Assembly (NCBI GenBank): GCA_043798915.1
Contig: JAZDOG010000100.1
Location: 34,122 to 98,121 of the forward strand
Length of the DNA: 64,000 nt
Reading direction: 5' to 3'
Source of the DNA: Pseudomonadota bacterium
GTDB lineage: Bacteria > UBA10199 > 2-02-FULL-44-16 > JAAZCA01
The position numbers were made by a program, and so were the translations under genes. The notes below the pieces were generated by a model, which saw nothing but the letters and a program-made list of their open reading frames with translations, did no database searches and was not told where the DNA came from. Positions 1-64,000 of this stretch are shown in pieces (position 1 is the first letter of the stretch; the number at the start of each line of letters is the position of its first letter).

Positions 1-1
1 G

Positions 2-634
<633 letters not shown>

Positions 635-643
635 AAACCGGGA

Positions 644-2257
644 TCACATCCTCTTCGGTATCCTGACCTTCTTAAGCCTCCTGCGCAGGGCCATATAGGC
701 CTCAAGGGGCTCTCCCTCCTCGGCCCACGGGTTCGTGAAGAGATCGCGGATCTCCGCCTTCTTCACCACGCGTCCGACGAGCCCGTAGTAGAGCCTGTCA
801 CCGAGCATATAACCCAGCGCATGCGTGAGCGAGAGGAAGATATCCATGCGGCTGCGGAAGATGTCCGTCCTCGAGAGATATGCGCCCTTCCGCTCGAGCC
901 TCAAGTATTCCAGCAGCAGGTCTGCGGTCTCATGCTCCAGGCGGCGATCCGCCGGCACCCGCACCGTCTCGAAATAGGCCATCAGATTTTCGAAGTCCTT
1001 CTCGTGGCAGCATTTGCGCTTGTGGTTTATGAGCTTCGACCCGAAAAATCCCAGGGCCTCGTGCAGGACGTTTGCATAAAATGCGTCCACGACCGCCCTC
1101 GGCTCCTCCGGTCCGGAACAAACGCTCTTTATGAAATGGGTGGCCTCCTCGGCGGCGTGGTTGATGGAGAGGTTGGCCAGATAGACAAACTTGGCCTTCG
1201 CTATGTAGTAGCTCTCGCTGGCCATTATCTGGCGTTTGATCGCCATGATCTCCCGCTTCGTGAAATCGCCCCGCTCTCCGAGGCGCTTCAAGAAGCTCAA
1301 GTCTCCGCTCGTGAAAACCTCCACATCATCCTGCATGGCCCCAAGCCGGATGCTCAAGAAATCGCAGATCCTGTCGACGAGTTCCAGGAAGGAGGCCTTC
1401 GCGTCTGCATAGTCGATCTCCCCCTCCTCGTGCTCGAGCCAGTTCAAGTAAGATCTCTGGCAGACGACCGGAGGAGTGTGCATGCGGCAAAAATCGCCGC
1501 CCTTGAGGAGCACCGCCTCGACGCGGTCATCTATCCCCTCCCCCGCGAGCTTCCAGTAGATCGGCTCGCTGTTCTGATAGAGGATGAGGCTCCGCTTCTC
1601 GATCCCAAGGCGCCCGAGCGCCCCATCGACATCGGCCGGCAGATGCTCGGGGGCTATATGAAGGTCGCCGATGAAGACGAAGAACCTCCTGTCCGGGGCC
1701 TGTCTCACAATAGAGCCGATGAGTTTGGCCGTCGCGGCGTCGCGGGCGCGGACGTTTGAATCCTCCGGGGCGGCGTCTATCGCGAAGATGGGGATCCGGT
1801 GGTAACAGCAGAAATCGAAAAGCGGCTTGAAGTTGCCCCACAGGTCGAATACCCAGTGCTCCTTAAGCCTTATCTTCCGAAGGAAGGAGCCCTCCGATAT
1901 CCGGCCCGCGAGGTAATCGTCGAGGATCGGCTGGTGGCGCCTGTGGATCAGCTCCAGCCCCACGGCAAAATTGCGGTCGCGCTTGATCACTTCCTTGAGG
2001 ACCCTGAGGAACGACCGCTGGGACTGATTGCAGGTGTGGTAGTCGCCGACGTAGATGATGCCGGACTTGAGGACCGCGCGGATCATCTCGTCCTGGTCGG
2101 CCACGCGCTTGTAGCCCGACACGGCGCGGCGGTAGGTCCTCTCGTAGCGGCCGAAACCCGGTTCCTTGACGAGTATCGAGCGCTCGATGACCTCCCTGTT
2201 CCAGCGCCACAGCCTCTTCTGGATGGCGAGCAGTTCAGCGCGGGGTGAGTTTGACAC
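644..2257 (-). CDS. ChaN/Tiki-superfamily protein with extended C-terminal domain
   Basis: IIYVGDYH...GLEL..RRHQPILDDYLAGRISE and GDLH motifs typical of ChaN. Confidence 0.7.
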   Translation of the reverse strand: MSNSPRAELLAIQKRLWRWNREVIERSILVKEPGFGRYERTYRRAVSGYKRVADQDEMIRAVLKSGIIYVGDYHTCNQSQRSFLRVLKEVIKRDRNFAVGLELIHRRHQPILDDYLAGRISEGSFLRKIRLKEHWVFDLWGNFKPLFDFCCYHRIPIFAIDAAPEDSNVRARDAATAKLIGSIVRQAPDRRFFVFIGDLHIAPEHLPADVDGALGRLGIEKRSLILYQNSEPIYWKLAGEGIDDRVEAVLLKGGDFCRMHTPPVVCQRSYLNWLEHEEGEIDYADAKASFLELVDRICDFLSIRLGAMQDDVEVFTSGDLSFLKRLGERGDFTKREIMAIKRQIMASESYYIAKAKFVYLANLSINHAAEEATHFIKSVCSGPEEPRAVVDAFYANVLHEALGFFGSKLINHKRKCCHEKDFENLMAYFETVRVPADRRLEHETADLLLEYLRLERKGAYLSRTDIFRSRMDIFLSLTHALGYMLGDRLYYGLVGRVVKKAEIRDLFTNPWAEEGEPLEAYMALRRRLKKVRIPKRM

Positions 2258-2331
2258 GTTCGCCTTTTACCACATCCTTCAGCGAGCGGCAAAACCAAAA
2301 TGGCAGTCGAAACAGTCCGGTGAAACGAGTT

Positions 2332-4797
2332 CTAGACGCGGCCCTTTTTGTGCCTTCCCATGATGATCAGCGCCGGGACCAGGAACATGGCAGCGAAGAT
2401 GGAGGTGAATTCGCCGATGATGGCGACCACGCCGAACTGGGCCACGGCCTGGTTCGTCGAGCGGGTGAGAACGAAGTAACCGATCGTCGTCGTGAGCGAA
2501 CAGAGGACCACCGCGCCGCCGGTGTGGCGGATGACCTCCGAGACCTCGCGCTTGTCCTCCCGATAGAGGCGCATGGCGATATTGAGCGAGTAATCCACAC
2601 CTATGCCGAACGTCAACGGGAGGGCGATGAAGTTGAAGAAGTTGATGCGGATATCGAGAAGGGCCATCGCCGCGACCATGATGAGCACCGCCCAGACGAG
2701 CGCCACGAGGACGACATAGCTCTCTTTCCTCTTCCTCACAAAATAGAGGACGAAGGCGGCGACCGCCACGAAGGATGCGAGAGTGAGGATCGGCGCCTCC
2801 TCCTTCACGATCTTCACGAGGTCTGCAAAGATCAGCGATTCACCCGTTGCATGCAGGACGCGTCCGTCCGGCAAGCCGATATCCTGGACGGTCGATGTGA
2901 AGCGCATGAGGTTGCGCCCGTCCGTGAGCGGGCGCCCCGACCGCGGGTTGATATAGGCAAACGTGCCCACGTCCCCATCCAGATCCTTGAAGTTACGCAC
3001 GAGATCGTCCGGAAGATCGGAGACATCCAACACCTTCTTCTCCAGGGAACGCTTGATGCGCCGCACCTGCGCGCCGAGGTCGCCCTCCACTTCGCCGATC
3101 CAGCGTTCCGAGAGGAGCCGGTCAAAACGAGTGAGCATCGGGATCTTCGCCTGCTGGTCGGGTGGCAGAAGGTCATAGACATTGAAACAGCTGTCCACCA
3201 TCCTCTCGTCCGGCGCGAGGAGGTCGTTCTGCTTCATCACCGAGTCGCACGCGGCGGGGCCGTCCTCCCGCTTGTCCAGGAGGACCACCGCCGGGGTCAT
3301 CGACCCGACCCAGAGCTTGGCGACCCGACGCTCGAGGGCCTCGGTCCCCTCCACGGCGGAGATCCTGTTGCGCAATTTGGAAAAATCATACTCGATGGAA
3401 TTGGGAACATAGCGCCAGACTACCAATGCCGCCAGAAGAGCCATAATCGCCGAAATGATGACGATTCCGGCGGGAAAATGATTGAGCAGATTCTCCATCA
3501 CCGCGACCAGCGCGCTCTTGCGCTTTGGGCTCGAAAGCTTCCGGAATATCTTGAGGACGCTCTCGGACATCACGACCATGAGCGGCAAAAAGAGGATCGT
3601 GACGAGCCAGCAGGACATGATGCCGACAGACCCGATGAACCCGAACTGGGAAAGCCCGCGCACTCGGGCGATCATGAGAATCACGAAGGAGGCGGCTGTC
3701 GTCCCTGCAGCCAGAAACGTCGGCAAAACCGTATTGGCAAGGGCATGCTCCATCGCGAGCCTCGGATCGAGCCCGGCCTTCCTCTCCTCCAGGTATCGCC
3801 CCACGAGTATTATGCCGTAGTTGATGCCGGTGCCTATGATGATCGATGCCAGAAAAGCCGTCTGGGCATTGAGGTAGCCGATCACGATCTTCGTGACCGC
3901 GAAGGTGAGCGTTATGCCCAAGAGAAGCGTCATCCCGAGAAAGGCCACGATGCGTATGCGCAGGAAATAGACCGCTATGGCGGCGGCGACAAGCAGGATG
4001 CACAGCCCCGCCGTCGACACCATATCGTACCTGAGCGTGTCGTATTCCTCGACGGTCGTCATCACATTGCCGCAATAGCCGATGCTCATTGTGGGATCGT
4101 AGGAAGCCGGTCCCAGCCCATCCACGATGCCCTTCACCTTCGCAATGAGGTCCCTCGCCTTGTCTATCGCGATCGCCGCGCCCTGGGGCCTGATCATGAC
4201 GATGAGGAACCGACCCTCCTCGCCGCCGTAATAGCCCTGATAGGTGGCCAGCGGCATGCGGACGTTCTTCTCATTGCGCTCCCTGATGTCGTCGATCTTC
4301 AAAGTGACCGGCCGCTCCTCCTCGCCAAGATCAAAGAAGAGCGGCGACCTCTTGAATTTCTCGTAATCTACGAGCATCTTCACGCGGTCGTAGAGAATGC
4401 CGAGATCTTTGAGATCGATGTAGTGAAGGGCATTGTTCTCGTAGAATTGCCTTATCTGGCCGATGTTCGAGATGACATACCGGACTTCACCCTCGGGGAG
4501 CGCCGACACCTTTGCCGTCAGGTCGTCGGCGAACCTCATGTTGGCTTGCGGGTCAGGACTCTCGATGGTCACGGTGAGAACCGATATGCCCCCGACCCGA
4601 TCTAGCATGCGGTCCAGCCAAACCACGGCGGGAGAATTCGGCGGAAGGAGCTCCTTGAGGCTCGAACGGAGTTCAAGCCCTCCGGCCACCAGCAGCGAAG
4701 CGGCGAAGAGGGCCACGGCAAAGAAACAGCAGAGCCAGCGATGGCGGTTAGCGAACCGCAGATACCTGCAGAAAAAAATTTCCAGCCCGCTGCCCAT
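2332..4797 (-). CDS. MMPL/RND-family lipid exporter
   Basis: Two TM blocks with GTGINYGI and GIGVDYSL motifs separated by large periplasmic loops. Confidence 0.9.
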   Translation of the reverse strand: MGSGLEIFFCRYLRFANRHRWLCCFFAVALFAASLLVAGGLELRSSLKELLPPNSPAVVWLDRMLDRVGGISVLTVTIESPDPQANMRFADDLTAKVSALPEGEVRYVISNIGQIRQFYENNALHYIDLKDLGILYDRVKMLVDYEKFKRSPLFFDLGEEERPVTLKIDDIRERNEKNVRMPLATYQGYYGGEEGRFLIVMIRPQGAAIAIDKARDLIAKVKGIVDGLGPASYDPTMSIGYCGNVMTTVEEYDTLRYDMVSTAGLCILLVAAAIAVYFLRIRIVAFLGMTLLLGITLTFAVTKIVIGYLNAQTAFLASIIIGTGINYGIILVGRYLEERKAGLDPRLAMEHALANTVLPTFLAAGTTAASFVILMIARVRGLSQFGFIGSVGIMSCWLVTILFLPLMVVMSESVLKIFRKLSSPKRKSALVAVMENLLNHFPAGIVIISAIMALLAALVVWRYVPNSIEYDFSKLRNRISAVEGTEALERRVAKLWVGSMTPAVVLLDKREDGPAACDSVMKQNDLLAPDERMVDSCFNVYDLLPPDQQAKIPMLTRFDRLLSERWIGEVEGDLGAQVRRIKRSLEKKVLDVSDLPDDLVRNFKDLDGDVGTFAYINPRSGRPLTDGRNLMRFTSTVQDIGLPDGRVLHATGESLIFADLVKIVKEEAPILTLASFVAVAAFVLYFVRKRKESYVVLVALVWAVLIMVAAMALLDIRINFFNFIALPLTFGIGVDYSLNIAMRLYREDKREVSEVIRHTGGAVVLCSLTTTIGYFVLTRSTNQAVAQFGVVAIIGEFTSIFAAMFLVPALIIMGRHKKGRV

Positions 4798-5544
4798 TCA
4801 AAACTCCCGTTTGAGGATGCGGACGGATGCACCCTTCACAAAAAAAAGCGCGGCCAGAAGAAGGTTCACCGCCAGTTCGGCCCTGTACACTATGAAGCCG
4901 TCGATATTGGCCGCGTTGGGCTCGCTGAACACATACAGCGGACTTCCCAAAAACCTGCCGGATGCATCGGGCTGCTGAAAAAAAGAGGCGAGCGAAAAGT
5001 GAAACGAACTTGCCGGCCAGAATGGATATATCTGATAATTGTACGTCAACGTGTCGGCGACGATATGCAGAAAATAACCGAGCGACAGATAGAAGAATGC
5101 CCCCTTGAAGCTGATCCTGCCCATCGCCAGTCTGACCAGAGGAAGGACGATGAGAGGTATGGCGACGGCCGCAAAGGGAGTGTGAAATATATTATGCGGC
5201 CTCCACATCCCCTCGGGGATCGAGCCAGTGATGTTCAGCAGGATCGAATCGAAGACATGCGTATAAGCCGAGAGTATCTGCCCGCCTATGAGGAGGCAGA
5301 CAAAATAACTCTTTCGGTCCTCCTTCCTGTTCCAGAAGATCAGAAAAAAAAGCAGGGCGGCGTTTCCAAAGGTATCGTGGAGGTGCATCGCCCATGCGCC
5401 GGGCGGCAAAAAAATTGTCAGAGCGGAGAAAACGAGGAGAAAGAGGAGATAGTATGAGAGGCAAAGCGCGGTTTCCCTCCCGGTCGTGAGATCGACAGTG
5501 CCGGCAACAGCCGACGCGCAGGCAAAATGTCCTATCGGGGTCAT
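4798..5544 (-). CDS. YdjM-like membrane metal-dependent hydrolase
   Basis: Hydrophobic; N-terminal H, HNIFHT and GYFLHIVAD motifs. Confidence 0.65.
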   Translation of the reverse strand: MTPIGHFACASAVAGTVDLTTGRETALCLSYYLLFLLVFSALTIFLPPGAWAMHLHDTFGNAALLFFLIFWNRKEDRKSYFVCLLIGGQILSAYTHVFDSILLNITGSIPEGMWRPHNIFHTPFAAVAIPLIVLPLVRLAMGRISFKGAFFYLSLGYFLHIVADTLTYNYQIYPFWPASSFHFSLASFFQQPDASGRFLGSPLYVFSEPNAANIDGFIVYRAELAVNLLLAALFFVKGASVRILKREF

Positions 5545-5567
5545 TGTCTATTTCCTGCGAAGTTTAG

Positions 5568-6689
5568 CTAAAAAATCAACCCGTGCCGGCGGCGAAGCTC
5601 CGCCCACGCCCGCATCATGGGCACCGCAAAGGCATAGGCCAGCAGGGCAACCGCCCATCCGGCCGCAATGTCTATCACCCAGTGATGTCTGAGATAAACG
5701 GTGGAGAACCATAAGCAGGTCACGAGCGGGATGCATGCATACCACACGGCCTTGCACATCCGGTTCAGATGGCGGAAGCGGAAGGCATAGATGAGCGCCA
5801 CGGTGGAAATCCCGACATGCAGACTCGGGAAGGCGCCGCCGCTGATCACGGAGAGGCCGTCCCACGCACCCTGCAGCCGGTCGAAGAGGAAAAGGCCGTG
5901 GAGCCTCGCAGGCGTCGTGTACATCTGTTCGATGAAATACCTGGGCGGAGAGGCTGGCAGGAATACATATCCCACAAATCCCATTATGAATACGAGAGTG
6001 AGGGTCAGCGCCATATGGCGGAAATCGAACCGCCGCCCCCACAGCGAAAGCAGGAACATTATGAACAGGGGCAGCGCAAAATACATGCCGTATGAGACTG
6101 AAAGCAGATCGGTGAGAATGGGCGAAAAAAACTTCTGGGCCCAGATCGTGGGCTCGACGCCGAATATCGCAACATCCCATCCCATCAAGGTCCTCGCAAA
6201 ATCGAAATCGGTCACCTGGCCCGCCACATCGTGCAGGTTCTCGTATATGAAGACGATGAGGAGAAAGGGCACCCAGTCCCTGAGGATATGGCTTATATCC
6301 TCCCGCCACTTGGCGGGGCTCTGCCACGCCCTCATGGCCATGGCCGAGGCCATGCAGATCATGGGCAGAAGCACCGACGTCTGACAGAGGCGCACATGAC
6401 CGCCCAGCCCCAACACGGAGCCGATGAGGGCGATCGCCATGGCGATCAGGATGGCGAGGTCAAAGCCCATCGTCGCGAGCCAATACGTCGTGCGCGCTTT
6501 GACGCCGGAGACGATGCCGGGAAATCCTGCGCGAGCCCCTTCATGGAGACCGCTGAAGTCACTCCGTTCCCCGACCTCTCCCGTGGATAGATGTGAGGTA
6601 GCCATAAAGCCGGCGGATGCTATACCCGCCACCAGAAGATGACAATAAAAAAACGCTGTGGGACCAACTAGATAGGCTAAAAAAAACAT
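5568..6689 (-). CDS. PAP2/AUR1-like (inositol-phosphoceramide synthase-like) membrane phosphotransferase
   Basis: PASPPRY, AFPSLHVG and LRHHWVID motifs; many TM segments; true start uncertain. Confidence 0.8.
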   Translation of the reverse strand: MFFLAYLVGPTAFFYCHLLVAGIASAGFMATSHLSTGEVGERSDFSGLHEGARAGFPGIVSGVKARTTYWLATMGFDLAILIAMAIALIGSVLGLGGHVRLCQTSVLLPMICMASAMAMRAWQSPAKWREDISHILRDWVPFLLIVFIYENLHDVAGQVTDFDFARTLMGWDVAIFGVEPTIWAQKFFSPILTDLLSVSYGMYFALPLFIMFLLSLWGRRFDFRHMALTLTLVFIMGFVGYVFLPASPPRYFIEQMYTTPARLHGLFLFDRLQGAWDGLSVISGGAFPSLHVGISTVALIYAFRFRHLNRMCKAVWYACIPLVTCLWFSTVYLRHHWVIDIAAGWAVALLAYAFAVPMMRAWAELRRRHGLIF

Positions 6690-6738
6690 CGATCATCGGC
6701 TGTCAGCCAGGAACTGATGAACAGGGGCTGTCCAAACA

Positions 6739-6767
6739 TTGACAAAGATGCCGTATTTGCTCATAAC
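6739..6767 (+). promoter_or_regulatory. putative sigma70 promoter for GT4 operon
   Basis: TTGACA-17 nt-CATAAC. Confidence 0.45.
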
Positions 6768-6779
6768 AGCATGAATTTT

Positions 6780-7904
6780 ATGAAAATCGGCATCGTCACA
6801 GAATATTTTTTTCCCACCTTGGGTGGAATAACCGAAAATATCCACCATTTTTCGCGTGAACTCCTGCGGCGCGGCCATGATTTCAGAATAATCACGGGTT
6901 TTCGGGGAGAACCGGCTGAGATCGATCCGGAAATCAGACACAGGATGATCTTTGTCGGCCGAAATATCCCTGTTTTTTTCAACAAGTCGTGCGGCCGTCT
7001 CACCGTCGGGACAGGTTTGTCGAGGCGCGTCAGGGATATCTTGAGGGCACAGCGTTTCGACATCATCCACACCCATTCCCCGATGTTTCCAACTCTCCCA
7101 GTCATCGCCAACATGCAGACCGATGCGCCGATCGTAGGTACGTTCCACACCTGCACGAGCGGAGAACTCATCTACTATAAGCTCTATCGCAAAAAGCTGA
7201 GAACTTACCTCGAAAGGATGACGGGCCGCATCGCGGTCTCGGAATGCTGCGCGCAAGAAAATGAACGAGCGTTCGATGTGAGCTTCGACATCATCCCGAA
7301 CGGCGTGGACACGGAATGGTGGTCGAAGGGTGCAGAGAAGATCCGCAAATTCGACGACGGGCGCATCAACATCCTCTTCCTGGGCCGTCCCGACAAGAGG
7401 AACGGCCTCGACACGCTCATCAGGGCGTTCGCGCGCGTCCACCGCACAAACCCCCGCACGCGGCTCATAGTCGTGGGGGACGGTCCCCTCGCGTTTCATT
7501 TCAAACGCCTCGTCCCCGCTGATATCCGCGACGACGTCTCCTTCGAAGGCTCCGCAAGCAAGGCGCGGCGCGACTACGCCGCATCGGCCCACGTATTCTG
7601 TTTTCTCCCCTCCATCGCGTCGTTCGGCGTGACGATCCTCGAGGGGATGAGCGCCGGAAAGGCGATCATCGCATCCGACATAGAGGCATTTCGCGCGCTC
7701 GTCACACATGGGAGGAGCGCGCTTCTCGTCCCGCCCCAAGACGAGGATGCGCTGGCATCTGCGATCTCGAAACTTGCGGACGATGCCGTGTTGCGCGAGC
7801 GGCTAGGGGGCACGGCCGCAGCCGATGCCGCCCGATACGACTGGAAGCGCGTGGCCGACAGACAGCTCGCATACTACGAACAGATACTCAAATGTTCTCG
7901 ATAG
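6780..7904 (+). CDS. GT4 glycosyltransferase, PimA-like phosphatidylinositol mannosyltransferase
   Basis: MKIGIVTEYFFPTLGG, IIPNGVD, SFGVTILEGMSAG. Confidence 0.85.
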   Translation: MKIGIVTEYFFPTLGGITENIHHFSRELLRRGHDFRIITGFRGEPAEIDPEIRHRMIFVGRNIPVFFNKSCGRLTVGTGLSRRVRDILRAQRFDIIHTHSPMFPTLPVIANMQTDAPIVGTFHTCTSGELIYYKLYRKKLRTYLERMTGRIAVSECCAQENERAFDVSFDIIPNGVDTEWWSKGAEKIRKFDDGRINILFLGRPDKRNGLDTLIRAFARVHRTNPRTRLIVVGDGPLAFHFKRLVPADIRDDVSFEGSASKARRDYAASAHVFCFLPSIASFGVTILEGMSAGKAIIASDIEAFRALVTHGRSALLVPPQDEDALASAISKLADDAVLRERLGGTAAADAARYDWKRVADRQLAYYEQILKCSR

Positions 7905-7905
7905 C

Positions 7906-8871
7906 ATGAAAAAAACCGCACTCACGATCATCGGCTGGGTCATCTCCATCGCGCTTCTGGCGTCGCTGGCCACCAGGATGGATTTCAGCACGCTATGGGC
8001 CGGAATGCTCGGGGCTTCGTGGTTCTGGCTGACCGCCGCGGCAATCATCAACATCGCCGTCGTCGCTCTGAAGGCACAGCGCTGGAAACAGCTCATGCAG
8101 ACGGGGCAAAATGTGCCCTATGGGGGGATATTCAAGGCGACGGTGATAGGGATGGCCGGCAACAACGTCCTGCCAGCACGTGGCGGCGACTGGATGAAGA
8201 TATACCTCATCGACAAGTGGGCCGGCTCCGGCAAGGCGATGCTGGCATCGGTCATGGGGCTGGACAAGCTGTTCGACGGGCTCGCGATCCTCATCCTCTT
8301 CGGCTTCCTTTCGTTTCACTCGACGTTCCCGGCATGGGTGCAGCGCGGGACGATGATCGTATCGATAGTAATAGCCGTTTCGCTCGCCATCTGCATCATC
8401 CTGCTCCTGCATCATCGCCGCCTGCGCTCCGACCACCAGAAGGACACAGGGAGGCTCAGCCGGCTGGCGAGCCGCTTTGGCTCCGGGATGAGCGCACTCG
8501 CGAGCGGAAATCTGGTCGCCGCCACGATGGTGAACTCCGTGTTCATCTGCCTTTTGCAGGTAGCCACGATCTGGTGCTGCCAGATCGCGTTCGGGCAACA
8601 TCTCGATGTATGGGTCCCGGCGCTGGTCTATGTCGCCATAAATCTTGCTATCATCGTCCCGTCCGCCCCGAGCGGCATCGGCCCCTTTGAAGCCGCAGCT
8701 GTGCTCGCCTACGGATGGCTTGGGGTCCATACTGAGACGGCCGGAGGCATAACGCTCATGTATCACGCCGTGCAGTTTTTTCCGATCACGATAATGGGAT
8801 TCATATTCTACCTGGGCCGCGGCCATAGCCTGAAGTCGCCTGGACCCATGGTCGAAAAGGAGACAACATGA
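7906..8871 (+). CDS. lysylphosphatidylglycerol-synthase TM-domain (UPF0104) flippase-like protein
   Basis: NNVLPARGGD and PSAPSGIGPFE motifs; multiple TM helices. Confidence 0.85.
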   Translation: MKKTALTIIGWVISIALLASLATRMDFSTLWAGMLGASWFWLTAAAIINIAVVALKAQRWKQLMQTGQNVPYGGIFKATVIGMAGNNVLPARGGDWMKIYLIDKWAGSGKAMLASVMGLDKLFDGLAILILFGFLSFHSTFPAWVQRGTMIVSIVIAVSLAICIILLLHHRRLRSDHQKDTGRLSRLASRFGSGMSALASGNLVAATMVNSVFICLLQVATIWCCQIAFGQHLDVWVPALVYVAINLAIIVPSAPSGIGPFEAAAVLAYGWLGVHTETAGGITLMYHAVQFFPITIMGFIFYLGRGHSLKSPGPMVEKETT

Positions 8872-9689
8872 AAGACAACTACATCGTAGGAATCATCGGC
8901 GCCGGAAACATGGGTGAGGCGCTGGTCAAGGGCCTGCTCAGGTCGAACCTCGTCCGCCCCTATGAGATCATCGCCTCTGCGCACACAGCGAAACGAGTGA
9001 GGTTTCTCGAAAAGACATACGGGATCCACACGACGCGGAAAAACCTCGCGGTCACGTCCGCCAGCGACACAATCATACTGGGGGTGAAGCCCCAGGACCT
9101 CGCAGGGGTCTGCGAGAAAATCAAACCGGCGATGACGGGCGACCACCTCGTGATATCGATCGCCGCCGGCGTCGATTTCGCGCGGCTCCGCCAGATGCTG
9201 GGACCCAGGCCCCGGCTTATACGCGTCATGCCAAACCTTCCGGCCGTGATCGACGAGGGCATCAGCGCCATATTCTGCGGGCCGAGGATGCCGGAGCGCT
9301 ACCGGCGTTTCACGCACCAGATATTTCAGGCGGTGGGGCAGACGGTGGACGTGCGCGAAGAGCGCCTCATGGACGTCGTCACCGGCCTTTCCGGAACGGG
9401 CCCCGCCTACTTTTTTGCAATGATGGAGGCGCTGCAAGATGCCGGAAAAAAACTGGGGCTCACTGACCAGATGTCGCGAATGCTGACGCTGCAGACGGCC
9501 GTGGGCGCAGCCGAGATGGCCCTCCAGACCGAATTGAGCCCCAGGGAACTCAGGCGCCGCGTCACCTCCAAAAAGGGGACGACCTGGGCGGCCATGAAGC
9601 ACCTCAAACGCAAGAAGTTCTGGAACACGATGGAGGACGCGGTGCGCGTGGCGACGAAGAGGGCAAAGCAGCTCAGGAAGATCAGATGA
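8868..9689 (+). CDS. proC: pyrroline-5-carboxylate reductase
   Basis: GIIGAGNMG, VKPQ, RVMPNLP, TGLSGTGPAY, VTSKKGTT. Confidence 0.95.
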   Translation: MKDNYIVGIIGAGNMGEALVKGLLRSNLVRPYEIIASAHTAKRVRFLEKTYGIHTTRKNLAVTSASDTIILGVKPQDLAGVCEKIKPAMTGDHLVISIAAGVDFARLRQMLGPRPRLIRVMPNLPAVIDEGISAIFCGPRMPERYRRFTHQIFQAVGQTVDVREERLMDVVTGLSGTGPAYFFAMMEALQDAGKKLGLTDQMSRMLTLQTAVGAAEMALQTELSPRELRRRVTSKKGTTWAAMKHLKRKKFWNTMEDAVRVATKRAKQLRKIR

Positions 9690-9716
9690 GCGTGGCGAAA
9701 TTTGCGCAACAGGCCC

Positions 9717-10352
9717 TTATCTCATGTTCTTCCTGACCGGCGTTCTCAATTCAACATCCAGTGGTGCTGATACAAACGCTGGGGCCCAGAACGCGTCCGA
9801 TTCAAAGTCACGACGACAATTCTCAATACTATCCTTGATTGAAGGTGCCGATGTGGGCGCGACGACCGCTGGGGACGAAGGAAGAATCCGATAATCCACG
9901 CGGTATGTGCCGGACTCGGGCGGAGTCCAGAATCCCCCGCTACAACCCCAGTCACGAAACACCATCGTTTTTGATTCATTTGGTTTGAGTTTCAGCACGG
10001 CTTGTGAAGGATTCTCCTGGTCCATAACACACTGGCACGAGTGAAACATTACCCGGCGCCCACCGGAGGGCACGCGGGTAAAGACCAAACCATGCTCACC
10101 CAAGTTTCTGAGAGATATCTCATCTAAACCCTTATTTTGAATCGCGACCTCAACTGAGCCCTCCAGTGCCGTGACGGGAGTTTTGGTCCTGGGGAAGTGA
10201 TAACTGGCCAATCGCAGAGGCTGTATGATGCGAAGGGAAACCGCCACGGAGCCGCGAGCTGCGAGAGCTGCAGGCGGAGAGAACACCCCGGCAACAAAAA
10301 ACGCCAGAAAGAATATGCGCCCAATGAAAACTGATCGTTGCTTGAAAGTCAC
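9717..10352 (-). CDS. hypothetical secreted Cys-containing protein
   Basis: N-terminal signal-like segment ending ALA; no recognised family. Confidence 0.55.
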   Translation of the reverse strand: MTFKQRSVFIGRIFFLAFFVAGVFSPPAALAARGSVAVSLRIIQPLRLASYHFPRTKTPVTALEGSVEVAIQNKGLDEISLRNLGEHGLVFTRVPSGGRRVMFHSCQCVMDQENPSQAVLKLKPNESKTMVFRDWGCSGGFWTPPESGTYRVDYRILPSSPAVVAPTSAPSIKDSIENCRRDFESDAFWAPAFVSAPLDVELRTPVRKNMR

Positions 10353-10389
10353 TACCCCTCCCCGCGCCTACAGACGCGATTCCTCTTGG

Positions 10390-10698
10390 TCAACGCAGCA
10401 TTCCACGGCCGATATCGAGGAGGATTCCGCCCACCACCGTGTCCAGGATGACGAGCAGGATCAGAACGATGATTGGCGATATATCTATGCGTATGCGAAG
10501 CAGAGCGGCCGGAAGGATGCGACGGACAAATCTGAAAGCCGGCTCGGTGAGGCCAAAGAGGATTCTGACGATCGGGTTGTACGGATCCGGGTTCACCCAT
10601 GAGATCAGCGCTGCGACGACGACGATCATGGTGTAGATGTTGATGACGAGGCCCACGACTTTCGCCAGGGCGATGATGAGATAACCCAAGACCGACAT
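10390..10698 (-). CDS. yggT: YggT-family membrane protein
   Basis: SWVNPDPYNPIVR..LTEP...IDISP. Confidence 0.92.
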   Translation of the reverse strand: MSVLGYLIIALAKVVGLVINIYTMIVVVAALISWVNPDPYNPIVRILFGLTEPAFRFVRRILPAALLRIRIDISPIIVLILLVILDTVVGGILLDIGRGMLR

Positions 10699-11071
10699 AT
10701 TGCCTCCGTGATCAACAGTCAGCTATCAGACGCTTCTTGATAGCGTTGATTTGGTCAAGACCATATCAACAAATGGAGTTAATTTGGTCGGAACACTTCT
10801 CACATTAAAAACTTATAAGTAAAAACAGCTAGTTAGAATAGCTAACGTCCTGAACGTTAGCAAGTAATTATTAACAGACCACCAGCCACGACTTGCTCCG
10901 TCTGACCGGTTTTTCATTTCAGGTATGAAAATGTCGGAAAATGTAGTAATTGTGCACATTGGAAGACGACCTGTGGATGTGTTTAAAAAAGATGAAAGGA
11001 ATTCCGCTGACTCATACCGCGGCATGAAGGTCGCTGTTTTCGGCGGGTTCCCTGTAATTTCTATCCAGTTG

Positions 11072-11371
11072 ATGAAACCTCAGATTCATGAAAAAGATGG
11101 CGGTCTGACGCTCGAATGCATCGTGAGCCCGCGCGCTGGAAGGAGCGCCATCAAGGGCGTGCGCGACGGGGCTCTCCTCGTCGCCTTGGCCGCCCCGCCG
11201 GTCGAAGGCAGGGCAAACGAGATCCTCGTTCGGTTCATCGCCGAACTCCTCTCCATATCGCCATCACGCGTCGGGCTCGTTCGCGGCGGGCGTTCAAGAA
11301 AAAAACTGTTATTTATCAGCGGCATAGATAAAAAGGCGGCGCTGAAAAAACTTTACTTTATGGGCGAGTAG
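11072..11371 (+). CDS. yggU: DUF167/YggU protein
   Basis: AAPPVEGRANE and G.RSRKK motifs. Confidence 0.88.
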   Translation: MKPQIHEKDGGLTLECIVSPRAGRSAIKGVRDGALLVALAAPPVEGRANEILVRFIAELLSISPSRVGLVRGGRSRKKLLFISGIDKKAALKKLYFMGE

Positions 11372-11430
11372 GTTAAAATGGTGACAAAAGTCCACAGGGG
11401 GACCTGGGGAATCCAATCCCAGGAGTCGCG

Positions 11431-11718
11431 ATGCCGATCTACGAATATCACTGCAAGTCCTGCAAAAAAGATTTTGAGGTCCTTCAGAAGCTCTCCGAAC
11501 CCAACCTCGCCGCCTGCCCGGACTGCGGAAAAAAAGCGAAACGGCTTATCTCTCAGACCAGCTTCTCCCTCAAGGGAGGAGGATGGCACAAAGATGGCTA
11601 TGCATCTAAACCGGCTGGAGCAAAAAGCGACTCCAAACCTGGGGAGTCAGCGACGAAGGAATCCAGCCAGAAGAAGAACGAAAAAAAGGCGGACAAACCG
11701 CCGCCAAAAAATCCGTGA
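11431..11718 (+). CDS. FmdB-family zinc-ribbon protein
   Basis: MPIYEYHCKSC...CPDCG...FSLKGGGW. Confidence 0.92.
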   Translation: MPIYEYHCKSCKKDFEVLQKLSEPNLAACPDCGKKAKRLISQTSFSLKGGGWHKDGYASKPAGAKSDSKPGESATKESSQKKNEKKADKPPPKNP

Positions 11719-11721
11719 CTC

Positions 11722-12342
11722 ATGGTTGAAAAGGTAGACAGACCCGAAGCTCCGAACCCTTATCAGATCACGAGGGCCAAGGACGCCAAGGAGGATCAGC
11801 ACAAGCCTCCGGATGAACGCGAAGACCAGGAGAAGCGATACAAGAAGCAGATCGAGGAAAAAGAATGGAGCAAGTTCGACAGGCACGCTACGACGATAAA
11901 GCCGGTGCGCGTCGCAAGGGATCAGATACTCAGGTGCCTCTTCAGGGGGACCAATCTCCGCAGCGGCGTAGCGATCCTGTCGGTGGACGTGCACTGGAGG
12001 GACGGCCGCAAGACCCCGGGCGCACTCATCCTGCTTTCGCGCCTGGAGGACTTCATCCGGCTCAAGAAGTTTCTCCCGGGGCAAGAGGTCCCGGATGAAT
12101 TCTGGGGACGGGGGCCGGCGGTGGAACTGGGGATAATACAGGCCGCCGCGGGCAGCGCGGTCCCTGAGATGGAAAACAGGGTTGTTGCCGCGCATGAAAA
12201 ACCCCGCCGTCCCGCCCGCTGGCTGTCGGCAATCGGGCTCACAAAGGGCGATGGGCGCCGCATCAACTGGGGCATTTTAGTTCTCTACATCTTCCTCTTC
12301 GCGGTTGTTGCGTTCGGGGTAGTTGTGGAAATGGGGCGGTAA
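11722..12342 (+). CDS. hypothetical protein with C-terminal TM anchor
   Basis: Tightly packed in operon; hydrophobic C-terminus. Confidence 0.7.
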   Translation: MVEKVDRPEAPNPYQITRAKDAKEDQHKPPDEREDQEKRYKKQIEEKEWSKFDRHATTIKPVRVARDQILRCLFRGTNLRSGVAILSVDVHWRDGRKTPGALILLSRLEDFIRLKKFLPGQEVPDEFWGRGPAVELGIIQAAAGSAVPEMENRVVAAHEKPRRPARWLSAIGLTKGDGRRINWGILVLYIFLFAVVAFGVVVEMGR

Positions 12343-15243
12343 ATGGACGAGTTCGAACCAAAACAGTTCGGCAAATACTACCTTCTCGAAAAGCTGGCGG
12401 TGGGAGGGATGGCCGAGATCTACAAGGCCAAGACCTTCGGCGTAGACGGCTTCGAGAAGGAGCTGGCCATCAAGCGCATCCTCCCGCACTGCTCCGCCGA
12501 CAAAGACTTCATAACGATGCTGATCGACGAGGCCAAGCTCTCGGTCATGCTCTCGCACGCCAACATCGTCCAGGTCTACGACCTGGGCAAGGTGCACGAC
12601 GACTATTTCATCTCGATGGAGTTCATCCATGGCGTGAACCTGCGCGACCTCATGTACCGCTGCCGCGAGGACAAAGTGCAGATGTCCGTGGACCTCGCGG
12701 TCTACGTCATCTCTGAGATATGCAAGGGCCTGGACTACGCCCACAGAAAGACCGACCCGCATGACAACAAGCCTCTGAACATCGTCCACCGAGACATAAG
12801 CCCGCAGAACGTCCTGCTCTCCTATGAGGGCGAGGTGAAAATAGTGGACTTCGGCATCGCCAAGGCCGCGATGAACATCTCGCACACGATGGCCGGCATC
12901 CTCAAAGGGAAGATCGCCTACATGTCGCCGGAACAGGCGATGGGAAAATCGATAGACAGGCGCACCGACATCTTCTCCACCGGAATTCTCCTCTACGAGC
13001 TCATCGCGGGGCAGAAGCTCTACACGGGCGAGAGCCAGTTCGAGGTGCTCAAGAAGATCAGGACCACCAGGATAACGCCGGAGACGCTCCCGAACACGAT
13101 CCCGGCGCCGCTCAAGCCCATCGTGGCGAAGGCCCTCGCATACGACATCGACGCCAGGTTCCAGTTCGCGGGCGACCTGCAGATCGAACTCACCAAGTTC
13201 CTCTATTCCACCTACAGCGATTTTTCGCCCCGCAAGCTCGCCGCCTTCATCCACGAGGTGTTCACGAGGGAAGTCGGCGGCGAACAGGTGAAGTCCGCCC
13301 GCGAGGCCGCGGTCGAACAGCAGACCTCATCGATGAGCCTCAACGAGAGGGCCAAACAGCTGGAGATCGTCCACAGGGAGTCCTCCTTTCCGCAGGTGGG
13401 TGATACCGCTCGAGCGAAAGGCCCGGGCGAGGCTCTCCTCCAGACCATGATGTCGCCGGCCGATCGCCGGGCAGCGCCTCCCGCCGCCGGCGAAGCAGAT
13501 ACGGATCGCCGCAGGGTTCGCAAGAAAGGCCGGGGAATATTTAAAGCGCTGGCAGCCATGATGATCCTGGCGGCCGGGCTCTATGCCGCACAGCGCTTCG
13601 TCCCCGAATTGCGTTTCTGGGAAAAATTTCTGCCGGTCGCTCCCGTCGTGAACGCGACCGCCGGCAACGCCAGCGTGACATCCGAGCCTCCGGGGGCGCA
13701 GATCATCCTCAATGGCGCAGCCACGGGCAAGACCACGCCCGCGATCCTGGAGGGTCTCGCTGCCGGCCGTGAACACACGATCCGCGCCGAGATGGAGAAC
13801 TTCGGTCCAGCCGAGAAAAGGGTGGCGATCACCGGCGGCGCACTCGTAGAAGTTGCCCTCAAACTCATCGAGCCGAAGGGGATGCTCAATATCATCACGG
13901 ATCCGCCGGGGGCCGCCATCATGATCGAGGGCAGGCTCACCGGCCTCAACACGCCTGCGGCGCTTGAAAACCTGCCTCTCGGCAAAGACCAGCGGATCAC
14001 GCTCTCGAAGCCCGACTACGAGGACTTCGAGCAGGTGGTCAACCTCACCACGACCAAGCCGCAGAAGATATCCACGCACCTCAAGTCCATAGTCCCCCAG
14101 AGCGGCAAGCTCATGATCACGTCCACGCCCGCGGGAGCAGCCGTCTGGATCAACGGAAAGGACATCGGCCGCACCACACCGGCGACGATCGCGAACCTCG
14201 AACCAAAAAAATACGTCATACAGCTGGCCATGAACGGATACGACGGATGGAGCGGCAATTTAGACGTCGGGGCGGACCAGACGGTGCCGGTGGATGCGCT
14301 GCTCATGAAGACTGCCGCGCCTCCCGCTCTGCCGCCGCCTGCAACTCCGCCTTTGACTCCACCTACGACTCCGCCTTTGACTCCGCCCACAACCCCGCCC
14401 GTGGTTGAAAAACCCGTGACGGCGCCTCCTGCGGCCCCGACCGAAGCTGAAAAAGCGGCTACCGCCGGGAAGGGCTCGCTGCGCGTGACATCGAACCCTG
14501 CGGGCGCGGCGGTCCTGCTCAACGGCGGCAGCACTGGCAGGAGGACCCCGGCGGTGATCGAAGACCTGAAGATCGGTTCTTCATACAATATCCGGTTTGA
14601 TCTCGAGGGCTACAAGAGCGTCACCCGGAAAAAATCCATTCAGAAACCGTCCGACACCCTCTATGCGGAGCTCTCGAAGGAAGAGCAGAAGGCCCCGCCT
14701 CCGGAAACTCCGAGGATCGAGACCCCGCCGCCAGCGGAGACACCCAAACCCGCGAAGATCGAGCCTGTGAAACCCGAGCCCGCAAAGCCCGAGCCCGAGA
14801 CTGCGGCGAAGGGCGGCACGGGCACGATCAGGGTCGCGTCCAATCCCTCCGGCGCCGATGTCTTCATCAATTCAGAGCTCAAGGGCCGGACGCCGATCAC
14901 CGTCACCGTGCCCTCCGGCACCGTGAGCGTCCTGATCAACAAGGAGGGCGCGGCAAGGGTCAGCAGGCAGGTCACCGTGAAACCCGGACAGACGGTGAAC
15001 CTCACCGACATCAACCTAGGGGATCTCTACGGAGAGGTGAGCCTCTCCTCCGATCCGCCGCGCGCACAGGTGATCTTCGACGGGCAGGCGATCCCGGCCC
15101 CGACGCCGGTCACGGTGCGCCGCGTGCGCCGCGACCAGCAGCACTCCGTCACTATACAGCTCCCCGGCTACCGGAGTTGGAGCAAGAGTTTCTCTATGGA
15201 CGAAGGGAACAAGTCCTTCAGCGCAACGCTGCAGCAGCAGTGA
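12343..15243 (+). CDS. membrane Ser/Thr protein kinase with multiple periplasmic PEGA domains
   Basis: GGMAEIY, AIKR, HRDISPQN, DFG, YMSPE; TM helix; repeated S.P.GA.V..NG...G.TP PEGA units. Confidence 0.95.
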   Translation: MDEFEPKQFGKYYLLEKLAVGGMAEIYKAKTFGVDGFEKELAIKRILPHCSADKDFITMLIDEAKLSVMLSHANIVQVYDLGKVHDDYFISMEFIHGVNLRDLMYRCREDKVQMSVDLAVYVISEICKGLDYAHRKTDPHDNKPLNIVHRDISPQNVLLSYEGEVKIVDFGIAKAAMNISHTMAGILKGKIAYMSPEQAMGKSIDRRTDIFSTGILLYELIAGQKLYTGESQFEVLKKIRTTRITPETLPNTIPAPLKPIVAKALAYDIDARFQFAGDLQIELTKFLYSTYSDFSPRKLAAFIHEVFTREVGGEQVKSAREAAVEQQTSSMSLNERAKQLEIVHRESSFPQVGDTARAKGPGEALLQTMMSPADRRAAPPAAGEADTDRRRVRKKGRGIFKALAAMMILAAGLYAAQRFVPELRFWEKFLPVAPVVNATAGNASVTSEPPGAQIILNGAATGKTTPAILEGLAAGREHTIRAEMENFGPAEKRVAITGGALVEVALKLIEPKGMLNIITDPPGAAIMIEGRLTGLNTPAALENLPLGKDQRITLSKPDYEDFEQVVNLTTTKPQKISTHLKSIVPQSGKLMITSTPAGAAVWINGKDIGRTTPATIANLEPKKYVIQLAMNGYDGWSGNLDVGADQTVPVDALLMKTAAPPALPPPATPPLTPPTTPPLTPPTTPPVVEKPVTAPPAAPTEAEKAATAGKGSLRVTSNPAGAAVLLNGGSTGRRTPAVIEDLKIGSSYNIRFDLEGYKSVTRKKSIQKPSDTLYAELSKEEQKAPPPETPRIETPPPAETPKPAKIEPVKPEPAKPEPETAAKGGTGTIRVASNPSGADVFINSELKGRTPITVTVPSGTVSVLINKEGAARVSRQVTVKPGQTVNLTDINLGDLYGEVSLSSDPPRAQVIFDGQAIPAPTPVTVRRVRRDQQHSVTIQLPGYRSWSKSFSMDEGNKSFSATLQQQ
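14332..14400 (+). repeat. coding Pro/Thr tandem repeat (PPLTPPTT) in kinase linker
   Basis: actccgcctttgactcc repeated at 24-nt spacing. Confidence 0.7.
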
Positions 15244-15256
15244 AAAAGGAGTTCAC

Positions 15257-16648
15257 ATGGCGGAGAAAGACATCGAGAGCAAAACCGAGCTTCTCAAGAT
15301 CGACGATATCCCGGACGTCGTCTCGCTGCGCAAGTGCCAGATGGTCGTCGTCGACGGCCCGAGCCGCGGCAAAAAGCTCACGCTCAACAAGAACCTGACA
15401 AAGATCGGCAAGCGCGAGACCAACGACATGGTGGTCACAGACAAGACGGTCTCACGGAATCACCTGGAGATCGAGTACGCCTCCGACAGTTTCCTGCTGC
15501 GCGACCTGGGTTCGACCAACGGCACCTTCCTCAACGGATCGAAGGTCAAGGAGGCCTATCTCTCGCCGGGCGACCTCGTAAAGGTGGGCAACACGACCAT
15601 GGAGTTTGTCGCCTTCGACGAGAAGGTGAAGATCGAACCGTCGGATCGCGAGGAATTCGGCCTCATGGTCGGCAAGAGCAGAAAGATGAGGCAGATTTTC
15701 TCGATACTTGAGAAAATATCGCCCACGCACGCGACAGTCATCATCGAGGGCGAAACCGGAACCGGCAAGGACCTGGTTTCCCGCGCCATCCACGAGAACA
15801 GCCAGCGCAAGGACAAACCCTTCGTGGTCTTCGACTGCTCCGCCGTTGCGCCTAACCTGATCGAGTCGGAGCTCTTCGGCCACGAGAAAGGCTCGTTCAC
15901 CGGAGCCGTCAAGGCGCGCCGCGGCGCCTTCGAGGAGGCCAACACCGGGACGATATTCTTAGACGAGATTGGCGAGCTCACTTCCGAACTGCAGCCGAAG
16001 CTCCTGCGCGCGCTGGAAAGCCGCGAGATCAAGCGCGTTGGAGGCAACGTGCCGGTCAAGATCGACGTCCGCGTGCTCTGCGCGACGAACAGGAATCTCC
16101 GGCGCGAGATAGAGGAAAACCGCTTCCGCGAAGATCTGTACTATCGCCTGTCGGTGGTGAAGGTCTCCCTGCCGTCCCTGCGGGACCGGCCCGAGGACGT
16201 CCCGGTCCTGGTGGAGCGATTTCTCACGGAGGGCAAGTTCAACCGGCTCGAGGACGGGAAACTCAAGGTGCTCAAAGTGGATGATGACGCCCTCAAGTTG
16301 CTCGCGCGCTATCAGTGGCCAGGAAATGTCAGGGAACTCTCGAACGTCATCGAGCGGGCCGTGTCGTTCGTGGACGGAGACACGATAACCAAGTCGCACC
16401 TCGACTTCGTCTTCGCTGAGATGGCCCACGGTGAGGAGCACACCGAAAGGATGAAGGTCGACGCCGACATGCCGTTCAAGGACGCCAAGCAGCGCATCGT
16501 GGAGGACTTCGAAAAGGAATACCTCGTGGAGCTACTGGAGCGCTACAACCACAATCTCTCGAAGGCCGCGCGCGAGGCGCAGATCGACCGAAAACACCTG
16601 CGCAATCTGCTCAAAAAATACAACATACCTACCAAGGATGAAGATTAG
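15257..16648 (+). CDS. FHA-domain sigma54-dependent enhancer-binding activator
   Basis: FHA (VSRNH, DLGSTNGT), GETGTGKD, GSFTGA, WPGNVREL, C-terminal HTH. Confidence 0.95.
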   Translation: MAEKDIESKTELLKIDDIPDVVSLRKCQMVVVDGPSRGKKLTLNKNLTKIGKRETNDMVVTDKTVSRNHLEIEYASDSFLLRDLGSTNGTFLNGSKVKEAYLSPGDLVKVGNTTMEFVAFDEKVKIEPSDREEFGLMVGKSRKMRQIFSILEKISPTHATVIIEGETGTGKDLVSRAIHENSQRKDKPFVVFDCSAVAPNLIESELFGHEKGSFTGAVKARRGAFEEANTGTIFLDEIGELTSELQPKLLRALESREIKRVGGNVPVKIDVRVLCATNRNLRREIEENRFREDLYYRLSVVKVSLPSLRDRPEDVPVLVERFLTEGKFNRLEDGKLKVLKVDDDALKLLARYQWPGNVRELSNVIERAVSFVDGDTITKSHLDFVFAEMAHGEEHTERMKVDADMPFKDAKQRIVEDFEKEYLVELLERYNHNLSKAAREAQIDRKHLRNLLKKYNIPTKDED

Positions 16649-17184
16649 CGGCGCGCCCCGCGGTCGGCTTCGATCGATCGTTTGATCGCGATGACCAGAG
16701 AGCGCGCGCGGTTGGCCCACAGGTTTATGCCAGACATGTCGAGCAGGATGGCGTTTCTGAAATCTTCGGCGGCCTTTCGGTAGTTCTTGTGCCTGAGATA
16801 TATTTCACCGCGGTTGACATAGGTCGGGACGTCCTTCGTGTTGAGCTTCAGCGCCTGCGAGTATTCCATGATCGCCTCGATCGGGCGATCCATCTTCTGA
16901 TGGACCGCGCCCATCATCGCGTGGAAATAGGCGTTCCTGTGGTCGAGGATGATGAGGCACTGAAATATCTTCTCCGCCTCATCGAGCCTGCCGTGCTTGA
17001 ACTTCACGTGTCCCGCCTCGGAGAGGGCAAAGAGCTGCTCGCGCGATATTCCCTTCATCTCGGCCAGGCTCACGCGGTCCTCCAGGAACGCGTGGAGGAG
17101 CTCGGTCAGGTGCTTGCGCCTGGCAGGGGTCGGATCGATGATCTGAGTCCGCTTCTGTGGTTCGATTGTGCGTTCGTCGGTCAT
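16645..17184 (-). CDS. SycD/LcrH-like TPR T3SS chaperone
   Basis: SLAEMKGISREQLFAL followed by three TPRs; T3SS context. Confidence 0.8.
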   Translation of the reverse strand: MTDERTIEPQKRTQIIDPTPARRKHLTELLHAFLEDRVSLAEMKGISREQLFALSEAGHVKFKHGRLDEAEKIFQCLIILDHRNAYFHAMMGAVHQKMDRPIEAIMEYSQALKLNTKDVPTYVNRGEIYLRHKNYRKAAEDFRNAILLDMSGINLWANRARSLVIAIKRSIEADRGARR

Positions 17185-17199
17185 AAAAATTGTGCCTGA

Positions 17200-18117
17200 T
17201 TACTGCATGCGCATATTGGCGACAATCTGCCCTCTCCCCCTGTTTTGCTCTTCTATCGTGCTCTTGCCGAATTCGATGAGGCTTGCCGCGTCCTGCATCA
17301 CCTTTTGCATGTCGGTCGTCAGAAGATTGAGCTGAAAGGCGCCGTCGCGCGTCTTGGACTGCGCTACCGTCAGATTCGCCGCATATCGGGGATCGCCGGG
17401 CGAGAGTTTATTCAGATCTCTTGCAATATTGTTGATCGAGTCGTTGACATGGGACATCTTCTTGCCGAGCCACGTCATCATGACGCCGTCCTTCGTGGCT
17501 CTGACCTTGAGCAGCGCGATGACGGCAAACTCCGGAGCCGCAAGCCCCTGCTTGACCAGCGCAACGATCCTGTCTGTCTGCCGCTGGACCTCTTCCGACT
17601 TCGATTTATAGTCGCTCATCATCTGGGCGTCCATTATCTGGCTCCAGCTGTCGTCTAATAGTTGCTGCCAGTCGGAGAGCGTGCCCCGCGCTGTCGCGTC
17701 CAGGTCCTGCGAGGTCGTCGCGCCGGTCTTCCCGTCGGCCGATGTCACCGCATCCACCTTCATCGCCTTGAACTTGCCGTCCTGGCCCTTCAGAAAATCG
17801 CTCATCTGGCCGCTGAAGTATTCGCCCTCCTCCTTGCTCATGGAGGCCCCTCTATGGTGGACGGCTAGCTGGTTGATGTTCGGCTCCGGATAGGAGGCTT
17901 CCTGCGCCTTTATCTCCTGATCCTGGACGATCTGGCCCTTCCAGAACTTCCACTGGTTGGCGAAGAAGTCGCTGAAATCGCCTATCTTGAAGCTCTTCGA
18001 TTTTGCGAAGACTTCGTAGATGTTGCCATGGCGCAGCGCCTCGACCATGTCCGACCGATCGAGCTGCGTTCTGACGTCTTTCTCCTGGACGCGGGATGCC
18101 CTGCCGATGTCAACCAC
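17200..18117 (-). CDS. putative T3SS-secreted helical protein (translocon/filament-like)
   Basis: Between two SycD-like genes; helical C-terminus resembles that of 19019-20119. Confidence 0.6.
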   Translation of the reverse strand: MVDIGRASRVQEKDVRTQLDRSDMVEALRHGNIYEVFAKSKSFKIGDFSDFFANQWKFWKGQIVQDQEIKAQEASYPEPNINQLAVHHRGASMSKEEGEYFSGQMSDFLKGQDGKFKAMKVDAVTSADGKTGATTSQDLDATARGTLSDWQQLLDDSWSQIMDAQMMSDYKSKSEEVQRQTDRIVALVKQGLAAPEFAVIALLKVRATKDGVMMTWLGKKMSHVNDSINNIARDLNKLSPGDPRYAANLTVAQSKTRDGAFQLNLLTTDMQKVMQDAASLIEFGKSTIEEQNRGRGQIVANMRMQ

Positions 18118-18130
18118 GGTTCACACCCTT

Positions 18131-18763
18131 TCAGCCCCTTTTGATCTTCCCCTTTTCTTCCTTGCGCACGCGCTCCATCTGCTGCATGAGCATCCGCGAG
18201 CGGTTGGCGAACTTGTCGGCGCCGCCCTTGTCCAGCGCGATCGCCTGCTTGAAGTCCTCCTCCGCTTCCTCGAAGAGCCCGTGCTGCATGAATATCTCGC
18301 CGCGGTTGGTGCGGCTCACGATGTCGTTCGGGTCGAGCTCGATGGCCTGCGTGTATTCGGCTATGGCCTCTCCATAGCGCCGCTGCCGCTGCAGGATCGA
18401 TCCCATGACAGAATGGTAGTAGGCGTTGTTCCAATCGAGGACCGTGAGGACCTTGAAGATGCGCTCCGCATCTTCGTAGCGCCCAGACTTGAACTGCGTG
18501 AATCCGAACTCCGCCATCTGAAAGAGCATCTCGGGCGTGAAGTTGAAGAGCTCCGCCCAGTTCATCTTGCCGCCCAGGAAGTCCTGTATCTTTCTGGCGC
18601 CGCGCTCGATCTCATCGGGCGGAATGTCCTTGTACTGATCCTCGAGGGCCTTGAAAAAACGCTCCATCTCGGCCGCGGCGTCCTCCCGCGTCATGGGCTC
18701 GATGCCGATGGGAAACTCCCATTTCTTCCTGCCGCCTTTTTTTGCGCGTTTATTATCGGCCAT
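18131..18763 (-). CDS. SycD/LcrH-like TPR T3SS chaperone
   Basis: GFTQFKSGRYEDAERIFKVLTVLD plus TPRs; paralog of 16645-17184. Confidence 0.85.
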   Translation of the reverse strand: MADNKRAKKGGRKKWEFPIGIEPMTREDAAAEMERFFKALEDQYKDIPPDEIERGARKIQDFLGGKMNWAELFNFTPEMLFQMAEFGFTQFKSGRYEDAERIFKVLTVLDWNNAYYHSVMGSILQRQRRYGEAIAEYTQAIELDPNDIVSRTNRGEIFMQHGLFEEAEEDFKQAIALDKGGADKFANRSRMLMQQMERVRKEEKGKIKRG

Positions 18764-18772
18764 TTTAAAATC

Positions 18773-18910
18773 CGTAACTATTCAGCAGTGCGTCTTTCGA
18801 AATTCTCCCTCCCTTGATGGGAGGGAGTCAGAGGGAGGGTGACCACCCTCACCCCGACCCTCTCCCCTCAAGGGAGAGGGAAAAGAGTCGCAGACACCTG
18901 AATAATTATA
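18773..18910. mobile_element. MITE-like element with GTAACTATTCAG termini enclosing a REP doublet
   Basis: GTAACTATTCAG...CTGAATAATTAT; flanks AAATC/AAATA; same termini at 53586-53698. Confidence 0.6.
18805..18880. repeat. REP-like palindrome doublet, family A (CCCTCACCCC.ACCCTCTCCC...GGGAGAGGG)
   Basis: Two GC-rich hairpins; related copies at 27558, 42036, 50542. Confidence 0.75.
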
Positions 18911-18957
18911 AAATACATTAAACACCCTGTTCCAGCAAGATTTTTCCCTGAGACAAC

Positions 18958-18990
18958 GAGGCCCCGCCGTTTAAGGCGAGGCCCCCTTTT
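18958..18990. terminator. hairpin downstream of 19019-20119
   Basis: ggccccgcc-gtttaa-ggcgaggcc stem-loop; weak U tract. Confidence 0.4.
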
Positions 18991-19018
18991 AGCGTCGCAT
19001 CATGCTGCCGTCGTCATC

Positions 19019-20119
19019 CTACCCTCTTATCGTCGATACCGTCCTCTGGATCCTGCCGTTCGTCTCGAGGGCCGCCTTGGTGGTATTCGTGAGCGTCTCC
19101 ACCACCTGCGCAAACTCCTCCATCATCTGGCTGATGAGCTTCTGAGAGGTCGCGATCGAGTCCGTCTCGCTCTTGACGATGGTCATCGTCTTCATGAGCT
19201 CGTTCGAAGCGTTTGGGTCGTTGGCGTTGCTCGACATGCCCATGAGTTTGTTGGTCCACGAGCGCGAGAGGTCCTGGAGCTGGATCAGCTTCTGGCCCAT
19301 CTCGATCTGCTGCTTGGCCTTGTCCTTGGAGATTATGTAGGTGATGAACTTCATGAACTGGTACATCGAGCCCATGTCCCCGGACTCCGCCATCTTTGCG
19401 AAGTAGAAGAAGAGCTGCATGAGCTGCTTGCCCTTGTTGGTGTCCTGATTGATCGCATCCCAGGAGTTCATGACGTTGTCCTGCACGTTCAGGGACTGAA
19501 GGTATGCGCTCGAATTGAACTGCTGCCCGCCCGCAGTCTGCGCTGCCCAGCCGGCCGGCGGGAACGTCGCCGCGCTGCCGCCGCCGCCCGTGGTCTGGGC
19601 CTTGGCGCCCGAGGCCTGTGAGCCTTCGCCGCCGGACTGCGTGTTGATCGTCGAGGCCTTCGCGCCGCTGCCTTCTTCCATCGCAGCGGCCTTGTTGAAC
19701 TCGGTCAGGTCGAAGAGCGACTTGTTGCCCGCCTTTGTAAAAAGCTTATTCGCGTTGTCGATCATCCCGCGAAGCTGTTCCTGCATTTTTTCGACCTCGG
19801 CCTCCGCAACCCCGTTCTTCTGCGCATCCTTGATCTTGGCGAGGAGTGAAGACATCTCCCCATTGAGGGTAGCCGCGGCTTTGGCATAAAGATCGACAAC
19901 CCCGGCAGAGTCTGAAAGCTGTGTTTGCCCATTCATGCTACTGATCAAATCCTGGAGCTTTGCCGTATATATGACACGGCCCTGGTCGTCCGTGATATTC
20001 ACAATCGCAGCAGGATCCCTGTTCGTAAGTTTCGTATACCACTTGTTCCACTCCTGATCGTCGATCCTGCCATCGCCGGAGGTATCTATCTGAGCGCTGC
20101 GAACCTGAATGTCTGACAT
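19019..20119 (-). CDS. putative T3SS-secreted filament/translocon protein with N-terminal EF-hand-like loop
   Basis: Strong RBS AGGAGG; DTSGDGRIDDQE loop; coiled-coil C-terminus; followed by SycD-like gene. Confidence 0.65.
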   Translation of the reverse strand: MSDIQVRSAQIDTSGDGRIDDQEWNKWYTKLTNRDPAAIVNITDDQGRVIYTAKLQDLISSMNGQTQLSDSAGVVDLYAKAAATLNGEMSSLLAKIKDAQKNGVAEAEVEKMQEQLRGMIDNANKLFTKAGNKSLFDLTEFNKAAAMEEGSGAKASTINTQSGGEGSQASGAKAQTTGGGGSAATFPPAGWAAQTAGGQQFNSSAYLQSLNVQDNVMNSWDAINQDTNKGKQLMQLFFYFAKMAESGDMGSMYQFMKFITYIISKDKAKQQIEMGQKLIQLQDLSRSWTNKLMGMSSNANDPNASNELMKTMTIVKSETDSIATSQKLISQMMEEFAQVVETLTNTTKAALETNGRIQRTVSTIRG

Positions 20120-20188
20120 ATCGTCCTCCTTCTGCTGCCGGATTCTATCCGGCCGGTGGCATATTTTACCACCGTCGACCTTCTTATA

Positions 20189-20204
20189 TGCAAGCGGGAT
20201 GCCA
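20189..20204 (-). promoter_or_regulatory. sigma54 (-24/-12) promoter
   Basis: TGGCATCCCGCTTGCA on minus strand, about 70 nt upstream of 20119. Confidence 0.75.
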
Positions 20205-20262
20205 AGTCTTCCCCGGTCAACGATAAGACGGAGACCCAAATAAACCCTTGTTTTTAATCTAG

Positions 20263-20288
20263 TTATCGTCAGACGGAGCAAAGTATGC
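20263..20288 (-). promoter_or_regulatory. degenerate sigma28-like promoter
   Basis: GCATACTT-N10-GACGATAA. Confidence 0.4.
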
Positions 20289-20346
20289 GGTCGATAGAAA
20301 CCGGGGCTGGCTTACTGACTGGGGTGAGGACCCCCCGTTTATGGGG

Positions 20347-21255
20347 TCAGGGAACGGTCTGGACAGAGGGCGCGCCATCTTCAGGCGCGGGCAGCCCATC
20401 CTCGGGCATCGGGGCCTCGGGCGCACCCGGCGGGACCTTCCCCTGGAGGAGCTCGATCACCTGATCGGCATATCTGTTGGATTTGACGGCATAGAAATGG
20501 ATCTGGTCGCCGATGATCGTGAGCGAAATGAAGAGCAGGAGGATGCCGACATACCCCTTCACGTGAAATCCCAGCTCCCAGACGTTGATCTGCGGCGCGA
20601 CGCGGTTTGCGATGCCCAGTATTATGTCTGCAAGAAAGATAGCGATGATCACCGGCGCCGCCATCTGCAGCGAGATGTAGATCACCTCGCCCGTGATCCT
20701 CATGAAGAGGTCCATCAGCGGGAAAAACCCGGGGCCAGCGATCGGCAAGCCGAGCACCGGCAAAGTTTTGAAGCTGCCGAAGCAGGAATCCAGAAAGGCG
20801 AGGTGCCCTCCGAGGACGAGATAGAGGACTACCCCCAGCTGGAAGAGGAATACGCCCGACATCGACGCCTGCTCCCCGAGCTGGGGTATGAGGAGCCGCG
20901 CGATGGACATGCCGCGCTGGTTGTCGATCATCTGTCCCACGGCGGCGAAGGCGTGGAAGATGAAGGACACGGACATGCCTATCGAGAGGCCGTAGAATAT
21001 CTCCTTGAGATAGAGGACCACGAGGGCGAGCAGGTCCTGCGAGAGATTCGGAGGGGTCTTCGGGACGATGTGCGGGTAAACGAAGATGGCCAGCACTATC
21101 GACGCCCCGACCACGACATATTTCGGCACCGGCTTGCCGAAAAGGAATGGAATGACCGACGCCATCATGAGCACCCTGACCCAGATGAGCGACAGGAAGA
21201 TCAGATGGAACGTAACATTGATATTGACGCCGATTTTGCCGAGGAAGTCTTGCAT
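20347..21255 (-). CDS. sctT: T3SS export apparatus SctT (FliR family)
   Basis: AVGQMIDNQRG, GIANRVAPQINV. Confidence 0.92.
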   Translation of the reverse strand: MQDFLGKIGVNINVTFHLIFLSLIWVRVLMMASVIPFLFGKPVPKYVVVGASIVLAIFVYPHIVPKTPPNLSQDLLALVVLYLKEIFYGLSIGMSVSFIFHAFAAVGQMIDNQRGMSIARLLIPQLGEQASMSGVFLFQLGVVLYLVLGGHLAFLDSCFGSFKTLPVLGLPIAGPGFFPLMDLFMRITGEVIYISLQMAAPVIIAIFLADIILGIANRVAPQINVWELGFHVKGYVGILLLFISLTIIGDQIHFYAVKSNRYADQVIELLQGKVPPGAPEAPMPEDGLPAPEDGAPSVQTVP

Positions 21256-21270
21256 GATTTTGGCTGTCAG

Positions 21271-21537
21271 CTAATGCACATACGTCGCGAAGGAGCCGTA
21301 GATCGAGGCGGTGAATGCAACGAGCTGCGCGAGCATCCATGGCCCCGCGATGGCCAGCGTCGCGACGATCGCGAAGAGCTTGGGCACAAACGTGAGGGTC
21401 TGCTCCTGGATCTGCGTCGTCGCCTGCAGGATGCTGATGGTGAGGCCGACGAGCATGGCGACCAGCACCGGCGGCCCCGTGAGGACAAGCGCCAGAAACA
21501 GCGACTGCTTTGCGACGGCGATAAAATATTCAGGCAT
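21271..21537 (-). CDS. sctS: T3SS export apparatus SctS (FliQ family)
   Basis: VGLTISILQATTQIQEQTLTFVPK. Confidence 0.95.
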   Translation of the reverse strand: MPEYFIAVAKQSLFLALVLTGPPVLVAMLVGLTISILQATTQIQEQTLTFVPKLFAIVATLAIAGPWMLAQLVAFTASIYGSFATYVH

Positions 21538-21542
21538 AGCGA

Positions 21543-22313
21543 TCAAACATACCCAAGGATCAGGCCCTTTGCGATGATATGCCACCCGTCCACCAGGACG
21601 AAGAGCAGCAGCTTGAACGGCAGCGAAATCGTGATCGGCGAGATCTGGAACATGCCCAACGACAGCAGGATGTTGGCGATCACGAGATCGATCACGAGGA
21701 ACGGCAAAAAGATGATGAAGCCTATCTGGAAGGCCTCCGAGAGTTCGCTCACGACGAACGCGGGCACGATGTTGATGAAGTCCTGATCGGTGATCTCCGC
21801 CCTGTCTTCGTCCGTGGTCCGGAGTTTCAGCGCCAGGCTGTAGAAGAGGGTGCGCTCGGCCGGGTGCACGTGCTTGAGCAGGAACTTCCTCACCGGCTCC
21901 TTGGCCTCTCCCGCGCCCTTGGCCAGGAGCTGGATGGAGACCTGCGAGAGGAGGGGCTGATTCGTCCCCTGGTTTATCGTCTCGCCGGCGGCGCGGTAGA
22001 CGTCGTAGCCCACCGGGACCATGATGTAGATCGTGAGGATCATCGCCAGCCCCGTGATGACGATGTTGGGAGGAACCTGCTGAGTGCCGATGGCATTCCT
22101 TATGAGAGACAGGACCACCGCGATCTTGACGAACGAGGTGATCATCATGATCAGGATCGGCACCATCGCCAGGACTGCGAGCACTATGAGCAAAACCAGC
22201 GGCTTCGAGATGCCCACGGAACCGGCCTGAGCATACGCAACCCCGGACAGCCCCAAACCCGCGAGCGACGTCAGGGAGCAAATCACCAGTTTCTTTTTCT
22301 TGTTCGCTTTCAT
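21543..22313 (-). CDS. sctR: T3SS export apparatus SctR (FliP family)
   Basis: TSFVKIAVVLSLIRNAIGTQQVPPN; PFKLLLFVLVDGW. Confidence 0.96.
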   Translation of the reverse strand: MKANKKKKLVICSLTSLAGLGLSGVAYAQAGSVGISKPLVLLIVLAVLAMVPILIMMITSFVKIAVVLSLIRNAIGTQQVPPNIVITGLAMILTIYIMVPVGYDVYRAAGETINQGTNQPLLSQVSIQLLAKGAGEAKEPVRKFLLKHVHPAERTLFYSLALKLRTTDEDRAEITDQDFINIVPAFVVSELSEAFQIGFIIFLPFLVIDLVIANILLSLGMFQISPITISLPFKLLLFVLVDGWHIIAKGLILGYV

Positions 22314-22663
22314 CGAGCGTTAATCGGATTGCCGTTTTTGGCCTCCGACTCGGAAATCTCAGCGACGAGGCTTATACCATGATCCGCAACTCCTATCACC
22401 AAATATCTTCCGCCAACCTGAACCAGGTAGAGCGACTTCCTCGGCTCCAGCATGTGGCGCCCGAGAATATTGAAATAGCGCCCCTGCTGGAAGCGCTTCA
22501 TGGCGCCGATGCGCGGCGCGGCGTACTTGAGGATCAGGATTGCAGAGACGCTAACGATCCCGAGGACGAGGAGCATCTTGATGAAGAGCCACGTGAAATC
22601 CACGGCGTTCGAGCCGGTCGGCTCCACCGTAGGAATTTGAGCCAGCATCAAAGCTATATTCAT
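22310..22663 (-). CDS. fliO: FliO-like protein
   Basis: One TM helix then LEPRKSLYLVQVGGRYLVIGV; directly upstream of sctR. Confidence 0.85.
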   Translation of the reverse strand: MNIALMLAQIPTVEPTGSNAVDFTWLFIKMLLVLGIVSVSAILILKYAAPRIGAMKRFQQGRYFNILGRHMLEPRKSLYLVQVGGRYLVIGVADHGISLVAEISESEAKNGNPINAR

Positions 22664-22685
22664 CGGTTATCTCACATGGCACAGC

Positions 22686-22750
22686 TGTCATTCCCGCGAA
22701 AGCGGGAATCCCGTGGATACAATGGGATTCCTGCTTTCGCAGGAATGACA
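22686..22750. repeat. REP-like palindrome doublet, family B (GTCATTCCCGCGAAAGCGGGAATCC)
   Basis: Inverted pair of hairpins; related copy at 53615-53672. Confidence 0.8.
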
Positions 22751-22780
22751 AAATACGTGCCCATTATTGGTTAAAGATCA

Positions 22781-23263
22781 TTAACGCACCATTTTGAGAA
22801 TGCGCACGCCCATCTTCCCTTCCATCTCGACTAACTCGCCGCGGGCGATAAGCCTGCCGTTTGCGACGAGATCGACGGTCTCCCCGGGCGCCCGCCCCAG
22901 GTCGACGACCTGGCCCACGCGATATTTGATGAGCGCGCCCACATCGGTCGTCATCTTGCCGATCACCGCCACGAGGTTCACTGGAACATCGGGGGCGAGT
23001 TCGGCGAGCTCGTCTGCAAGCGTGCGCGCGGCGGTTGTGCCATCGGATACCGGCGGCTGCGCGCGGACCTCCGGCGAAAGGCCGGAGATCGGCTCGTCCA
23101 TGCCAGTCATTTCCTCATTCTCACCCACTATCGTATTCCCGGGGAGAAGGCCCTCCTCCTCATGTGCCGGGGCAGGGAGGCTCGCGTCCTCTTCCATTTC
23201 CTCAAAGGCCTCGAAGTCCTGGCTTTCGAGCGTTTCCGATGTCTTCTCGTTGCTCTTCTTCAT
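22781..23263 (-). CDS. FliN/SctQ-C (SpoA-domain) protein
   Basis: DVPVNL...VDLVANGRLIARGELVEMEGKMGVRI; acidic N-terminus. Confidence 0.88.
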   Translation of the reverse strand: MKKSNEKTSETLESQDFEAFEEMEEDASLPAPAHEEEGLLPGNTIVGENEEMTGMDEPISGLSPEVRAQPPVSDGTTAARTLADELAELAPDVPVNLVAVIGKMTTDVGALIKYRVGQVVDLGRAPGETVDLVANGRLIARGELVEMEGKMGVRILKMVR

Positions 23264-23264
23264 G

Positions 23265-24191
23265 TCAATCTCCCTTATGGATGCCGGATATGCTGCAGAG
23301 GACGCGCTTATCGTCGACTGCCACTTGAGCATCGATGCCGCCGTGCAGGCCGTCGCCCACCCTGAGGACCACCGAACCCGACGGGCGGCCGTCCTCGAAC
23401 ACCATGGAGCTTTGATCGAAGATGATCACGTCCCCGTCCTCAAGCTCGGCCAGGTCAGATGCGGCAAGCGTCGTCCTGCCGGCCTCCGCCCACAGCGGCG
23501 AGCGGATGTAGCCGAAACGGGCAAGCTGCCCCGCCCTCCAGTCGCGCTCTCCCTTTCTGATCTCGCCCGGAGCCTCCACGCAGAGCATCCCCTCTTCGAC
23601 GAACGGATCCGGAAGCGCGAGCCTCACGAAACCGGAATGCGACCCCAGCGCGACGCGGAAGGTGAGGACCGCTACGCCGTCCTCCGCCCCGGCCAGATCG
23701 CGCATCTCGTGCGGCCCGAAGGCGAAGCGATCGAAGCGGAAATGGACGCGCGCGTCCTTCCCGCAGAGCCTGTGGATGTGCGCCATGATCTGGAGGATCA
23801 GATATTCAAGCACCCCCTGCTCCGTGTCCGAGAGGACGCGCGGCTCAGGATAAGTCTCCGTCCGGCCGCCCAGGAGCCGCTCCACGGCAAGCTGGGCCAG
23901 CGGCGAATCGATCTCCACGATCGCCCCGCGCGAGAGTGGGGCAAGCCCCACGACCGCCATGACCGCCGGCTGCGGTATCTTCGACAGGAATGAAGAATAG
24001 GTCTCCTGGTGAACCGCCGATAGCTGAAACGAGAATTCCTCGCCGACGTGCCGCGCTATGGCCTCGCCGACGCCCTTGGCAAAACCCTCGCGGAGACCAG
24101 TGGCCGGCAGATATTCGTGGACGGCGCGCAACAGTTCCTGTTCGCGCCTGGAAACTTTCTTGAGCCTGAAATGGAAAGGTTTGGTGGCCAT
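23265..24191 (-). CDS. sctQ: FliM-like/SctQ C-ring protein
   Basis: LAVERLLGG...LSDTEQGVL FliM-type middle domain plus C-terminal SpoA-like region. Confidence 0.75.
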   Translation of the reverse strand: MATKPFHFRLKKVSRREQELLRAVHEYLPATGLREGFAKGVGEAIARHVGEEFSFQLSAVHQETYSSFLSKIPQPAVMAVVGLAPLSRGAIVEIDSPLAQLAVERLLGGRTETYPEPRVLSDTEQGVLEYLILQIMAHIHRLCGKDARVHFRFDRFAFGPHEMRDLAGAEDGVAVLTFRVALGSHSGFVRLALPDPFVEEGMLCVEAPGEIRKGERDWRAGQLARFGYIRSPLWAEAGRTTLAASDLAELEDGDVIIFDQSSMVFEDGRPSGSVVLRVGDGLHGGIDAQVAVDDKRVLCSISGIHKGD

Positions 24192-24221
24192 GTCGTATCG
24201 CGTGATGCGTGACGGAATATA

Positions 24222-25001
24222 TCAGCTTACGATGATCTCATCAACCTCAATGCCCTTCTTCTGAAGGGCGTCACGGATCGCCCCGGCGTTCTTCTCGAAC
24301 ACCGCGCGGCCCTTCTTGTCGGCGGTCCTGAAGTGGACGCTGACCTTGCCGTCGCGCGAGGTGACGCGAAGCTTCAAGCCCCTGAACACGTTCTCGTGCA
24401 GGTCCATCTGCATCTCTTTCTCGCCCTTGCGGTTGATGCCGATGCGCACGTACTGGACTATCTTGTTGAGGATCTGCTGGGTGATCGCCGGCTGATGCGC
24501 AGCATCGGCGCCCTTGAGCGACGACTCGAGCTTGGCCGCGAACTTCCCCTGCAGGTCGACCGGGACCGACTTCGCGGCGGACCTGGAGAGCGCCCGGGAG
24601 AGTTCCCGCCTGCCGGCTGTGCCGTAGCCCCCTTGGCGGGAGCCATCCGAACCGCCATGCTGCTTCGTCTGCGCCTTGGACATCACCTTATGGCCGGCAA
24701 ATCTGGCCTCCGCGCGCTCACCCTTCTGGCGCGAATCCCTGCGCCCCTTGCCGTCATCCTCATCGCGCCGGCGATCCTCGCCATGGCGTTCATCGTGCCT
24801 GGCCGCCTCCCGGATCGCCTCCTCGGTGACGGTCTTCGACTGGGGCTGGGTGGTCTGTGTCGGATTCGATGCCAGTCGGCTCCGCTCGAGGATCTTGTTG
24901 AAATCGGCATCCTTGGGGGGAGTGCGCACCGGCTCCTTCGACATATCGCGAAGCCTGTCCTCGCGCGCCATATCAACTTTTTTGGTATCGTCGATGGTCA
25001 T
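24222..25001 (-). CDS. sctP: SctP/FliK-like length-control protein
   Basis: Disordered N-terminus, C-terminal FliK-like domain ending IRDALQKKGIEVDEI; position after sctO. Confidence 0.7.
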   Translation of the reverse strand: MTIDDTKKVDMAREDRLRDMSKEPVRTPPKDADFNKILERSRLASNPTQTTQPQSKTVTEEAIREAARHDERHGEDRRRDEDDGKGRRDSRQKGERAEARFAGHKVMSKAQTKQHGGSDGSRQGGYGTAGRRELSRALSRSAAKSVPVDLQGKFAAKLESSLKGADAAHQPAITQQILNKIVQYVRIGINRKGEKEMQMDLHENVFRGLKLRVTSRDGKVSVHFRTADKKGRAVFEKNAGAIRDALQKKGIEVDEIIVS

Positions 25002-25013
25002 GGACGCCTCACT

Positions 25014-25544
25014 TTACCTCTCAAACACCGACTTCTCCCCCCGCCACCTTCTGAGCTGATGGATCGTCCCGCCGAGTTCGTCCATCTCGCGCTCCTCGCG
25101 GCGGTTCAACTCGCCCTGTATCTTCTTTTCCCAGAGCTGCTTGTGCTTCTCCATTATCTGGAGCGCCTTTGCGGCGTCGATATAGGCTCGGCGGGCGCGG
25201 GCCACTTCCTCCGTGCAATCCTCGATCACCTGTTTCTGATCCTCTATCTCCTCTTTCTTGGCCTCTTCGTCATCCTTGAGGCTCCTCAAGAAATTCACAT
25301 GGACATTGCCCTCTCCGACGTGAGCGCCGCGGGCCATTTTCCCCTTCATCTCGGTCCGGGCCTTCTTCCAGCGCTCCACGATCCGATCCTTTTCCTCCTC
25401 CAGCTCCTTCAGTCGGTCCTTCGCCTTTTTGAGGGCGATGAGGGCGCGGGCGAGCACGGACTCGGCCCGCTTCTTCATCTGGGTCTTGATGGTCAAGAGC
25501 GCCTGCAGCCTGTATCTTTGCTTCGCCATAGTCACATCACTCAA
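25014..25544 (-). CDS. sctO: SctO/FliJ stalk protein
   Basis: YRLQALL, long coiled coil, EEREMDE; follows sctN. Confidence 0.85.
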   Translation of the reverse strand: MSDVTMAKQRYRLQALLTIKTQMKKRAESVLARALIALKKAKDRLKELEEEKDRIVERWKKARTEMKGKMARGAHVGEGNVHVNFLRSLKDDEEAKKEEIEDQKQVIEDCTEEVARARRAYIDAAKALQIMEKHKQLWEKKIQGELNRREEREMDELGGTIHQLRRWRGEKSVFER

Positions 25545-26868
25545 ATATCCCCTTCAGCATCGCTATCGAGTCTTCGATGGACACGGGCTCGTCGACGCTC
25601 TGTTTGAGGAAGTTATTCACCTCCTCGATCTTTTCGATGGCGTAGTCGACCTTTGGGTCGCTCCCCTCTTCATACGCGCCGATGAGGATCAGGTCGCGCT
25701 CCTTCTCGTAGTTTGCCACGACCTCGCGGAGCTTGCGCGCGGCGTCGCGGTGGTCCTCATCCACGATCGAGTCCATGACGCGGCTGATGCTCTCGGAGAC
25801 GTCGATCGCCGGATAGTGGCTGCGCGCCGCAAGCGCCCTGGAGAGGATGACGTGCCCGTCGAGTATCGAGCGCGTCTCGTCGGCCACCGGCTCGTTCATG
25901 TCGTCGCCCGCGACGAGTATCGTGTAAAACGCGGTGATTGAACCCTTGTCGGAGTTGCCGGATCTCTCGAGGAGCCTCGGGAGCGTGGAAAAGACCGACG
26001 GCGTGTAGCCCTGCCTCGCCGGCGGCTCGCCAACCGCAAGCCCCACCTCGCGCAAGGCCCTCGCAAAGCGCGTGATCGAATCCATCATGAGCATCACTTT
26101 TCTGCCCTGATCGCGGTAGTACTCGGCGATCGCCGTCGCCACATACGCCGCCTTGAGCCTGACGAGCGAGGGCTGGTCTGAGGTCGAGACGATGACGACG
26201 GAGCGGGCAAGCCCCTCTTCGCCGAGATCCTGTTCGATGAAGTCGCGCACCTCGCGGCCTCGCTCTCCCACGAGGCAGATGACGTTGATGTCGGCCTCCG
26301 TGAAGCGGGCGATCATGCCGATGAGCGTGGACTTGCCCACACCCGCTGCCGCGAAAAAACCGACGCGCTGACCTTCGCCCACGGTGAGCACCGCGTCGAT
26401 CGCCTTGATGCCGACCGATATCGGCTTTGTCACGCGCTCCCTCTTCATCGCCTCCGGCGGATTGGCCGTGACAGGATATTCCGCTGAAAACTCGAGAGGC
26501 CCCTTCTCGTCGATGGGGTCGCCCAGACCGTCTAGTATCCTGCCCAGGAGCCCGTCCCCCACGCGCACGGTGAGCGTGTGGCCCGTAGGAATCACGTCGT
26601 TGCCAAGGCCAATCCCCTCGAGTTCACCCAGGGGCATCAGCAACACTTCCTGGTCGCGGAACCCCACGACCTCCGACTTGATGGGCGTGCGGCCGTGATG
26701 CGGGATGATGAAGCAGAGCTCGCCGATGCGGACGCCGGGCACGACTGCGCGCACGACGATGCCCGTGAGTTCCGTCACCTTTCCCTTGATGTTGTAGGTC
26801 GATACCGCCGAGAGGAGATGGTGGTATTTGTGAAAGTCGACAACCGGCAGGTCGCCCTTTTTATCCAT
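25537..26868 (-). CDS. sctN: T3SS ATPase SctN
   Basis: AAAGVGKST, GERGREV, DSITRFARA, LERSG, ILDGH. Confidence 0.97.
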   Translation of the reverse strand: MDKKGDLPVVDFHKYHHLLSAVSTYNIKGKVTELTGIVVRAVVPGVRIGELCFIIPHHGRTPIKSEVVGFRDQEVLLMPLGELEGIGLGNDVIPTGHTLTVRVGDGLLGRILDGLGDPIDEKGPLEFSAEYPVTANPPEAMKRERVTKPISVGIKAIDAVLTVGEGQRVGFFAAAGVGKSTLIGMIARFTEADINVICLVGERGREVRDFIEQDLGEEGLARSVVIVSTSDQPSLVRLKAAYVATAIAEYYRDQGRKVMLMMDSITRFARALREVGLAVGEPPARQGYTPSVFSTLPRLLERSGNSDKGSITAFYTILVAGDDMNEPVADETRSILDGHVILSRALAARSHYPAIDVSESISRVMDSIVDEDHRDAARKLREVVANYEKERDLILIGAYEEGSDPKVDYAIEKIEEVNNFLKQSVDEPVSIEDSIAMLKGIFE

Positions 26869-27535
26869 TATTCACCCCGAGCGCTTTTCTGATCGCTGCC
26901 AATTGCGTCTCGATCTGCGCGTCGATCGTTCCGACCTCCGTCTCCACGACGCAGCCCCCTTTGGCAATCGCCCCGTCCTCACGGAAGAGCAGGCGGCGGG
27001 TTTTGTCCAGGAGATCGCGGAACTCATGCTCGCCTGACATCATCGACTTGTAGTCTTCGGGATTGAGCTTCACGGTGATGCGGTCCCCCAGCGCTTTTTC
27101 GAGGGCCTGATGCACCACGCCCTTTATGAGCTCCGGATTTTCTGCGGCCGCGCGACCTATCACCTTCTCGGCTATCGACATCACGAGCTTTATGACCTCT
27201 GGCTCGGCCTGGTCGTAGAAGTTCCGGCGCAGCTCGTCCAGCATGATCAGCTTCTCGGTCACCTGGGCCAGCCCCTTCGATTCTCCCTCGGCATATCCTT
27301 TGCGGATCGCCTCATCGCGCCCGGATTTTGCATCCTCGAGGACGCGCCTGGCCTCATCGCGTATGCGCCCGGCCTCCTCTTCGGCGGCGACGAGTATCTT
27401 GTCCGCCTGGCCCTGCGCATCCATCACGCGCTTGTGGACCACGCCGCCGGAATCGGGGATCGCATCGGCCACATGGCGCGCATGCGCCGCGCCGCCCTTG
27501 TCAGCACCGCCGCCCTTTATTATCTTCGCAGCCAT
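26861..27535 (-). CDS. sctL: SctL/FliH stator
   Basis: GYAEG..KG, GGCVVETEVGTIDA. Confidence 0.92.
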   Translation of the reverse strand: MAAKIIKGGGADKGGAAHARHVADAIPDSGGVVHKRVMDAQGQADKILVAAEEEAGRIRDEARRVLEDAKSGRDEAIRKGYAEGESKGLAQVTEKLIMLDELRRNFYDQAEPEVIKLVMSIAEKVIGRAAAENPELIKGVVHQALEKALGDRITVKLNPEDYKSMMSGEHEFRDLLDKTRRLLFREDGAIAKGGCVVETEVGTIDAQIETQLAAIRKALGVNNG

Positions 27536-27557
27536 CTCGAACTCCTTTGCCTCTTTT

Positions 27558-27594
27558 CCCTCTCCCCTGGTGGGAGAGGGTCAGGGTGAGGGGG
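27558..27594. repeat. REP-like palindrome, family A
   Basis: CCCTCTCCC.CTGGT.GGGAGAGGG.TCAGGGTGAGGGG. Confidence 0.7.
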
Positions 27595-27628
27595 AATTTC
27601 TATCTGTGTTTGTAGCACACGGCGGGCA

Positions 27629-28696
27629 TTATGCCAACTGTTGGACGCTGGACAGGCTGGCAGTTATTTCGTCGGAAATCCCCCCGGAAGCCGGCTCCCC
27701 AGAGTCTGGAGAAGGTGTTTCAGAGGTAAAAAAGCGGCCCCATGAGGGGTCTATGCGGCCATCCTCAGCGAGCGACGCCACGATCCAGAGGATCATGTCC
27801 CTGCGCTCGGCCGCGAGGGCGCGGCGAGGGCAGATCCGGCGCTCGTCTATGAACCTCTTCAGGAGATAGCCATCCGAGGGATCGAGCCTCTGCTGCAGGA
27901 GCCTCACGAGCCTTGTGTGCTCATCGCCGAGCGCGCTGGCGAGGGCCGCAAGCCCGAACCTCATCAGCATTCCGTCGGGGCCGACGCGCCTGCCCTCAAC
28001 CTCGAGGACTGTGAAGCGCGCCTGCCGCACGAGTTCTGGCGAGATGCCCCGCATATCCCTCATCCGGCCCTGAAGGCGCTTCGCATCCTTGAGCTCCAGG
28101 CGGTTCAGCACCACGTGCAACACCTTGCCCGCCATGCCGGTGAGGGCAATGCCGAGCTCCGTAAGGCCTGCCTCGCGGATGACCTCCTCGAGGTCCTCCC
28201 CCTTGAGATAGTAGAGCTTCGAAAAATCGAATTTACCGATGGCGCGCGATACGGGCATCGGCAGAAAGTGGCGCTCGAAACGGCGGCGTATCACCTCGAG
28301 GACCGGGGCCGCCACGGCGAACGATTCGACCATATTCGGGAGCTGGGCCCGAAGCATCGGCGGCATGTTCTTCAAGATGTAGCGCACGTGCTGCGACGGA
28401 AGCGAGCGGAGTATAATGCCGATCACCCTCGGCGGCTCTTCGCAGAGGCGCTCGAGTATCCAGGCCGGATGCACCTCGGCGAGACTCGAAAAGCGTTCGG
28501 CGGCGACCGCCTGCCTGATGAGCTGCTGCGCCCTGTTCTCGCGATCGGCCCCTTCCGAATATAGCGCGATGAGATCCCCGCAGACGCCGCGGTTGGAATC
28601 AGACATGTAGTCGGCGATCTCCGCGGCATCCGCACCGCCGTGGAGCACAGCCATCGCCGCCAGAACCCGCTGTCTGTTGCTCAAGTGGCTATCCAT
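27629..28696 (-). CDS. FliG-like/SctK-position protein
   Basis: EEPPRVIGIILRSLP resembles FliG-M EHPQxxAxILSxL; lies just upstream of sctL. Confidence 0.6.
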   Translation of the reverse strand: MDSHLSNRQRVLAAMAVLHGGADAAEIADYMSDSNRGVCGDLIALYSEGADRENRAQQLIRQAVAAERFSSLAEVHPAWILERLCEEPPRVIGIILRSLPSQHVRYILKNMPPMLRAQLPNMVESFAVAAPVLEVIRRRFERHFLPMPVSRAIGKFDFSKLYYLKGEDLEEVIREAGLTELGIALTGMAGKVLHVVLNRLELKDAKRLQGRMRDMRGISPELVRQARFTVLEVEGRRVGPDGMLMRFGLAALASALGDEHTRLVRLLQQRLDPSDGYLLKRFIDERRICPRRALAAERRDMILWIVASLAEDGRIDPSWGRFFTSETPSPDSGEPASGGISDEITASLSSVQQLA

Positions 28697-28715
28697 AAAC
28701 TCCTTGTGCCTTTAT

Positions 28716-29210
28716 TTACTGCACCTGCGTGTTGAGCACATTCTTCACCGAAGAGACTGCATTTTCAGTGACCTTCACCGTGAGCTCCGTCATCTGGGAA
28801 AAATGGAAGACGTGCGCCTGGATGACGAGCAGCTCCTGGTTGGAGAATTTCTTTCCGCTGTAGAGGACGTGATTGACGAGGCTGTCCATCTGCATCTGAC
28901 CCTTGTTGACCTCGCCCAGCATGTCCAGCACCTTCTCTGATGCTGCCGGCTTCGAGAGGTCGGTCGCGTCCGTCGCGGGCGTGAAATCGACGCCGTCACC
29001 GCCCAAGGACTCGACGCTGGATGTCGGACTGATGTCCTGATTGCCTCCGACTCCCATCGTGTTGGCAAAATCCGCGCCGCTGTCCATCTGCGCGAGCATA
29101 TCCTTGAAATTGGATCCCTGCATCTGCGGCTTCGCCATCTCATCGGACTTGATGGACGCCTTGGCCAGGGCTTCGCTCGAAAGTTTGCTGACTATCGCTT
29201 CGATCGCCAT
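28716..29210 (-). CDS. sctI: SctI/HrpB2-like inner rod protein
   Basis: C-terminal ELLVIQ...ELTVKVTENAVSSVKNVLNTQ. Confidence 0.7.
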   Translation of the reverse strand: MAIEAIVSKLSSEALAKASIKSDEMAKPQMQGSNFKDMLAQMDSGADFANTMGVGGNQDISPTSSVESLGGDGVDFTPATDATDLSKPAASEKVLDMLGEVNKGQMQMDSLVNHVLYSGKKFSNQELLVIQAHVFHFSQMTELTVKVTENAVSSVKNVLNTQVQ

Positions 29211-29213
29211 GAT

Positions 29214-30086
29214 TTACTCCTCGTCTCCCCCTTCGTTTTCCGGCCTTGCTGCCGACCGACCGCGGATGCGCTTGAAGAGCAGCGACAGGGCGCGCGCATG
29301 GAGCCTCGATGTCCACGACTTCGAGAGCCCCAGCTTCGTCCCCACATCCTCGAGCGTCCGATTTTGAAAGTAGTACATCATGATCAGCTGCTTCTCCTTC
29401 TCCGGCAGCGTGCCGATGGCGTCGCGCATGTGGCGCCTGACCTGCATGAACTCGGTGCGCTGCTCGACGTTCGTTGCGTTCGTGTCCTCGACGTCAGAGT
29501 CCTCGGATGCGTCGAGCGAGATGATGTAGATGGATGCCAGGCTGTTGACGGTCTCGGCGATGACGTTCTCGTCACCCTCGAACACGCTGCTCTTGTTGGC
29601 GACCGTCCCGCCGCCATGGAGGGATTTGTTCTGCAGGTACTCGTTCGCGGCCTCATCGAACTTGATCTTCGCGTACAGCGTGCGCGGCAGCCAGCCGCTG
29701 CGGCGCAGGCCGTCGTATATCGCGCCCTTGACCCGGTAGTATGCGAATGTCTTGAAGTCGACGTCCTGGGCCTCGTCGAACCGCTTGGCCGCTTCGAGGA
29801 GCCCAAGCCTCGCGTTGCACAGGACCTCCTCGTAGTCGACGGCTGCTGAAAGGCTCTGGCAGACGCGGTTGGCGATCGAGGCAGCATAGGGCATGTATTG
29901 GTTGATGATATCATCTCGTTTTTTGAGCGCCGCGAACTCCTTCTTCGTTACCTCCCGGCCGCCCGCCTGTCTCTGCCTCGCCGCTTCCGCCGCCTTGCAC
30001 GCCTCTTCCCTGGCCCTCTGGCGCGCGCGCAGCTCGAGTTCCTGACGGGTGGGCTTCCTGAGTGCTTTCGGCGCCGCCTTGAACAT
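29214..30086 (-). CDS. fliA: FliA/WhiG-family (sigma28) RNA polymerase sigma factor
   Basis: GLLEAAKRFD, FKTFAYYRVKGAIYDGLR, region 4 LSKSWTSRLH. Confidence 0.9.
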   Translation of the reverse strand: MFKAAPKALRKPTRQELELRARQRAREEACKAAEAARQRQAGGREVTKKEFAALKKRDDIINQYMPYAASIANRVCQSLSAAVDYEEVLCNARLGLLEAAKRFDEAQDVDFKTFAYYRVKGAIYDGLRRSGWLPRTLYAKIKFDEAANEYLQNKSLHGGGTVANKSSVFEGDENVIAETVNSLASIYIISLDASEDSDVEDTNATNVEQRTEFMQVRRHMRDAIGTLPEKEKQLIMMYYFQNRTLEDVGTKLGLSKSWTSRLHARALSLLFKRIRGRSAARPENEGGDEE

Positions 30087-30149
30087 CTTTCCCCCCTTGA
30101 AAAACCTCCGACTTATAAATGCGTTCAGTGATGCTCCGTCCAATTTGAA

Positions 30150-30165
30150 TGCAGAAAGCGTGCCA
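30150..30165 (-). promoter_or_regulatory. sigma54 promoter of fliA-like/T3SS operon
   Basis: TGGCACGCTTTCTGCA; IHF-like AAACAGTGCGTTA about 30 nt further upstream. Confidence 0.75.
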
Positions 30166-30393
30166 GCCCGGGGGGCTTGAGGGCCTACTTTCCTAACGCA
30201 CTGTTTTTAAGGAGGTTATCGATCGGACAAAGCGTCAGACGGAGCAAATCAAAGGGATCGGGGCAGCCATTTTTGGGGGGAGGAAACCCCAGAATAAAAA
30301 GCCGGCACCCCAATTTCTGGGCTCAAATGAGCGATAGGCATTTCGTGGAGGTAAATATAGATAAAGGGGACATTCCCTTTGTCCTTTTGTTCA

Positions 30394-31848
30394 TCAATTG
30401 CGAGGTAGCGCCACGCGGTCTTTCAATCCTGCCTTTGCCAAACCTACGGCAATCAATTGGGAAACAAAGGAGCGGTGGTGGGGGTCTTTGATCTCTTCAG
30501 TGGCGGCAATGGAGCGTTCAAATAGGGGGACCGCTTTTTCCTGCAATCCTGCCTTTGCCAAACTTTCGGCAATCAATTGGAAACCAAGGGAGCGAGGGAA
30601 GGCGTCTGTGATCTTTTCGACGGCAGCAATGATACGTTCAAAGAGGGGAACCGCTTTTTCCTGCAATCCTGCCTTTGCCAAATTCACGGCAATCAATTGG
30701 AAAGCAAAGGGACAGTCTTCGCCATCCGTGATCTTCTCGGCGGCGGCAATGAGACGTTCGAAGACGGGGATCGCTTTTTCCTTCAATCCCGCCTCTACCA
30801 AATCTTTGGCAATCGATTCGAAAACAAAGGGGAGAGCGGAGGTATCCGTGATCTTCTCGGCGTCGGTAATTTTTTTAAGAAAGCGCTCCTCTGCCGTTAA
30901 CTCAAACCCGGCCAGTTCCCACTCTATTTTGTAGCGCTCGTCAACCACCCTCCTTTGCCCGCTTGCGTCTATTATCACAACGGTGGGAAAGGATTGAACT
31001 CCCCACGCCTTTGCCAGCTCTTCATTTTCTGTTCGAAGAAAGAGGTGTTGCCCCCCTCCTTCCCTCGCCATCCGGTCAAAATCAGGGGCGTATACTTTGC
31101 AGGGCCCGCACCAGTCGGCGGAAAAGGTGATGATGGCGTACTGGCCGGGATGAAGTCTTTTCGTCTGTCCTTTCAACTCACCCGGGGTGGCCACCTCCAC
31201 CACCCGATTCTCAAAAGGGGCTGCCCCTTCCTGCCTGTATCCGGGGGAGACCAAAAATTGCGGCTCGGACAATCGAACGCCGGCCGCTGCGTAGGCATAC
31301 CGTTCATCCCAACTGATCGCATGATCCCCGTTCAAGTCGGGAACCTCGCTCGCCGGCGCCCAGAGCCTTGGCGCCATTTCCCCGCAACAGACCGTTTCGT
31401 TTTTGCTCCCTGCGGAGATAAAAAGGGTCTTCGGATCGTCCATGAAGACCCGGTTCCAGTTTCCGCTGTAACACTGATCCATGACGACACGGCGCCTCGA
31501 CGAGGGGATGCCGTCCAAAAGGCCGGCCAGATCATGACAGGCGCTCCCCATGCAAAGCGTGGCCCCTTTCCCGTCAGCCCCGCCTTTATCGCCATGGCCG
31601 GTGGTGTAGATGAAGAGCTCATCTTCCGGGCCCATTTTACCCTTGAGATCGGCGACCATCTTCTGGATGTCTTCCGGTGTCGCCCCATAATAATGGTCGT
31701 GCGGAGCGGAGGGTTTGACGGGAGAGGCGACATAAGTTTCCCAATCTTCGCCACCCTGGGCCTCAAAATAATTGGTCAAACTTCTGCCGATATTGACGAG
31801 ATGTCTCTCCTCCGTATCCCCATTGATGAGCAAAGCAAATTTGGCCAT
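30394..31848 (-). CDS. clan CD (C13/caspase-like) cysteine peptidase fused to thioredoxin and 40-aa helical repeats
   Basis: LFIYTTGHG and VMDQCYSG His/Cys dyad; WCGPC; EF-hand-like DLNGDHAISWDE. Confidence 0.8.
   Translation of the reverse strand: MAKFALLINGDTEERHLVNIGRSLTNYFEAQGGEDWETYVASPVKPSAPHDHYYGATPEDIQKMVADLKGKMGPEDELFIYTTGHGDKGGADGKGATLCMGSACHDLAGLLDGIPSSRRRVVMDQCYSGNWNRVFMDDPKTLFISAGSKNETVCCGEMAPRLWAPASEVPDLNGDHAISWDERYAYAAAGVRLSEPQFLVSPGYRQEGAAPFENRVVEVATPGELKGQTKRLHPGQYAIITFSADWCGPCKVYAPDFDRMAREGGGQHLFLRTENEELAKAWGVQSFPTVVIIDASGQRRVVDERYKIEWELAGFELTAEERFLKKITDAEKITDTSALPFVFESIAKDLVEAGLKEKAIPVFERLIAAAEKITDGEDCPFAFQLIAVNLAKAGLQEKAVPLFERIIAAVEKITDAFPRSLGFQLIAESLAKAGLQEKAVPLFERSIAATEEIKDPHHRSFVSQLIAVGLAKAGLKDRVALPRN
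30421..30880 (-). repeat. about four tandem 120-bp coding repeats
   Basis: caatcctgcctttgccaaa...ggcaatcaattgg recurs near 30425, 30544, 30664, 30785. Confidence 0.85.
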
Positions 31849-31948
31849 GATGATGGAACCCCTAAGAGCGCAGTTCAAACCTCAGATAAACTCGTCCCAC
31901 CCGCCCATAAAAATTCCCTTTTTTGTGTGGACGACCAGCAGGATGACA

Positions 31949-32338
31949 TCAACCCGCCTTCTTCGCCTCCGGGATGTTCTTCATTATCGCATCCGTCATA
32001 GCATAGCGGGCATGGTCACGGATGGATTCAGGAAACGTCCCCAGGGACTTCTCGACATTCGATTGCCAGACGGGAGTCAGCTTTTCCAGATTTTCCCTTC
32101 CTTTTACCGTCATCATCGCTTCAAGCGCCTTGCGGGTTTGTTCGCGCACCTGAGGGAGGCTCTCGCTCTTGCGACCCACTAACATCGCCAACTCACTGGC
32201 AAAGTTCGCGTCGGGAATTGCGGGCGAACCATATCCGGATTTCGGCGCTGCACTGGGAGCCTCAGTCCTGCTGGCTCCTTGCGGTGCAATGCTTTCTATT
32301 GAATTTTGACGAGTGGATCCGATCGGTGTCAGCATCAT
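31949..32338 (-). CDS. hypothetical T3SS-cluster protein
   Basis: RBS GAGGTG; Ser/Ala/Pro-rich N-terminus; co-oriented with neighbours. Confidence 0.65.
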   Translation of the reverse strand: MMLTPIGSTRQNSIESIAPQGASRTEAPSAAPKSGYGSPAIPDANFASELAMLVGRKSESLPQVREQTRKALEAMMTVKGRENLEKLTPVWQSNVEKSLGTFPESIRDHARYAMTDAIMKNIPEAKKAG

Positions 32339-32346
32339 CACCTCGC

Positions 32347-32772
32347 TTATATTCTCTGCGCCATTCCTGACATGGCCCCGGCGCGGGCGTCAAGGACCTT
32401 CATGATCTCGCCTTCGCTGGCGGAGATATCGAAAGATGCCGGCTCGATCGGAGACGATCCTCCAAGATTCAAACCCGGAAAAGATACCTGCGTCGGATTT
32501 TCCCTCTGCTGTTTCTCTGCGGCTTTGGCCTGCGACTTGGCCTGCGACATGTCTCCAATAGAGCCCAAGCCGTACATGCCGGCCGCCGCGATCGCCGCTG
32601 GCGGAAAGATGAACGAAAGGGGCGCAGCTATGGCGCCCAGCACCCTGCCGGCGCCGGAGAGAAAACGCCCGAACCAGCCGGGCTTCTTCTGTTCGCGCTC
32701 ATGGGGATCCTGCCCCTGGACCGTCCGCATCTCGAATCTCACGAGGTCAGGTTGAATGGAATTGAGTGACAC
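32347..32772 (-). CDS. hypothetical T3SS-cluster protein with amphipathic/hydrophobic hairpin
   Basis: GTG start after GGGAGGTG; GWFGRFLSGAGRVLGAIAAPLSFIFPPAAIAAAG. Confidence 0.7.
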   Translation of the reverse strand: MSLNSIQPDLVRFEMRTVQGQDPHEREQKKPGWFGRFLSGAGRVLGAIAAPLSFIFPPAAIAAAGMYGLGSIGDMSQAKSQAKAAEKQQRENPTQVSFPGLNLGGSSPIEPASFDISASEGEIMKVLDARAGAMSGMAQRI

Positions 32773-32813
32773 AGCGCACCTCCCGAATGATTGTTTCACT
32801 GCTCTCATCATTA

Positions 32814-32842
32814 TTATCGGCCGGGAGGGACCCTGAAGTTGC
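32814..32842 (-). promoter_or_regulatory. sigma28-like promoter
   Basis: GCAACTT-N14-GCCGATAA. Confidence 0.75.
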
Positions 32843-32877
32843 TAAAAAAACAGCCGATAGTTGATAGCTATCGGCTG
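32843..32877 (-). terminator. intrinsic terminator after sctJ
   Basis: CAGCCGATAG-loop-CTATCGGCTG followed by T tract on minus strand. Confidence 0.75.
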
Positions 32878-32904
32878 CCATGTAACTATCTGATTTTAAA
32901 CAAC

Positions 32905-33873
32905 TTATAATTCGTCATCCGAAGTGCCGCCGCCGAGGCGCGGGAGAGAACCCTCGTCGAGGATATGACCCTCTATTGCCGGGTGCCCTCCGGCAGGCCC
33001 CTGGAGGGCAGCCAGCGTCCTCCTCACCCGGCTCCCCTGCACTATGAATATGATGAGGGCGGCGGATATGACGACGAGCAGAAGGAAGAATATGAGCAGG
33101 TACACCTTGAGCCGGTCCTTCGACTCAGAATCCAGCTTGAGCCCCATCAGCTCCTCGGACGGGCTCATCGCGGCAGTGACTGCTGCAGGCGGCGGGAGGC
33201 CCGGGGCCTCCGTGGGGAGCGTCCTCACATCGCCGGGCCGGAGCGCCTTCTCATCCCCCGTGATATAGCTGATGATCACCGTGACGTCGCGCGGGTTCAT
33301 CCCCTCGACGGAGTTTGCCACGAACTGCTGTATCTTCGGCTCCGTGACCGACTCGATGCCGCTGATATCGGGCTTTGAACGGATGACGACCGACGCCGTC
33401 GGGCGCAGCTGCTTCTGCCTCTCGGCATCGCCGAACTCGTCTTTCGTCGGGACGTTGAGGACCACGTCGGCGCTCACTATCTGGGGTATGCGCTGCAGCG
33501 AGTTTATGATCTCGCCCTTGAGCGCCAGGAGATAGCGCGCCTTCTGTTCATCCGGCGTGGGGATCAGCCCCTTCTCCTTGTAGACGCCGGTGAGGCCCAG
33601 TTCCTTCCGCCGCGGGAGGTTGTGCTGCACGAGCAGCGAGCGCGACTTGACCATGTCCGCATCCCTCACCTCAAGCGAGTAGCTCACCTCGTTTTGCAGG
33701 ACCACCTTCTTCTTGATCGCCTTGATGTTGTTCTCGGAGAGGAGGACGAGTATGTCGTTCGCCTCATCCTCCGACAGGTTCTGATAGAGCTCTATCCTGC
33801 CGCAGCCGGACACGATGAGGACGATTGCGAAGCACACCACCATCAGCGCAGGAATGAGTTTTGACCTGTTCAT
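32905..33873 (-). CDS. sctJ: SctJ inner-membrane ring lipoprotein
   Basis: Lipobox VSGC, LYQNLSEDEANDI, GLIPTPDEQKAR, PTASV, C-terminal TM. Confidence 0.93.
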   Translation of the reverse strand: MNRSKLIPALMVVCFAIVLIVSGCGRIELYQNLSEDEANDILVLLSENNIKAIKKKVVLQNEVSYSLEVRDADMVKSRSLLVQHNLPRRKELGLTGVYKEKGLIPTPDEQKARYLLALKGEIINSLQRIPQIVSADVVLNVPTKDEFGDAERQKQLRPTASVVIRSKPDISGIESVTEPKIQQFVANSVEGMNPRDVTVIISYITGDEKALRPGDVRTLPTEAPGLPPPAAVTAAMSPSEELMGLKLDSESKDRLKVYLLIFFLLLVVISAALIIFIVQGSRVRRTLAALQGPAGGHPAIEGHILDEGSLPRLGGGTSDDEL

Positions 33874-34286
33874 GATGCCTTTCCTCCCTTTTCGCCAGCC
33901 GCCGGCACGAGGCCGTTCTTGATCGCGTCGATGAGCGCCCTGGCAAACTCGCCAGCGCCCCCGCGATCCTCCTTCGCCACCGCCGTCAGAAGTTCCATCG
34001 CCTTGCCGCGCTTTCCTGAGAAGAAGAGCGCCTCTCCCATATAGACCCTGGCGAAGACACTCTTCGAATCGATTTTGAGAGCATTGGTATAATAGCGCAT
34101 CGCCTTTGCAAGCTTGCCTTCGCAGAAATCGACGTTCCCGAGCGCAACAAGCGGCACCTCGCTGTCGGGCGCGATCACGGAGAGGCCCTCGAAGAGCTCG
34201 CGGGCCTCCTTGAACCTCTTCATGCCCATGTAGATGTAGCCCGCCTCCATCATCACTGCCAGGTGCTGGCGATCAATTGAGATCAT
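33870..34286 (-). CDS. TPR protein (YscG/CdsG/HrpB1-like chaperone)
   Basis: Three TPR-like helical pairs; between needle-like gene and sctJ. Confidence 0.7.
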   Translation of the reverse strand: MISIDRQHLAVMMEAGYIYMGMKRFKEARELFEGLSVIAPDSEVPLVALGNVDFCEGKLAKAMRYYTNALKIDSKSVFARVYMGEALFFSGKRGKAMELLTAVAKEDRGGAGEFARALIDAIKNGLVPAAGEKGGKAS

Positions 34287-34381
34287 AACAATACCCCACA
34301 ATACCCCCGTAGCTCTAAAAAAACCCGCGGACTGCATTATATGCAATCCGCGGGGAGAATTCCAACCATCATTTCAGCCTA

Positions 34382-34921
34382 TCATCTTGCCTGGAACTTT
34401 TCGATCATCGACATGCGGGCGCGATGGTCCGCAGAGAGGATGTTCGACTTGGTGTTCCACGACTGCATGTTGTTCTGCATGACAGCCTGCAGCTCGAGCA
34501 GCTGGAGGTTGTTGCTGTTCATCGTGTTGATCATGTCCATCTGCGACATGCCATTCGCGCCGGCGACGGCATTTGTGCCGCTAAGACCCCCTGCGCCTAT
34601 AGAATCGCCTTTGTAGCCCATGCCGGCCGCAAGATACGGCGCACCGCCCGACATCCCGCCGCCCACCGACGCACCGTAGGCGCCACCGCCGCCGATTGAT
34701 CCCGACGCTGCGCCTATGCCTGAAAACGCCGCGCTCAGCACCGCCGCGGAATTGGTGCCTCCGTACACCTGCCCCGCCGTCATGGCGGTGGGCCCCATCG
34801 CGCCTATCGCGTCCATCATGGAGTTGAAATCAGGGCCGGAGCTCATGCCCTTCATCTTGGTGCCCTTTTTATTTGCACCAAGCTGTGGAACCAACTGGGG
34901 ATTGATCTTCTCAATGGTCAT
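34382..34921 (-). CDS. SctF-like needle/filament subunit candidate with long Gly-rich N-terminus
   Basis: C-terminal LLELQAVMQ...SNILSADHRARMSMIEK resembles SctF helix. Confidence 0.55.
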   Translation of the reverse strand: MTIEKINPQLVPQLGANKKGTKMKGMSSGPDFNSMMDAIGAMGPTAMTAGQVYGGTNSAAVLSAAFSGIGAASGSIGGGGAYGASVGGGMSGGAPYLAAGMGYKGDSIGAGGLSGTNAVAGANGMSQMDMINTMNSNNLQLLELQAVMQNNMQSWNTKSNILSADHRARMSMIEKFQAR

Positions 34922-34955
34922 ATTTTGCCTCCGCACTCTTTTCCTTCCACTCATA

Positions 34956-34984
34956 TTATCGGCAGGGGCACTACCCGAAGTTGC
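34956..34984 (-). promoter_or_regulatory. sigma28-like promoter
   Basis: GCAACTT-N14-GCCGATAA. Confidence 0.75.
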
Positions 34985-35066
34985 GCGCATATTGAAAAAA
35001 AGTTGCGCCGCACGAATTATATTTCAATGTGCTGATATATAAGACTAATTTTGAAGGGACGGGCGG

Positions 35067-35360
35067 TTACTGCCTGTGGGTCGCGCGCTTTGAGGCTTCT
35101 TCGTTGAGGCGATACTTGATGGCGAGGAGCTCGCGGAGGAGGTCCAGCGTAAGTTCCAGGGAGTGCATCGCCTTTCTGGCCTCGCGCTGTGTCTTCAAGC
35201 CCTTCTTGCTCTTGGATATATCCATCAGATCGGCGTAGGCGATCTCGAAGGCCGCGTTTATTTCTCCGAAGTCCTCGGTATCGATGAGCTTTTCAACCGC
35301 CGGATAGCCCGCCTGCCCATAGCGGCCTTTATCATTATCTGTTGCGCGCCGTGCAGACAT
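35067..35360 (-). CDS. small helical hypothetical protein
   Basis: Plausible codon usage; co-oriented with cluster. Confidence 0.65.
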   Translation of the reverse strand: MSARRATDNDKGRYGQAGYPAVEKLIDTEDFGEINAAFEIAYADLMDISKSKKGLKTQREARKAMHSLELTLDLLRELLAIKYRLNEEASKRATHRQ

Positions 35361-35416
35361 ATGGGGGAAGATAACAAAAGGGTCAGAAAAAGCAATCGCC
35401 GAAAAACCGACCCAGA

Positions 35417-37963
35417 TCATCGCCTCGGTTTGCGGCTTGCCCCATCATGCCGGTAATATTCGTAGATTACTTTTTCACCGTAATATCGTAAGAGGGGGTC
35501 GTCGCTCCAGCCGGGTGGTTTCTTTCCGGTGCGTTGAATTTCGCCGAACCTCTTTTCCATGTCCTTTATGGGCGGCCATGTGAAAGCGGGCAAGGGAGGA
35601 TTGGCCCCTAAAGGAAAGTTCTGCTTACAGACGTCCAATATCGGACTCACTTTGGGTCGATTGTAATAGACCGCACTGCAAAGCAGAGGGAAAAGTAATC
35701 CATCATAGGCACCTGAAGCGTTCTCCTCCGAGAATAGGGCCATTAGTTCTTTGCGATAAATGTAGCGGCTGTAATCCTTGAAGCCCGAGAACTGCAGCAA
35801 ATCAATATAGGTGGCAGGTTCGACAAAGATCGGTCCATCATACGGGGGCGCCTCACGGGCAGCTGTGGAAATTGGTGTCGGCGTGACAGTCACGGGCACT
35901 GTATATTTCACCTTTTCAGAAGGCGGCCTTTGACCTTCTCTCCGGCGTGATATCCAGCGCACGTCTGTGTTTCTGATTTTTTCATCGATTGAACGACGAT
36001 GCGAACGCATACTCAGAACCAAATTAAACAACTTTAGGTACATCCTTCTTTTCTGCGCGCCCAGTGAATCCACTTTCTTGACCCATCGCCTTGTGTCGCC
36101 GGAGATTTTCCCGACCCAGTTATCAAGGGACCGGCCGAGCTTGGCGGCGATCGGGTTCATTCCACACAAGATTTCATCATAAATACCCCAAACAGCTATG
36201 CTATCATCACTATAAGTATAAGGAGAATCTAATTTAACATAATCTGGAGCCATCCGTCTGCCGTTGAGGATCGCGCAGAGGAATTTCATCATGGAGACGA
36301 TCATCTCTCTGAACTCTTTTTCTGGGATCCGGCGTCCGCTGCCTGGGTTGTCGAGGAAGGAAAGGGCGGTTTCTATACCTGCCGGATCGATCGATCTGTT
36401 CACGCCATCCCTTAAAAGCTTCAGAAAAAAGGATTCACGCTTCTCCGGCGGCAGTGACGTGTAATAATCGGCCATCTCCTGTGTGCGAAAGACGAGGCCC
36501 CCCCAACCGAAACGGTTCATGACAGACGGCACCACGAAGCTTGAGCCAATCATATCCGGAAAGGAGTCTAGCGACTCCACCAGTGCCTTTATCTGTTCAG
36601 GCTTGCTCAATTTTAAAAATACATCCACTCTCGGTCTTTCATCGTCTTGCTTGTTGCCGAATGCGATCAGCGGTGTGGGTATTGCGGGCGCCTTCCCCTT
36701 TTCAAATGGATTGTAGCTGGCGTATTTTTCAATAGTGTTTTCGTCGGAGTAATCCCTGGCGCCGGGGGGAAACGCGTATATCGTGCCTGTAGCAATTGCA
36801 TCGCTCTGTCGTGGACGCTGTTTTGACACGGTTTGTTCACTGCAGGCTCCGAGTCTTGACGGATCGGCGATCACAAGCTCGTCCTTTTCAACGACGGGGG
36901 AGTCTTCGCCTCTCATTTCCAGAAAGGCATCGTATTTGACGTGAGCATCGTATATCCTGGGATAGCAGGGATCGAGAGGATTGGTTTCGTTGTCCCTCAA
37001 ATCCCAGACGGTCCGATTTTTTTCGTCATAGATGACCGCGGGGGCATGATCTCTGTATCTTGCGATGCTTAAACCAGAAGTGTTTATGCCGGCAAAGGCC
37101 ATCTTGAGGAGGATCACGTCGCGTTCGCCGTCGCAGTTGCATCCTGTCCCCTCGAAGCAATTTCTGCTCTGGCCGTAGTCTCGATCATAAACCTGCCTGT
37201 AATTCGGATAGACATCCCGCGCGAGGATTTGCTCCCGTATCACCCTCTCAACAGGAACCCCCTTTGCGAACGCATCGCGCGCCGGCCCCGCCTCCTTTTC
37301 AAGCCTTTCGAAGAGCGCCGCAAGATATTCTCCCACCAGGGATTTCGGCGTGGTGTGCGCCACCTCCGCGGCTATGCCGAAGCGCGCGGTGTCGTGCTGA
37401 AGTTTGCGGTCCGCGCGCCATTCCCTGAGGGCCGTCCTGGCGACGGACGCAAGTTTCTCTTCGTCCAGCCCCTCGCCGCTTTTCCAGTCGATCTGTTCGT
37501 TGACCTCAGAGTTGAGGCTGTCGACCTTGTCCCTCCCTATCTTCTTCGATCCGATTGCCACGAGGGTGCCTATGATTGGGATAAGGTAAAATGGAGACAT
37601 CTGCACGGGGTCCGCGCCCGCCTCGGTCCACCTCATGTAGCTGTTCCAGTAATAAGCCGCGTTTTCGGTGTAGGTGCGCGCCTTCCTTACAAGTTCTTCC
37701 AGCTCGGCCATCGGTGCGGTATTTATCCTGGTTTTGTAATCCCTGAGGAGTGCCTGCGCTGCATTGAAATCGTGGTCGTAGGTGTCCCTGTACTTCGCCG
37801 AATTGGAGAATTTCTCCGCGCCCCAGCGGATGGGGCTCGTGTGCTCTCCAAGGTAGCTGTCGTGACGGGATGACAGTTCGTCCAATTGACGATGGAGGCT
37901 GTCATAGTCACCCTGAAGCTCACCCAGGCACTCCAGCTCCGGCATGTCCGAGCATATCTTCAC
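35417..37963 (-). CDS. large orphan protein, candidate T3SS effector with possible transglutaminase-like triad
   Basis: 848 aa, no signal peptide; GCNC...RDHAPAVIYD...WD; sigma28-like promoter. Confidence 0.7.
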   Translation of the reverse strand: MKICSDMPELECLGELQGDYDSLHRQLDELSSRHDSYLGEHTSPIRWGAEKFSNSAKYRDTYDHDFNAAQALLRDYKTRINTAPMAELEELVRKARTYTENAAYYWNSYMRWTEAGADPVQMSPFYLIPIIGTLVAIGSKKIGRDKVDSLNSEVNEQIDWKSGEGLDEEKLASVARTALREWRADRKLQHDTARFGIAAEVAHTTPKSLVGEYLAALFERLEKEAGPARDAFAKGVPVERVIREQILARDVYPNYRQVYDRDYGQSRNCFEGTGCNCDGERDVILLKMAFAGINTSGLSIARYRDHAPAVIYDEKNRTVWDLRDNETNPLDPCYPRIYDAHVKYDAFLEMRGEDSPVVEKDELVIADPSRLGACSEQTVSKQRPRQSDAIATGTIYAFPPGARDYSDENTIEKYASYNPFEKGKAPAIPTPLIAFGNKQDDERPRVDVFLKLSKPEQIKALVESLDSFPDMIGSSFVVPSVMNRFGWGGLVFRTQEMADYYTSLPPEKRESFFLKLLRDGVNRSIDPAGIETALSFLDNPGSGRRIPEKEFREMIVSMMKFLCAILNGRRMAPDYVKLDSPYTYSDDSIAVWGIYDEILCGMNPIAAKLGRSLDNWVGKISGDTRRWVKKVDSLGAQKRRMYLKLFNLVLSMRSHRRSIDEKIRNTDVRWISRRREGQRPPSEKVKYTVPVTVTPTPISTAAREAPPYDGPIFVEPATYIDLLQFSGFKDYSRYIYRKELMALFSEENASGAYDGLLFPLLCSAVYYNRPKVSPILDVCKQNFPLGANPPLPAFTWPPIKDMEKRFGEIQRTGKKPPGWSDDPLLRYYGEKVIYEYYRHDGASRKPRR

Positions 37964-37983
37964 GCATATCCCCTTCCCTTCTA

Positions 37984-38010
37984 TTATCGGCAGCCCGCTA
38001 TTATTGTTGC
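37984..38010 (-). promoter_or_regulatory. sigma28-like promoter
   Basis: GCAACAA-N12-GCCGATAA. Confidence 0.7.
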
Positions 38011-38063
38011 GTGGTTTTTATACCAGAAGTCAGATTGCCTCATCTTTCAGCGGGTTACGAGGA

Positions 38064-39044
38064 TTAATGCGCGGCACGCAATGCGGCCAGCAAGTCTTCG
38101 ATGTCTTCTGGCAACGGGGCGACAAACTCCATCCGCTTGCCGCTTTTGGGATGGTCGATCCCGAGGCGCCAGGCGTGGAGCGCCGGGCGGGGAAAATCCG
38201 CGACCGCGTCGTGCAGTGGGCCGGCAGGGACGCGGCCCGCCTTTCTCACGCCGCCATAGAGGGGGTCGCCAACGAGGGGATGGCCAGCTTCTGTGAAGTG
38301 TACTCGGATCTGATGCATCCGGCCGGTGCGAAGTTCGATCTCGATCCAGGACAGATGCGAGCCGAAGCGCTCGGCCACGCGCCATTCGGTGAGCGATGCG
38401 CGGCCCTTCCTCGTGTGCACCGACATCTTCTTGCGATCGCCTGTCGACCGGCCGATCGGCTGATCGAAGCTGCCGCTATCGGCGCGCATCGCGCCAAAGA
38501 CGAGCGCGAGATAGATCTTCGTCACCGTCCGTGCCTTGAACTGCGCTGCAAGCGAGCGGTGCGCCTCGTCGTTTTTGGCGGCGATGATCGCGCCGCTCGT
38601 CCCCATATCCAGCCGATGCACGATCCCGGGTTTCAACTCACCGCCGATCCCGGACAGATCGCCGCAATGCGCGAGGAGCGCGTTGACGAGAGTGCCGCCC
38701 GGATGGCCCGCGGCAGGATGCACGACCATCCCGGCGGGCTTCGCCACGACTATGATGTCGCCGTCCTCATAGATGATGTCTAGCGGGATATCCTCTGGCT
38801 TTGCGCTGGGCGAAGAGGGAGGAGGCACATCGACCGTCACGCGATCGCCCGCCGCAACCGCGCGCGCAGCCTTCGCGCTCGCGCCATTGAGCAGCACACA
38901 GCCATCCTCGATCAGGCGCTTCGCCTGCGAGCGCGAGAGGCCGCGCACGGACTTCGCGACAAACGCATCGAGTCGCATGCCGGCATCCCTGGAATCGGCG
39001 GAGGCGATGGCTTCGCCGACCGGAACATCAATTGTTTCGCGCAT
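38064..39044 (-). CDS. rluD: RluA-family 23S rRNA pseudouridine synthase
   Basis: S4 domain, KPAGMVVHP, HRLDMGTSG, TGRMHQIRVH. Confidence 0.93.
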   Translation of the reverse strand: MRETIDVPVGEAIASADSRDAGMRLDAFVAKSVRGLSRSQAKRLIEDGCVLLNGASAKAARAVAAGDRVTVDVPPPSSPSAKPEDIPLDIIYEDGDIIVVAKPAGMVVHPAAGHPGGTLVNALLAHCGDLSGIGGELKPGIVHRLDMGTSGAIIAAKNDEAHRSLAAQFKARTVTKIYLALVFGAMRADSGSFDQPIGRSTGDRKKMSVHTRKGRASLTEWRVAERFGSHLSWIEIELRTGRMHQIRVHFTEAGHPLVGDPLYGGVRKAGRVPAGPLHDAVADFPRPALHAWRLGIDHPKSGKRMEFVAPLPEDIEDLLAALRAAH

Positions 39045-39067
39045 CAGAAGGGGCATGAGCTGGCACA

Positions 39068-41923
39068 TTATCCAGCCTCCATCCCATCCAGCGCGGCCAG
39101 AAGCCCGGAGAGGAACCTCCGGGCGCCGGAGATCAGCTCCTTTGGAGGTTTTTTGAGCTTGAGACTCACCTCGCCATCCCTCTCCTCGATTCCAACTTTG
39201 AATGATTGGGGCTCAATATGCGCGGACTTTTTGTCACCGACGAGGGATCCCAGAATCTTCACGAAGCCGGTCAGGTCGATCTCCCTCTGTGCCGCGGGCA
39301 AAGAAACTTCGGCTGGCGAAGGAGTTTTGTCTTCACTGGCCATCTGCAGGTCTTCGATTACCTCGGGTTTGACCTCGCCCGCCGCCTTGCAATCATCGGC
39401 ATCGCAAATGATGCCCTTCAATCGCTCTATGAATGCCGAACCTTTTTCAAACGCCACGCTGTCGGTCTTGCCGTCGAAGACGCCGTCGAAGAGGAGCTTC
39501 TTGTTGCCGACGGCCTGATAGACGCGCTCCTCGATGCATCCGGTCGAGATGAAGTTGATCACGTTCACCGTGTTTCTCTGGCCCAGCCTGTGCACGCGCG
39601 CTATGCGCTGCTCGAGCACGGCGGGATTCCACGGCATCTCAAGATTTATCACGCAGCTTGCCGATTCCTGGAGATTGAGCCCGAGCCCGCCGGCGTCGGT
39701 CGAGAAAAATATGCGAAGTTTTGGATCGTTGATGAACCGGTCGATCACCTTTCCCCTTGCCGCGGTTTGAATGGAACCGGAAAAGATCACCGACTCCATC
39801 CCATCTTTCATAAGCAGATCGCGAATTGAGGCCTCCGCCAGAAGGAGCATCCTCTCCCACTGGCTGAAGATCACAAATTTCTCGCGGGGATTTTCAAGCA
39901 GCTCCTCCATGACCGACCGGAATTCGAGGAGTTTTGGAGAATGAAAACTGCGTATCTGCGCAAGCGTCAGCGCGCCGGGTTCGTCCACAATCGGCTGGAA
40001 TTTTTTCCAGTCGTGTTGCGCCAGCGCGTTGCTGATTATCCGCATCGCGCTGAGACACATGAATGCGCGTTTCATCTCTTCCGGCGTGAGCGGGCGTTTC
40101 TTCGCTTTGCCCAATATTGCGGCAAGCGCCGCCTCGTAGTCGTCATGGTGTTTGCGCTGTGCGTCCGTGATCTCCGTCGTGTATTCATTCACGATCTTGC
40201 CGGGGAGCTGGCCCAGCACGGCCTCCTTTTCCCGCCGGATGAAGAACGGGGCGATCCTTGACCGCAACTGCGACAAATTGGAGAAACCGGTCAACTTGTC
40301 GTTCACATCCAGATTTCCATATGTCGGCAAAAGCCTCCACATGGGCCCCAGCGGCCTTGGGTGCAGGAATTCGCAGAGCGAATGCAGCTCGGTGAGCCTG
40401 TTTTCAAACGGCGTGCCCGTGAGGATCAGCGAGAATTCGCTCTTCAGCCTCTTCATTCCCTTTGCCGTCTTCGTCTCCCAGTTTTTGATCCGCTGCGCCT
40501 CATCGAGGATGATCATGTCGGGTTTCAGTTCGTGCAATAGATCTTCGTCACGGAATATCAGCTCGTAGTTCACGATCAGAAACATCGCGTCAGTTCCCTC
40601 GTAGAGTTTTTGCCTTATGAACCTGTTCCCCTGCACAATCTGCACTTTTTCACCTGAGATCTTTTCTATCTCCCTTTTCCACTGAAACTTGAGCGAAGCC
40701 GGGCAGAAGATGAGAACTTTGCTTATTCCGGCAAGTTTTTTGATGAGAAGCGCCGCGACGATCGCCTGAACCGTCTTGCCAAGCCCCATGTCGTCGCCGA
40801 TAAAGCTCTTTCGCCTGCTCGCGGCGAAAAGAATCCCCTCTTCCTGGTAATCGTACAATTTTATCGGCAGCGAGTTTTTGAGTTCCATCCATTCTGCGGA
40901 TTGTCGCGGGGCGCTTGCAATTTTTTCCATCCGGGTCTTCCACGAACGGTCGGCGTCGATTTCACGGAGAAGTTTCGGCACGTGATTCGCTATGACGATC
41001 TCCGGAGCTGTTTTTCTGCCGAAACAACGTTTGATGAATTCGATTGCACCGGAAAATCTTTCGCCGGCCGCCGTCCCGGCTGTTGCATCGCGCAGATACC
41101 CGTCCGGATTCCAGAAATCCGCGTCCGGCGCCGTCCGTGCAAACAGCCTGCCGCGAATTCCCTCGTCGCCCGCATGGATGTGAATTTCCCCGAATGGCGG
41201 CCCGCCGCCGGCATAGGTGTCTTTCGGCTGCAGCGAAATCCAGATGCGCGAGTCGCTGCCCTTGTTTTTCTTTCCGCCGACATGCCCTTTCACCAGTTCG
41301 ATATGCTTGCACGTGCCAAGTTCGTTGATCAGATAATCGGGGCAATCGCATGTCGTCCGGTTTAAATCGCGGGCATCTCTCACCATCACCGAATAACTGC
41401 CATTGGCCGTTCCCGAGGCGACAAGATATTCGCCATGGAGGCTTCCCTTCGGCTTTTTGAGGATTCGCAGCGATTCGAGGAGTTTTTTGGAGCGCCGTTT
41501 CTTTCTCTCCAATTCGGCAAGTTCTGATATATGCCGGTCGCGGTTGAAGTGAAATTCCGGCGGTTCCTCTGTATCGATTTTATCAATTTTGCGTTCCGAT
41601 TCCCCATCGCCCTGCCAATAGAGAATCGCCGCGACCGCGTGCTTGCAGACCGGTTCCCAATCGTAGGGACAGGCGCAATCGACTATCGGTTCGCCATCGT
41701 CCCATGAGATATCGACTTCATAAATTTCAGAACCCTCGACTTCGGCATGTATCGTGTCATCGTCGTCGAGTTCGAATGAAATGACGCGGCCATCCCTGTA
41801 ATACGCGGCGCCTCGCTTGTACACCTCGGATGACACAAAATCCCGGATGTCGGAGGGTATGCCCGTCTTCTGCATCGCGATCGCGCGGACAGGCTTGTCT
41901 TGATTCATCTGTTGTGTGGACAT
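39068..41923 (-). CDS. SWIM zinc finger SNF2 helicase
   Basis: CACP..CKH and CDCP..CKH; DDMGLGKT, DEAQ, GLNLQ, QRIARVHR. Confidence 0.92.
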   Translation of the reverse strand: MSTQQMNQDKPVRAIAMQKTGIPSDIRDFVSSEVYKRGAAYYRDGRVISFELDDDDTIHAEVEGSEIYEVDISWDDGEPIVDCACPYDWEPVCKHAVAAILYWQGDGESERKIDKIDTEEPPEFHFNRDRHISELAELERKKRRSKKLLESLRILKKPKGSLHGEYLVASGTANGSYSVMVRDARDLNRTTCDCPDYLINELGTCKHIELVKGHVGGKKNKGSDSRIWISLQPKDTYAGGGPPFGEIHIHAGDEGIRGRLFARTAPDADFWNPDGYLRDATAGTAAGERFSGAIEFIKRCFGRKTAPEIVIANHVPKLLREIDADRSWKTRMEKIASAPRQSAEWMELKNSLPIKLYDYQEEGILFAASRRKSFIGDDMGLGKTVQAIVAALLIKKLAGISKVLIFCPASLKFQWKREIEKISGEKVQIVQGNRFIRQKLYEGTDAMFLIVNYELIFRDEDLLHELKPDMIILDEAQRIKNWETKTAKGMKRLKSEFSLILTGTPFENRLTELHSLCEFLHPRPLGPMWRLLPTYGNLDVNDKLTGFSNLSQLRSRIAPFFIRREKEAVLGQLPGKIVNEYTTEITDAQRKHHDDYEAALAAILGKAKKRPLTPEEMKRAFMCLSAMRIISNALAQHDWKKFQPIVDEPGALTLAQIRSFHSPKLLEFRSVMEELLENPREKFVIFSQWERMLLLAEASIRDLLMKDGMESVIFSGSIQTAARGKVIDRFINDPKLRIFFSTDAGGLGLNLQESASCVINLEMPWNPAVLEQRIARVHRLGQRNTVNVINFISTGCIEERVYQAVGNKKLLFDGVFDGKTDSVAFEKGSAFIERLKGIICDADDCKAAGEVKPEVIEDLQMASEDKTPSPAEVSLPAAQREIDLTGFVKILGSLVGDKKSAHIEPQSFKVGIEERDGEVSLKLKKPPKELISGARRFLSGLLAALDGMEAG

Positions 41924-42035
41924 CGGCGTCTCCTGTAGTTTGTGCGCGTGGCATAGGGACGGACGGCGGAAAAGTCAACTGTGATAATGATCATTGCGTG
42001 TAACTTATTGATGACTGCATAATACAGCGACGTTA

Positions 42036-42126
42036 CCCTCCCCTTTGTAAGGGGAGGGTAAGGGTGGGGTAGACCGCTGTTTCAATGCCGATCTACCTCC
42101 CCTTTCCCCTCCTCACAAAGGAGGGG
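42036..42126. repeat. REP-like palindrome doublet, family A variant
   Basis: CCCTCCCCTTTGTAAGGGGAGGG...GTAGA/TCTAC...; close relative of 50542-50624. Confidence 0.75.
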
Positions 42127-42170
42127 AAATTGATAACGAGCTTCTTCGTCACTATATTTTACAAACCTCA

Positions 42171-42290
42171 TTAATTGGCCATTTTGCCCATGCAGCACTT
42201 CTTGTACTTCTTCCCGCTGCCGCACGGGCATGGGGCGTTTCGGCCGATTTTATTGTCAAGGGTTGTCCCTGCGATATTGGGATGCGCCAT
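42171..42290 (-). CDS. tiny SEC-C motif peptide or gene remnant
   Basis: [20 protein letters not shown]. Confidence 0.6.
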
Positions 42291-42333
42291 TCGCCAGCGG
42301 CGATACAGAGACCTCAATTTTTCGTGCCGCAAT

Positions 42334-42756
42334 TCACTTCTTCGGGCGGCCTGCCGGTTTTGCAAGACCCAATATGAACTCCGCATCCTTGATCGCCTGT
42401 TCTGCATCGAGTCTGGAGTAGAGCTCCGATGGCGGGAGATCCGTTTCGTCATCGCCATAGAAGCTTGTCTCACGCTCTTTGCGCAGGACACGGGAGATTC
42501 GCTTGACGGATTCTATTTCTTTTTTCCATAAAGAGGGGAGTTTGTCCGCGTTTTGCTCCAAAAGCCATCCCACGTCGTGAAGGCGGGGCACTTCCACCCC
42601 GATGCGCCTGAGGGCCGCCTTCGTGACGAGTTCAACGACTTCCTGCGCCCTGCGAACGACCATATTCCAGCAGGATTTTTTGAAATAGTTGCGCGCCTCA
42701 TCGAGGATCAGCGCGGACTGGTCGAAGTAATGCCGGCTCATCTCCTGATTTGTCAT
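42334..42756 (-). CDS. HEPN-domain protein
   Basis: [24 protein letters not shown]; overlaps MNT gene. Confidence 0.88.
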
Positions 42757-43256
42757 ATCGTGAATTCCTCCTCCCATTTTATACCGGGTTTTATTTCCCA
42801 ATAGCGCACGGAACCGATTTTTTTCCTTTTCGAACCGAGATCCGCCATCCTTTTTTTGAGCTTGCCGATAATTCCCTTGAAGAAGCCGCCTTCGTCGCGG
42901 AGATAAACGGCGTCCTCCGTGAGGTCGAAAAACAGGGGACGCACATGCCTTGCCTCAGCGGTTGTCTTGAGAAAATAATTTAACTCCGAAAATATCCCTT
43001 CATGGCGGAGGTCATCAAACTCGCCTTCCAGTTTTTCCTCGATCGGTTCCATGATCCGGTTTCGTGCGAGGCGGCCGTCCGGCAAAGAGCGCATGATGAT
43101 AATTAGGTCGATATCCGACGATGGATTGGCCTCGCCGCGCGCCACCGATCCGAAAAGGACGATGGAAACCGCATTGCCGGCAAACCGCTCGATAACGAGC
43201 CGCGCGAAATCCGCAGCCAGCTTGCGCAGTCTGACATTTATGCCGTTCTCTTTCAT
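42753..43256 (-). CDS. minimal nucleotidyltransferase (MNT)
   Basis: LFGSVARGE...SDIDL. Confidence 0.9.
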   Translation of the reverse strand: MKENGINVRLRKLAADFARLVIERFAGNAVSIVLFGSVARGEANPSSDIDLIIIMRSLPDGRLARNRIMEPIEEKLEGEFDDLRHEGIFSELNYFLKTTAEARHVRPLFFDLTEDAVYLRDEGGFFKGIIGKLKKRMADLGSKRKKIGSVRYWEIKPGIKWEEEFTI

Positions 43257-43319
43257 CGTATCACCAAAAGTCTGATGAATAGTGTGATAAGAACTCCTTA
43301 GCAAGACGAGATGTTTTTG

Positions 43320-45392
43320 TCACACTGTAATTCCAGCAGAATTTCCGATCACCTTCAATATTTCCTCCCCATACCGATCGAGCTTGACGGCGCCGAAGCC
43401 GAAGCATTCTCCAAGTTCCGCGATGTTCGCAGGCCCGGCTGCGGCGACGGCCCGAAGCGCCCGGTCGCTCGCGATGATGAATGGCGGCACCCCTTCAGAC
43501 TTCGAGCGGAGAAACCGCCACGCGCGAAGCCGCTCGAAGAGCGGATCCGACGGCGCAATTGCAGGATCGGCGCGCGGCGGCCGCCTGCCCTTTGCCGGGG
43601 CATCCGGCTTGCTTCTGAACGGCTTCGCCTCTCCGCTGCACACATCGCAATGCCCGCACGCGGAGGACCGGCCGCCAAAATAGCGTATGAGGCGCATCTG
43701 CCGGCAGCTGCGGGACATGGCATATCTCACCATGGCATCGAGCTTGGCTTCGTCGCGGCGGCGCTTTTCCGCGAGCGCATCGCAGTCGATCGGCAGATCT
43801 TTCGGATCGATGCGCCGGCTGATTATCACAGCTCTCCCCGGCGAATCTCCCGCAGAACTCCTGTCGATGACGTCCATCCGCCTGAGGATGCCCAACGCGC
43901 TCGACACCGTCATGTCCGACGCCCCTTCTATTCGCGCGGCGATGGCCCTCGCGGAGATTTCGATGACATCCAGCTTCTCGTCCAGGAGCGCCCTGTAGGC
44001 GCCGCGGATCAGCTCCGGGCCCGGATTCGAACCGTCGATGAAGAACTCCTGTATCCTTCTGTCTGCAAACGAGAACAACAGCTCGCAGCGCGAATATTTT
44101 CCGTCGCGCCCCGCGCGGCCGGCTTCCTGGTAATACGCCTCGACCGAACCGGGCATCTGATAGTGGACGACCAGCCGGATATCCGCCTTGTCGATCCCCA
44201 TGCCGAATGCGTTGGTCGCGGCGATGACGCGGATTTCGCCCTTCATGAAGGCTTCCTGCACGGCGGTCCTCTCGCCGTGTTCCATGCCCGCATGATATAC
44301 GCCGGTTTTGATCCCCCGGGCGGAAAGCATGGAGCCCGCCTCTTCCGCGCGCTTGCGCGAGGCCGCATAGATGATCGCGGGGCCATCCGATTCTTTGAAC
44401 AGCGCGGCCAGGCGCTGGCTCCGCTCCTCCTCGCCTGAAACCGGCGTCACCGCGAATGCGAGATTCGGCCTTTCAAAGCCGGTGACGAATGTCACCATGT
44501 TCGGGACGTCGAGCTGTTTCACGATGTCCTGCTGCACCTCCGGCGTGGCCGTTGCGGTCATGGCGACGACCTGCCTTGCGCCGGATTTTGAAATCGCCCT
44601 GCCGAGGCGCATGTAATCCGGCCTGAAATCGTGCCCCCACTGTGAAATGCAGTGCGCCTCGTCGACGACGAAGATGTTCGGCGACAGGCGCGGAAGTATT
44701 TCGACAAACGACGGGACCTTGAATCGTTCCGGCGCGACGTAGAGGAAACGAAGTTTTCCTTCGGCGGCCCTTGCGATGACCTCTTCCTGTTTGTCGGGCG
44801 CAAGCGAGCTGTTGAGCGCCGCAGCCGGTATGCCGCGGCGAGAAAGCTCGTCCACCTGATCCTTCATCAGGGCGATGAGCGGGCTCACGACGATGCAAAG
44901 CCCGCTGCCCATAAGCGCCGGCAGCTGGAAACACAGCGATTTTCCGCGGCCGGTCGGCATCACCGCAAGCGTGTGCCTTTCACCGACGATTGCGCGGGCG
45001 ACCTCTTCCTGTCCGGGGCGGAAGGAATCGAAACCAAAGTGTTTCTTGAGCGCCGCATGCATCTCTTCGCTGCCGGCGCGCGCCGGCTCAAGGCACCCTT
45101 TCTCGCCACCCCCGCCGGCATCGACAATCTCCCTCGCTGCAAGAGCTTCCCTCTCCGCGACGCGCGCGAGGAACGAGAGGGCAAAGGCATTCTTTGGGTC
45201 GCGGCGGATCGCCTCTTCAAGGAGCGGCCTCGCCTGCGACAGATCGCCTGCGAGAAAATAGCAATGGCCGAGATTCGACAGGAGAAACGGCGTCTCTCCG
45301 AGCTCGTCCATCGCCTCTTCGAACAGGGCGATCGCGCCGCGCGGATTTCCCGAACGTTTGAGTTTCAGAGCGCCGGCGACCTTGTCATCCAT
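43320..45392 (-). CDS. recQ: RecQ-family DNA helicase with N-terminal TPR and C-terminal HRDC
   Basis: [39 protein letters not shown]. Confidence 0.92.
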
Positions 45393-45448
45393 GCATCCTC
45401 CAGCTGAAAGCGGAGTCTTAACAAGATTTGCGGGGGTTCACAAGTGTT

Positions 45449-45898
45449 TCACTTCTTGGGATAAATCGCCTTAAGAACCTTGATATCCTCGAAATCCCGG
45501 GGACGGGCCGACGCCTTCTTTGCTCTGATAAGGTCGTCGACTGAAAGTGCGGGGATTAGAACTTTATCCAGTTCGAGAAAGACTTTGCCTTGCCACGCAG
45601 ACGTAAATTCCAATCCTTTGACTGCCGTCAGCACATCCAGTCTGACGACGTCCTTGAAAATTGTTACCTCGGTCGCACAGACATCTTCCGGCGTCGTAAG
45701 TTCCGCGGTCCCCATGCCGAATTCCTTCAGGGCATCGAGCAGGCGGGCTGCATTGCCAGGATTTGGATTGAGAAATATGTCGATGTCCTTCGTGACGCGC
45801 GGGATGCCGTAGGCGATCGCAAGCGTGCCGCCTATCAGAATGTACTCAACGCCGTGCTTGTTCAAGCACTCGAACAGTTTTGAATGTTTGATGATCAT
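45449..45898 (-). CDS. nucleotidyltransferase (DUF6036-like)
   Basis: YILIGG.A...PRVTKDID; K.ASARPRD..D. Confidence 0.82.
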   Translation of the reverse strand: MIIKHSKLFECLNKHGVEYILIGGTLAIAYGIPRVTKDIDIFLNPNPGNAARLLDALKEFGMGTAELTTPEDVCATEVTIFKDVVRLDVLTAVKGLEFTSAWQGKVFLELDKVLIPALSVDDLIRAKKASARPRDFEDIKVLKAIYPKK

Positions 45899-46046
45899 CT
45901 GGCGGCTCGGATTTGCATAGTTTTCTGTAGAGAATCATCCCTTCAAACGCCTCTTTCAGACGCTCTTCGATCGGTTTTTCAAGAAACCAGCGAGCCTTGG
46001 CTTCAAGCGACTCGTCTTCAAAACTGTGGGATACCCCATATTCCAT
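45846..46046 (-). CDS. small partner protein of nucleotidyltransferase (putative antitoxin)
   Basis: Overlaps downstream NTase; ESLEAKARWF motif. Confidence 0.6.
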   Translation of the reverse strand: MEYGVSHSFEDESLEAKARWFLEKPIEERLKEAFEGMILYRKLCKSEPPDDHQTFKTVRVLEQARR

Positions 46047-46094
46047 GTCTGTAATATTGCCAGAAAGGAAGGGTGGCTGCAAAGGAAAACGCCG

Positions 46095-46691
46095 TCACTT
46101 ATCCAATTCCACATTCCAATAGCTGAAGTCGATCATGTTGAAGAACGGCCGCCACTCGTCGTATTCGATCGGGCCGGATATCAAGTCGACGAAGGGCGTG
46201 GATTTGGGGCGCACCGGCAGGCAAAGCGGCTTCATCCCGGCCTCGTGCGGGAGCCTGCCTCCCTTTTTGCGGTTGCATGGATGGCAGCTCGTGACGACGT
46301 TGTCCCAGGCGGTGACGCCGCCGCGCGAGCGAGGGATGACGTGGTCGATGTTGAGTTTCGATCGGGGAAATCTCTTTCCGCAATACTGGCAGGTGTGGCG
46401 GTCGCGGAGCATGATGTTCAGGCGCGAGAAGCGCACGGTGCGCCTGGGAAACCTGTCATATGAAGAGAGCAGCACGACGCGCGGGACCCGGACCGCCTTT
46501 CCGATGATGCCGACTGTGTCGTCGTGCACCGCCGCGGACAGCTCCGTCCAGCTCATGAAGTCAAACGTGCGATGTTCGCGATCCACCGCTCGCGCGATGC
46601 CGGCAAAGAGCATGCAGAAAGCCCGCCGCGCCGTAACGATATTGACCGGCATGTAAAACCTGTTCAGGACCAGGACCTGGCTCGATAACAT
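46095..46691 (-). CDS. HNH endonuclease
   Basis: VLVLN, RDRHTCQYCG, IDHVIPRSRGG, C..CN.KKG. Confidence 0.92.
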   Translation of the reverse strand: MLSSQVLVLNRFYMPVNIVTARRAFCMLFAGIARAVDREHRTFDFMSWTELSAAVHDDTVGIIGKAVRVPRVVLLSSYDRFPRRTVRFSRLNIMLRDRHTCQYCGKRFPRSKLNIDHVIPRSRGGVTAWDNVVTSCHPCNRKKGGRLPHEAGMKPLCLPVRPKSTPFVDLISGPIEYDEWRPFFNMIDFSYWNVELDK

Positions 46692-46783
46692 AAATATTCC
46701 GCTTCCTTCACTTGTATTATATCACACTTTTCATTCTATGTTTACAAAGCTCATTGAAGCAAGTAAAAAACCTTCCGCGCATC

Positions 46784-47920
46784 ATGTCCAACCCAGGCCC
46801 AATCGATTTTATAAATCACGACTACCGCACAACCTTTGGAGACCGTTGTCTCAACATCTATAAAAAAGTCGTTGCCGATCCTGAAACCAGACACGACCAA
46901 TTGGCTTTTTTCGCCAGGATGTCCCGCTGGTTGCCCAAGCCCTGCAACATCCGCCGCGAGCGCCTGCGAAGGCTGATCAAATATCGCGACGGAAGCCTTC
47001 CCATCGAATTGTCCTCCCCGATCATGCTGGCAGCAGGGGGCAATAAATTTGCAAGGAACCTGCAACATTTTGCCAATTTTGGTTTCGGGGCAATAACCGT
47101 CGGGACCGCAACGCGGAATGCGCGCGAAGGCAATCCCTTCAGGCCCAGGATACGGATGCTGCCGGAGGATCGCGCTATCCAGAACAGCATGGGACTCAAC
47201 AATCCCGGCGTTGACCGCCTCGCCGAAGCCATAGAACTCAACATGGACAGTGTAAGGAGGAACGATCTCTGCGTCGGCCTGTCCGTGGCCCAAGACCCCG
47301 ACGAGAAAGATCCGGCGCGAAAGCTGGAAGACATGTTCTACGCATTCCGAAAGGCCTACGGCGCTGCGGACTACGTGGAGGTCAACATCTCCTGCCCCAA
47401 CACGGGCAGCGAGCGCATAGATTCCGAGCTCCACCACCTTGAAAAAATGATGTCGGGCATAATGAAGATCAGGCGGAACGATCTCTCGCGGAAGGCCGTC
47501 TATGCCAAGCTCTCTCCGGACATGAGCGAGCCCAGGCTCTGCGCGGTCCTCGACATCGTCAAGGAACACGGGATCAACGGCGTGATCCTCTTCAACACCC
47601 TTCCGGGCGAACTGGGGGGACATCTCAAATTTCACCGCAGGGAGCGGCAGAATTTGAAACCGGTCACCGCGGATGGCGGGCTGGGAGGGATTTCCGGCCG
47701 GTGTCTCTATGCGAACACATTTCGCGGAGTGGCATTCGTCAAAAGGAATTATCCCGATCTGTCTGTCATCGCCTCGGGCGGCATCGACCACGGCCGGAAG
47801 GTATTTGATTTGCTCCGGCTGGGAGCGGACGCGGTGCAGTGTTATTCAGTGCTGGCCTACAGATGGATGGCCGTCTGGAAGATGCTGGGGGAGCTGGAAG
47901 CGGCGATGAAATGCCGCTAA
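46784..47920 (+). CDS. pyrD: dihydroorotate dehydrogenase (class 2-like)
   Basis: NSMGLNNPG, NISCPNT, KLSPD, GGISG, SGGI. Confidence 0.85.
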   Translation: MSNPGPIDFINHDYRTTFGDRCLNIYKKVVADPETRHDQLAFFARMSRWLPKPCNIRRERLRRLIKYRDGSLPIELSSPIMLAAGGNKFARNLQHFANFGFGAITVGTATRNAREGNPFRPRIRMLPEDRAIQNSMGLNNPGVDRLAEAIELNMDSVRRNDLCVGLSVAQDPDEKDPARKLEDMFYAFRKAYGAADYVEVNISCPNTGSERIDSELHHLEKMMSGIMKIRRNDLSRKAVYAKLSPDMSEPRLCAVLDIVKEHGINGVILFNTLPGELGGHLKFHRRERQNLKPVTADGGLGGISGRCLYANTFRGVAFVKRNYPDLSVIASGGIDHGRKVFDLLRLGADAVQCYSVLAYRWMAVWKMLGELEAAMKCR

Positions 47921-47963
47921 AACCCTGGCATAAGGCACAGGGCTTAAGGCGCAAGGAACACCC

Positions 47964-48275
47964 TTACGCCTTACGCCTGCGGTATAGTCTGCATCCAAAA
48001 GCATCAATATGTTTCTTCAATTCTGAATTTGAAATTTTATCATAATCGATCACATCGAATTTGTATGGCAGGTTTGTCTCGGCGTTCAACTTGCGCGACA
48101 GACGGCCAACCAGAGCAGCGCTGATCCGCCCCTTCAAAGCCAAATCCACGTCCGAGCCCTTCTTGAAATTGCCCATTGCGCGCGACCCGAAAATTATAAC
48201 ATCAGCGATTTCCGAAAAACTCGCAAAGATGGCGGCCAATTCGGAAATCTGGCATTTCGAAAGTCCAAACTTCAT
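47964..48275 (-). CDS. minimal nucleotidyltransferase (MNT)
   Basis: IFGSRAMGN...SDVDLA. Confidence 0.9.
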   Translation of the reverse strand: MKFGLSKCQISELAAIFASFSEIADVIIFGSRAMGNFKKGSDVDLALKGRISAALVGRLSRKLNAETNLPYKFDVIDYDKISNSELKKHIDAFGCRLYRRRKA

Positions 48276-48674
48276 TCACTTGTTCTCTTTATTGAAAAAG
48301 GCGATCAGTTTTGCCATGGCTGGCTGATAGGCAGAGACAATGAGCCGCATTGCCTCTTTTGCTCTTTTTTCATCATACGTATGGGCGAGGAGATTTCGGT
48401 TTTCAAGCATATCCAGCCATATTTCTCCGTCGGATATTATGCCATGATGAAACGCTTCTTTTATGATATCTCTGGGGAAAGAAACCTCGACACCCCTGTC
48501 TTCGAGAAAATCTTTTAAAGTTTTCCAGGCCAGTTCAAAAGTAAACTCAAAGCTCTTGATTATTCCCTGCCGCTCAATTTCACCGGGCTTGGCTATCTTC
48601 AGTCCTTTTTGAAGCTGGAAATAGGCCTTTTGCAGATTTTGAAAACGCTGTTTCCAGCGGATTTCCTTGTTCAC
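48276..48674 (-). CDS. HI0074-family HEPN nucleotidyltransferase substrate-binding protein
   Basis: RWKQRFQN, FEFTFELAWK, RNLLAHTY. Confidence 0.92.
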   Translation of the reverse strand: MNKEIRWKQRFQNLQKAYFQLQKGLKIAKPGEIERQGIIKSFEFTFELAWKTLKDFLEDRGVEVSFPRDIIKEAFHHGIISDGEIWLDMLENRNLLAHTYDEKRAKEAMRLIVSAYQPAMAKLIAFFNKENK

Positions 48675-48755
48675 TTGCCCCCCTCACCCTGAGCCCTTGG
48701 ACAGCTAACAAATCTCCATCTTTCTGTCATCAGCTTTGTCGCGTCGGACGTGTCT

Positions 48756-50533
<1,778 letters not shown>

Positions 50534-50541
50534 TCAAAGTT

Positions 50542-50624
50542 TCCCCTCCTTTGTAAGGAGGGGGTCAGGGGAGGTAGATCGTGATCTACCCCGCCCCAGC
50601 CCTCCCCTTACAAAGGGGAGGGGA
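50542..50624. repeat. REP-like palindrome doublet, family A variant
   Basis: TCCCCTCCTTTGTAAGGAGGGG...GTAGATC/GATCTAC... Confidence 0.75.
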
Positions 50625-50629
50625 TGGTG

Positions 50630-51550
50630 TCAACAAAGGAAGCGCTCGACTTCGCCGACAATATCATCACGCCGTTCCGGATCAAACCACATGATCTCCG
50701 GGTCGGCGCTGAACCATGTCATCTGGCGCTTGGCGAAATGGCGGCTGTTCTTCTTCATGAGAAGGACCGCTTCCTTCAAATCCATTTCCCCTTTGAGATA
50801 CGCAGCGATTTCACGATAGCCGACAGCGGAAAAGGGCTGAGAGGCGGAGTCGTGATGCGAGATGAGGGAGCGGACCTCTTCCACAAGCCCCCCCCCGATC
50901 ATCCGGTTCACGCGCTCATCTATGCGGCGATAGAGCTCGGCGCGATCGACCTTCAGGCCGATCTTCAAGGCGTCATAGCGCCTTTCTTTGAACCCGTGGC
51001 ATTTTCTGATGGCAGTAGCGGACATCCCCGTCAGATGGTGGATCTCGAGCGCCCTGACGATCCTCGCCCTGTCGTTAGGGTGGAGCCTTGCGGCGGACCC
51101 GGCGTCGACGGCCGAGAGCCTCTCGTGCAGCATGGGCGCACCGTGTTTCTCCATCTCTGCATCGAGCTCAGCGCGAAAATCCGGATCGCGGGGCGGGGCA
51201 TCGCAAATGCCGTGCACCAGCATCCTTATATACATGCCGGTGCCGCCCACGATGAATGGGACCCTGCCGCGCGCGCGGATATCGGCGATGGCCGCATCCG
51301 CAAGCGCGACGAACCGCGAGGCGTCGAAATGTTCGCCCGGGATGGCCACGTCGATGAGGTGATGCGGCACATCGCCCTGCTCGGTGAGGGCCGCCTTGGC
51401 CGTCCCGATGTCGAACCCGCGCCACACCGCTCCTGAATCGGCAGAGACGATCTCGCCGTCGAATTTGCGCGCAAGCTCGACACCCACCCGCGTCTTTCCA
51501 GAGGCGGTCGGCCCACAGATGATTATGATTTTTTGCAGCGCATTCGTCAT
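50630..51550 (-). CDS. miaA: tRNA dimethylallyltransferase
   Basis: GPTASGKT, DIGTAK, VGGTGMY, FAKRQMTWF. Confidence 0.96.
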   Translation of the reverse strand: MTNALQKIIIICGPTASGKTRVGVELARKFDGEIVSADSGAVWRGFDIGTAKAALTEQGDVPHHLIDVAIPGEHFDASRFVALADAAIADIRARGRVPFIVGGTGMYIRMLVHGICDAPPRDPDFRAELDAEMEKHGAPMLHERLSAVDAGSAARLHPNDRARIVRALEIHHLTGMSATAIRKCHGFKERRYDALKIGLKVDRAELYRRIDERVNRMIGGGLVEEVRSLISHHDSASQPFSAVGYREIAAYLKGEMDLKEAVLLMKKNSRHFAKRQMTWFSADPEIMWFDPERRDDIVGEVERFLC

Positions 51551-51717
51551 AAAAAATTGGCCCGCCAGTTTAAACGAGCGGGCCAACGGTAAAGGACAAA
51601 AGCGTAGAAGTCTACATCACTTATTGGAGTCTCGGGGAGGAACACCGTCCCGTCTGGGCACTTGCTTGCCACCTTCACATCGCCTGCTCCGATAAAGCAA
51701 CTGGGGTTCCGAAGCAT
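51547..51717 (-). pseudogene. internally deleted copy of FGE/SUMF1 gene 53718-54500 (56-aa mini ORF)
   Basis: IGAGDVKVASKCPDGTVFLP vs MIGAGDAKVTVRCTDGMVFIP; 51670-51693 matches 54474-54497 at 23/24 nt; 3' flank also duplicated. Confidence 0.7.
51551..51586 (-). terminator. intrinsic terminator-like hairpin
   Basis: TTGGCCCGC...GCGGGCCAA with T6 on minus strand. Confidence 0.6.
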
Positions 51718-51760
51718 TTTACACAGTTTGCTCTGTCCCTATTTGCTCCGGGACGGATGG

Positions 51761-53431
51761 TTAACGGCCTTTTTTCTGTGCTGCCATGAGCGCTTTTTCA
51801 ACGAATGTTTCAGCCTGATGCCCACCTAAAAAACGGTCGAAGGAAAAGATGAAGCTAAAAGAGATCGGGCGACCTCCATTTTCCATCGCATAACCACAGT
51901 AACTCCTTACCCCATGAATGTAGCCCGACTTGAAGAATATTTCCCCTCTGAACCGCCCCCCTCCGAATGCCCGTGCAGTTGAGGGGCCACCTCCCCCTCC
52001 GGAATGGGCAAGCGAGTGTTGAAAGCTCCCAAAAACTGGCTGAGTCGACATGAAGCCCAACAGCTCCGACAGAACCTCGGAGGAAATGCTGTTCATGCGC
52101 GAGAGCCCGCTTGCATCAGCAAGCGTCACGCTGGAGGTATCGATCCCTGATGCCCGGAGAAATTCTACGATGGCATCGAGGCCTCCCTGGAGGCTCCCCT
52201 CATGACCTGTTTCGACTGCCAATGCGCGCGCCAACATTTCGGCATAGAGGTTCACACTTTTGCTGTTCGTCACGCGGATGATATCCTTGAGCGGTGGCGA
52301 GGCAATATCGCCGAGCTGCTGCGTGTTATGATCGCTGCCTTCCGAATAATATATCGAACTTACCGATATCGTGACTCCATCCGCTTCGAGCTTCTTTTTC
52401 AAAGCACGCCCTGCAAAGAGAGCGGGCTCTGGAATTGATCCTTTGATTGCAAACTCCCTGACACCGGCCGGAACCGTCCCCTCCAGCGCGTCGTGGTATT
52501 CTCCCGGCAGACGGCGCACATAGCCATGATCTCCGGAACCCGTCTCCCCAGTCTTCATGTTATTTGTGAACTGCAATCCCTTTATTTCCGGTTCTGTTCT
52601 GAGAAGTGCGGCAGGATCACCCGGTTTTTCCCCCGGCTTAAAAATCAGCCGAAACTCATTGTTGTTGATGGAGAGGGCGTCGACCGGAGCGGCGTAATAA
52701 TTGCCGAGATCATCGTCGGTCCAGCTGGCAGGCACTGAGGGGCCGCTGAAGCGGCTGTTATCAACTCTGACACTTCCTTCAATGTGTCTGATCCCGGCAC
52801 GGTGAACAAAACGACTGAGCTGGGCAAGAACCCCGTCCATAGACTGCGAGCCGTTCACCATGCTTGACCCGAGCGTTGGATCTCCTCCGCCGGCGAGGAC
52901 CAAATCTCCATAAAGGGTGCCGCCCGCGATCACACCCGTGTGATAGAGCTGTGTATGAAAACGATAGTCCTCTCCAAGCGTCACCAATGCGGCGGCGGTC
53001 ACAAGGGTTTTTAGAGAAGAAGCCGGTGCGAGGGGGGCGTTCCTGGCCCAAAAGGCCACACCCTCTCCAGTGTCCATGTATCTCATGCTTGCAGAAAAAT
53101 TTGCGCCGGGCAGATTTTGGTTCCGGAAATAAGCCGAATCTGCGGCATGGTCAGAAAAAAATCTCATCCTTGCCACATAAGGAGGGGATCTTCTCAGGTC
53201 TTCGAAGAGGATCTTATTATCAGCAGAAAACACTTTACTCAGCTGAGCGTATTCACTGTCATCGATAAACCCGGGGCTCTTTTTGTTGATCGCATCCGCC
53301 AGCATAGAAACAGCCGAGGACTCCTCCGAGGGCAATGCTTGCCTTAAGCATTCCCCATCGATGCGGCCGCGTTCAGCGTAAGCATTTCTGATCCAGTCCG
53401 CCGGTTTTCCAGGCATTTCACATCTCGCCAT
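51761..53431 (-). CDS. dacB: DacB/PBP4 (peptidase S13) D-Ala-D-Ala carboxy/endopeptidase with non-signal N-terminal extension
   Basis: PASSLK (SxxK), GGDPTL, SVN, DASGLSR, KSG. Confidence 0.9.
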   Translation of the reverse strand: MARCEMPGKPADWIRNAYAERGRIDGECLRQALPSEESSAVSMLADAINKKSPGFIDDSEYAQLSKVFSADNKILFEDLRRSPPYVARMRFFSDHAADSAYFRNQNLPGANFSASMRYMDTGEGVAFWARNAPLAPASSLKTLVTAAALVTLGEDYRFHTQLYHTGVIAGGTLYGDLVLAGGGDPTLGSSMVNGSQSMDGVLAQLSRFVHRAGIRHIEGSVRVDNSRFSGPSVPASWTDDDLGNYYAAPVDALSINNNEFRLIFKPGEKPGDPAALLRTEPEIKGLQFTNNMKTGETGSGDHGYVRRLPGEYHDALEGTVPAGVREFAIKGSIPEPALFAGRALKKKLEADGVTISVSSIYYSEGSDHNTQQLGDIASPPLKDIIRVTNSKSVNLYAEMLARALAVETGHEGSLQGGLDAIVEFLRASGIDTSSVTLADASGLSRMNSISSEVLSELLGFMSTQPVFGSFQHSLAHSGGGGGPSTARAFGGGRFRGEIFFKSGYIHGVRSYCGYAMENGGRPISFSFIFSFDRFLGGHQAETFVEKALMAAQKKGR

Positions 53432-53454
53432 ATCCTGTATTCCTCTCCTTTTGA

Positions 53455-53481
53455 TTGTCGGCAGATCGGCGGAAAAGTTGC
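53455..53481 (-). promoter_or_regulatory. sigma28-like promoter of dacB-like gene
   Basis: GCAACTT-N12-GCCGACAA then RBS AAGGAG. Confidence 0.7.
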
Positions 53482-53536
53482 GCGAAAAATTCACCAGATA
53501 GCATTGAATCGGGTGCGCCCTGCCGGGCGCACTCAT

Positions 53537-53568
53537 AAAACCTGGTCCGCCTGTTTAAGGGCGGACCA
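53537..53568 (-). terminator. terminator-like hairpin after FGE gene
   Basis: TGGTCCGCC...GGCGGACCA then T4; homologous to 51551-51586. Confidence 0.55.
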
Positions 53569-53585
53569 AGGGTAAAAAACAAAAA

Positions 53586-53698
53586 GGTAACTATTCAGGT
53601 CCGCTTAGCCAGGTTGTCATCCCAGCGGGTGTAAGCTGGGATCCAATGGATTCCTGCTTTCGCAGGAATGACAAACCAGAAGCACCTGAATAGTTACC
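53586..53698. mobile_element. MITE with perfect 15-bp TIR and AAAAA target duplication, enclosing family-B REP doublet
   Basis: GGTAACTATTCAGGT...ACCTGAATAGTTACC; empty site seen in duplicated block 51588-51615. Confidence 0.75.
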
Positions 53699-53717
53699 AA
53701 AAAAGTAAAAATCTACA

Positions 53718-54500
53718 TCACTCCCTGGAGTCCGGCAGTTCGCCCACCGTCGGTTCAGTGGCGGGCTGGAGCGGGACAACACAACGAAAGCCGATATTTC
53801 TGTCGCGCTTATCGGAATCAACGAGGCTGTAATTCACGGGATGCAGACCGACGAACGGGGGATTGTTCGCGTGGCTGAACCAGGAACCGCCGTAAACTAC
53901 TACTACTTCCCTTTCCCTTTCCCTACTGGTCCTTTCAGGATTTTCCTCCTGGATCGATGCGTTCTCGTAAAGTGTCCCGACGAGCCTCAACAAAGACGAA
54001 CCGTTCGTCCACTCCCCGACCTTCCCGGCCATGTCGTACAACCCCAGGCTGTTCTTGCCGTGCGTACGGGCCTTGGCCATTATATCGGCATTATACTGCA
54101 CCTCGCCGTCATTCAGTTGGTCGCTCGCTATGCCGAAGTCGCCCATTCCGGATTTTCCGCGAGCCATTTGTTTGCATTCTGCCTTCGTTGGGAGCCTTCC
54201 GCCGGGGTATTTCCACGCGCAGTAGTTCCGGGCATCCTGCCAGCCAACGAATACGACCGGCTGTCTGGGGCCGTCGGAGCCCTTCTCCGTTATCCGGGGT
54301 ACTGGGACTTTGTTCTTCTTTTCATACGCGGAGTATTCGGAATTTGTCACCTTATGCCTCTCCATGCAAAAGCCGCTCACCTCGGTTCTCCCGACCGGCC
54401 GCTCGTCGCTGTCGCTATTCTCCGACCCCTTGGCCGTGGGGATGAACACCATCCCGTCTGTGCACCTGACTGTCACCTTCGCATCGCCTGCTCCGATCAT
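53718..54500 (-). CDS. FGE-sulfatase/SUMF1 (C-type lectin fold) domain protein
   Basis: VTNSEY, GRLPT.AE, NSLGLYDMAG.V.EW, GGSW, IGFRCV. Confidence 0.88.
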   Translation of the reverse strand: MIGAGDAKVTVRCTDGMVFIPTAKGSENSDSDERPVGRTEVSGFCMERHKVTNSEYSAYEKKNKVPVPRITEKGSDGPRQPVVFVGWQDARNYCAWKYPGGRLPTKAECKQMARGKSGMGDFGIASDQLNDGEVQYNADIMAKARTHGKNSLGLYDMAGKVGEWTNGSSLLRLVGTLYENASIQEENPERTSREREREVVVVYGGSWFSHANNPPFVGLHPVNYSLVDSDKRDRNIGFRCVVPLQPATEPTVGELPDSRE

Positions 54501-54645
54501 CTCACACCTCCTGCCACATTGAAGTGGTCTGCCTACGTAGCCACTGCTTTATTATCGCTATTTAGCGGATTTTGATACTAGTTTTTTTGTAAAAAATAGT
54601 CTTATATTTCAAGTTCTTATATAAGCGCATCCACCACCTTCCTTG

Positions 54646-54665
54646 ACGTCATAACGTTATGACGT
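54646..54665. promoter_or_regulatory. TA operator palindrome overlapping a sigma70 promoter
   Basis: Perfect 20-bp palindrome ACGTCATAACGTTATGACGT across the TTGACG-17-TATTCT promoter. Confidence 0.7.
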
Positions 54666-54688
54666 TATTCTTATACAGGAGGTGCCAA

Positions 54689-54922
54689 ATGGACCAGCAG
54701 AACAAAAGGGCCACGATATATCTCTCGCCGCATCTTCATAAAGCGCTCAAGCTCAAGGCCGCCGAGAGCGACCGCTCGATATCGGATCTCGTCAACGAAG
54801 CGGTGAAAAGGAGCATCCGGGAGGACGCCATAGACCTCTCAGCGATCCGCTCCCGGCACAAGGAACCGCGCCGCTCGCTTGAGGAGTTCATCCAGGAGAT
54901 GTCCAAAAGTGGCCTCCTATAG
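54689..54922 (+). CDS. CopG/ribbon-helix-helix antitoxin
   Basis: KRATIYL...LHKALKLKAAE...ISDLVNEAV. Confidence 0.85.
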   Translation: MDQQNKRATIYLSPHLHKALKLKAAESDRSISDLVNEAVKRSIREDAIDLSAIRSRHKEPRRSLEEFIQEMSKSGLL

Positions 54923-55166
54923 CATAATCATCTGCCGAAGAGCGGAAAAGGAAATCATCTCCGCTCCGAAACCAGACCGCCAGCGGATCGTCGCGCGCAT
55001 CCGCAAACTGTCCGCCAATCCGCGCCCGCACGGCTCTGAAAAACTCAAGGGCAACACAAGCTACTGGATCAGGCAGGGCGACTGGCGCATTGTCTACACC
55101 GTGTCCGACAAGGATCGCGTCATATCCATCGACAAGGTCGGCCACAGGCGCGAGGTGTACCGCTGA
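54909..55166 (+). CDS. relE: RelE/ParE-family toxin
   Basis: NPRPHGSEKLKG, IRQGDWRIVY, VGHRREVYR. Confidence 0.9.
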   Translation: MASYSIIICRRAEKEIISAPKPDRQRIVARIRKLSANPRPHGSEKLKGNTSYWIRQGDWRIVYTVSDKDRVISIDKVGHRREVYR

Positions 55167-55238
55167 TCTATCCCCTTCGTCAGCATGAAGACATATTTGA
55201 TTATTGACGTGGTCTGTTTATCAGGATAAAATGCCTCT

Positions 55239-56387
55239 ATGGGAAAGATAATTCGGAGACTGATCGATATAAACCTTCCAAAAAGGCAATCCGCCTTTCT
55301 CTGGGGACCTAGGAAGGCCGGCAAAACATATTGGATCAAACACCACTTAAAAGACGCTGTCATCATCGACTTTTTGAAGACCGATATATTCGCAGAATAT
55401 TCATCAAGGCCAAGCCTCTTGAGGGAGAGATACGGAAAGCACAAAGGGCTGATCGTGATAGACGAGGTGCAGAAGATCCCCTGCATCCTGGACGAGGTCC
55501 ATTGGCTGATCGAAAACAGCGATGCCAATTTTCTGCTCACCGGTTCCAGCGCGAGAAAACTGAAACATGGGCACGCAAATCTGCTGGGCGGGCGCGCGTG
55601 GCGGCGGATCATGACACCGCTCTCCTTCATGGAGGTGGATTCGATAGATATGGAAAGGACGATGATCTCCGGGCTCCTGCCTCCGCACTATCTCTCCCCC
55701 GATCCAATCGAGGACTTGAGGGCATACGTTGCGGATTATCTCAAAGAGGAAATCGCGGCGGAGGCGCTCGTGAGAAACATCCCGTCGTTCAGCGAGTTTT
55801 TGAAGGTGGCCGCCATCACGAGCAGCGAACTTTTGAACTACACGAACGTCGGGCGCGAAGCAGGCGTCTCATCGAAAGTCGTCAGGGGATACTTTGACAT
55901 CCTTGAAGACACATATCTCGGATTCAGGATACCTCCCTGGACAAAATCCAGAACCAGGCGGATGATCGAGACTGAGAAGTTCTATTTCTTCGACGTCGGC
56001 GTCGCCAATCATCTCGCAAAGAGGCACCCGGCGATCGGGAGTCCGGATTTCGGAAAGGCGTTCGAGCATTTCATCCTGATGGAGCTCAAGGCTTATCAGG
56101 CCTACCGGGACCCCGATCTCGAAATATCATTCTGGCGCACGAGCTCGGGGCAAGAAATTGATTTCATCCTCGGGGACAAGGAAGCGGCAATTGAGATCAA
56201 GGGTTCCAGGCGCGTGCACGAGGGGGATATTTATCCGATGAAGATTTTGAAGGAAGACGCGCCGGCGAAGAGGCACATCATCGTGTCGCTGGAAGAGGAA
56301 AAAAGATCGCTGAATGGATGGATAGAAATCCTGCCTTGGCGGGTCTTTCTGGAAGAGCTGTGGAGCGGCCGCATTCTATCGAAATGA
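55239..56387 (+). CDS. AAA_14 + DUF4143 ATPase
   Basis: GPRKAGKT, IDEVQK, TGSS, KFYFFDVG, EIDF..EIK. Confidence 0.9.
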   Translation: MGKIIRRLIDINLPKRQSAFLWGPRKAGKTYWIKHHLKDAVIIDFLKTDIFAEYSSRPSLLRERYGKHKGLIVIDEVQKIPCILDEVHWLIENSDANFLLTGSSARKLKHGHANLLGGRAWRRIMTPLSFMEVDSIDMERTMISGLLPPHYLSPDPIEDLRAYVADYLKEEIAAEALVRNIPSFSEFLKVAAITSSELLNYTNVGREAGVSSKVVRGYFDILEDTYLGFRIPPWTKSRTRRMIETEKFYFFDVGVANHLAKRHPAIGSPDFGKAFEHFILMELKAYQAYRDPDLEISFWRTSSGQEIDFILGDKEAAIEIKGSRRVHEGDIYPMKILKEDAPAKRHIIVSLEEEKRSLNGWIEILPWRVFLEELWSGRILSK

Positions 56388-56397
56388 ACAGCATCAC

Positions 56398-58209
56398 CTA
56401 TCCCCTTCTCTTGAACCACTTCTCTATCTCAGACTTTTCTATTTTCACGATAGCCGGGCGGCCGTGGGGGCAGTGGGTGACGTTCTCGCGCTCGATGTCG
56501 CGCACGAGCGCTGCGAGTTCCTCGCTTGAAAGGGCGTCGCCGCCGCGCACCTGCCTGTGGCAGGCGACGACCGCGAAGATCTTCTCGGCGGCTTCGTCGA
56601 CAGAGTTCGAGCCGCCGATCTCCTCCAGCTCCGCCGCCAGCTTTTCAAAGAGAGGCGATAGGGCGACGTCGCCCAGGATCGCCGGGACCTCCTTGACGAG
56701 GAGCGTTCCGCCGCCGAACGGTTCTATCTCGAAGCCCGCGCGTGTAAGCAAACCGAAATTCTCCTCGACATAAGCGAGCCCCTTGACCCCGAGTTCCACG
56801 CGCTCCGGCAAAAGCAACCTCTGCCGCGGCACTTTGCCCGCCGCATATCCCTGTTTCAAGGCGTCGAACCCCAGCCGCTCGTGCGCCGCGTGCTGGTCGA
56901 TGAGGACGAGCATGCCGTCGGCATTCTCACAGACGATGTAAGTGGAGGCGAGCTGGCCGAGCACGCGCAGAGTTCCTGCGCGCGTACAGGTTTCAAAACC
57001 CTGCTCTCGGGCAACTCCCCCTTTGGAGGCAACCTCGGAGGGGGAAACCCCCTCCCCGCCGCTCACGCGGCGGCTCCCCTCCCCAGCCTCCCAAGGGGGA
57101 GTTGCCCTGCGCAGGGTTTTGAAACCAGAACTCGAATCGCTGTCGGTCAGACGCGACTGCTCGTATCGAAACATCGCGGATTCGACGCCTGACCGGGTGA
57201 TATCCGGAGCGATTGTCGACAAAAGATTGGATTGAACGACCTTTCTCACCGCCGCCATGACGAAATCATGCACCGCGCTGCCGTTTGAAAACCGGACCTC
57301 GCGCTTCGCGGGGTGGACGTTCACGTCGACCTCGGATGGATCGACGTCGATCCAGAGGACGGCGGCGGGATATTCCCCGCGCGAGAGCCTCTCGCCGAAG
57401 GCCGCGGAGACCGCGTGCATGAGGAGCCTGTCGCGCACCGGCCTCCTGTTCAAGAAGATGTGCACGTCCTTTCCGCCGGCCCTCCCTTTGTCCGCAACCC
57501 ATCCGGACACCGCGATGATGCCGCCCTTCTCGCCCACCTCCGCGAGCTGCCCGCGGATATCCTCTCCCATGACGGCGGCGACGCGCTCCTTCAGATCGCC
57601 CGCCCGCGATACGAACCGGCGTTTCCCGTCGCCCGAGAGCTCAAAGCGGATGTCAGGGAATGCGAGCGCCAGGCCCATCACAACCTCAGAGACGTGGCCA
57701 TACTCGACGGCGGCCGAACGCAGGAACTTGAGGCGCGCCGGGACGTTGTAGAAGATATCCGAGGCCTGAGCCTTCGTGCCGGCGGCGCATCCGGCGACAA
57801 CCGGGCCGCATACCCTGCCGCCGTCCACTTCGATCCTCGCCCCCTCCACGGCATCCGGGCGGTTTGGCTTCGACTCGATCGAAAATCTTGAAACCGCGCC
57901 GATGGCGGCAAGGGCCTCGCCGCGGAACCCCATCGTGCGGATGGCCCAGAGATCGGCCTCGGCAGCGATCTTGCTGGTCGCATGGCGGAGGATGGAGCGG
58001 CCCAGATCATCCGCATCCATCCCGGAACCATCGTCGATGACTGCGATGCGGCGCTTGCCGCCATCCTCGACATCGATGCGTATCGAAGACGCGCCGGCGT
58101 CGATCGCGTTCTCGACGAGCTCCTTGACGACGGATGCCGGCCGCTCGACGACCTCGCCCGCGGCGATCCGCTCCGCGACCTCCCTGGGGAGTTCCCTTAT
58201 GATGCCCAT
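56398..58209 (-). CDS. mutL: DNA mismatch repair protein MutL
   Basis: IAAGEVVERP, GFRGEAL, DQHAAHER, CPHGRP. Confidence 0.97.
   Translation of the reverse strand: MGIIRELPREVAERIAAGEVVERPASVVKELVENAIDAGASSIRIDVEDGGKRRIAVIDDGSGMDADDLGRSILRHATSKIAAEADLWAIRTMGFRGEALAAIGAVSRFSIESKPNRPDAVEGARIEVDGGRVCGPVVAGCAAGTKAQASDIFYNVPARLKFLRSAAVEYGHVSEVVMGLALAFPDIRFELSGDGKRRFVSRAGDLKERVAAVMGEDIRGQLAEVGEKGGIIAVSGWVADKGRAGGKDVHIFLNRRPVRDRLLMHAVSAAFGERLSRGEYPAAVLWIDVDPSEVDVNVHPAKREVRFSNGSAVHDFVMAAVRKVVQSNLLSTIAPDITRSGVESAMFRYEQSRLTDSDSSSGFKTLRRATPPWEAGEGSRRVSGGEGVSPSEVASKGGVAREQGFETCTRAGTLRVLGQLASTYIVCENADGMLVLIDQHAAHERLGFDALKQGYAAGKVPRQRLLLPERVELGVKGLAYVEENFGLLTRAGFEIEPFGGGTLLVKEVPAILGDVALSPLFEKLAAELEEIGGSNSVDEAAEKIFAVVACHRQVRGGDALSSEELAALVRDIERENVTHCPHGRPAIVKIEKSEIEKWFKRRG
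56989..57126. repeat. 138-bp palindromic element in frame within mutL linker
   Basis: 16-bp perfect TIR GGTTTCAAAACCCTGC plus inner GGGCAACTCCCCCTT/AAGGGGGAGTTGCCC. Confidence 0.8.
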
Positions 58210-58301
58210 GTTGCCTCCATCCGGCAGGCCTAGCATGGCCGCCGGGTCCTTTCTACAAAATTTTCTTGCTCAAAACATTGGAACATTACAGCATAGGTAT
58301 C

Positions 58302-60956
58302 ATGAGCCAGATATTTTTTGAGAACGACAGCAACTTCGACCGCGTCCTGATCGCGACAAGGCCCCTCGCCGCGTGGCTGGCCGGCTGTTTCGCAAAACAG
58401 TCCGGTGAAGTAGAGGCGGTCCCGCACCCCTCCGCCATGCTCGCGGACCCAAACTGGCTCTACCGGATGATATTGCCGCGTTTCTTCCGGAAGATCACGG
58501 TCGACGAGGCTGCCGTCTCGGAACTTGCGGCAGCGGCCGCGAGGTCCACGATCGTCTATGTGGCCAAGGGGCTGGGCCAGCTCGAATACAACTATTTCAA
58601 CGATCTCTTTGTCCAGCGCGGCCTGCCGCTCGCATCCTACACGAACGCCCTCACGCTCCGCAGATGGATGAGATGGCGCGACTTCTGGAAATCCGTCGGC
58701 GCGCAGGCGCGCGAGATAAGCAAACTGGGCCGGCCCGCGGACCCGCTCCGTGACAGACTCCTCGCGGAGATGATCGCCAGGGGAAAGAGCGCTCTCCTGG
58801 TCATACCTCCATCGGCGCTCTTTGACGACGCCCTCTTTGAAACGGGGCCGCTCCACACGCTGGCGGACCTCATAGAAGCGCAGAAAAGAAGCGAGAGACC
58901 CATCTCCATAGTGACGCTCGACTTTTTGTGGAGCCGCCGCCCGGAGAACACGGAGCGCTCGCTCGTAGATATCCTCTTCGGCGAAAAGGAATCGCCGGGC
59001 GCCATCAGGAAGACGGTCCTCTTCTGGCGAAACTACAAGGGGCATGCACAGGCGGCGGTCGGACGGCCGCTCGACCTCGCCTCGTTTGTGGGCGAGAGCC
59101 CCGAGGCAAACGTCCAGGATACGGCGATGAGGCTCAGATCCAAACTCATGGAATCCCTCAAGGCAAAGCGGCGCGCGATCACGGGCCCGGCCGCCCGCCC
59201 CCGCAAGTGGTTCGAAGACGCCGTGATCGGCGACGAATCGCTCGACATCCGGATCTGCGAGATCGCTGCCGAGCGCGGAAAATCAGCCGACGAGGTCCGC
59301 GATCTCGCGGCACGCTACATCCGCGAGATAGCCGCCGATGTCGACTACACCTACATAGAGCTCCTGGACAAACTGCTAGCCCACGTCTTCAGCCGCCTCT
59401 ACGACTCATTCAACGTGGACACCGAAGGCCTGATGAAAGCCAAGGAGCTCCATTCCAAAGGGCCCATCGTCTTCGTTCCGAATCACAAGAGCCACGTCGA
59501 TTATCTCCTCCTCTCATACATCCTCTATCACAACGGGATGACCGTCCCTCACATCGCCGCCGGCATCAACTTGAGGTTCTGGCCCGTAGGAGGGATATTC
59601 CGCCACTGCGGCGCATACTTCATCCGCCGGGCGTTCCGCGGCAACGACCTCTACCGCGCCGTGCTGGCGACCTATCTCAAGGTGCTGCTCCGGGAGGGCT
59701 ACAGCCAGGAATTCTTCATCGAGGGGGGGCGCAGCCGAACAGGCAAGCTCTGCAGGCCGCGGATGGGGATGCTCTCCATGCTGCACGAGGCGGCGCGCGA
59801 GGGAGGGGTCGCAAACCTCCACTTCGTGCCGGTCTCCATCACCTACGATCGCGTGATCGAGCAGAAGAGCTACATGAGGGAACTCGAGGGTGAAAAGAAG
59901 GAGGAGGAGGGCGCGGGACATCTCCTGGGCCTCACAAAATTCTTAAGGCGGCAGCGGCATCGCTACGGATCCATATACGTGCGTTTTGGAGAAGCGGTAC
60001 CGGCTGCGCAGGACATCTCGAACGCCTCGGCCGTCGCAGACGTCGCGCAGGAGATATGCCTCCGTATAAACAGGAATGCCGTCGCCACGCCAGCCGCCGT
60101 CGCTGCCGCGGCGATGCTCGCGCCCGCAAGGCGCGGGATAACGATCGGGGAGATAAAGCGAAACTGGGATGCGGTCCTCGCATACTTGAGCGGCAAGGGC
60201 GTGGATATATCCGAGAGGATCAAATCATCGCCAGACACCGCGCTCGATGAGGCGCTCGCGCAGCTTGCCGGGACGAGACTCCTGTCCGTCCGCCGCGATT
60301 CGGTCGAACCCTTCGTCTCTGTAGGCGAGGAGAGGCGCGTGCCGATCGCCTTCTTCAGAAACGGCGTGGTTCACTTCCTCGCCACCATCGGCGTCACGAG
60401 CCACCTGATCGCGCGGCGCGGGGCCGCCGGATGCAGGGAGCACGAGATCGTCGCGGAGTTCGAGATCTGCAGGCGCCTCCTCGCACATGAATTCAGCTTT
60501 GCCACGCGGGGACCGGTCGAGGAGCACGTGAAAGGCGCAATCGATTACCTCGTCGCCAGAAACGCAGTCGCGCGCGCCGACGGTTCGATCGTCCGCCTGG
60601 CGCCCGGCGGCGAATGGACCTGCGCCCTCTTCGCATCCCAGATCCGGCCGTTCGCCGAAACGCTGTGGATAGCCCTCCGCCACGCATCGGAGAAGATGAA
60701 CGCAGCCGTGGATGAGCGCACGCTCGTCTCGGAGATGATGAGGACCGGGCACGACCTGCTCCTTCTCGAACAGGTGAAATATCGCGAGGCGATCACGAAG
60801 GCCGCGTTTGAAAACGCCCTGCGCGCGCTTGTAATACATAATGTCCTCTCCAGAGAGCCCTCTGCGAAGGGAACGAAGCGCCGAAACATTTATACCCCAT
60901 CGGGCGACCAGGAAGCCGCTAAAATACTTAAAGCTGAACTTGAAACAATCCTCTGA
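58302..60956 (+). CDS. plsB: glycerol-3-phosphate O-acyltransferase
   Basis: NHKSHVD, GAYFIRR, FFIEGGRSRTGK. Confidence 0.9.
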   Translation: MSQIFFENDSNFDRVLIATRPLAAWLAGCFAKQSGEVEAVPHPSAMLADPNWLYRMILPRFFRKITVDEAAVSELAAAAARSTIVYVAKGLGQLEYNYFNDLFVQRGLPLASYTNALTLRRWMRWRDFWKSVGAQAREISKLGRPADPLRDRLLAEMIARGKSALLVIPPSALFDDALFETGPLHTLADLIEAQKRSERPISIVTLDFLWSRRPENTERSLVDILFGEKESPGAIRKTVLFWRNYKGHAQAAVGRPLDLASFVGESPEANVQDTAMRLRSKLMESLKAKRRAITGPAARPRKWFEDAVIGDESLDIRICEIAAERGKSADEVRDLAARYIREIAADVDYTYIELLDKLLAHVFSRLYDSFNVDTEGLMKAKELHSKGPIVFVPNHKSHVDYLLLSYILYHNGMTVPHIAAGINLRFWPVGGIFRHCGAYFIRRAFRGNDLYRAVLATYLKVLLREGYSQEFFIEGGRSRTGKLCRPRMGMLSMLHEAAREGGVANLHFVPVSITYDRVIEQKSYMRELEGEKKEEEGAGHLLGLTKFLRRQRHRYGSIYVRFGEAVPAAQDISNASAVADVAQEICLRINRNAVATPAAVAAAAMLAPARRGITIGEIKRNWDAVLAYLSGKGVDISERIKSSPDTALDEALAQLAGTRLLSVRRDSVEPFVSVGEERRVPIAFFRNGVVHFLATIGVTSHLIARRGAAGCREHEIVAEFEICRRLLAHEFSFATRGPVEEHVKGAIDYLVARNAVARADGSIVRLAPGGEWTCALFASQIRPFAETLWIALRHASEKMNAAVDERTLVSEMMRTGHDLLLLEQVKYREAITKAAFENALRALVIHNVLSREPSAKGTKRRNIYTPSGDQEAAKILKAELETIL

Positions 60957-60985
60957 ACTCTTCTGACTCGATAATAATCCACCTT

Positions 60986-61195
60986 TTATTCACATCTGTG
61001 GAAAAAACGGCCCCTTCGATCGAACATTTCAGATTCGTCAAACCTAACCATAACACCTCAATTTTTATTAATTTATAGTGCCTAATAATTAGGCAACCCG
61101 GACAAAGGCACTTTTGGGTCAAATATCTGGAGGGCAATCGTCAGTTATGCACAGACTTATCCCTAAGAGCTGTGAGAAATTCTCATTGTGGAATT
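60986..61195. other. DnaA-box cluster around AT-rich tract (oriC/datA candidate)
   Basis: TTATTCACA 60986, TGTGGAAAA 60997, TTATGCACA 61145, TTATCCCTA 61157, TGTGGAATT 61187. Confidence 0.45.
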
Positions 61196-61211
61196 GATAT
61201 AATAAAAGGTG

Positions 61212-62657
61212 TCAGGAGTGTGCTTCGGATGCATCCAGTTCCAGCTCGGGAATCACATCCCATTGGCCATTTTCCCGATCATCTTCACGCCCATCGCGGC
61301 CACGATGCTGCTCATCTCCGGAATATCCACGCTCCCGCGACGGCTCGATGTCGCCTCTCCGGCGCATCTCGGCATCTGAATGGCGATCCGCGCCGATCCA
61401 GGCAATGATCTGTGCGAGAGGCGGCATGCACCCCACGCCCCGTTGCGCATATGCGATGTCGAACGCATCCATATCGCCGCAGAATGTCGAGCAGGCAATG
61501 GGCTCGATGTTCCTGTGGGCAACGCCGCCGTCGAACGCCACGCCGTCCGAGGCGCGCTTCCTGCCAGAGGCGAATGGATGTCCTTCGGTCGTGTGCCCTG
61601 GCCCAGCCTTTGAGTGGGACTTCGTTCTGAGAAAAGCCGCGAGATCGTTTCGCTCGCCATCGCCGCGCACGCTGATGCCTGCGATTTGACCCTGACGAAT
61701 GCCGTGCGGCGAGGGAACGTCAGGCACGCTGTTGGATTCGAATTCAAGGAACGGGACAAACCACGCATATGATGCAAACCCTGCATCGATTGCGATATCA
61801 GCTGTCCGGTCGCTCCCTGCCGCCCCCCTCGAAGCCGGAACTGCTGCCGCTGCCGTCCTGTCGTTGTCATGAGCCACAGCACCGGCGGAAAAGGGATTGG
61901 CCGATATCTGCTGGGCGTCCGCTCCCGCGGCACCCTGCCCCATCGCCGCGGCAGACTCAAACGCCTGCTGTTCCAGTTTTTCAGCGGTCGCCATTGCGTC
62001 GATCGCGCTGTCGCCATCCGCAAGCGCCTTCTCGCCAGGCGCTTCGGGAACAAGCCGTTTTTCTGCAACCGCGTTGAGCGCCCTATCCACAGCGACAGGC
62101 GCTGCATCGTCTTTCCTTCCAGGTTTATCGGCAGCAGCTGAATCTTTTTTCGGAATATTCGTTGAATCGGATTTCGACTTTGCAGTCATGGAGCTCGCAT
62201 CAGCGAAGCGTTGCGCGTTCCTCTCTGTCTCCGCAGCGCTGTCCCTGCAGACGAGTTCCTCATAATGGCGCCTAGGCATAACGCAGGCCGCCTGCTCCTC
62301 GGAGCAATACCCGCTCTCGGCGCTGGACAGCTTTTCGGCCTTGCCATTCTTCTCTGAGCGCTTGTGCCCTGAGGATTGTGCAGCGACGATCTCCTTGACG
62401 CTGAAGATAAAATTGCCGCCGTCGCGATTCACCTCGACCGGGCCGCCGACAGTCAGGATAGCAACCGGCACATCGCCGTTTTTGAAAACGACGGCGCCGT
62501 TGTCTTCGTGAGCGGCCTTCAGCGCAACGCCGAAGCGGTTTTCGAGATAAATCCTTACCTGCTCTATCTCATCCTTGGCAGGATCAGGTTTCGGAGGAGC
62601 GCCCCAAAGGCGGTCTACCAAGAGGTTGAATTGTTCTATCGGATCGAAGTTGAACAT
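61212..62657 (-). CDS. low-complexity orphan protein, candidate T3SS substrate
   Basis: 481-aa ORF, Ala/Asp-rich, preceded by sigma28-like motif. Confidence 0.6.
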   Translation of the reverse strand: MFNFDPIEQFNLLVDRLWGAPPKPDPAKDEIEQVRIYLENRFGVALKAAHEDNGAVVFKNGDVPVAILTVGGPVEVNRDGGNFIFSVKEIVAAQSSGHKRSEKNGKAEKLSSAESGYCSEEQAACVMPRRHYEELVCRDSAAETERNAQRFADASSMTAKSKSDSTNIPKKDSAAADKPGRKDDAAPVAVDRALNAVAEKRLVPEAPGEKALADGDSAIDAMATAEKLEQQAFESAAAMGQGAAGADAQQISANPFSAGAVAHDNDRTAAAAVPASRGAAGSDRTADIAIDAGFASYAWFVPFLEFESNSVPDVPSPHGIRQGQIAGISVRGDGERNDLAAFLRTKSHSKAGPGHTTEGHPFASGRKRASDGVAFDGGVAHRNIEPIACSTFCGDMDAFDIAYAQRGVGCMPPLAQIIAWIGADRHSDAEMRRRGDIEPSRERGYSGDEQHRGRDGREDDRENGQWDVIPELELDASEAHS

Positions 62658-62700
62658 GTCGTAGATGGGCTGATGCCCAAGGGCACCGCTCCTATCATTG

Positions 62701-62728
62701 TTATCGGCAGAAACAACTCAAAAGTTGC
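62701..62728 (-). promoter_or_regulatory. sigma28-like promoter
   Basis: GCAACTT-N13-GCCGATAA; IHF consensus TATCAAGCAGTTA at 62746-62758. Confidence 0.7.
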
Positions 62729-62886
62729 TAACTATTTATCATCTTTAACTGCTTGATAATACTTGACAATGTGCCGGGCACGATGTTACCTGACGCCACG
62801 TTTTTTTCGGCGGCAACTTATTTTCGATAATTTGGACAGGAAAAGGTTGAGCTGAAAGCAGAAAACAGGTAGCTGAAAGCTCATAT

Positions 62887-62960
62887 TCAGGGATCATCCA
62901 ACGGTAGGATGCCAGCCTCTGGAGCTGGTTATCTAGGTTCGAATCCTAGTCCCTGAGCCA
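62887..62960 (+). tRNA. tRNA-Gln(CTG)
   Basis: Acceptor TCAGGGA/TCCCTGA, anticodon arm CCAGC-CTCTGGA-GCTGG, GTTCGAATC, CCA end. Confidence 0.95.
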
Positions 62961-63860
62961 AGCAGAACGAACGGAGGCAAACGCCTCCGTTCTTGCTTTT
63001 ATATCGGCAAGTTGCGCTGGTTCTAACCTTTTGTATTCTTCTTCAAGAGCAGGATAGCCTTCTGCAATGGGTTGCAACCAATGACTCGCTTGAATAGTGA
63101 GTTTGCCGTCTTTGATTATCGGGTTCGAGCCTATCGCCATCAGGATTGATTTCTTTGTCTCAAGGTCACCCTTGATAAACGCCTCTCGTGCGTGGGTTGC
63201 AAAATTGAAGGCCAGCTCGGTCAATTCCAGCCAGTTCTCCGCCCTTGTTTCAGTCTCTCGTAGATGCCCTTTAAGCTCACGCAAATGCCCTTGCAGGAGG
63301 TCTTTCTCCTTCATGAAGGTATCATCGTCAATTTGTTCCCTATACCTCATCTTGGTGAGGTTATCGAGTTCATGCTGGGCTTTTAAGATGGTCTTTGTCT
63401 GTGTCTCGTGAATTTGGCTTCGCTCTGCAATCTCCTTGTCGTTTGATTTTCGGAGTGCATCCAATGCCCAGTCCTTGAACTCTGGCAAGATGGTGAACTT
63501 ATTAATTTCATCTGCAATTTGGCTCGCTAAATCTTCTGCCCTGACGACATCTCTCTGTGAACAGTCGTAGTCCTTTCTCTTACGGGTGCAATGGTAATAG
63601 GTGTATTGTCTGATATCTCCTGTGCTTTTGATGTGCTTCGTCTTTGTCTCTGCCGTGTATAAACAACCGCACTCGCCGCAGCGGATTAAGCCTGTGAAAG
63701 GAAATTTATGCTTCTTAGGTCTGGGCTTCCCTTTCCTGCCCAAAAGAATTTGAACACGGTCAAATTCTTCAGGTGTTACCATTGCTTTGTGTTTGCCTTC
63801 ATACTCTTTGCCCGCATACTCTATAATTCCACAATAAAAAGGACTTGTGAAAATCCGATG
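62946..63860 (-). pseudogene. C-terminal part of large serine recombinase, apparently interrupted
   Basis: IFTSPFYCG, GKH..MV..EEFD.VQ, FTGLIRCGECG, YYHC; lower GC; stop codon lies inside tRNA 3' end. Confidence 0.8.
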
Positions 63861-64000
63861 AGCGTGTGCTAAAGCTAGTTGAAATTGGATAAAGAAAAGC
63901 GGTTCCAAACCTGGTAGGGGTTGATTTGCGAAGACCGACCACTACCGAAAAAGGAGGAACCGCCATGAACAAGATAGCTCGGATGGGCCGGAAGTCCAGG
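63860..64000 (+). mobile_element. probable IS left end with transposase start at 63965
   Basis: Recombinase-like sequence ends abruptly at GAGCGTGTGCTAAAG; AGGAGG RBS then basic ORF MNKIARMGRKSR. Confidence 0.45.

What the first reader, a model, noticed from the sequence alone, without database searches (positions are those of the whole stretch)
20263..62728. Dispersed sigma28-like regulon: GCAACTT-N12-14-GCCGATAA marks T3SS late genes and orphan effectors
The same bipartite motif lies 20-45 nt upstream of five minus-strand genes: 32814-32842, 34956-34984 (needle-like), 37984-38010 (848-aa orphan), 53455-53481 (dacB-like) and 62701-62728 (481-aa orphan). Degenerate copies occur at 20263 and 54552. 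The -10 equals the canonical FliA GCCGATAA box, but the -35 is not TAAA, implying altered specificity of the cluster-encoded sigma. I did not notice it upstream of housekeeping genes. It may be a genome-wide barcode for T3SS substrates.
Basis: partly seen in the sequence, partly recalled or inferred. Interest (0 to 1): 0.88.

Follow-up and report, generated by a model that had tools for sequence, protein, structure and literature searches.

The report
Sigma-28-like regulon of uncultured bacteria
A repeated two-part DNA signal marks about eighty genes, including parts of a flagellum-like secretion machine and many genes of unknown function, that an uncultured bacterial group probably switches on together through one dedicated relative of the flagellar sigma factor.

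Summary
The five main sites are real. The two "degenerate" ones (20263, 54552) are not sites.

GCAAC(T/A)(T/A)-N12-14-GCCGA(T/C)AA is a promoter class:
- A weight matrix finds 83 sites in this 2.34-Mb genome, against 1 in a reversed-sequence control.
- 79 of 83 are intergenic.
- The first gene boundary downstream is a gene start 62 times and a gene end once.

The exact motif occurs in 86 of 93 genomes of the phylum. It sits before the same two secretion-cluster genes in every relative examined.

The only sigma that fits is the cluster-encoded FliA/WhiG-family protein (29214-30086). It is found in 91 of 93 genomes. Most of these lack flagellin, and several flagellated members carry a second, more distant FliA/WhiG-family gene. 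Its -35-reading helix differs from canonical sigma-28 and is invariant in the clade. Its gene has a conserved sigma-54 promoter (13 of 13 relatives).

The regulon is wider than a list of secreted substrates. It holds secretion-apparatus genes, many orphans, cell-wall enzymes, proteases and c-di-GMP proteins, and it also includes proteins with Sec-type signals and cytoplasmic regulators.

Closest known case: Bdellovibrio FliA as global attack-phase regulator. I rate it a new variant of a known kind. No expression data exist.

The parts
32814..32842 (-). Promoter A: GCAACTT-N14-GCCGATAA, before the 141-aa gene. The operon runs on towards the sigma gene.
   Evidence: Exact match. PWM score 31.0. 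The same motif stands before the ortholog in 9 of 9 relative loci that include the gene and its upstream DNA.
34956..34984 (-). Promoter B: GCAACTT-N14-GCCGATAA, before the Gly-rich 'needle-like' gene, the TPR gene and the SctJ/FliF-family gene.
   Evidence: Exact match. PWM score 33.9. Conserved before the ortholog in 8 of 8 close loci. A GCAACT...CGATAA form stands there in 15 of 18 loci from more distant families.
37984..38010 (-). Promoter C: GCAACAA-N12-GCCGATAA, before the 848-aa orphan.
   Evidence: PWM score 35.8. No relative of the 848-aa protein was found in 13 relative loci (tblastn, E<=1e-4).
53455..53481 (-). Promoter D: GCAACTT-N12-GCCGACAA, before a divergent extra PBP4 (dacB-like) copy.
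   Evidence: PWM score 34.7. Peptidase_S13, E 7.7e-81. Only this copy carries the motif. The second G000 copy and 8 relatives' copies do not.
62701..62728 (-). Promoter E: GCAACTT-N13-GCCGATAA, before the 481-aa orphan.
   Evidence: Exact match. PWM score 38.3. The orphan has no match at E<=1e-10 in the 21 other genomes of the order.
29214..30086 (-). FliA/WhiG-family sigma factor, the proposed reader of the motif.
   Evidence: Sigma70_r2 and r4. Best NCBIfam match is FliA_WhiG at 130 bits, below its cut-off of 189.6. Best solved relatives are WhiG and FliA. Orthologs occur in 91 of 93 genomes of the phylum.
30150..30165 (-). Sigma-54-type promoter TGGCAC-N5-CTGCA, about 60 nt before the sigma gene's ATG.
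   Evidence: The same element stands before the sigma ortholog in 13 of 13 relative loci.
30275..30290 (-). GGGG-N6-CCCC palindrome about 110 nt upstream of the sigma-54 promoter. Candidate activator site.
   Evidence: Read. A like element is visible in all 8 relative upstream regions printed. Its function is inferred.
20189..20204 (-). Second sigma-54-type promoter, TGGCAT-N5-TTGCA, before the 366-aa gene at 19019-20119.
15257..16648 (+). FHA-domain sigma-54 activator (enhancer-binding protein). Candidate activator of the two sigma-54 promoters.
   Evidence: Sigma54_activat 8.6e-69, FHA 4.2e-20, HTH_8. NCBIfam NifA/NorR-type hits. Its link to these promoters is inferred from proximity only.
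20347..29210 (-). Export-apparatus genes downstream of the sigma gene. In order: 164-aa protein, FliG-like, FliH, ATPase, YscO/FliJ, FliK-like, FliM, FliN, FliO, FliP, FliQ, FliR.
   Evidence: Pfam hits above gathering scores. No sigma-28-like site lies inside this stretch.
32347..32772 (-). 141-aa conserved small protein with a hydrophobic segment. First gene after promoter A.
   Evidence: Translation. Orthologs 44-65% identical in 10 relative loci. No Pfam or NCBIfam family.
31949..32341 (-). 130-aa fast-evolving protein between promoter A and the sigma gene. Positional counterparts of 115-132 aa exist in relatives.
   Evidence: 17-23% identity. Function unknown.
30394..31848 (-). Thioredoxin-TPR protein. 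Not detected in the relatives' loci examined.
   Evidence: Pfam Thioredoxin 1.2e-10. No tblastn hit in L005-L017.
34382..34921 (-). 179-aa Gly-rich protein with a conserved C-terminal helix ('needle-like'). First gene after promoter B.
   Evidence: Alignment. The model is confident only for helix 127-178, with mean pLDDT 56. No family or PDB sequence match. Orthologs in 56 of 93 genomes, about 3 kb from the sigma gene where both places are listed and share a contig.
32905..34286 (-). TPR protein (33870-34286) and YscJ/FliF-family ring protein (32905-33873).
   Evidence: Pfam hits. Gene order conserved in relatives.
35067..37963 (-). 848-aa orphan and the 97-aa gene behind it, both downstream of promoter C.
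   Evidence: No Pfam or NCBIfam family. The 97-aa gene is conserved in relatives. The 848-aa gene is not detected there.
51761..53431 (-). Extra PBP4/DacB paralog. It has an extension of about 100 aa before the S13 domain and no signal-peptide-like N-terminus.
   Evidence: It is 26-31% identical to the relatives' copies and 30% to the genome's own second copy.
61212..62657 (-). 481-aa orphan found only in this genome within its order.
20263..20291 (-). It is not a site. It overlaps a copy of the unrelated repeated motif GCTCCGTCTGACG.
   Evidence: PWM score -0.1. Motif listed.
54552..54580 (-). Not supported as a site.
   Evidence: PWM score 2.9. Five other FGE-sulfatase-like genes elsewhere in the genome do carry strong sites.

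Best explanation
The motif is the promoter class read by RNA polymerase carrying the cluster-encoded FliA/WhiG-family sigma factor (29214-30086).

The -10 box GCCGATAA is the canonical sigma-28 box. The -35 box (CAC)GCAACTTT is a clade-specific derivative of the sigma-28 -35, matched by a changed DNA-reading helix in region 4.2 of the sigma.

The likely circuit is a cascade:
1. A sigma-54 promoter, probably fired by an enhancer-binding protein, drives the sigma gene and the export-apparatus genes behind it.
2. The sigma then turns on about 80 promoters across the genome.
3. These include the outer or late parts of the flagellum-like secretion machine (the Gly-rich helical protein, a TPR protein, the SctJ-family ring and a small membrane protein).
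4. They also include a large accessory set: orphans without signal peptides, cell-wall hydrolases, proteases, FGE-sulfatase-like paralogs and c-di-GMP signalling proteins.
5. Promoter A lies upstream of the sigma gene in the same direction, so positive feedback is possible.

Shown by computation: the motif, its numbers, its orientation, its conservation, the sigma inventory, the helix difference and the sigma-54 promoters. Inferred: that this sigma reads the motif, the operon structure, the order of events and any secretion of the products.
For: Motif statistics in this genome:
- 83 sites against 1 in the control.
- 79 of 83 are intergenic.
- The first boundary downstream is a gene start 62 times and a gene end once. 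In the opposite direction it is a start 27 times and an end 41 times.
- 80 of 83 have an ORF of 45 aa or more starting within 260 nt. The other three lie 103-291 nt from a contig end.

Conservation:
- The exact motif is in 86 of 93 genomes of the phylum, with 3 matches in total for the backwards control.
- It sits before the orthologs of the same two secretion-cluster genes in 9 of 9 and 8 of 8 close loci. The spacer sequence differs between loci and G+C ranges from 0.46 to 0.60.
- It sits before the Gly-rich gene in 15 of 18 loci from more distant families.

The sigma:
- The genome is 97% complete and has only 4 sigma-70-family genes. The others look like RpoD, RpoH-like and ECF.
- Its best family is FliA/WhiG, and its best solved relatives are WhiG and FliA.
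- GCCGATAA at -15 to -8 is the sigma-28 -10 box (PMC12784957, passages read).
- The helix that reads the -35 is S-K-S-W-T/V-S-R-L-H in all 14 clade sequences, against S-E-S-R-V-S-Q-L-H in P. aeruginosa FliA.
- By my numbering inference, the base-contacting Ser224 is kept and Gln228 is replaced by Arg.
- The sigma ortholog is in 91 of 93 genomes, and in 63 of 63 high-quality ones.

Independence from flagella:
- Flagellin is found in 12 of 93 genomes.
- In 6 flagellin-positive genomes a second, 26-29% identical sigma-28-family gene is present. In 5 of them it is on the same contig as flagellin genes.
- None of 14 flagellin upstream regions has the GCAAC-type promoter. Several have TAAAG-type boxes.

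Sigma-54 promoter: present before the sigma gene here and in 13 of 13 relatives.
Against: - There are no expression or transcript-start data. No sequencing run holding this DNA was listed, so nothing could be tested.
- The sigma scores below NCBIfam's FliA/WhiG cut-off (130 against 189.6 bits).
- The sigma is nearly universal in the phylum, so its presence cannot be correlated with presence of the motif.
- No FlgM-like anti-sigma was found (best E 0.32), so how its activity is gated is unknown.
- The SctV/FlhA gene lies elsewhere (contig C42) with no such site nearby. The regulon therefore does not cover the whole machine.
- Gene calls, start codons and signal-peptide calls come from my own crude scripts.
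- The spacer varies from 12 to 14 nt, which is unusual for one sigma. The 14-nt class, which includes both secretion-cluster promoters, may need something extra.
Confidence: 0.8

Rival explanations
1. One reading: the motif is a dedicated label of type III secretion late genes and secreted effectors, so every hit is a substrate or an apparatus part.
For: - Three of the five window sites serve the secretion cluster.
- 58 of 80 downstream proteins have no Pfam family at E<=1e-10, against 10 of 65 randomly sampled genes.
- 66 of 80 lack a signal-peptide-like N-terminus.
- The two window orphans and the extra PBP4 copy are lineage-specific.
- A Gly-rich N-terminal pattern (M-x-A/G-A/G-G) is found in 9 of 80 targets, against 5 of 1878 other genes. 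The pattern was chosen after looking at the data.
Against: - 14 of 80 targets have Sec-type or lipoprotein-like N-termini, about the genome's rate of 443 of 2070.
- Targets include a HAMP-GAF-GGDEF protein, two PilZ proteins, CarD, peptide deformylase, an NYN nuclease and a site inside dnaG upstream of rpoD.
- The N-terminal pattern did not recur in a distant genome (0 of 28 downstream ORFs in G089). It recurred only weakly in a same-family genome (2 of 30 in G018), and several carriers are paralogs.
- No secretion data exist.
Confidence: 0.12
2. The motif is read by another factor: a different sigma (RpoD, RpoH-like or ECF), or a transcription factor binding a two-part operator. The neighbouring sigma gene would then be a coincidence.
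For: No direct evidence links the sigma to the motif. The sigma is universal in the phylum, so no co-occurrence test was possible.
Against: - The -10 half is identical to the sigma-28 box. From recall, it is unlike RpoH, ECF or sigma-70 boxes.
- Strict orientation and short distance to start codons fit a promoter, not an operator.
- Two sites flank the sigma's own cluster in every relative examined.
Confidence: 0.05
3. The copies are remnants of a dispersed repeat or mobile element rather than regulatory sites.
For: There are many copies per genome. The genome also holds other dispersed short repeats (and earlier notes listed).
Against: - Only the two boxes are conserved. Spacers and flanks differ at every site and spacer length varies.
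- Positions are conserved relative to orthologous genes across genomes with 43-66% protein identity.
- 79 of 83 copies avoid coding sequence, and they point at gene starts.
Confidence: 0.02

Closest known systems
FliA (sigma-28) as global attack-phase regulator of Bdellovibrio bacteriovorus (Karunker et al. 2013, PMC3627812; abstract and passages read)
   Same: A sigma-28-type two-box promoter drives a large programme of mostly non-flagellar genes. There it is TTAAG-N16-CCGATA, in 92 of 140 mapped attack-phase promoters. The programme includes proteases, surface proteins and many uncharacterised proteins, in a small-celled bacterium. c-di-GMP signalling is part of the same programme.
   Different: - Bdellovibrio is flagellated, and its FliA still serves the flagellum.
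- Here the host has no flagellin or rod genes.
- The sigma is a separate paralog that coexists with a second, more distant FliA/WhiG-family gene in several flagellated relatives.
- The -35 box is GCAAC-type.
- The regulon includes a non-flagellar secretion machine.
- The Bdellovibrio promoters were mapped by experiment. These were not.
Canonical sigma-28 (FliA) class 3 flagellar promoters of E. coli, Salmonella and P. aeruginosa (PMC12784957; passages read)
   Same: The same -10 box GCCGATAA and the same overall geometry. The sigma belongs to the same family by its best hits.
   Different: - The -35 is GCAACTTT rather than TAAAG-type.
- The region 4.2 helix is changed: by alignment, Arg to Trp and Gln228 to Arg.
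- The sigma is below the family's curated score and has an N-terminal charged extension of about 50 residues.
- There are no flagellar targets, and no FlgM was found.
Sigma-54 to sigma-28 flagellar hierarchies (Vibrio, Pseudomonas, Campylobacter, Helicobacter). Recalled. The Vibrio cholerae paper is cited as reference 30 in PMC3627812, seen.
   Same: There is a sigma-54 promoter in front of the sigma-28-family gene and the basal/export genes. Sigma-28-type promoters stand in front of the later, outer component. An enhancer-binding protein is encoded nearby.
   Different: The machine is not a flagellum. The activator has an FHA domain rather than a receiver domain. No export-coupled anti-sigma was identified.
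Sigma-28 of Chlamydia trachomatis (PMC12282069; abstract and passages read)
   Same: A sigma-28-family factor is kept in a non-flagellated bacterium that has a type III secretion system and also uses sigma-54.
   Different: By ChIP-seq the chlamydial regulon is two promoters (hctB, tsp), neither in the secretion system, and its promoter resembles the E. coli one. Here there are about 80 promoters with a changed -35, and secretion-cluster genes are included.
WhiG of Streptomyces and FliA of non-flagellated Legionella (PMC12871210 and PMC5655016; search listings and abstract starts only)
   Same: Sigma-28-family factors re-used for programmes other than flagella.
   Different: The targets differ (sporulation, virulence traits). 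There is no link to a flagellum-like secretion cluster, and no GCAAC-type -35 box has been reported as far as I could search.
HrpL- and BtrS-type ECF sigma factors encoded in type III secretion clusters (recalled, not checked in a paper here)
   Same: A cluster-encoded alternative sigma gives apparatus and effector genes a shared promoter box. That box is then used to predict effectors genome-wide.
   Different: Those are group 4 (ECF) sigmas with different boxes. This one is a group 3 FliA/WhiG relative.

Membership tests
Sigma-28 (FliA/WhiG) promoter class | -10 box GCCGATAA (core CGATAA) | tested here: met
   All 53 pattern matches carry GCCGA(T/C)AA by construction. PWM sites tolerate one change. 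In distant families the conserved core is CGATAA. The reference box comes from PMC12784957.
Sigma-28 (FliA/WhiG) promoter class | -35 box of TAAA(G) type at 11-nt spacing counted from the 8-mer | tested here: not met
   The -35 is GCAACTT(T). The spacing matches in 64 of 83 sites, but only 5 of 8 letters match the recalled enteric TAAAGTTT.
FliA/WhiG sigma factor family (NCBIfam TIGR02479) | Score above the curated cut-off | tested here: not met
   130 bits against a cut-off of 189.6. It is still the best of 56 matching models. Best PDB relatives are WhiG at 5.9e-25 and FliA at 2.7e-24.
FliA/WhiG sigma factor family | Canonical region 4.2 recognition helix (S-E-S-R-V-S-Q-L/I-H) | tested here: not met
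   The helix is S-K-S-W-T/V-S-R-L-H, with nearly all positions invariant across 14 clade members.
Flagellar class 3 regulon | Targets are flagellin, motor and chemotaxis genes | tested here: not met
   No Flagellin_N and no Flg_bb_rod match in the 97%-complete genome. No such family appears among the 80 downstream proteins.
Flagellar class 3 regulon | Anti-sigma FlgM exported by the machine | tested here: inconclusive
   The best FlgM (PF04316) match has E 0.32, below the cut-off. Small fast-evolving proteins could escape detection.
Sigma-54 to sigma-28 hierarchy | Sigma-54 promoter (GG-N10-GC) before the sigma-28-family gene | tested here: met
   TGGCAC-N5-CTGCA at 30150-30165. The equivalent element is present in 13 of 13 relative loci.
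Sigma-54 to sigma-28 hierarchy | Cognate enhancer-binding protein acting on that promoter | not testable with these tools
   An FHA-type activator is encoded 13 kb away. The relatives' loci end before that region.
Bdellovibrio-type global FliA programme | Dozens of non-flagellar promoters with the sigma-28-type box | tested here: met
   83 sites. The downstream genes are listed.
Bdellovibrio-type global FliA programme | Expression specific to a life-cycle phase | not testable with these tools
   No RNA data were available.
Non-flagellar type III secretion system (injectisome) | Core export genes present without flagellin, hook or rod genes | tested here: met
   FliP/Q/R, ATPase, FliH, YscO, YscJ/FliF and FHIPEP families are found. 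Flagellin and rod families are not found.
Non-flagellar type III secretion system (injectisome) | Loss of flagellum-specific parts (FliG, FliO, FliM-type switch) | tested here: not met
   FliG_C (33.7 bits), FliM (71.7), FliO (54.0) and FliK-type Flg_hook (33.1) all score above Pfam's cut-offs. The machine looks intermediate.
ECF (HrpL/BtrS-type) secretion-cluster sigma | Group 4 sigma factor | tested here: not met
   The best families are FliA/WhiG, then SigB/F/G. A region 3-length linker is present.

The most novel reading that the evidence does not exclude
An uncultured phylum of small-genome bacteria runs its whole cell-contact or attack programme through one re-tuned sigma-28 paralog. That factor is born of the flagellar regulon and still sits in a machine that is half flagellum, half injectisome: FliG, FliM, FliN and FliO are kept, and flagellin, hook and rod are gone. 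On this reading the promoter box is a practical genome-wide predictor of the machine's late parts and its cargo. That cargo would include lineage-specific orphans and a signal-less cell-wall endopeptidase, which suggests delivery into other bacteria rather than into eukaryotes. It would be a living intermediate of the flagellum-to-injectisome transition with its regulatory wiring intact.
Probability: 0.2. Interest if true: 0.85.

Novelty: new variant of a known kind. Interest (0 to 1): 0.62.

Why it matters
1. It gives a sharp, conserved promoter signature (about 80 sites per genome, in 86 of 93 genomes) for a whole uncultured phylum. This makes it possible to read a co-regulated gene set from sequence alone in organisms that cannot be grown.

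2. It shows a sigma-28 paralog that has left the flagellum, changed its -35 specificity and coexists with a second, more distant family member in several flagellated relatives. This is a natural case of promoter insulation between sister sigma factors, and it can be tested in vitro.

3. It ties that factor to a secretion machine that keeps flagellar switch and export parts but has no filament. This bears on how injectisomes arose from flagella (Abby and Rocha 2012, PMC3459982, passages read) and on whether the flagellar sigma-54/sigma-28 hierarchy was inherited along with the machine.

4. The regulon's bias towards orphans, cell-wall enzymes and proteases is a lead to the lifestyle of these bacteria.

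Tried and rejected
- **Sequencing runs holding window 32000-38200**: none was listed, and no RNA holder was listed, so no expression test was possible.

- **Complex prediction** of the sigma (residues 50-285, 12-row alignment) with the 130-aa protein family encoded between promoter A and the sigma gene, as a candidate anti-sigma. The verdict was 'no answer' (runs 0.47, 0.00, 0.00). This is no evidence either way.

- **FlgM family search in the genome**: only sub-threshold hits (E 0.32 and 0.59).

- **Structure model of the Gly-rich 'needle-like' protein**: mean pLDDT 56, with only the C-terminal helix confident. I did not run a fold search on it. A profile search against PDB sequences gave nothing meaningful. 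'Needle-like' therefore stays a guess from position, composition and a terminal helix.

- **N-terminal Gly-rich pattern as a general export tag**: enriched in this genome. It was absent from 28 motif-driven ORFs of a distant genome and found in 2 of 30 in a same-family genome. I reject it as a phylum-wide signal and keep it as a local lead.

- **First regex for sigma-54 promoters in relatives**: it found none because of an off-by-one spacer. I read the sequences and corrected it.

- **Sites 20263 and 54552** are rejected as members.

- **Motif near the SctV/FHIPEP gene on contig C42**: none at PWM score 6 or more within 12-21 kb.

- **Activator gene in relatives' loci**: the loci end before that region.

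- **Literature**:
  - UBA10199 plus 'type III secretion': 0 papers.
  - GCAACTT plus 'sigma factor': 6 unrelated papers.
  - FliA, injectisome, alternative sigma factor, non-flagellated: 66 papers holding 3 of the 4 terms, none of the 12 listed describing this.
  - I recalled UBA10199 as a possible name for the phylum but could not verify it, so I do not use it.

- **Earlier notes of this scan on the same genome**: they concern other loci and did not bear on this finding.

Full report

The exact pattern GCAACTT-N10-16-GCCGATAA occurs three times in the window, all on the minus strand. The places are 32814-32842, 34956-34984 and 62701-62728. None occurred in any of 100 dinucleotide-preserving shuffles.

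The other two main sites are one-letter variants. 37984-38010 reads GCAACAA-N12-GCCGATAA, and 53455-53481 reads GCAACTT-N12-GCCGACAA. GCCGATAA alone occurs 9 times, against 2.0 expected.

I laid the whole genome (2.34 Mb, 105 contigs; the window is contig C20:34122-98121). Completeness is 97%. The strict pattern occurs 37 times and a slightly relaxed one 53 times.

I built a weight matrix from the 49 intergenic matches and allowed spacers of 11-15. It gives 83 sites at score 14 or more, against 1 in the reversed genome, and 82 against 0 at 16 or more.

One control-level hit of 11.0 lies inside a helicase gene. They are not members.

**2. Is it a promoter?**

I used my own rough gene caller (codon-usage scoring, 2070 genes).
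- 79 of 83 sites are intergenic.
- Walking from each site in its own direction, the first gene boundary within 300 nt is a gene start 62 times and a gene end once. There is nothing called 16 times, and 4 sites lie inside a called gene.
- Walking the other way, it is a gene end 41 times and a start 27 times.
- 80 of 83 sites are followed within 260 nt by an ORF of at least 45 codons. The other three lie 103-291 nt from a contig end.
- Several of the 'nothing called' cases have long ORFs of atypical codon usage that my caller missed or truncated.
- The spacer between the 7-mer and the 8-mer is 12 nt in 64 sites, 13 in 9, 14 in 9 and 11 in 1.
- The matrix also shows a preferred A/T-rich stretch and 'CAC' just upstream of GCAAC, and 'T' before and 'tA' after GCCGATAA.

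Only the two boxes are conserved. Spacers and flanks differ at every site. This argues against a dispersed repeat.

**3. Which factor reads it?**

The genome has four genes with a sigma-70 region 2:
- one in a 602-aa open frame, which I take as RpoD from its size (no scan named it);
- an RpoH-like factor (275.5 bits, above its subfamily cut-off of 241);
- an ECF factor;
- the cluster gene at 29214-30086.

The cluster gene's best NCBIfam model is FliA/WhiG, at 130 bits. This is below the curated 189.6 but first of 56 matching models. Its best solved relatives are WhiG (6PFV, E 5.9e-25), P. aeruginosa FliA (9WSF, 2.7e-24), E. coli FliA (6PMI) and Aquifex FliA (1RP3).

A 2026 structure paper on P. 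aeruginosa sigma-28 (PMC12784957, passages read) gives these details:
- the -10 element is GCCGATAA at -15 to -8;
- the -35 element is TCTAAAG at -36 to -30;
- Ser224 and Gln228 of region 4.2 make base-specific -35 contacts.

In the HMMER alignment the canonical helix S-E-S-R-V-S-Q-L-H lies over S-K-S-W-T-S-R-L-H of the window protein. Ser224 and Gln228 are four residues apart. From that spacing I infer that Ser224 is kept (S257), that Gln228 is Arg here (R261), and that the Arg next to the Ser is Trp (W258).

This helix reads L-S-K-S-W-(T/V)-S-R-L-H in the window protein and in 13 orthologs of 59-81% identity, apart from one Ser-to-Cys change in L013.

The box is still a derivative of the sigma-28 box, not something unrelated. 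At the majority spacing, GCAACTTT lies over the recalled enteric TAAAGTTT with 5 of 8 letters identical.

**4. Conservation**

The phylum, as held by the tool, has 93 species-level genomes of 1.1-4.6 Mb.
- The exact motif is in 86 of them, with 0-54 copies each. G000 has 37.
- More than 1000 matches were found in all (946 beyond those listed).
- The backwards control gave 3 matches in total.

Thirteen loci around sigma orthologs from named public MAGs were fetched. Their NCBI titles read 'Deltaproteobacteria bacterium', 'Pseudomonadota bacterium', 'bacterium' and one 'Victivallales'.

In these loci the motif stands directly before the ortholog of the 141-aa gene in 9 of 9 loci that hold the gene with its upstream DNA. 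It stands before the ortholog of the Gly-rich gene in 8 of 8. Protein identity is 42-66% and G+C ranges from 0.46 to 0.60.

At both positions the spacer is 14 nt and G+C-rich in nearly all loci, as it is in the window. In G000 the mean spacer G+C is 0.66 for the 14-nt class and 0.41 for the 12-nt class.

In more distant families the exact pattern is rare. I fetched the DNA upstream of 18 Gly-rich-gene orthologs from families f5, f6, f8 and f15-f18. A GCAACT...CGATAA(T) arrangement is present in 15 of them. One of the three blanks is a 106-base stub. The conserved core is therefore GCAAC(T) plus CGATAA.

**5. The sigma is a paralog that does not depend on flagella**

- Orthologs (50-82% identity) are in 91 of 93 genomes, and in 63 of 63 high-quality ones.
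- G000 has no Flagellin_N and no Flg_bb_rod match.
- Flagellin is found in only 12 of 93 genomes, 11 of them above the cut-off.
- Nine genomes show a second, 26-34% identical sigma-28-family gene.
- Six of these nine are flagellin-positive. In five (G010, G064, G074, G082, G083) the second gene is on the same contig as flagellin genes.
- Of 14 flagellin upstream regions, none has the GCAAC-type promoter.
- L120 and L121 have TAAAGTTT followed by a CCG-type box, and L115 has CTAAA-N15-GCCGATTA.

This fits two sister sigma factors kept apart by their -35 boxes. It is suggestive only.

In public protein collections the subfamily is common. More than 120 clusters have at least 60% identity. They are labelled 'sigma-70 family' or, automatically, 'FliA'.

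**6. The cluster and the cascade**

The minus-strand genes from 37963 down to 20347 encode, in order:
- the 848-aa orphan and a 97-aa protein;
- [promoter B] the Gly-rich protein, a TPR protein and a YscJ/FliF-family ring protein;
- [promoter A] the 141-aa protein, a 130-aa fast-evolving protein and a thioredoxin-TPR protein;
- the sigma and a 164-aa protein;
- then FliG-like, FliH, the ATPase, YscO/FliJ, FliK-like, FliM, FliN, FliO, FliP, FliQ and FliR.

The Pfam scores for FliG_C, FliM, FliO and Flg_hook are above gathering cut-offs. The gene order is flagellar (fliF, G, H, I, J, K ... M, N, O, P, Q, R), but filament, hook and rod genes are missing.

The single FHIPEP (SctV/FlhA) gene is on another contig, with no site nearby.

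About 60 nt before the sigma's ATG lies TGGCAC-N5-CTGCA, a sigma-54-type promoter. The same element stands before the sigma ortholog in 13 of 13 relative loci. About 110 nt further upstream is a GGGG-N6-CCCC palindrome that recurs in the 8 relatives I printed.

A second sigma-54-type promoter (20189-20204) precedes the next gene downstream of fliR. An FHA-domain sigma-54 activator is encoded at 15257-16648, next to a PEGA-domain Ser/Thr kinase.

My reading, which is inferred, is as follows. Sigma-54 plus an activator switches on the sigma and the export core. The sigma then fires promoters A, B and C and the dispersed sites. Promoter A may feed back on the sigma gene.

From recall, this mirrors the sigma-54 to sigma-28 flagellar hierarchy of Vibrio, Pseudomonas, Campylobacter and Helicobacter.

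**7. What is in the regulon?**

I took the longest ORF starting within 260 nt of each site (80 proteins).
- 30 have a Pfam family at E<=1e-4, and 22 at E<=1e-10.
- For comparison I took five random 16-kb stretches holding 68 called genes. I dropped three that were targets. Of the remaining 65, 55 have a family at E<=1e-10. The control scan was run only at the stricter threshold, so I compare at that threshold.

Named families among the targets:
- five FGE-sulfatase-like proteins;
- a PBP4/S13 peptidase, an SLT lytic transglycosylase and an M15 (DUF882) peptidase;
- two subtilases, an M16 peptidase, a zincin-like peptidase, a CAP-domain protein and TSP3-repeat proteins;
- a HAMP-GAF-GGDEF cyclase, a PilZ protein and a DnaJ-PilZ protein;
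- CarD, peptide deformylase and an NYN nuclease;
- TPR proteins and a 1979-aa FHA protein.

One further site lies inside dnaG, 1.3 kb upstream of rpoD.

By a crude hydrophobicity rule, 14 of 80 have a signal-peptide-like N-terminus, against 443 of 2070 genes overall. Several of the 14 have lipobox-like cysteines.

The window's dacB-like gene is an extra copy. It is only 26-31% identical to the PBP4 of eight relatives and 30% identical to the genome's own second copy. Only the extra copy carries the motif. It has about 100 residues before the S13 domain and no signal-like N-terminus.

The 481-aa orphan has no match in the 21 other genomes of the order at E<=1e-10. The 848-aa orphan has no match in 13 relative loci.

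It is a regulon, not a list of substrates.

**8. A possible shared N-terminus**

Many targets begin M-x-(A/G)-(A/G)-G-(D/E)-x-K-(I/V) or M-x-x-P-P-K-V-G.
- The pattern ^M.[AG][AG]G is in 9 of 80 targets, against 5 of 1878 other genes.
- I chose the pattern after seeing the data, and several carriers are paralogs.
- It is absent from 28 motif-driven ORFs of a distant genome.
- It is present in 2 of 30 in a same-family genome.

It is a local lead, not a general tag.

**9. Comparison with what is known**

The nearest described case is Bdellovibrio. There, 92 of 140 mapped attack-phase promoters carry TTAAG-N16-CCGATA. The authors proposed that FliA had become a global attack-phase regulator of proteases, surface proteins and uncharacterised genes (PMC3627812).

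Chlamydia keeps a sigma-28 without flagella, but ChIP-seq finds only two targets (PMC12282069). WhiG and Legionella FliA are further re-uses (listings only).

Abby and Rocha (PMC3459982) place a Myxococcales system without motility parts at the base of the injectisome tree. The present cluster keeps even more flagellar parts.

I found no paper on this motif or on this phylum's secretion system. Supplements were not consulted.

**10. Verdict**

The core observation is confirmed. The thing is a sigma-28-family paralog regulon with a re-tuned -35 box. It is conserved across an uncultured phylum and sits under sigma-54 control. It covers the late parts of a flagellum-like secretion machine plus about 75 other promoters.

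It is a new variant of a known kind. All mechanistic steps beyond sequence statistics remain inferred, because no expression data could be reached.

Noticed in passing
window 20269-20281 (-), 30232-30244 (-), 10895-10907 (+); 37 core copies genome-wide: A second short dispersed motif, (ttt)GCTCCGTCTGACG. Its core CTCCGTCTGA occurs 37 times in the genome, mostly in intergenic DNA and sometimes as divergent pairs about 46 nt apart. One copy lies 74-79 nt upstream of each of the two sigma-54 promoters of the cluster, and a near-copy lies upstream of the sigma gene in relative L010. Its function is unknown.
   Followed up: partly
window 20347-34921 (-): The secretion cluster keeps flagellum-type parts (FliG-, FliM-, FliN-, FliO- and FliK-like, in flagellar gene order). 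The genome nevertheless has no flagellin or rod families and has a Gly-rich helical protein where a filament or needle subunit might be expected. It looks like an intermediate between flagellum and injectisome.
   Followed up: partly
window 30275-30290 (-), and relatives L007-L012 and L015: A GGGG-N6-CCCC palindrome about 110 nt upstream of the sigma-54 promoter of the sigma gene. It is seen in all 8 relative upstream regions printed. It is a candidate binding site for the sigma-54 activator.
   Followed up: no
window 32814-32842 and 34956-34984; G000 contigs C12, C28, C46, C73, C76, C92 and C104: A subclass of 9 promoters has a 14-nt, G+C-rich spacer, often starting (T/C)(A/G)GGG. It includes both secretion-cluster promoters and an SLT lytic transglycosylase gene. 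The 14-nt spacer is kept at the orthologous promoters of relatives. Several 14-nt targets of G018 have N-termini like those of G000's 14-nt targets. This class may need a higher sigma level or a co-factor.
   Followed up: partly
window 29937-30086 (-): The sigma has an N-terminal extension of about 50 residues rich in Lys, Arg, Ala and Glu. Canonical FliA lacks this. It is present but variable in the orthologs.
   Followed up: no
G000 contigs C80, C76, C85, C102, C92, C20 (outside the window) and others: Several motif-driven proteins of unrelated families begin with M-x-(A/G)-(A/G)-G-(D/E)-x-K-(I/V). They include CAP-domain, FGE-sulfatase-like and giant 2635-aa proteins. The pattern is in 9 of 80 targets against 5 of 1878 other genes. 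It was not reproduced in a distant genome.
   Followed up: partly
window 51761-53431 (-): The promoter-linked PBP4/DacB copy is a divergent extra paralog with an N-terminal extension of about 100 aa and no signal-peptide-like start. A PBP4 enzyme would be expected to be periplasmic (recalled), so this is unusual.
   Followed up: partly
G000:C103:8764-8791 (+): A strong site (score 37.4) lies inside the dnaG reading frame, 1.3 kb upstream of the open frame I take as rpoD. It may be an internal promoter feeding the primary sigma gene.
   Followed up: no
G000:C83:11576 (-) and 12399 (+): Two strong sites stand back to back in one intergenic region. They drive divergent genes for 1109-aa and 1245-aa proteins with signal- or lipoprotein-like N-termini and no Pfam family.
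   Followed up: no
locus L011 7221-7249 and 9046-9074: In one relative, two extra orphan genes (231 and 202 aa) are inserted between the 141-aa gene and the sigma gene. Each has its own copy of the promoter. This shows that new genes join the regulon by bringing or gaining the box.
   Followed up: no
window 42334-43304 and 47964-48674 (-): Two HEPN / nucleotidyltransferase gene pairs lie among the housekeeping genes, together with an AbiEii-like nucleotidyltransferase at 45449-45898. These are ordinary toxin-antitoxin-like modules.
   Followed up: no

Follow-up and report, generated by a model that had tools for sequence, protein, structure and literature searches.

[quoted passage not shown] The question is raised by a paralogue of the PBP4/DacB family in the 64,000-nt stretch of DNA analysed here (the window), which derives from a genome that is 97% complete and belongs to a widespread, uncultured, 'deltaproteobacterial' lineage of groundwater. 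The parts of the gene to which the argument refers are the following.

51761..53431, minus strand: coding sequence of the PBP4/DacB paralogue (P0001), 556 aa plus stop, without a signal
53442..53448, minus strand: Shine-Dalgarno sequence GGAGAGG, 10 nt 5′ of the ATG, assigned from the sequence
53455..53481, minus strand: sigma-28-type promoter GCAACTT-N12-GCCGACAA, 23 nt 5′ of the ATG, assigned from the sequence and its weight-matrix rank
53117..53431, minus strand: N-terminal module, residues 1-105, hydrophilic, six predicted helices, without a Pfam family
51842..53125, minus strand: peptidase S13 (PBP4) catalytic region, residues 103-530, from PF02113, AF2 and PDB matches
53009..53020, minus strand: SxxK motif (SSLK; S138-S-L-K141) with the catalytic serine
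52250..52258, minus strand: SxN motif (SVN; S392-V-N394)
51923..51931, minus strand: KTG-type motif (KSG; K501-S-G503)
53541..53570, minus strand: terminator-like hairpin of the upstream gene, with a T-tail that spans the spurious longer start at 53536

The minus-strand open reading frame at 51761..53431 is real, and its true start is the ATG at 53431. A longer frame of 591 aa, starting at 53536, was rejected; it begins within the T-tail of the hairpin at 53570..53541. The product matched the PF02113 Peptidase_S13 profile (E 9.3e-81, 272.3 bits against a threshold of 22.8) and the TIGR00666 PBP4 profile (237.1 bits, cut-off 107.8), and scored 156.4 bits, below the cut-off of 527, with NF008322, the NCBIfam equivalog for E. 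coli DacB. All three catalytic motifs lie in nearly invariant alignment columns and are kept, so that the intact S13 motifs described in the earlier note were recovered. Among 100 family-conserved columns, defined as at least 90% conserved in 41 homologues, 92 are retained, the family median being 95%. In the AF2 model, pLDDT exceeds 90 across most of the catalytic region and also in the beta strands at residues 259-332, an all-beta segment that we read as a retained domain III. Comparison with PDB entries matched residues 106-529 of the protein to 1w5d over chain residues 20-439, end to end (E 1e-38), and to 2ex2 at E 1e-35. In the predicted structure, the three-domain PBP4 architecture is present, including the all-beta domain III, and the protein is predicted to be a catalytically competent DD-carboxypeptidase/endopeptidase of the PBP4 type.

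The N-terminus was inspected for export signals. No hydrophobic segment was detected in the long open reading frame, where the highest 15-residue Kyte-Doolittle mean within the first 160 residues is 0.43, and a hidden signal peptide was sought in the remaining two frames, neither of which has a usable hydrophobic start. A hydrophobic N-terminus is present in 111 of the 119 closest homologue clusters; the other eight seem to be borderline cases or truncated, and a long hydrophilic extension occurs in none of them. The genome has another dacB, on contig C12, whose product starts with a classical signal peptide. The earlier note had claimed that about 100 hydrophilic N-terminal residues replace the Sec signal, and it had named a signal peptide at an alternative start, or this being the only dacB, as findings that would speak against it; the hydrophobicity scan gave no signal peptide at any start or frame, the second copy exists, and a module of ~105 residues stands in place of the Sec signal.

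When modelled alone, this module was predicted at pLDDT 76.8 and pTM 0.66 as a compact six-helix domain (residues 10-105), with only residues 1-9 of low confidence or disordered. Such a compact module is unlike classical T3 signals or chaperone-binding regions. A Ser/Thr-rich N-terminus is typical of T3 signals, whereas the first 25 residues here are charged and not Ser/Thr-rich; nor does the protein have the M-x-(G/A)-(G/A)-G N-terminal motif that is common to many regulon proteins. Each of these features counts against T3SS export. An exhaustive phmmer search with the module against 1.8 billion representatives returned seven matches at E <= 0.001: the window protein itself, two real homologues (P0125 and P0126) and four that we treated as composition artefacts. 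Two of these (P0124 and P0127) are long repetitive proteins, as seen from their sequences, and P0122 and P0123, very long proteins with the same multi-stretch match pattern, were judged by that pattern alone. Clear homologues are restricted to P0125 and G057, in which the module heads TPR proteins, and P0126, in which it stands alone; GCAACTA-N12-TGCGATAA immediately precedes the gene of G057. These occurrences at the head of TPR proteins, one behind the same promoter type, are new here and suggest that the module is portable, which we count in favour of T3SS export. All 12 columns that are invariant among the four known members are kept in the window module. The search of 92 other class genomes recovered the module in only one, and within its own genome tblastn and a four-member profile run over all six-frame open reading frames recovered the gene itself and nothing else. 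The ESM Atlas gave no usable look-alike, and the fold searches gave at best E 1.1 (Foldseek) and Z 4.4 (VIA-align; rmsd 4.2, 72 residues aligned). The predicted module resembles no clear known fold, a result that does not amount to a new fold.

The promoter consists of GCAACTT (53481..53475), 12 nt and GCCGACAA (53462..53455), and resembles the textbook sigma-28 promoter, TAAAGTTT-N11-GCCGATAA. The segment singled out by the earlier note ended at 53481, exactly the first base of GCAACTT. Genome-wide, 37 exact and 15 one-mismatch sites were found, 52 together, against none in the reversed-sequence control. The dacB site is of the one-mismatch N12 class, which counts 10 members in the genome and none in the control. 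Two-mismatch sites number 11 and the control gives 13, so that by pattern alone they do not exceed chance; 8 of the 51 open reading frames scanned sit behind such sites. When 25 exact N12 sites, without that of dacB, were used to build a weight matrix, the dacB site ranked 24th of all genome positions, in line with the regulon promoter proposed earlier.

This promoter family leads to the secretion genes, which lie in the window at:

20350..34936, minus strand: non-flagellar T3SS cluster with SctJ, sigma-28, FliG-like, SctL, SctN, SctO, SctP, FliM-like, FliN/SctQ, FliO, SctR, SctS and SctT genes
29214..30143, minus strand: FliA/WhiG-like sigma factor within the cluster, from a TIGR02479 match

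The same motif precedes the T3SS operons of the window, where N14 promoters start at ~34983 and ~32841, and is present in 14 of 19 related sigma/T3SS loci. The export core is complete, with SctRST, J, L, N, O and Q in the window and SctV and SctU elsewhere in the genome. For the sigma factor, TIGR02479 FliA_WhiG is the best family, at E 1e-37 and 130 bits, below the cut-off of 189.6. The genome has four sigma-70-family genes, of which the sole FliA/WhiG-like one is that inside the T3SS cluster; another is RpoH, and the remaining two are probably RpoD and a small ECF-type factor, by open-frame size only. The cluster's sigma factor is presumed to read the dacB-type promoter. No match to the FlgM family (PF04316) was obtained in the 97%-complete genome, in which flagellin and rod genes were likewise not found. 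Searches of the genome gave no match to the needle family (PF09392), in a search run without a positive control genome, and no T3SS-type secretin over its cut-off; these results count against T3SS export.

The regulon is broad. Its promoters precede dozens of large signal-less proteins, most of which share the N12 class, and its at least 52 sites also serve ~14 open reading frames with signal peptides and plainly non-secreted types (GGDEF, PilZ, NYN); one site lies inside dnaG. Since the regulon is so broad and mixed, membership alone does not imply export. In addition, dacB has N12 spacing, whereas the T3SS structural operons and a conserved SLT gene have N14, which again counts against T3SS export. 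Co-expression with the T3SS, as assumed earlier, is suggested by the shared promoter family and made less certain by the spacing. On all three points that the earlier note had set beforehand as able to overturn it (a signal peptide, a sole dacB, T3SS co-expression), the outcome favoured its reading.

The earlier note had also suggested looking for wall hydrolases among the other promoter-bearing genes. This yielded an SLT lytic transglycosylase behind the same promoter family, which was without a hydrophobic N-terminus in all 19 relatives examined and had an N14 promoter in 18 of them. Judging from these sequences, the SLT would be a precedent, new here, within the regulon for a wall enzyme without a Sec signal, which we count in favour of T3SS export.

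We also analysed the surroundings of dacB, which lies in a 4.8-kb islet.

50630..51586, minus strand: miaA, downstream flank of the islet
53585..53697, no strand assigned: 113-nt element, an inverted repeat at each end, in the gap that separates dacB from the FGE-domain gene
53718..54500, minus strand: FGE-sulfatase-domain protein without a signal, N-terminus MIGAGD..., co-resident in the islet
54659..55166, plus strand: RHH antitoxin/ParE toxin pair, in the islet
55239..56387, plus strand: AAA_14/DUF4143 ATPase, in the islet
56398..58236, minus strand: mutL, upstream flank of the islet

The islet splits mutL from miaA, as had been claimed: the two genes lie within ~125 nt or overlap in 10 of 12 family relatives, and of the other two, one has a 1.2-kb gap and one is without mutL in the flank. 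The 113-nt element recurs in full on contig C98, at 97% identity, and eight other contigs have partial copies of its core. Three paralogues of the FGE-domain protein lie elsewhere behind sigma-28-type sites; its own upstream site is degenerate. The window dacB has a GC3 of 0.56, against 0.74-0.86 in adjoining core genes, and was not found in 40 relatives, being unique to its source genome. A tree built by a quick method, from which 7 of the 119 homologues were omitted for lengths outside 400-560 aa, placed the protein in an Elusimicrobia-like clade, its branch of 1.2 being long beside the median of 0.19; of the 11 rows from relatives, four are mis-extracted open reading frames with branches of ~7-10 and are to be ignored. 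By its clade, its composition and the failure to find it in relatives, the gene is foreign, horizontally acquired from an Elusimicrobia-like lineage.

These observations provide the basis for the following model. After its acquisition from the Elusimicrobia-like lineage, dacB would have received a new head, in which the ~105-residue helical module, together with the sigma-28-type promoter, took the place of the signal peptide for Sec and of the first residues of the mature protein. The export gate of the T3SS would then let the enzyme out of the cytoplasm, the N-terminal module serving as the recognition or targeting part, and D-Ala-D-Ala ends or DD-cross-links would be what it cuts outside. 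We infer export, route and target alike; exit by the T3SS is favoured because peptidoglycan, the sole known substrate, is extracytoplasmic and because a Sec or Tat signal, a T6SS and a T4SS were not found. T3SS export is in our judgement the best reading, with about an even chance of being correct. The earlier note had likewise proposed it, and what stands of that proposal are the missing signal, the second dacB, the promoter family, the sole FliA/WhiG-like sigma factor and the failure to find T6SS (TssC) or VirB4 genes in the genome; the broad regulon, the N12 spacing as opposed to N14, the folded module and the retained domain III speak against it, and its prey targeting and predation are conjecture. 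As to the target, export combined with action on another bacterium's wall is a tentative proposal that we would sooner doubt than accept; it is favoured over other uses because dacB is a strain-specific islet gene with a regulon-protein neighbour and belongs to the N12 class of large signal-less open reading frames. Export combined with local loosening of the producer's own wall seems unlikely. It is equally improbable in our view that the lineage's non-flagellar T3SS is an anti-bacterial weapon with the sigma-28 regulon (>50 promoters) as its arsenal, in which the SLT and, in this strain, a captured DD-endopeptidase with a portable helical export module at its head would have given up Sec signals for the type III gate.

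The same observations can be read in other ways. The enzyme may remain cytoplasmic and belong to a differentiation programme driven by sigma-28; with the module as a regulatory or docking domain, it would trim the D-Ala-D-Ala of soluble or lipid-linked precursors, or act on another cytoplasmic substrate, thereby slowing or altering the cell's own wall synthesis. FliA/WhiG-type sigma factors govern developmental genes in other bacteria, the protein has no export signal of any kind, its module is predicted to be folded and helical and not a disordered signal, relatives of the module are fused to TPR scaffolds, and the regulon contains the cytoplasmic signalling proteins mentioned above (GGDEF, PilZ). 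However, we know of no PBP4-family enzyme that acts in the cytoplasm; a full three-domain PBP4, suited to polymeric peptidoglycan, has been retained, a strain-specific islet gene would be unexpected for a core developmental function, and the conserved signal-less SLT of the same regulon certainly has an extracytoplasmic substrate. We consider cytoplasmic action unlikely. Another chimeric origin is conceivable, since a gene that is unique to its genome and sits on a long branch may be a young and possibly unselected fusion: dacB could have lost its 5′ end on insertion and, by accident, come to stand behind a promoter and 5′ segment of foreign origin, with a product that is made but has no selected function. 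The low GC3 and the company of a toxin-antitoxin pair and a repeat element fit such a recent, neutral or decaying chimera. It is difficult to reconcile with an intact frame of 556 codons in which every catalytic motif survives, as do 92 of the 100 conserved columns, with a ribosome-binding site that is strong and a promoter that scores high and is correctly spaced, or with a module that retains every one of the 12 invariant columns, and we give it a small chance.

Export by a route other than the T3SS is also quite improbable. Type I secretion with a C-terminal signal, a Tad or type II-like system after an inner-membrane step, vesicles and lysis come into question, and four secretins were found in the genome, among them a GspD that passes its cut-off and, adjoining RcpC, one of the Tad type; no T3SS-type secretin or needle protein was recognised. 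Against these routes, type II and Tad systems depend on a Sec or Tat signal for passage across the inner membrane, which this protein does not have; the markers of T6SS and T4SS were not found, what is new in the protein sits at its N-terminus and not at its C-terminus, and co-regulation points toward the T3SS.

If the T3SS reading is adopted, the combination is what matters: a wall enzyme whose Sec signal appears to have been swapped, a conserved signal-less transglycosylase, and a single promoter family that links the two with a T3SS. The window DacB and the SLT would then be named, cloneable candidates for cargo, and the large, easily recognised sigma-28 regulon of an uncultured lineage could be used for listing further candidate cargo proteins. 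If instead the enzyme acts in the cytoplasm, it would represent a new setting for a PBP4. Among the literature matches listed, no DacB-type T3SS cargo is described, and no paper on type III secretion in UBA10199 was found under that phylum name.

Compared with housekeeping PBP4/DacB enzymes (E. coli PBP4, 2EX2; B. subtilis PBP4a/DacC, 1W5D; Actinomadura R39 DD-peptidase, 1W79), the window DacB has the same family, domain order and SxxK, SxN and K(T/S)G motifs, but differs in having no Sec signal and in carrying the 105-residue helical module and a sigma-28-type promoter. Type III machines are familiar as injectors into eukaryotic cells and as builders of flagella, and they can have peptidoglycan enzymes attached to them: FlgJ in flagella, which has no Sec signal and exits via the type III gate, and EtgA-type lytic transglycosylases in injectisomes. 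The window DacB is similar in being a wall-cutting enzyme co-regulated with a type III machine, here by a shared promoter family, and the lineage's conserved signal-less SLT fits the FlgJ/EtgA pattern. However, FlgJ and EtgA are glycosidases or transglycosylases and core parts of their systems, whereas the window DacB is a DD-peptidase, strain-specific and encoded 17 kb from the cluster. In type VI secretion, signal-less peptidoglycan hydrolase effectors, of which PseM is reportedly an example, are delivered into the periplasm of a neighbouring cell by a machine that works on contact. These resemble the window DacB as wall hydrolases without a Sec signal; unlike the situation of such effectors, no T6SS sheath gene was found in the genome and no immunity gene was identified adjacent to dacB.

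Two predatory systems come closest to the proposed use. In the excerpts of the report on Bdellovibrio bacteriovorus, Bd3459 and Bd0816 are predatory DacBs without domain III and with an opened active site, and the structure covers residues 38-446, termed the predicted secreted form (PMC3276566). On that description, the window DacB is comparable as an extra copy of the dacB family beside a housekeeping one, under a special expression programme and with a proposed action on another cell's wall; it differs in keeping domain III, which counts against an enzyme of the predatory type, in having no signal peptide and in its Elusimicrobia-like clade. For Myxococcus xanthus, the parts of the reports available to us describe a needle-less T3SS* that the predator needs in order to lyse prey, a lysis in which peptidoglycan is degraded locally, and that has effectors still to be identified (PMC12428579, PMC12075869), its lytic cargo included (PMC12075869). 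We count this parallel in favour of T3SS export; no other link between type III secretion and the killing of bacteria is known to us. Compared by description, the present system is likewise non-flagellar, occurs in a deltaproteobacteria-like host without a recognised T3SS secretin or needle, and shares its genome with a Tad-type system. It is unlike T3SS* as so described in having FliG-, FliM- and FliO-like genes and its own sigma-28, and whereas T3SS* serves prey lysis, no predation is known for the present lineage. If the T3SS of this lineage were a weapon, the window DacB and the SLT would represent the first concrete class of lytic cargo for a needle-less T3SS of the Myxococcus kind.

The window contains a minus-strand open reading frame, ending at 51761, whose product (window DacB, P0001) is a member of the PBP4/DacB family. 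It matches Peptidase_S13 (PF02113) with an E-value of 9.3e-81 (272 bits) and the PBP4 model TIGR00666 with 237 bits (cut-off 107.8), and scores 156 bits on the E. coli DacB equivalog model, below its cut-off of 527. Among solved structures, it is closest to B. subtilis PBP4a (1W5D, E 1e-38), E. coli PBP4 (2EX2) and the R39 DD-peptidase. The S13 motifs, described as intact in the earlier note, are all present:

53009..53020 (-), SSLK catalytic motif
52250..52258 (-), SVN catalytic motif
51923..51931 (-), KSG catalytic motif

Of the 100 columns with at least 90% conservation in 41 homologues, window DacB retains 92; by the same measure the PBP4 family has a median of 95% and its lowest member 89%. 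An AlphaFold model made from 44 aligned sequences has a mean pLDDT of 85 (mostly above 90 in the catalytic region) and a pTM of 0.80, and includes the all-beta domain III. Judged from its sequence, the enzyme looks functional.

Homology to other PBP4s starts near residue 106. The gene callers of the public collection chose a 591-aa frame from 53536 (P0002). We take 53431 as the start, giving 556 aa, because this ATG is preceded by GGAGAGG at 10 nt and by a promoter at 23 nt and yields an N-terminus equal in length to that of the homologues of its N-terminal module, and because ATG 53536 sits in the T-tail of the terminator-like hairpin of the upstream gene (53570..53541). No hydrophobic segment was found from either start (the maximum Kyte-Doolittle mean over 15 residues is 0.43 in the first 160 residues), and the two remaining reading frames at the 5′ end offer no usable hydrophobic start; the proposed absence of a signal peptide therefore held up. 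A hydrophobic N-terminus is found in 111 of the 119 nearest homologue clusters; the remaining eight seem borderline or truncated, with no long hydrophilic head among them.

The promoter upstream of this start consists of two boxes separated by a 12-nt spacer:

53481..53475 (-), GCAACTT
53462..53455 (-), GCCGACAA

The pattern GCAACTT-N12-14-GCCGATAA was searched over the 2.34-Mb genome, with the reversed sequence as control.

Sites matching the promoter pattern in the genome and in the reversed control
0 mismatches: 37 sites (N12/N13/N14, 25/5/7); control, 0
1 mismatch: 15 sites (N12/N13/N14, 10/3/2); control, 0
2 mismatches: 11 sites (N12/N13/N14, 8/3/0); control, 13

With up to one mismatch there are thus 52 sites against none in the control; those with two mismatches, considered as a further class, did not exceed chance (11 versus 13). 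Under a weight matrix derived from the 25 exact N12 sites, to which the dacB site did not contribute, the latter ranked 24th among all genome positions. Promoter sites in the window start at about 62728, 53481, 38010, 34983 and 32841 (all minus strand), and those at ~34983 and ~32841, with N14 spacing, lie upstream of type III secretion system (T3SS) operons, in line with the suggestion that dacB has a regulon promoter. Of 19 related loci retrieved via the sigma factor, 14 contain one or more sites, many at matching distances upstream of the sigma gene. Two spacing classes can be distinguished: N12 sites, typically accompanied by an upstream A-tract and 'cAC', precede most of the large signal-less frames, and N14 sites precede the T3SS operons and the gene of an SLT lytic transglycosylase and are conserved in relatives. 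Four sigma-70-family genes are present in the genome. One is RpoH; two, judged by open-frame size alone, are probably RpoD and a small ECF-type factor; the fourth (29214..30143) has FliA/WhiG as its best family (E 1e-37), at 130 bits, below the cut-off of 189.6. The GCCGATAA box and spacing are reminiscent of the textbook sigma-28 consensus, and we infer that this FliA/WhiG-like factor reads the GCAACTT-type promoters.

The first plausible frame behind each of the 63 sites was called, and the 51 of at least 80 aa outside the window were scanned with Pfam. At 1e-5, 33 of the 51 had no match, as did 28 of 43 behind sites with at most one mismatch. Many of these family-less frames are large (700 to 2635 aa) and without a hydrophobic N-terminus; a signal or membrane segment occurs in about 14 of the called frames. 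Named regulon members include three FGE-sulfatase-domain proteins, GGDEF and PilZ proteins and a 1972-aa FHA protein. A look for wall hydrolases behind other promoter sites, advised in the earlier note, yielded two: a MepK-like M15 peptidase carrying a signal peptide, and, the more informative case, a 224-aa SLT transglycosylase (C76:18417-19091, locus L071) that lacks a signal peptide and starts with an 80-residue hydrophilic head. An SLT match is present in all 41 genomes searched. Among 19 full-length orthologues from other genomes of the class (L111-L129; 53-68% identity), a hydrophobic N-terminus is absent throughout, and an N14 promoter of the GCAACTT family lies 17-68 nt upstream of 18. 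Thus, co-regulation of a signal-less wall enzyme with the T3SS is fixed in the lineage, a situation paralleled by flagellar FlgJ. At least 12 signal-less regulon proteins, including four FGE-sulfatase-domain proteins, begin with M-x-(G/A)-(G/A)-G (e.g. MIGAGD, MTAGGE, MRGGGD), and in many a Cys is among the 15 residues that follow; carriers are window frame 53718..54500 (-) and frames on contigs C12, C46, C71, C76, C80, C85, C91, C92, C94 and C102. This start, which may be an export or processing motif, is absent from window DacB.

The N-terminal module (residues 1-105) has no Pfam family and no paralogue in its own genome. An exhaustive phmmer search revealed two real relatives, P0125 (a 745-aa TPR protein, module at residues 11-104) and P0126 (106 aa), and a six-frame search covering 93 genomes from the class, this one included, added a 408-aa TPR protein in another genome, G057. 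The four members share 12 invariant alignment columns. The G057 gene stands directly behind GCAACTA-N12-TGCGATAA, whose −10 variant is also found in the genome studied here; module and promoter are therefore paired in each of two distant genomes. The C-terminal domains that follow the module are unrelated, and such shuffling of an N-terminal head is typical of secreted effectors. Folded alone, it is predicted to form six helices (pLDDT 76.8, pTM 0.66), and fold searches with this model gave no convincing match. A compact helical module of this kind would be unlike a classical type III signal, which counts against export by the T3SS.

The T3SS cluster mixes injectisome-type parts (a SctJ lipoprotein and, on another contig, an hrcV-type SctV) with flagellum-like ones (FliG-like, FliM-like, FliO and its own sigma-28):

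20350..34936 (-), SctJ, sigma factor, FliG-like, SctL, SctN, SctO, SctP, FliM-like, FliN/SctQ, FliO, SctR, SctS, SctT

With 792 bits, SctV (C42) passes the cut-off of the hrcV model, and it stays below that of the FlhA model; its gene (L038 1384..3558) adjoins the 3′ end of secA. SctU is on contig C13. SctV is unusually conserved, at 76-91% identity across the 119 other 90%-identity clusters listed; those named by organism are Deltaproteobacteria, Pseudomonadota or bacterium, and most are nameless or Deltaproteobacteria MAGs. The T3SS is therefore a conserved trait of this uncultured lineage. The 97%-complete genome has no match to flagellin (PF00669), rod/hook proteins (PF00460), the T6SS sheath TssC (PF05943) or the T4SS protein VirB4 (PF03135), nor to the T3SS needle (PF09392), a search run without a positive control genome; none of its four secretins reaches the SctC cut-off. 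One of Tad type (pilus N-terminal domain plus BON) adjoins RcpC/CpaB on contig C6 (L042 1312..3393), and the genome therefore has a Tad/Flp pilus system in addition to the T3SS. Several Gly/Ala/Met-rich or coiled-coil frames of no family (34382..34936, 32347..32772, 19019..20281 and 17200..18117) could be unrecognized needle, rod or translocon proteins. Beside the cluster, at 12343..16648 (+), lie the genes of a Ser/Thr protein kinase with six PEGA repeats and, after it, of an FHA-domain sigma-54 activator; the two may be upstream regulators of the T3SS.

A separate housekeeping dacB, sought at the suggestion of the earlier note, was found on contig C12, with a classical signal peptide and 30% identity to the window copy. 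Forty relatives hold only copies 26-32% identical to the latter. In a quick maximum-likelihood tree (seven homologues omitted for length; the mis-extracted rows of four relatives to be disregarded), window DacB groups with P0003, P0004, P0005, P0008 and P0012 (SH-aLRT 99) inside a 16-row clade (support 95) whose named members are Elusimicrobia MAGs, and the lineage's own copies fall elsewhere. The GC3 of dacB is 0.56, versus 0.74-0.86 for miaA, mutL, enolase and sctN. Insertion into the mutL-miaA pair, as had been proposed, is borne out by a 4.8-kb gap here, versus adjacent genes in 10 of 12 family relatives (of the remaining two, one shows a 1.2-kb gap and the other lacks mutL in the flank). 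The inserted islet comprises:

dacB
a 113-nt inverted-repeat element
a signal-less FGE-domain gene
an RHH/ParE toxin-antitoxin pair
a DUF4143 ATPase

The 113-nt element (53585..53697) is bounded by 15-nt terminal inverted repeats (GGTAACTATTCAGGT...). Another full copy, 97% identical, lies at C98:41461-41572, and a ~35-nt core of the element recurs on eight further contigs and at two additional sites on C20 and C98. Elsewhere in the window, a Pfam-confirmed nucleotidyltransferase/HEPN pair, a minimal toxin-antitoxin-like module (42334..43304, -), adjoins a TPR-RecQ fusion (43320..45392); an HNH endonuclease (46095..46691) separates it from a small-frame pair (47964..48674, -) that by eye resembles a second such pair.

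We consider the chances evenly balanced that window DacB is exported from the cytoplasm in a T3SS-dependent way. This estimate rests on a functional-looking enzyme whose sole known substrate is extracytoplasmic and which lacks a Sec/Tat signal, on the T3SS being the only signal-independent machine recognized in the genome, on a promoter of the family that drives the T3SS, and on the conservation of a second signal-less wall enzyme, the SLT, in the same regulon. The exported enzyme would act on the wall of another cell or remodel that of its producer. The former is tentatively favored over the latter, since dacB is strain-specific, lies in an islet and has a promoter of the N12 class of large accessory proteins; self-remodeling, a role that the conserved SLT already fits, is unlikely for DacB.

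A cytoplasmic role would agree with the lack of an export signal and is about as unlikely as self-remodeling; no PBP4-family enzyme is known to act there. Departure by a route other than the T3SS is improbable: that no T3SS-type secretin or needle was recognized speaks for it, and the lack of a Sec/Tat signal and of T6SS and T4SS markers speaks against it. Slightly less probable still is a young, unselected chimera, a reading to which the long branch of window DacB (1.2 versus a median of 0.19) would be suited; the retained catalytic motifs and the invariant columns of the module speak against it.

Among the top-listed papers of the literature searches, none describes cargo of type III secretion that is of PBP4 type, which does not prove its absence. 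Export of DacB by the T3SS would have partial counterparts. Two extra DacB-like endopeptidases of Bdellovibrio act on prey walls; these have lost domain III (PMC3276566), whereas the model of window DacB retains it. In Myxococcus, prey lysis with localized peptidoglycan degradation requires a needle-less T3SS whose effectors are still unknown (PMC12428579, PMC12075869). The Tad/Flp pilus and the T3SS occur in one genome here, as do Kil and the T3SS* in Myxococcus.
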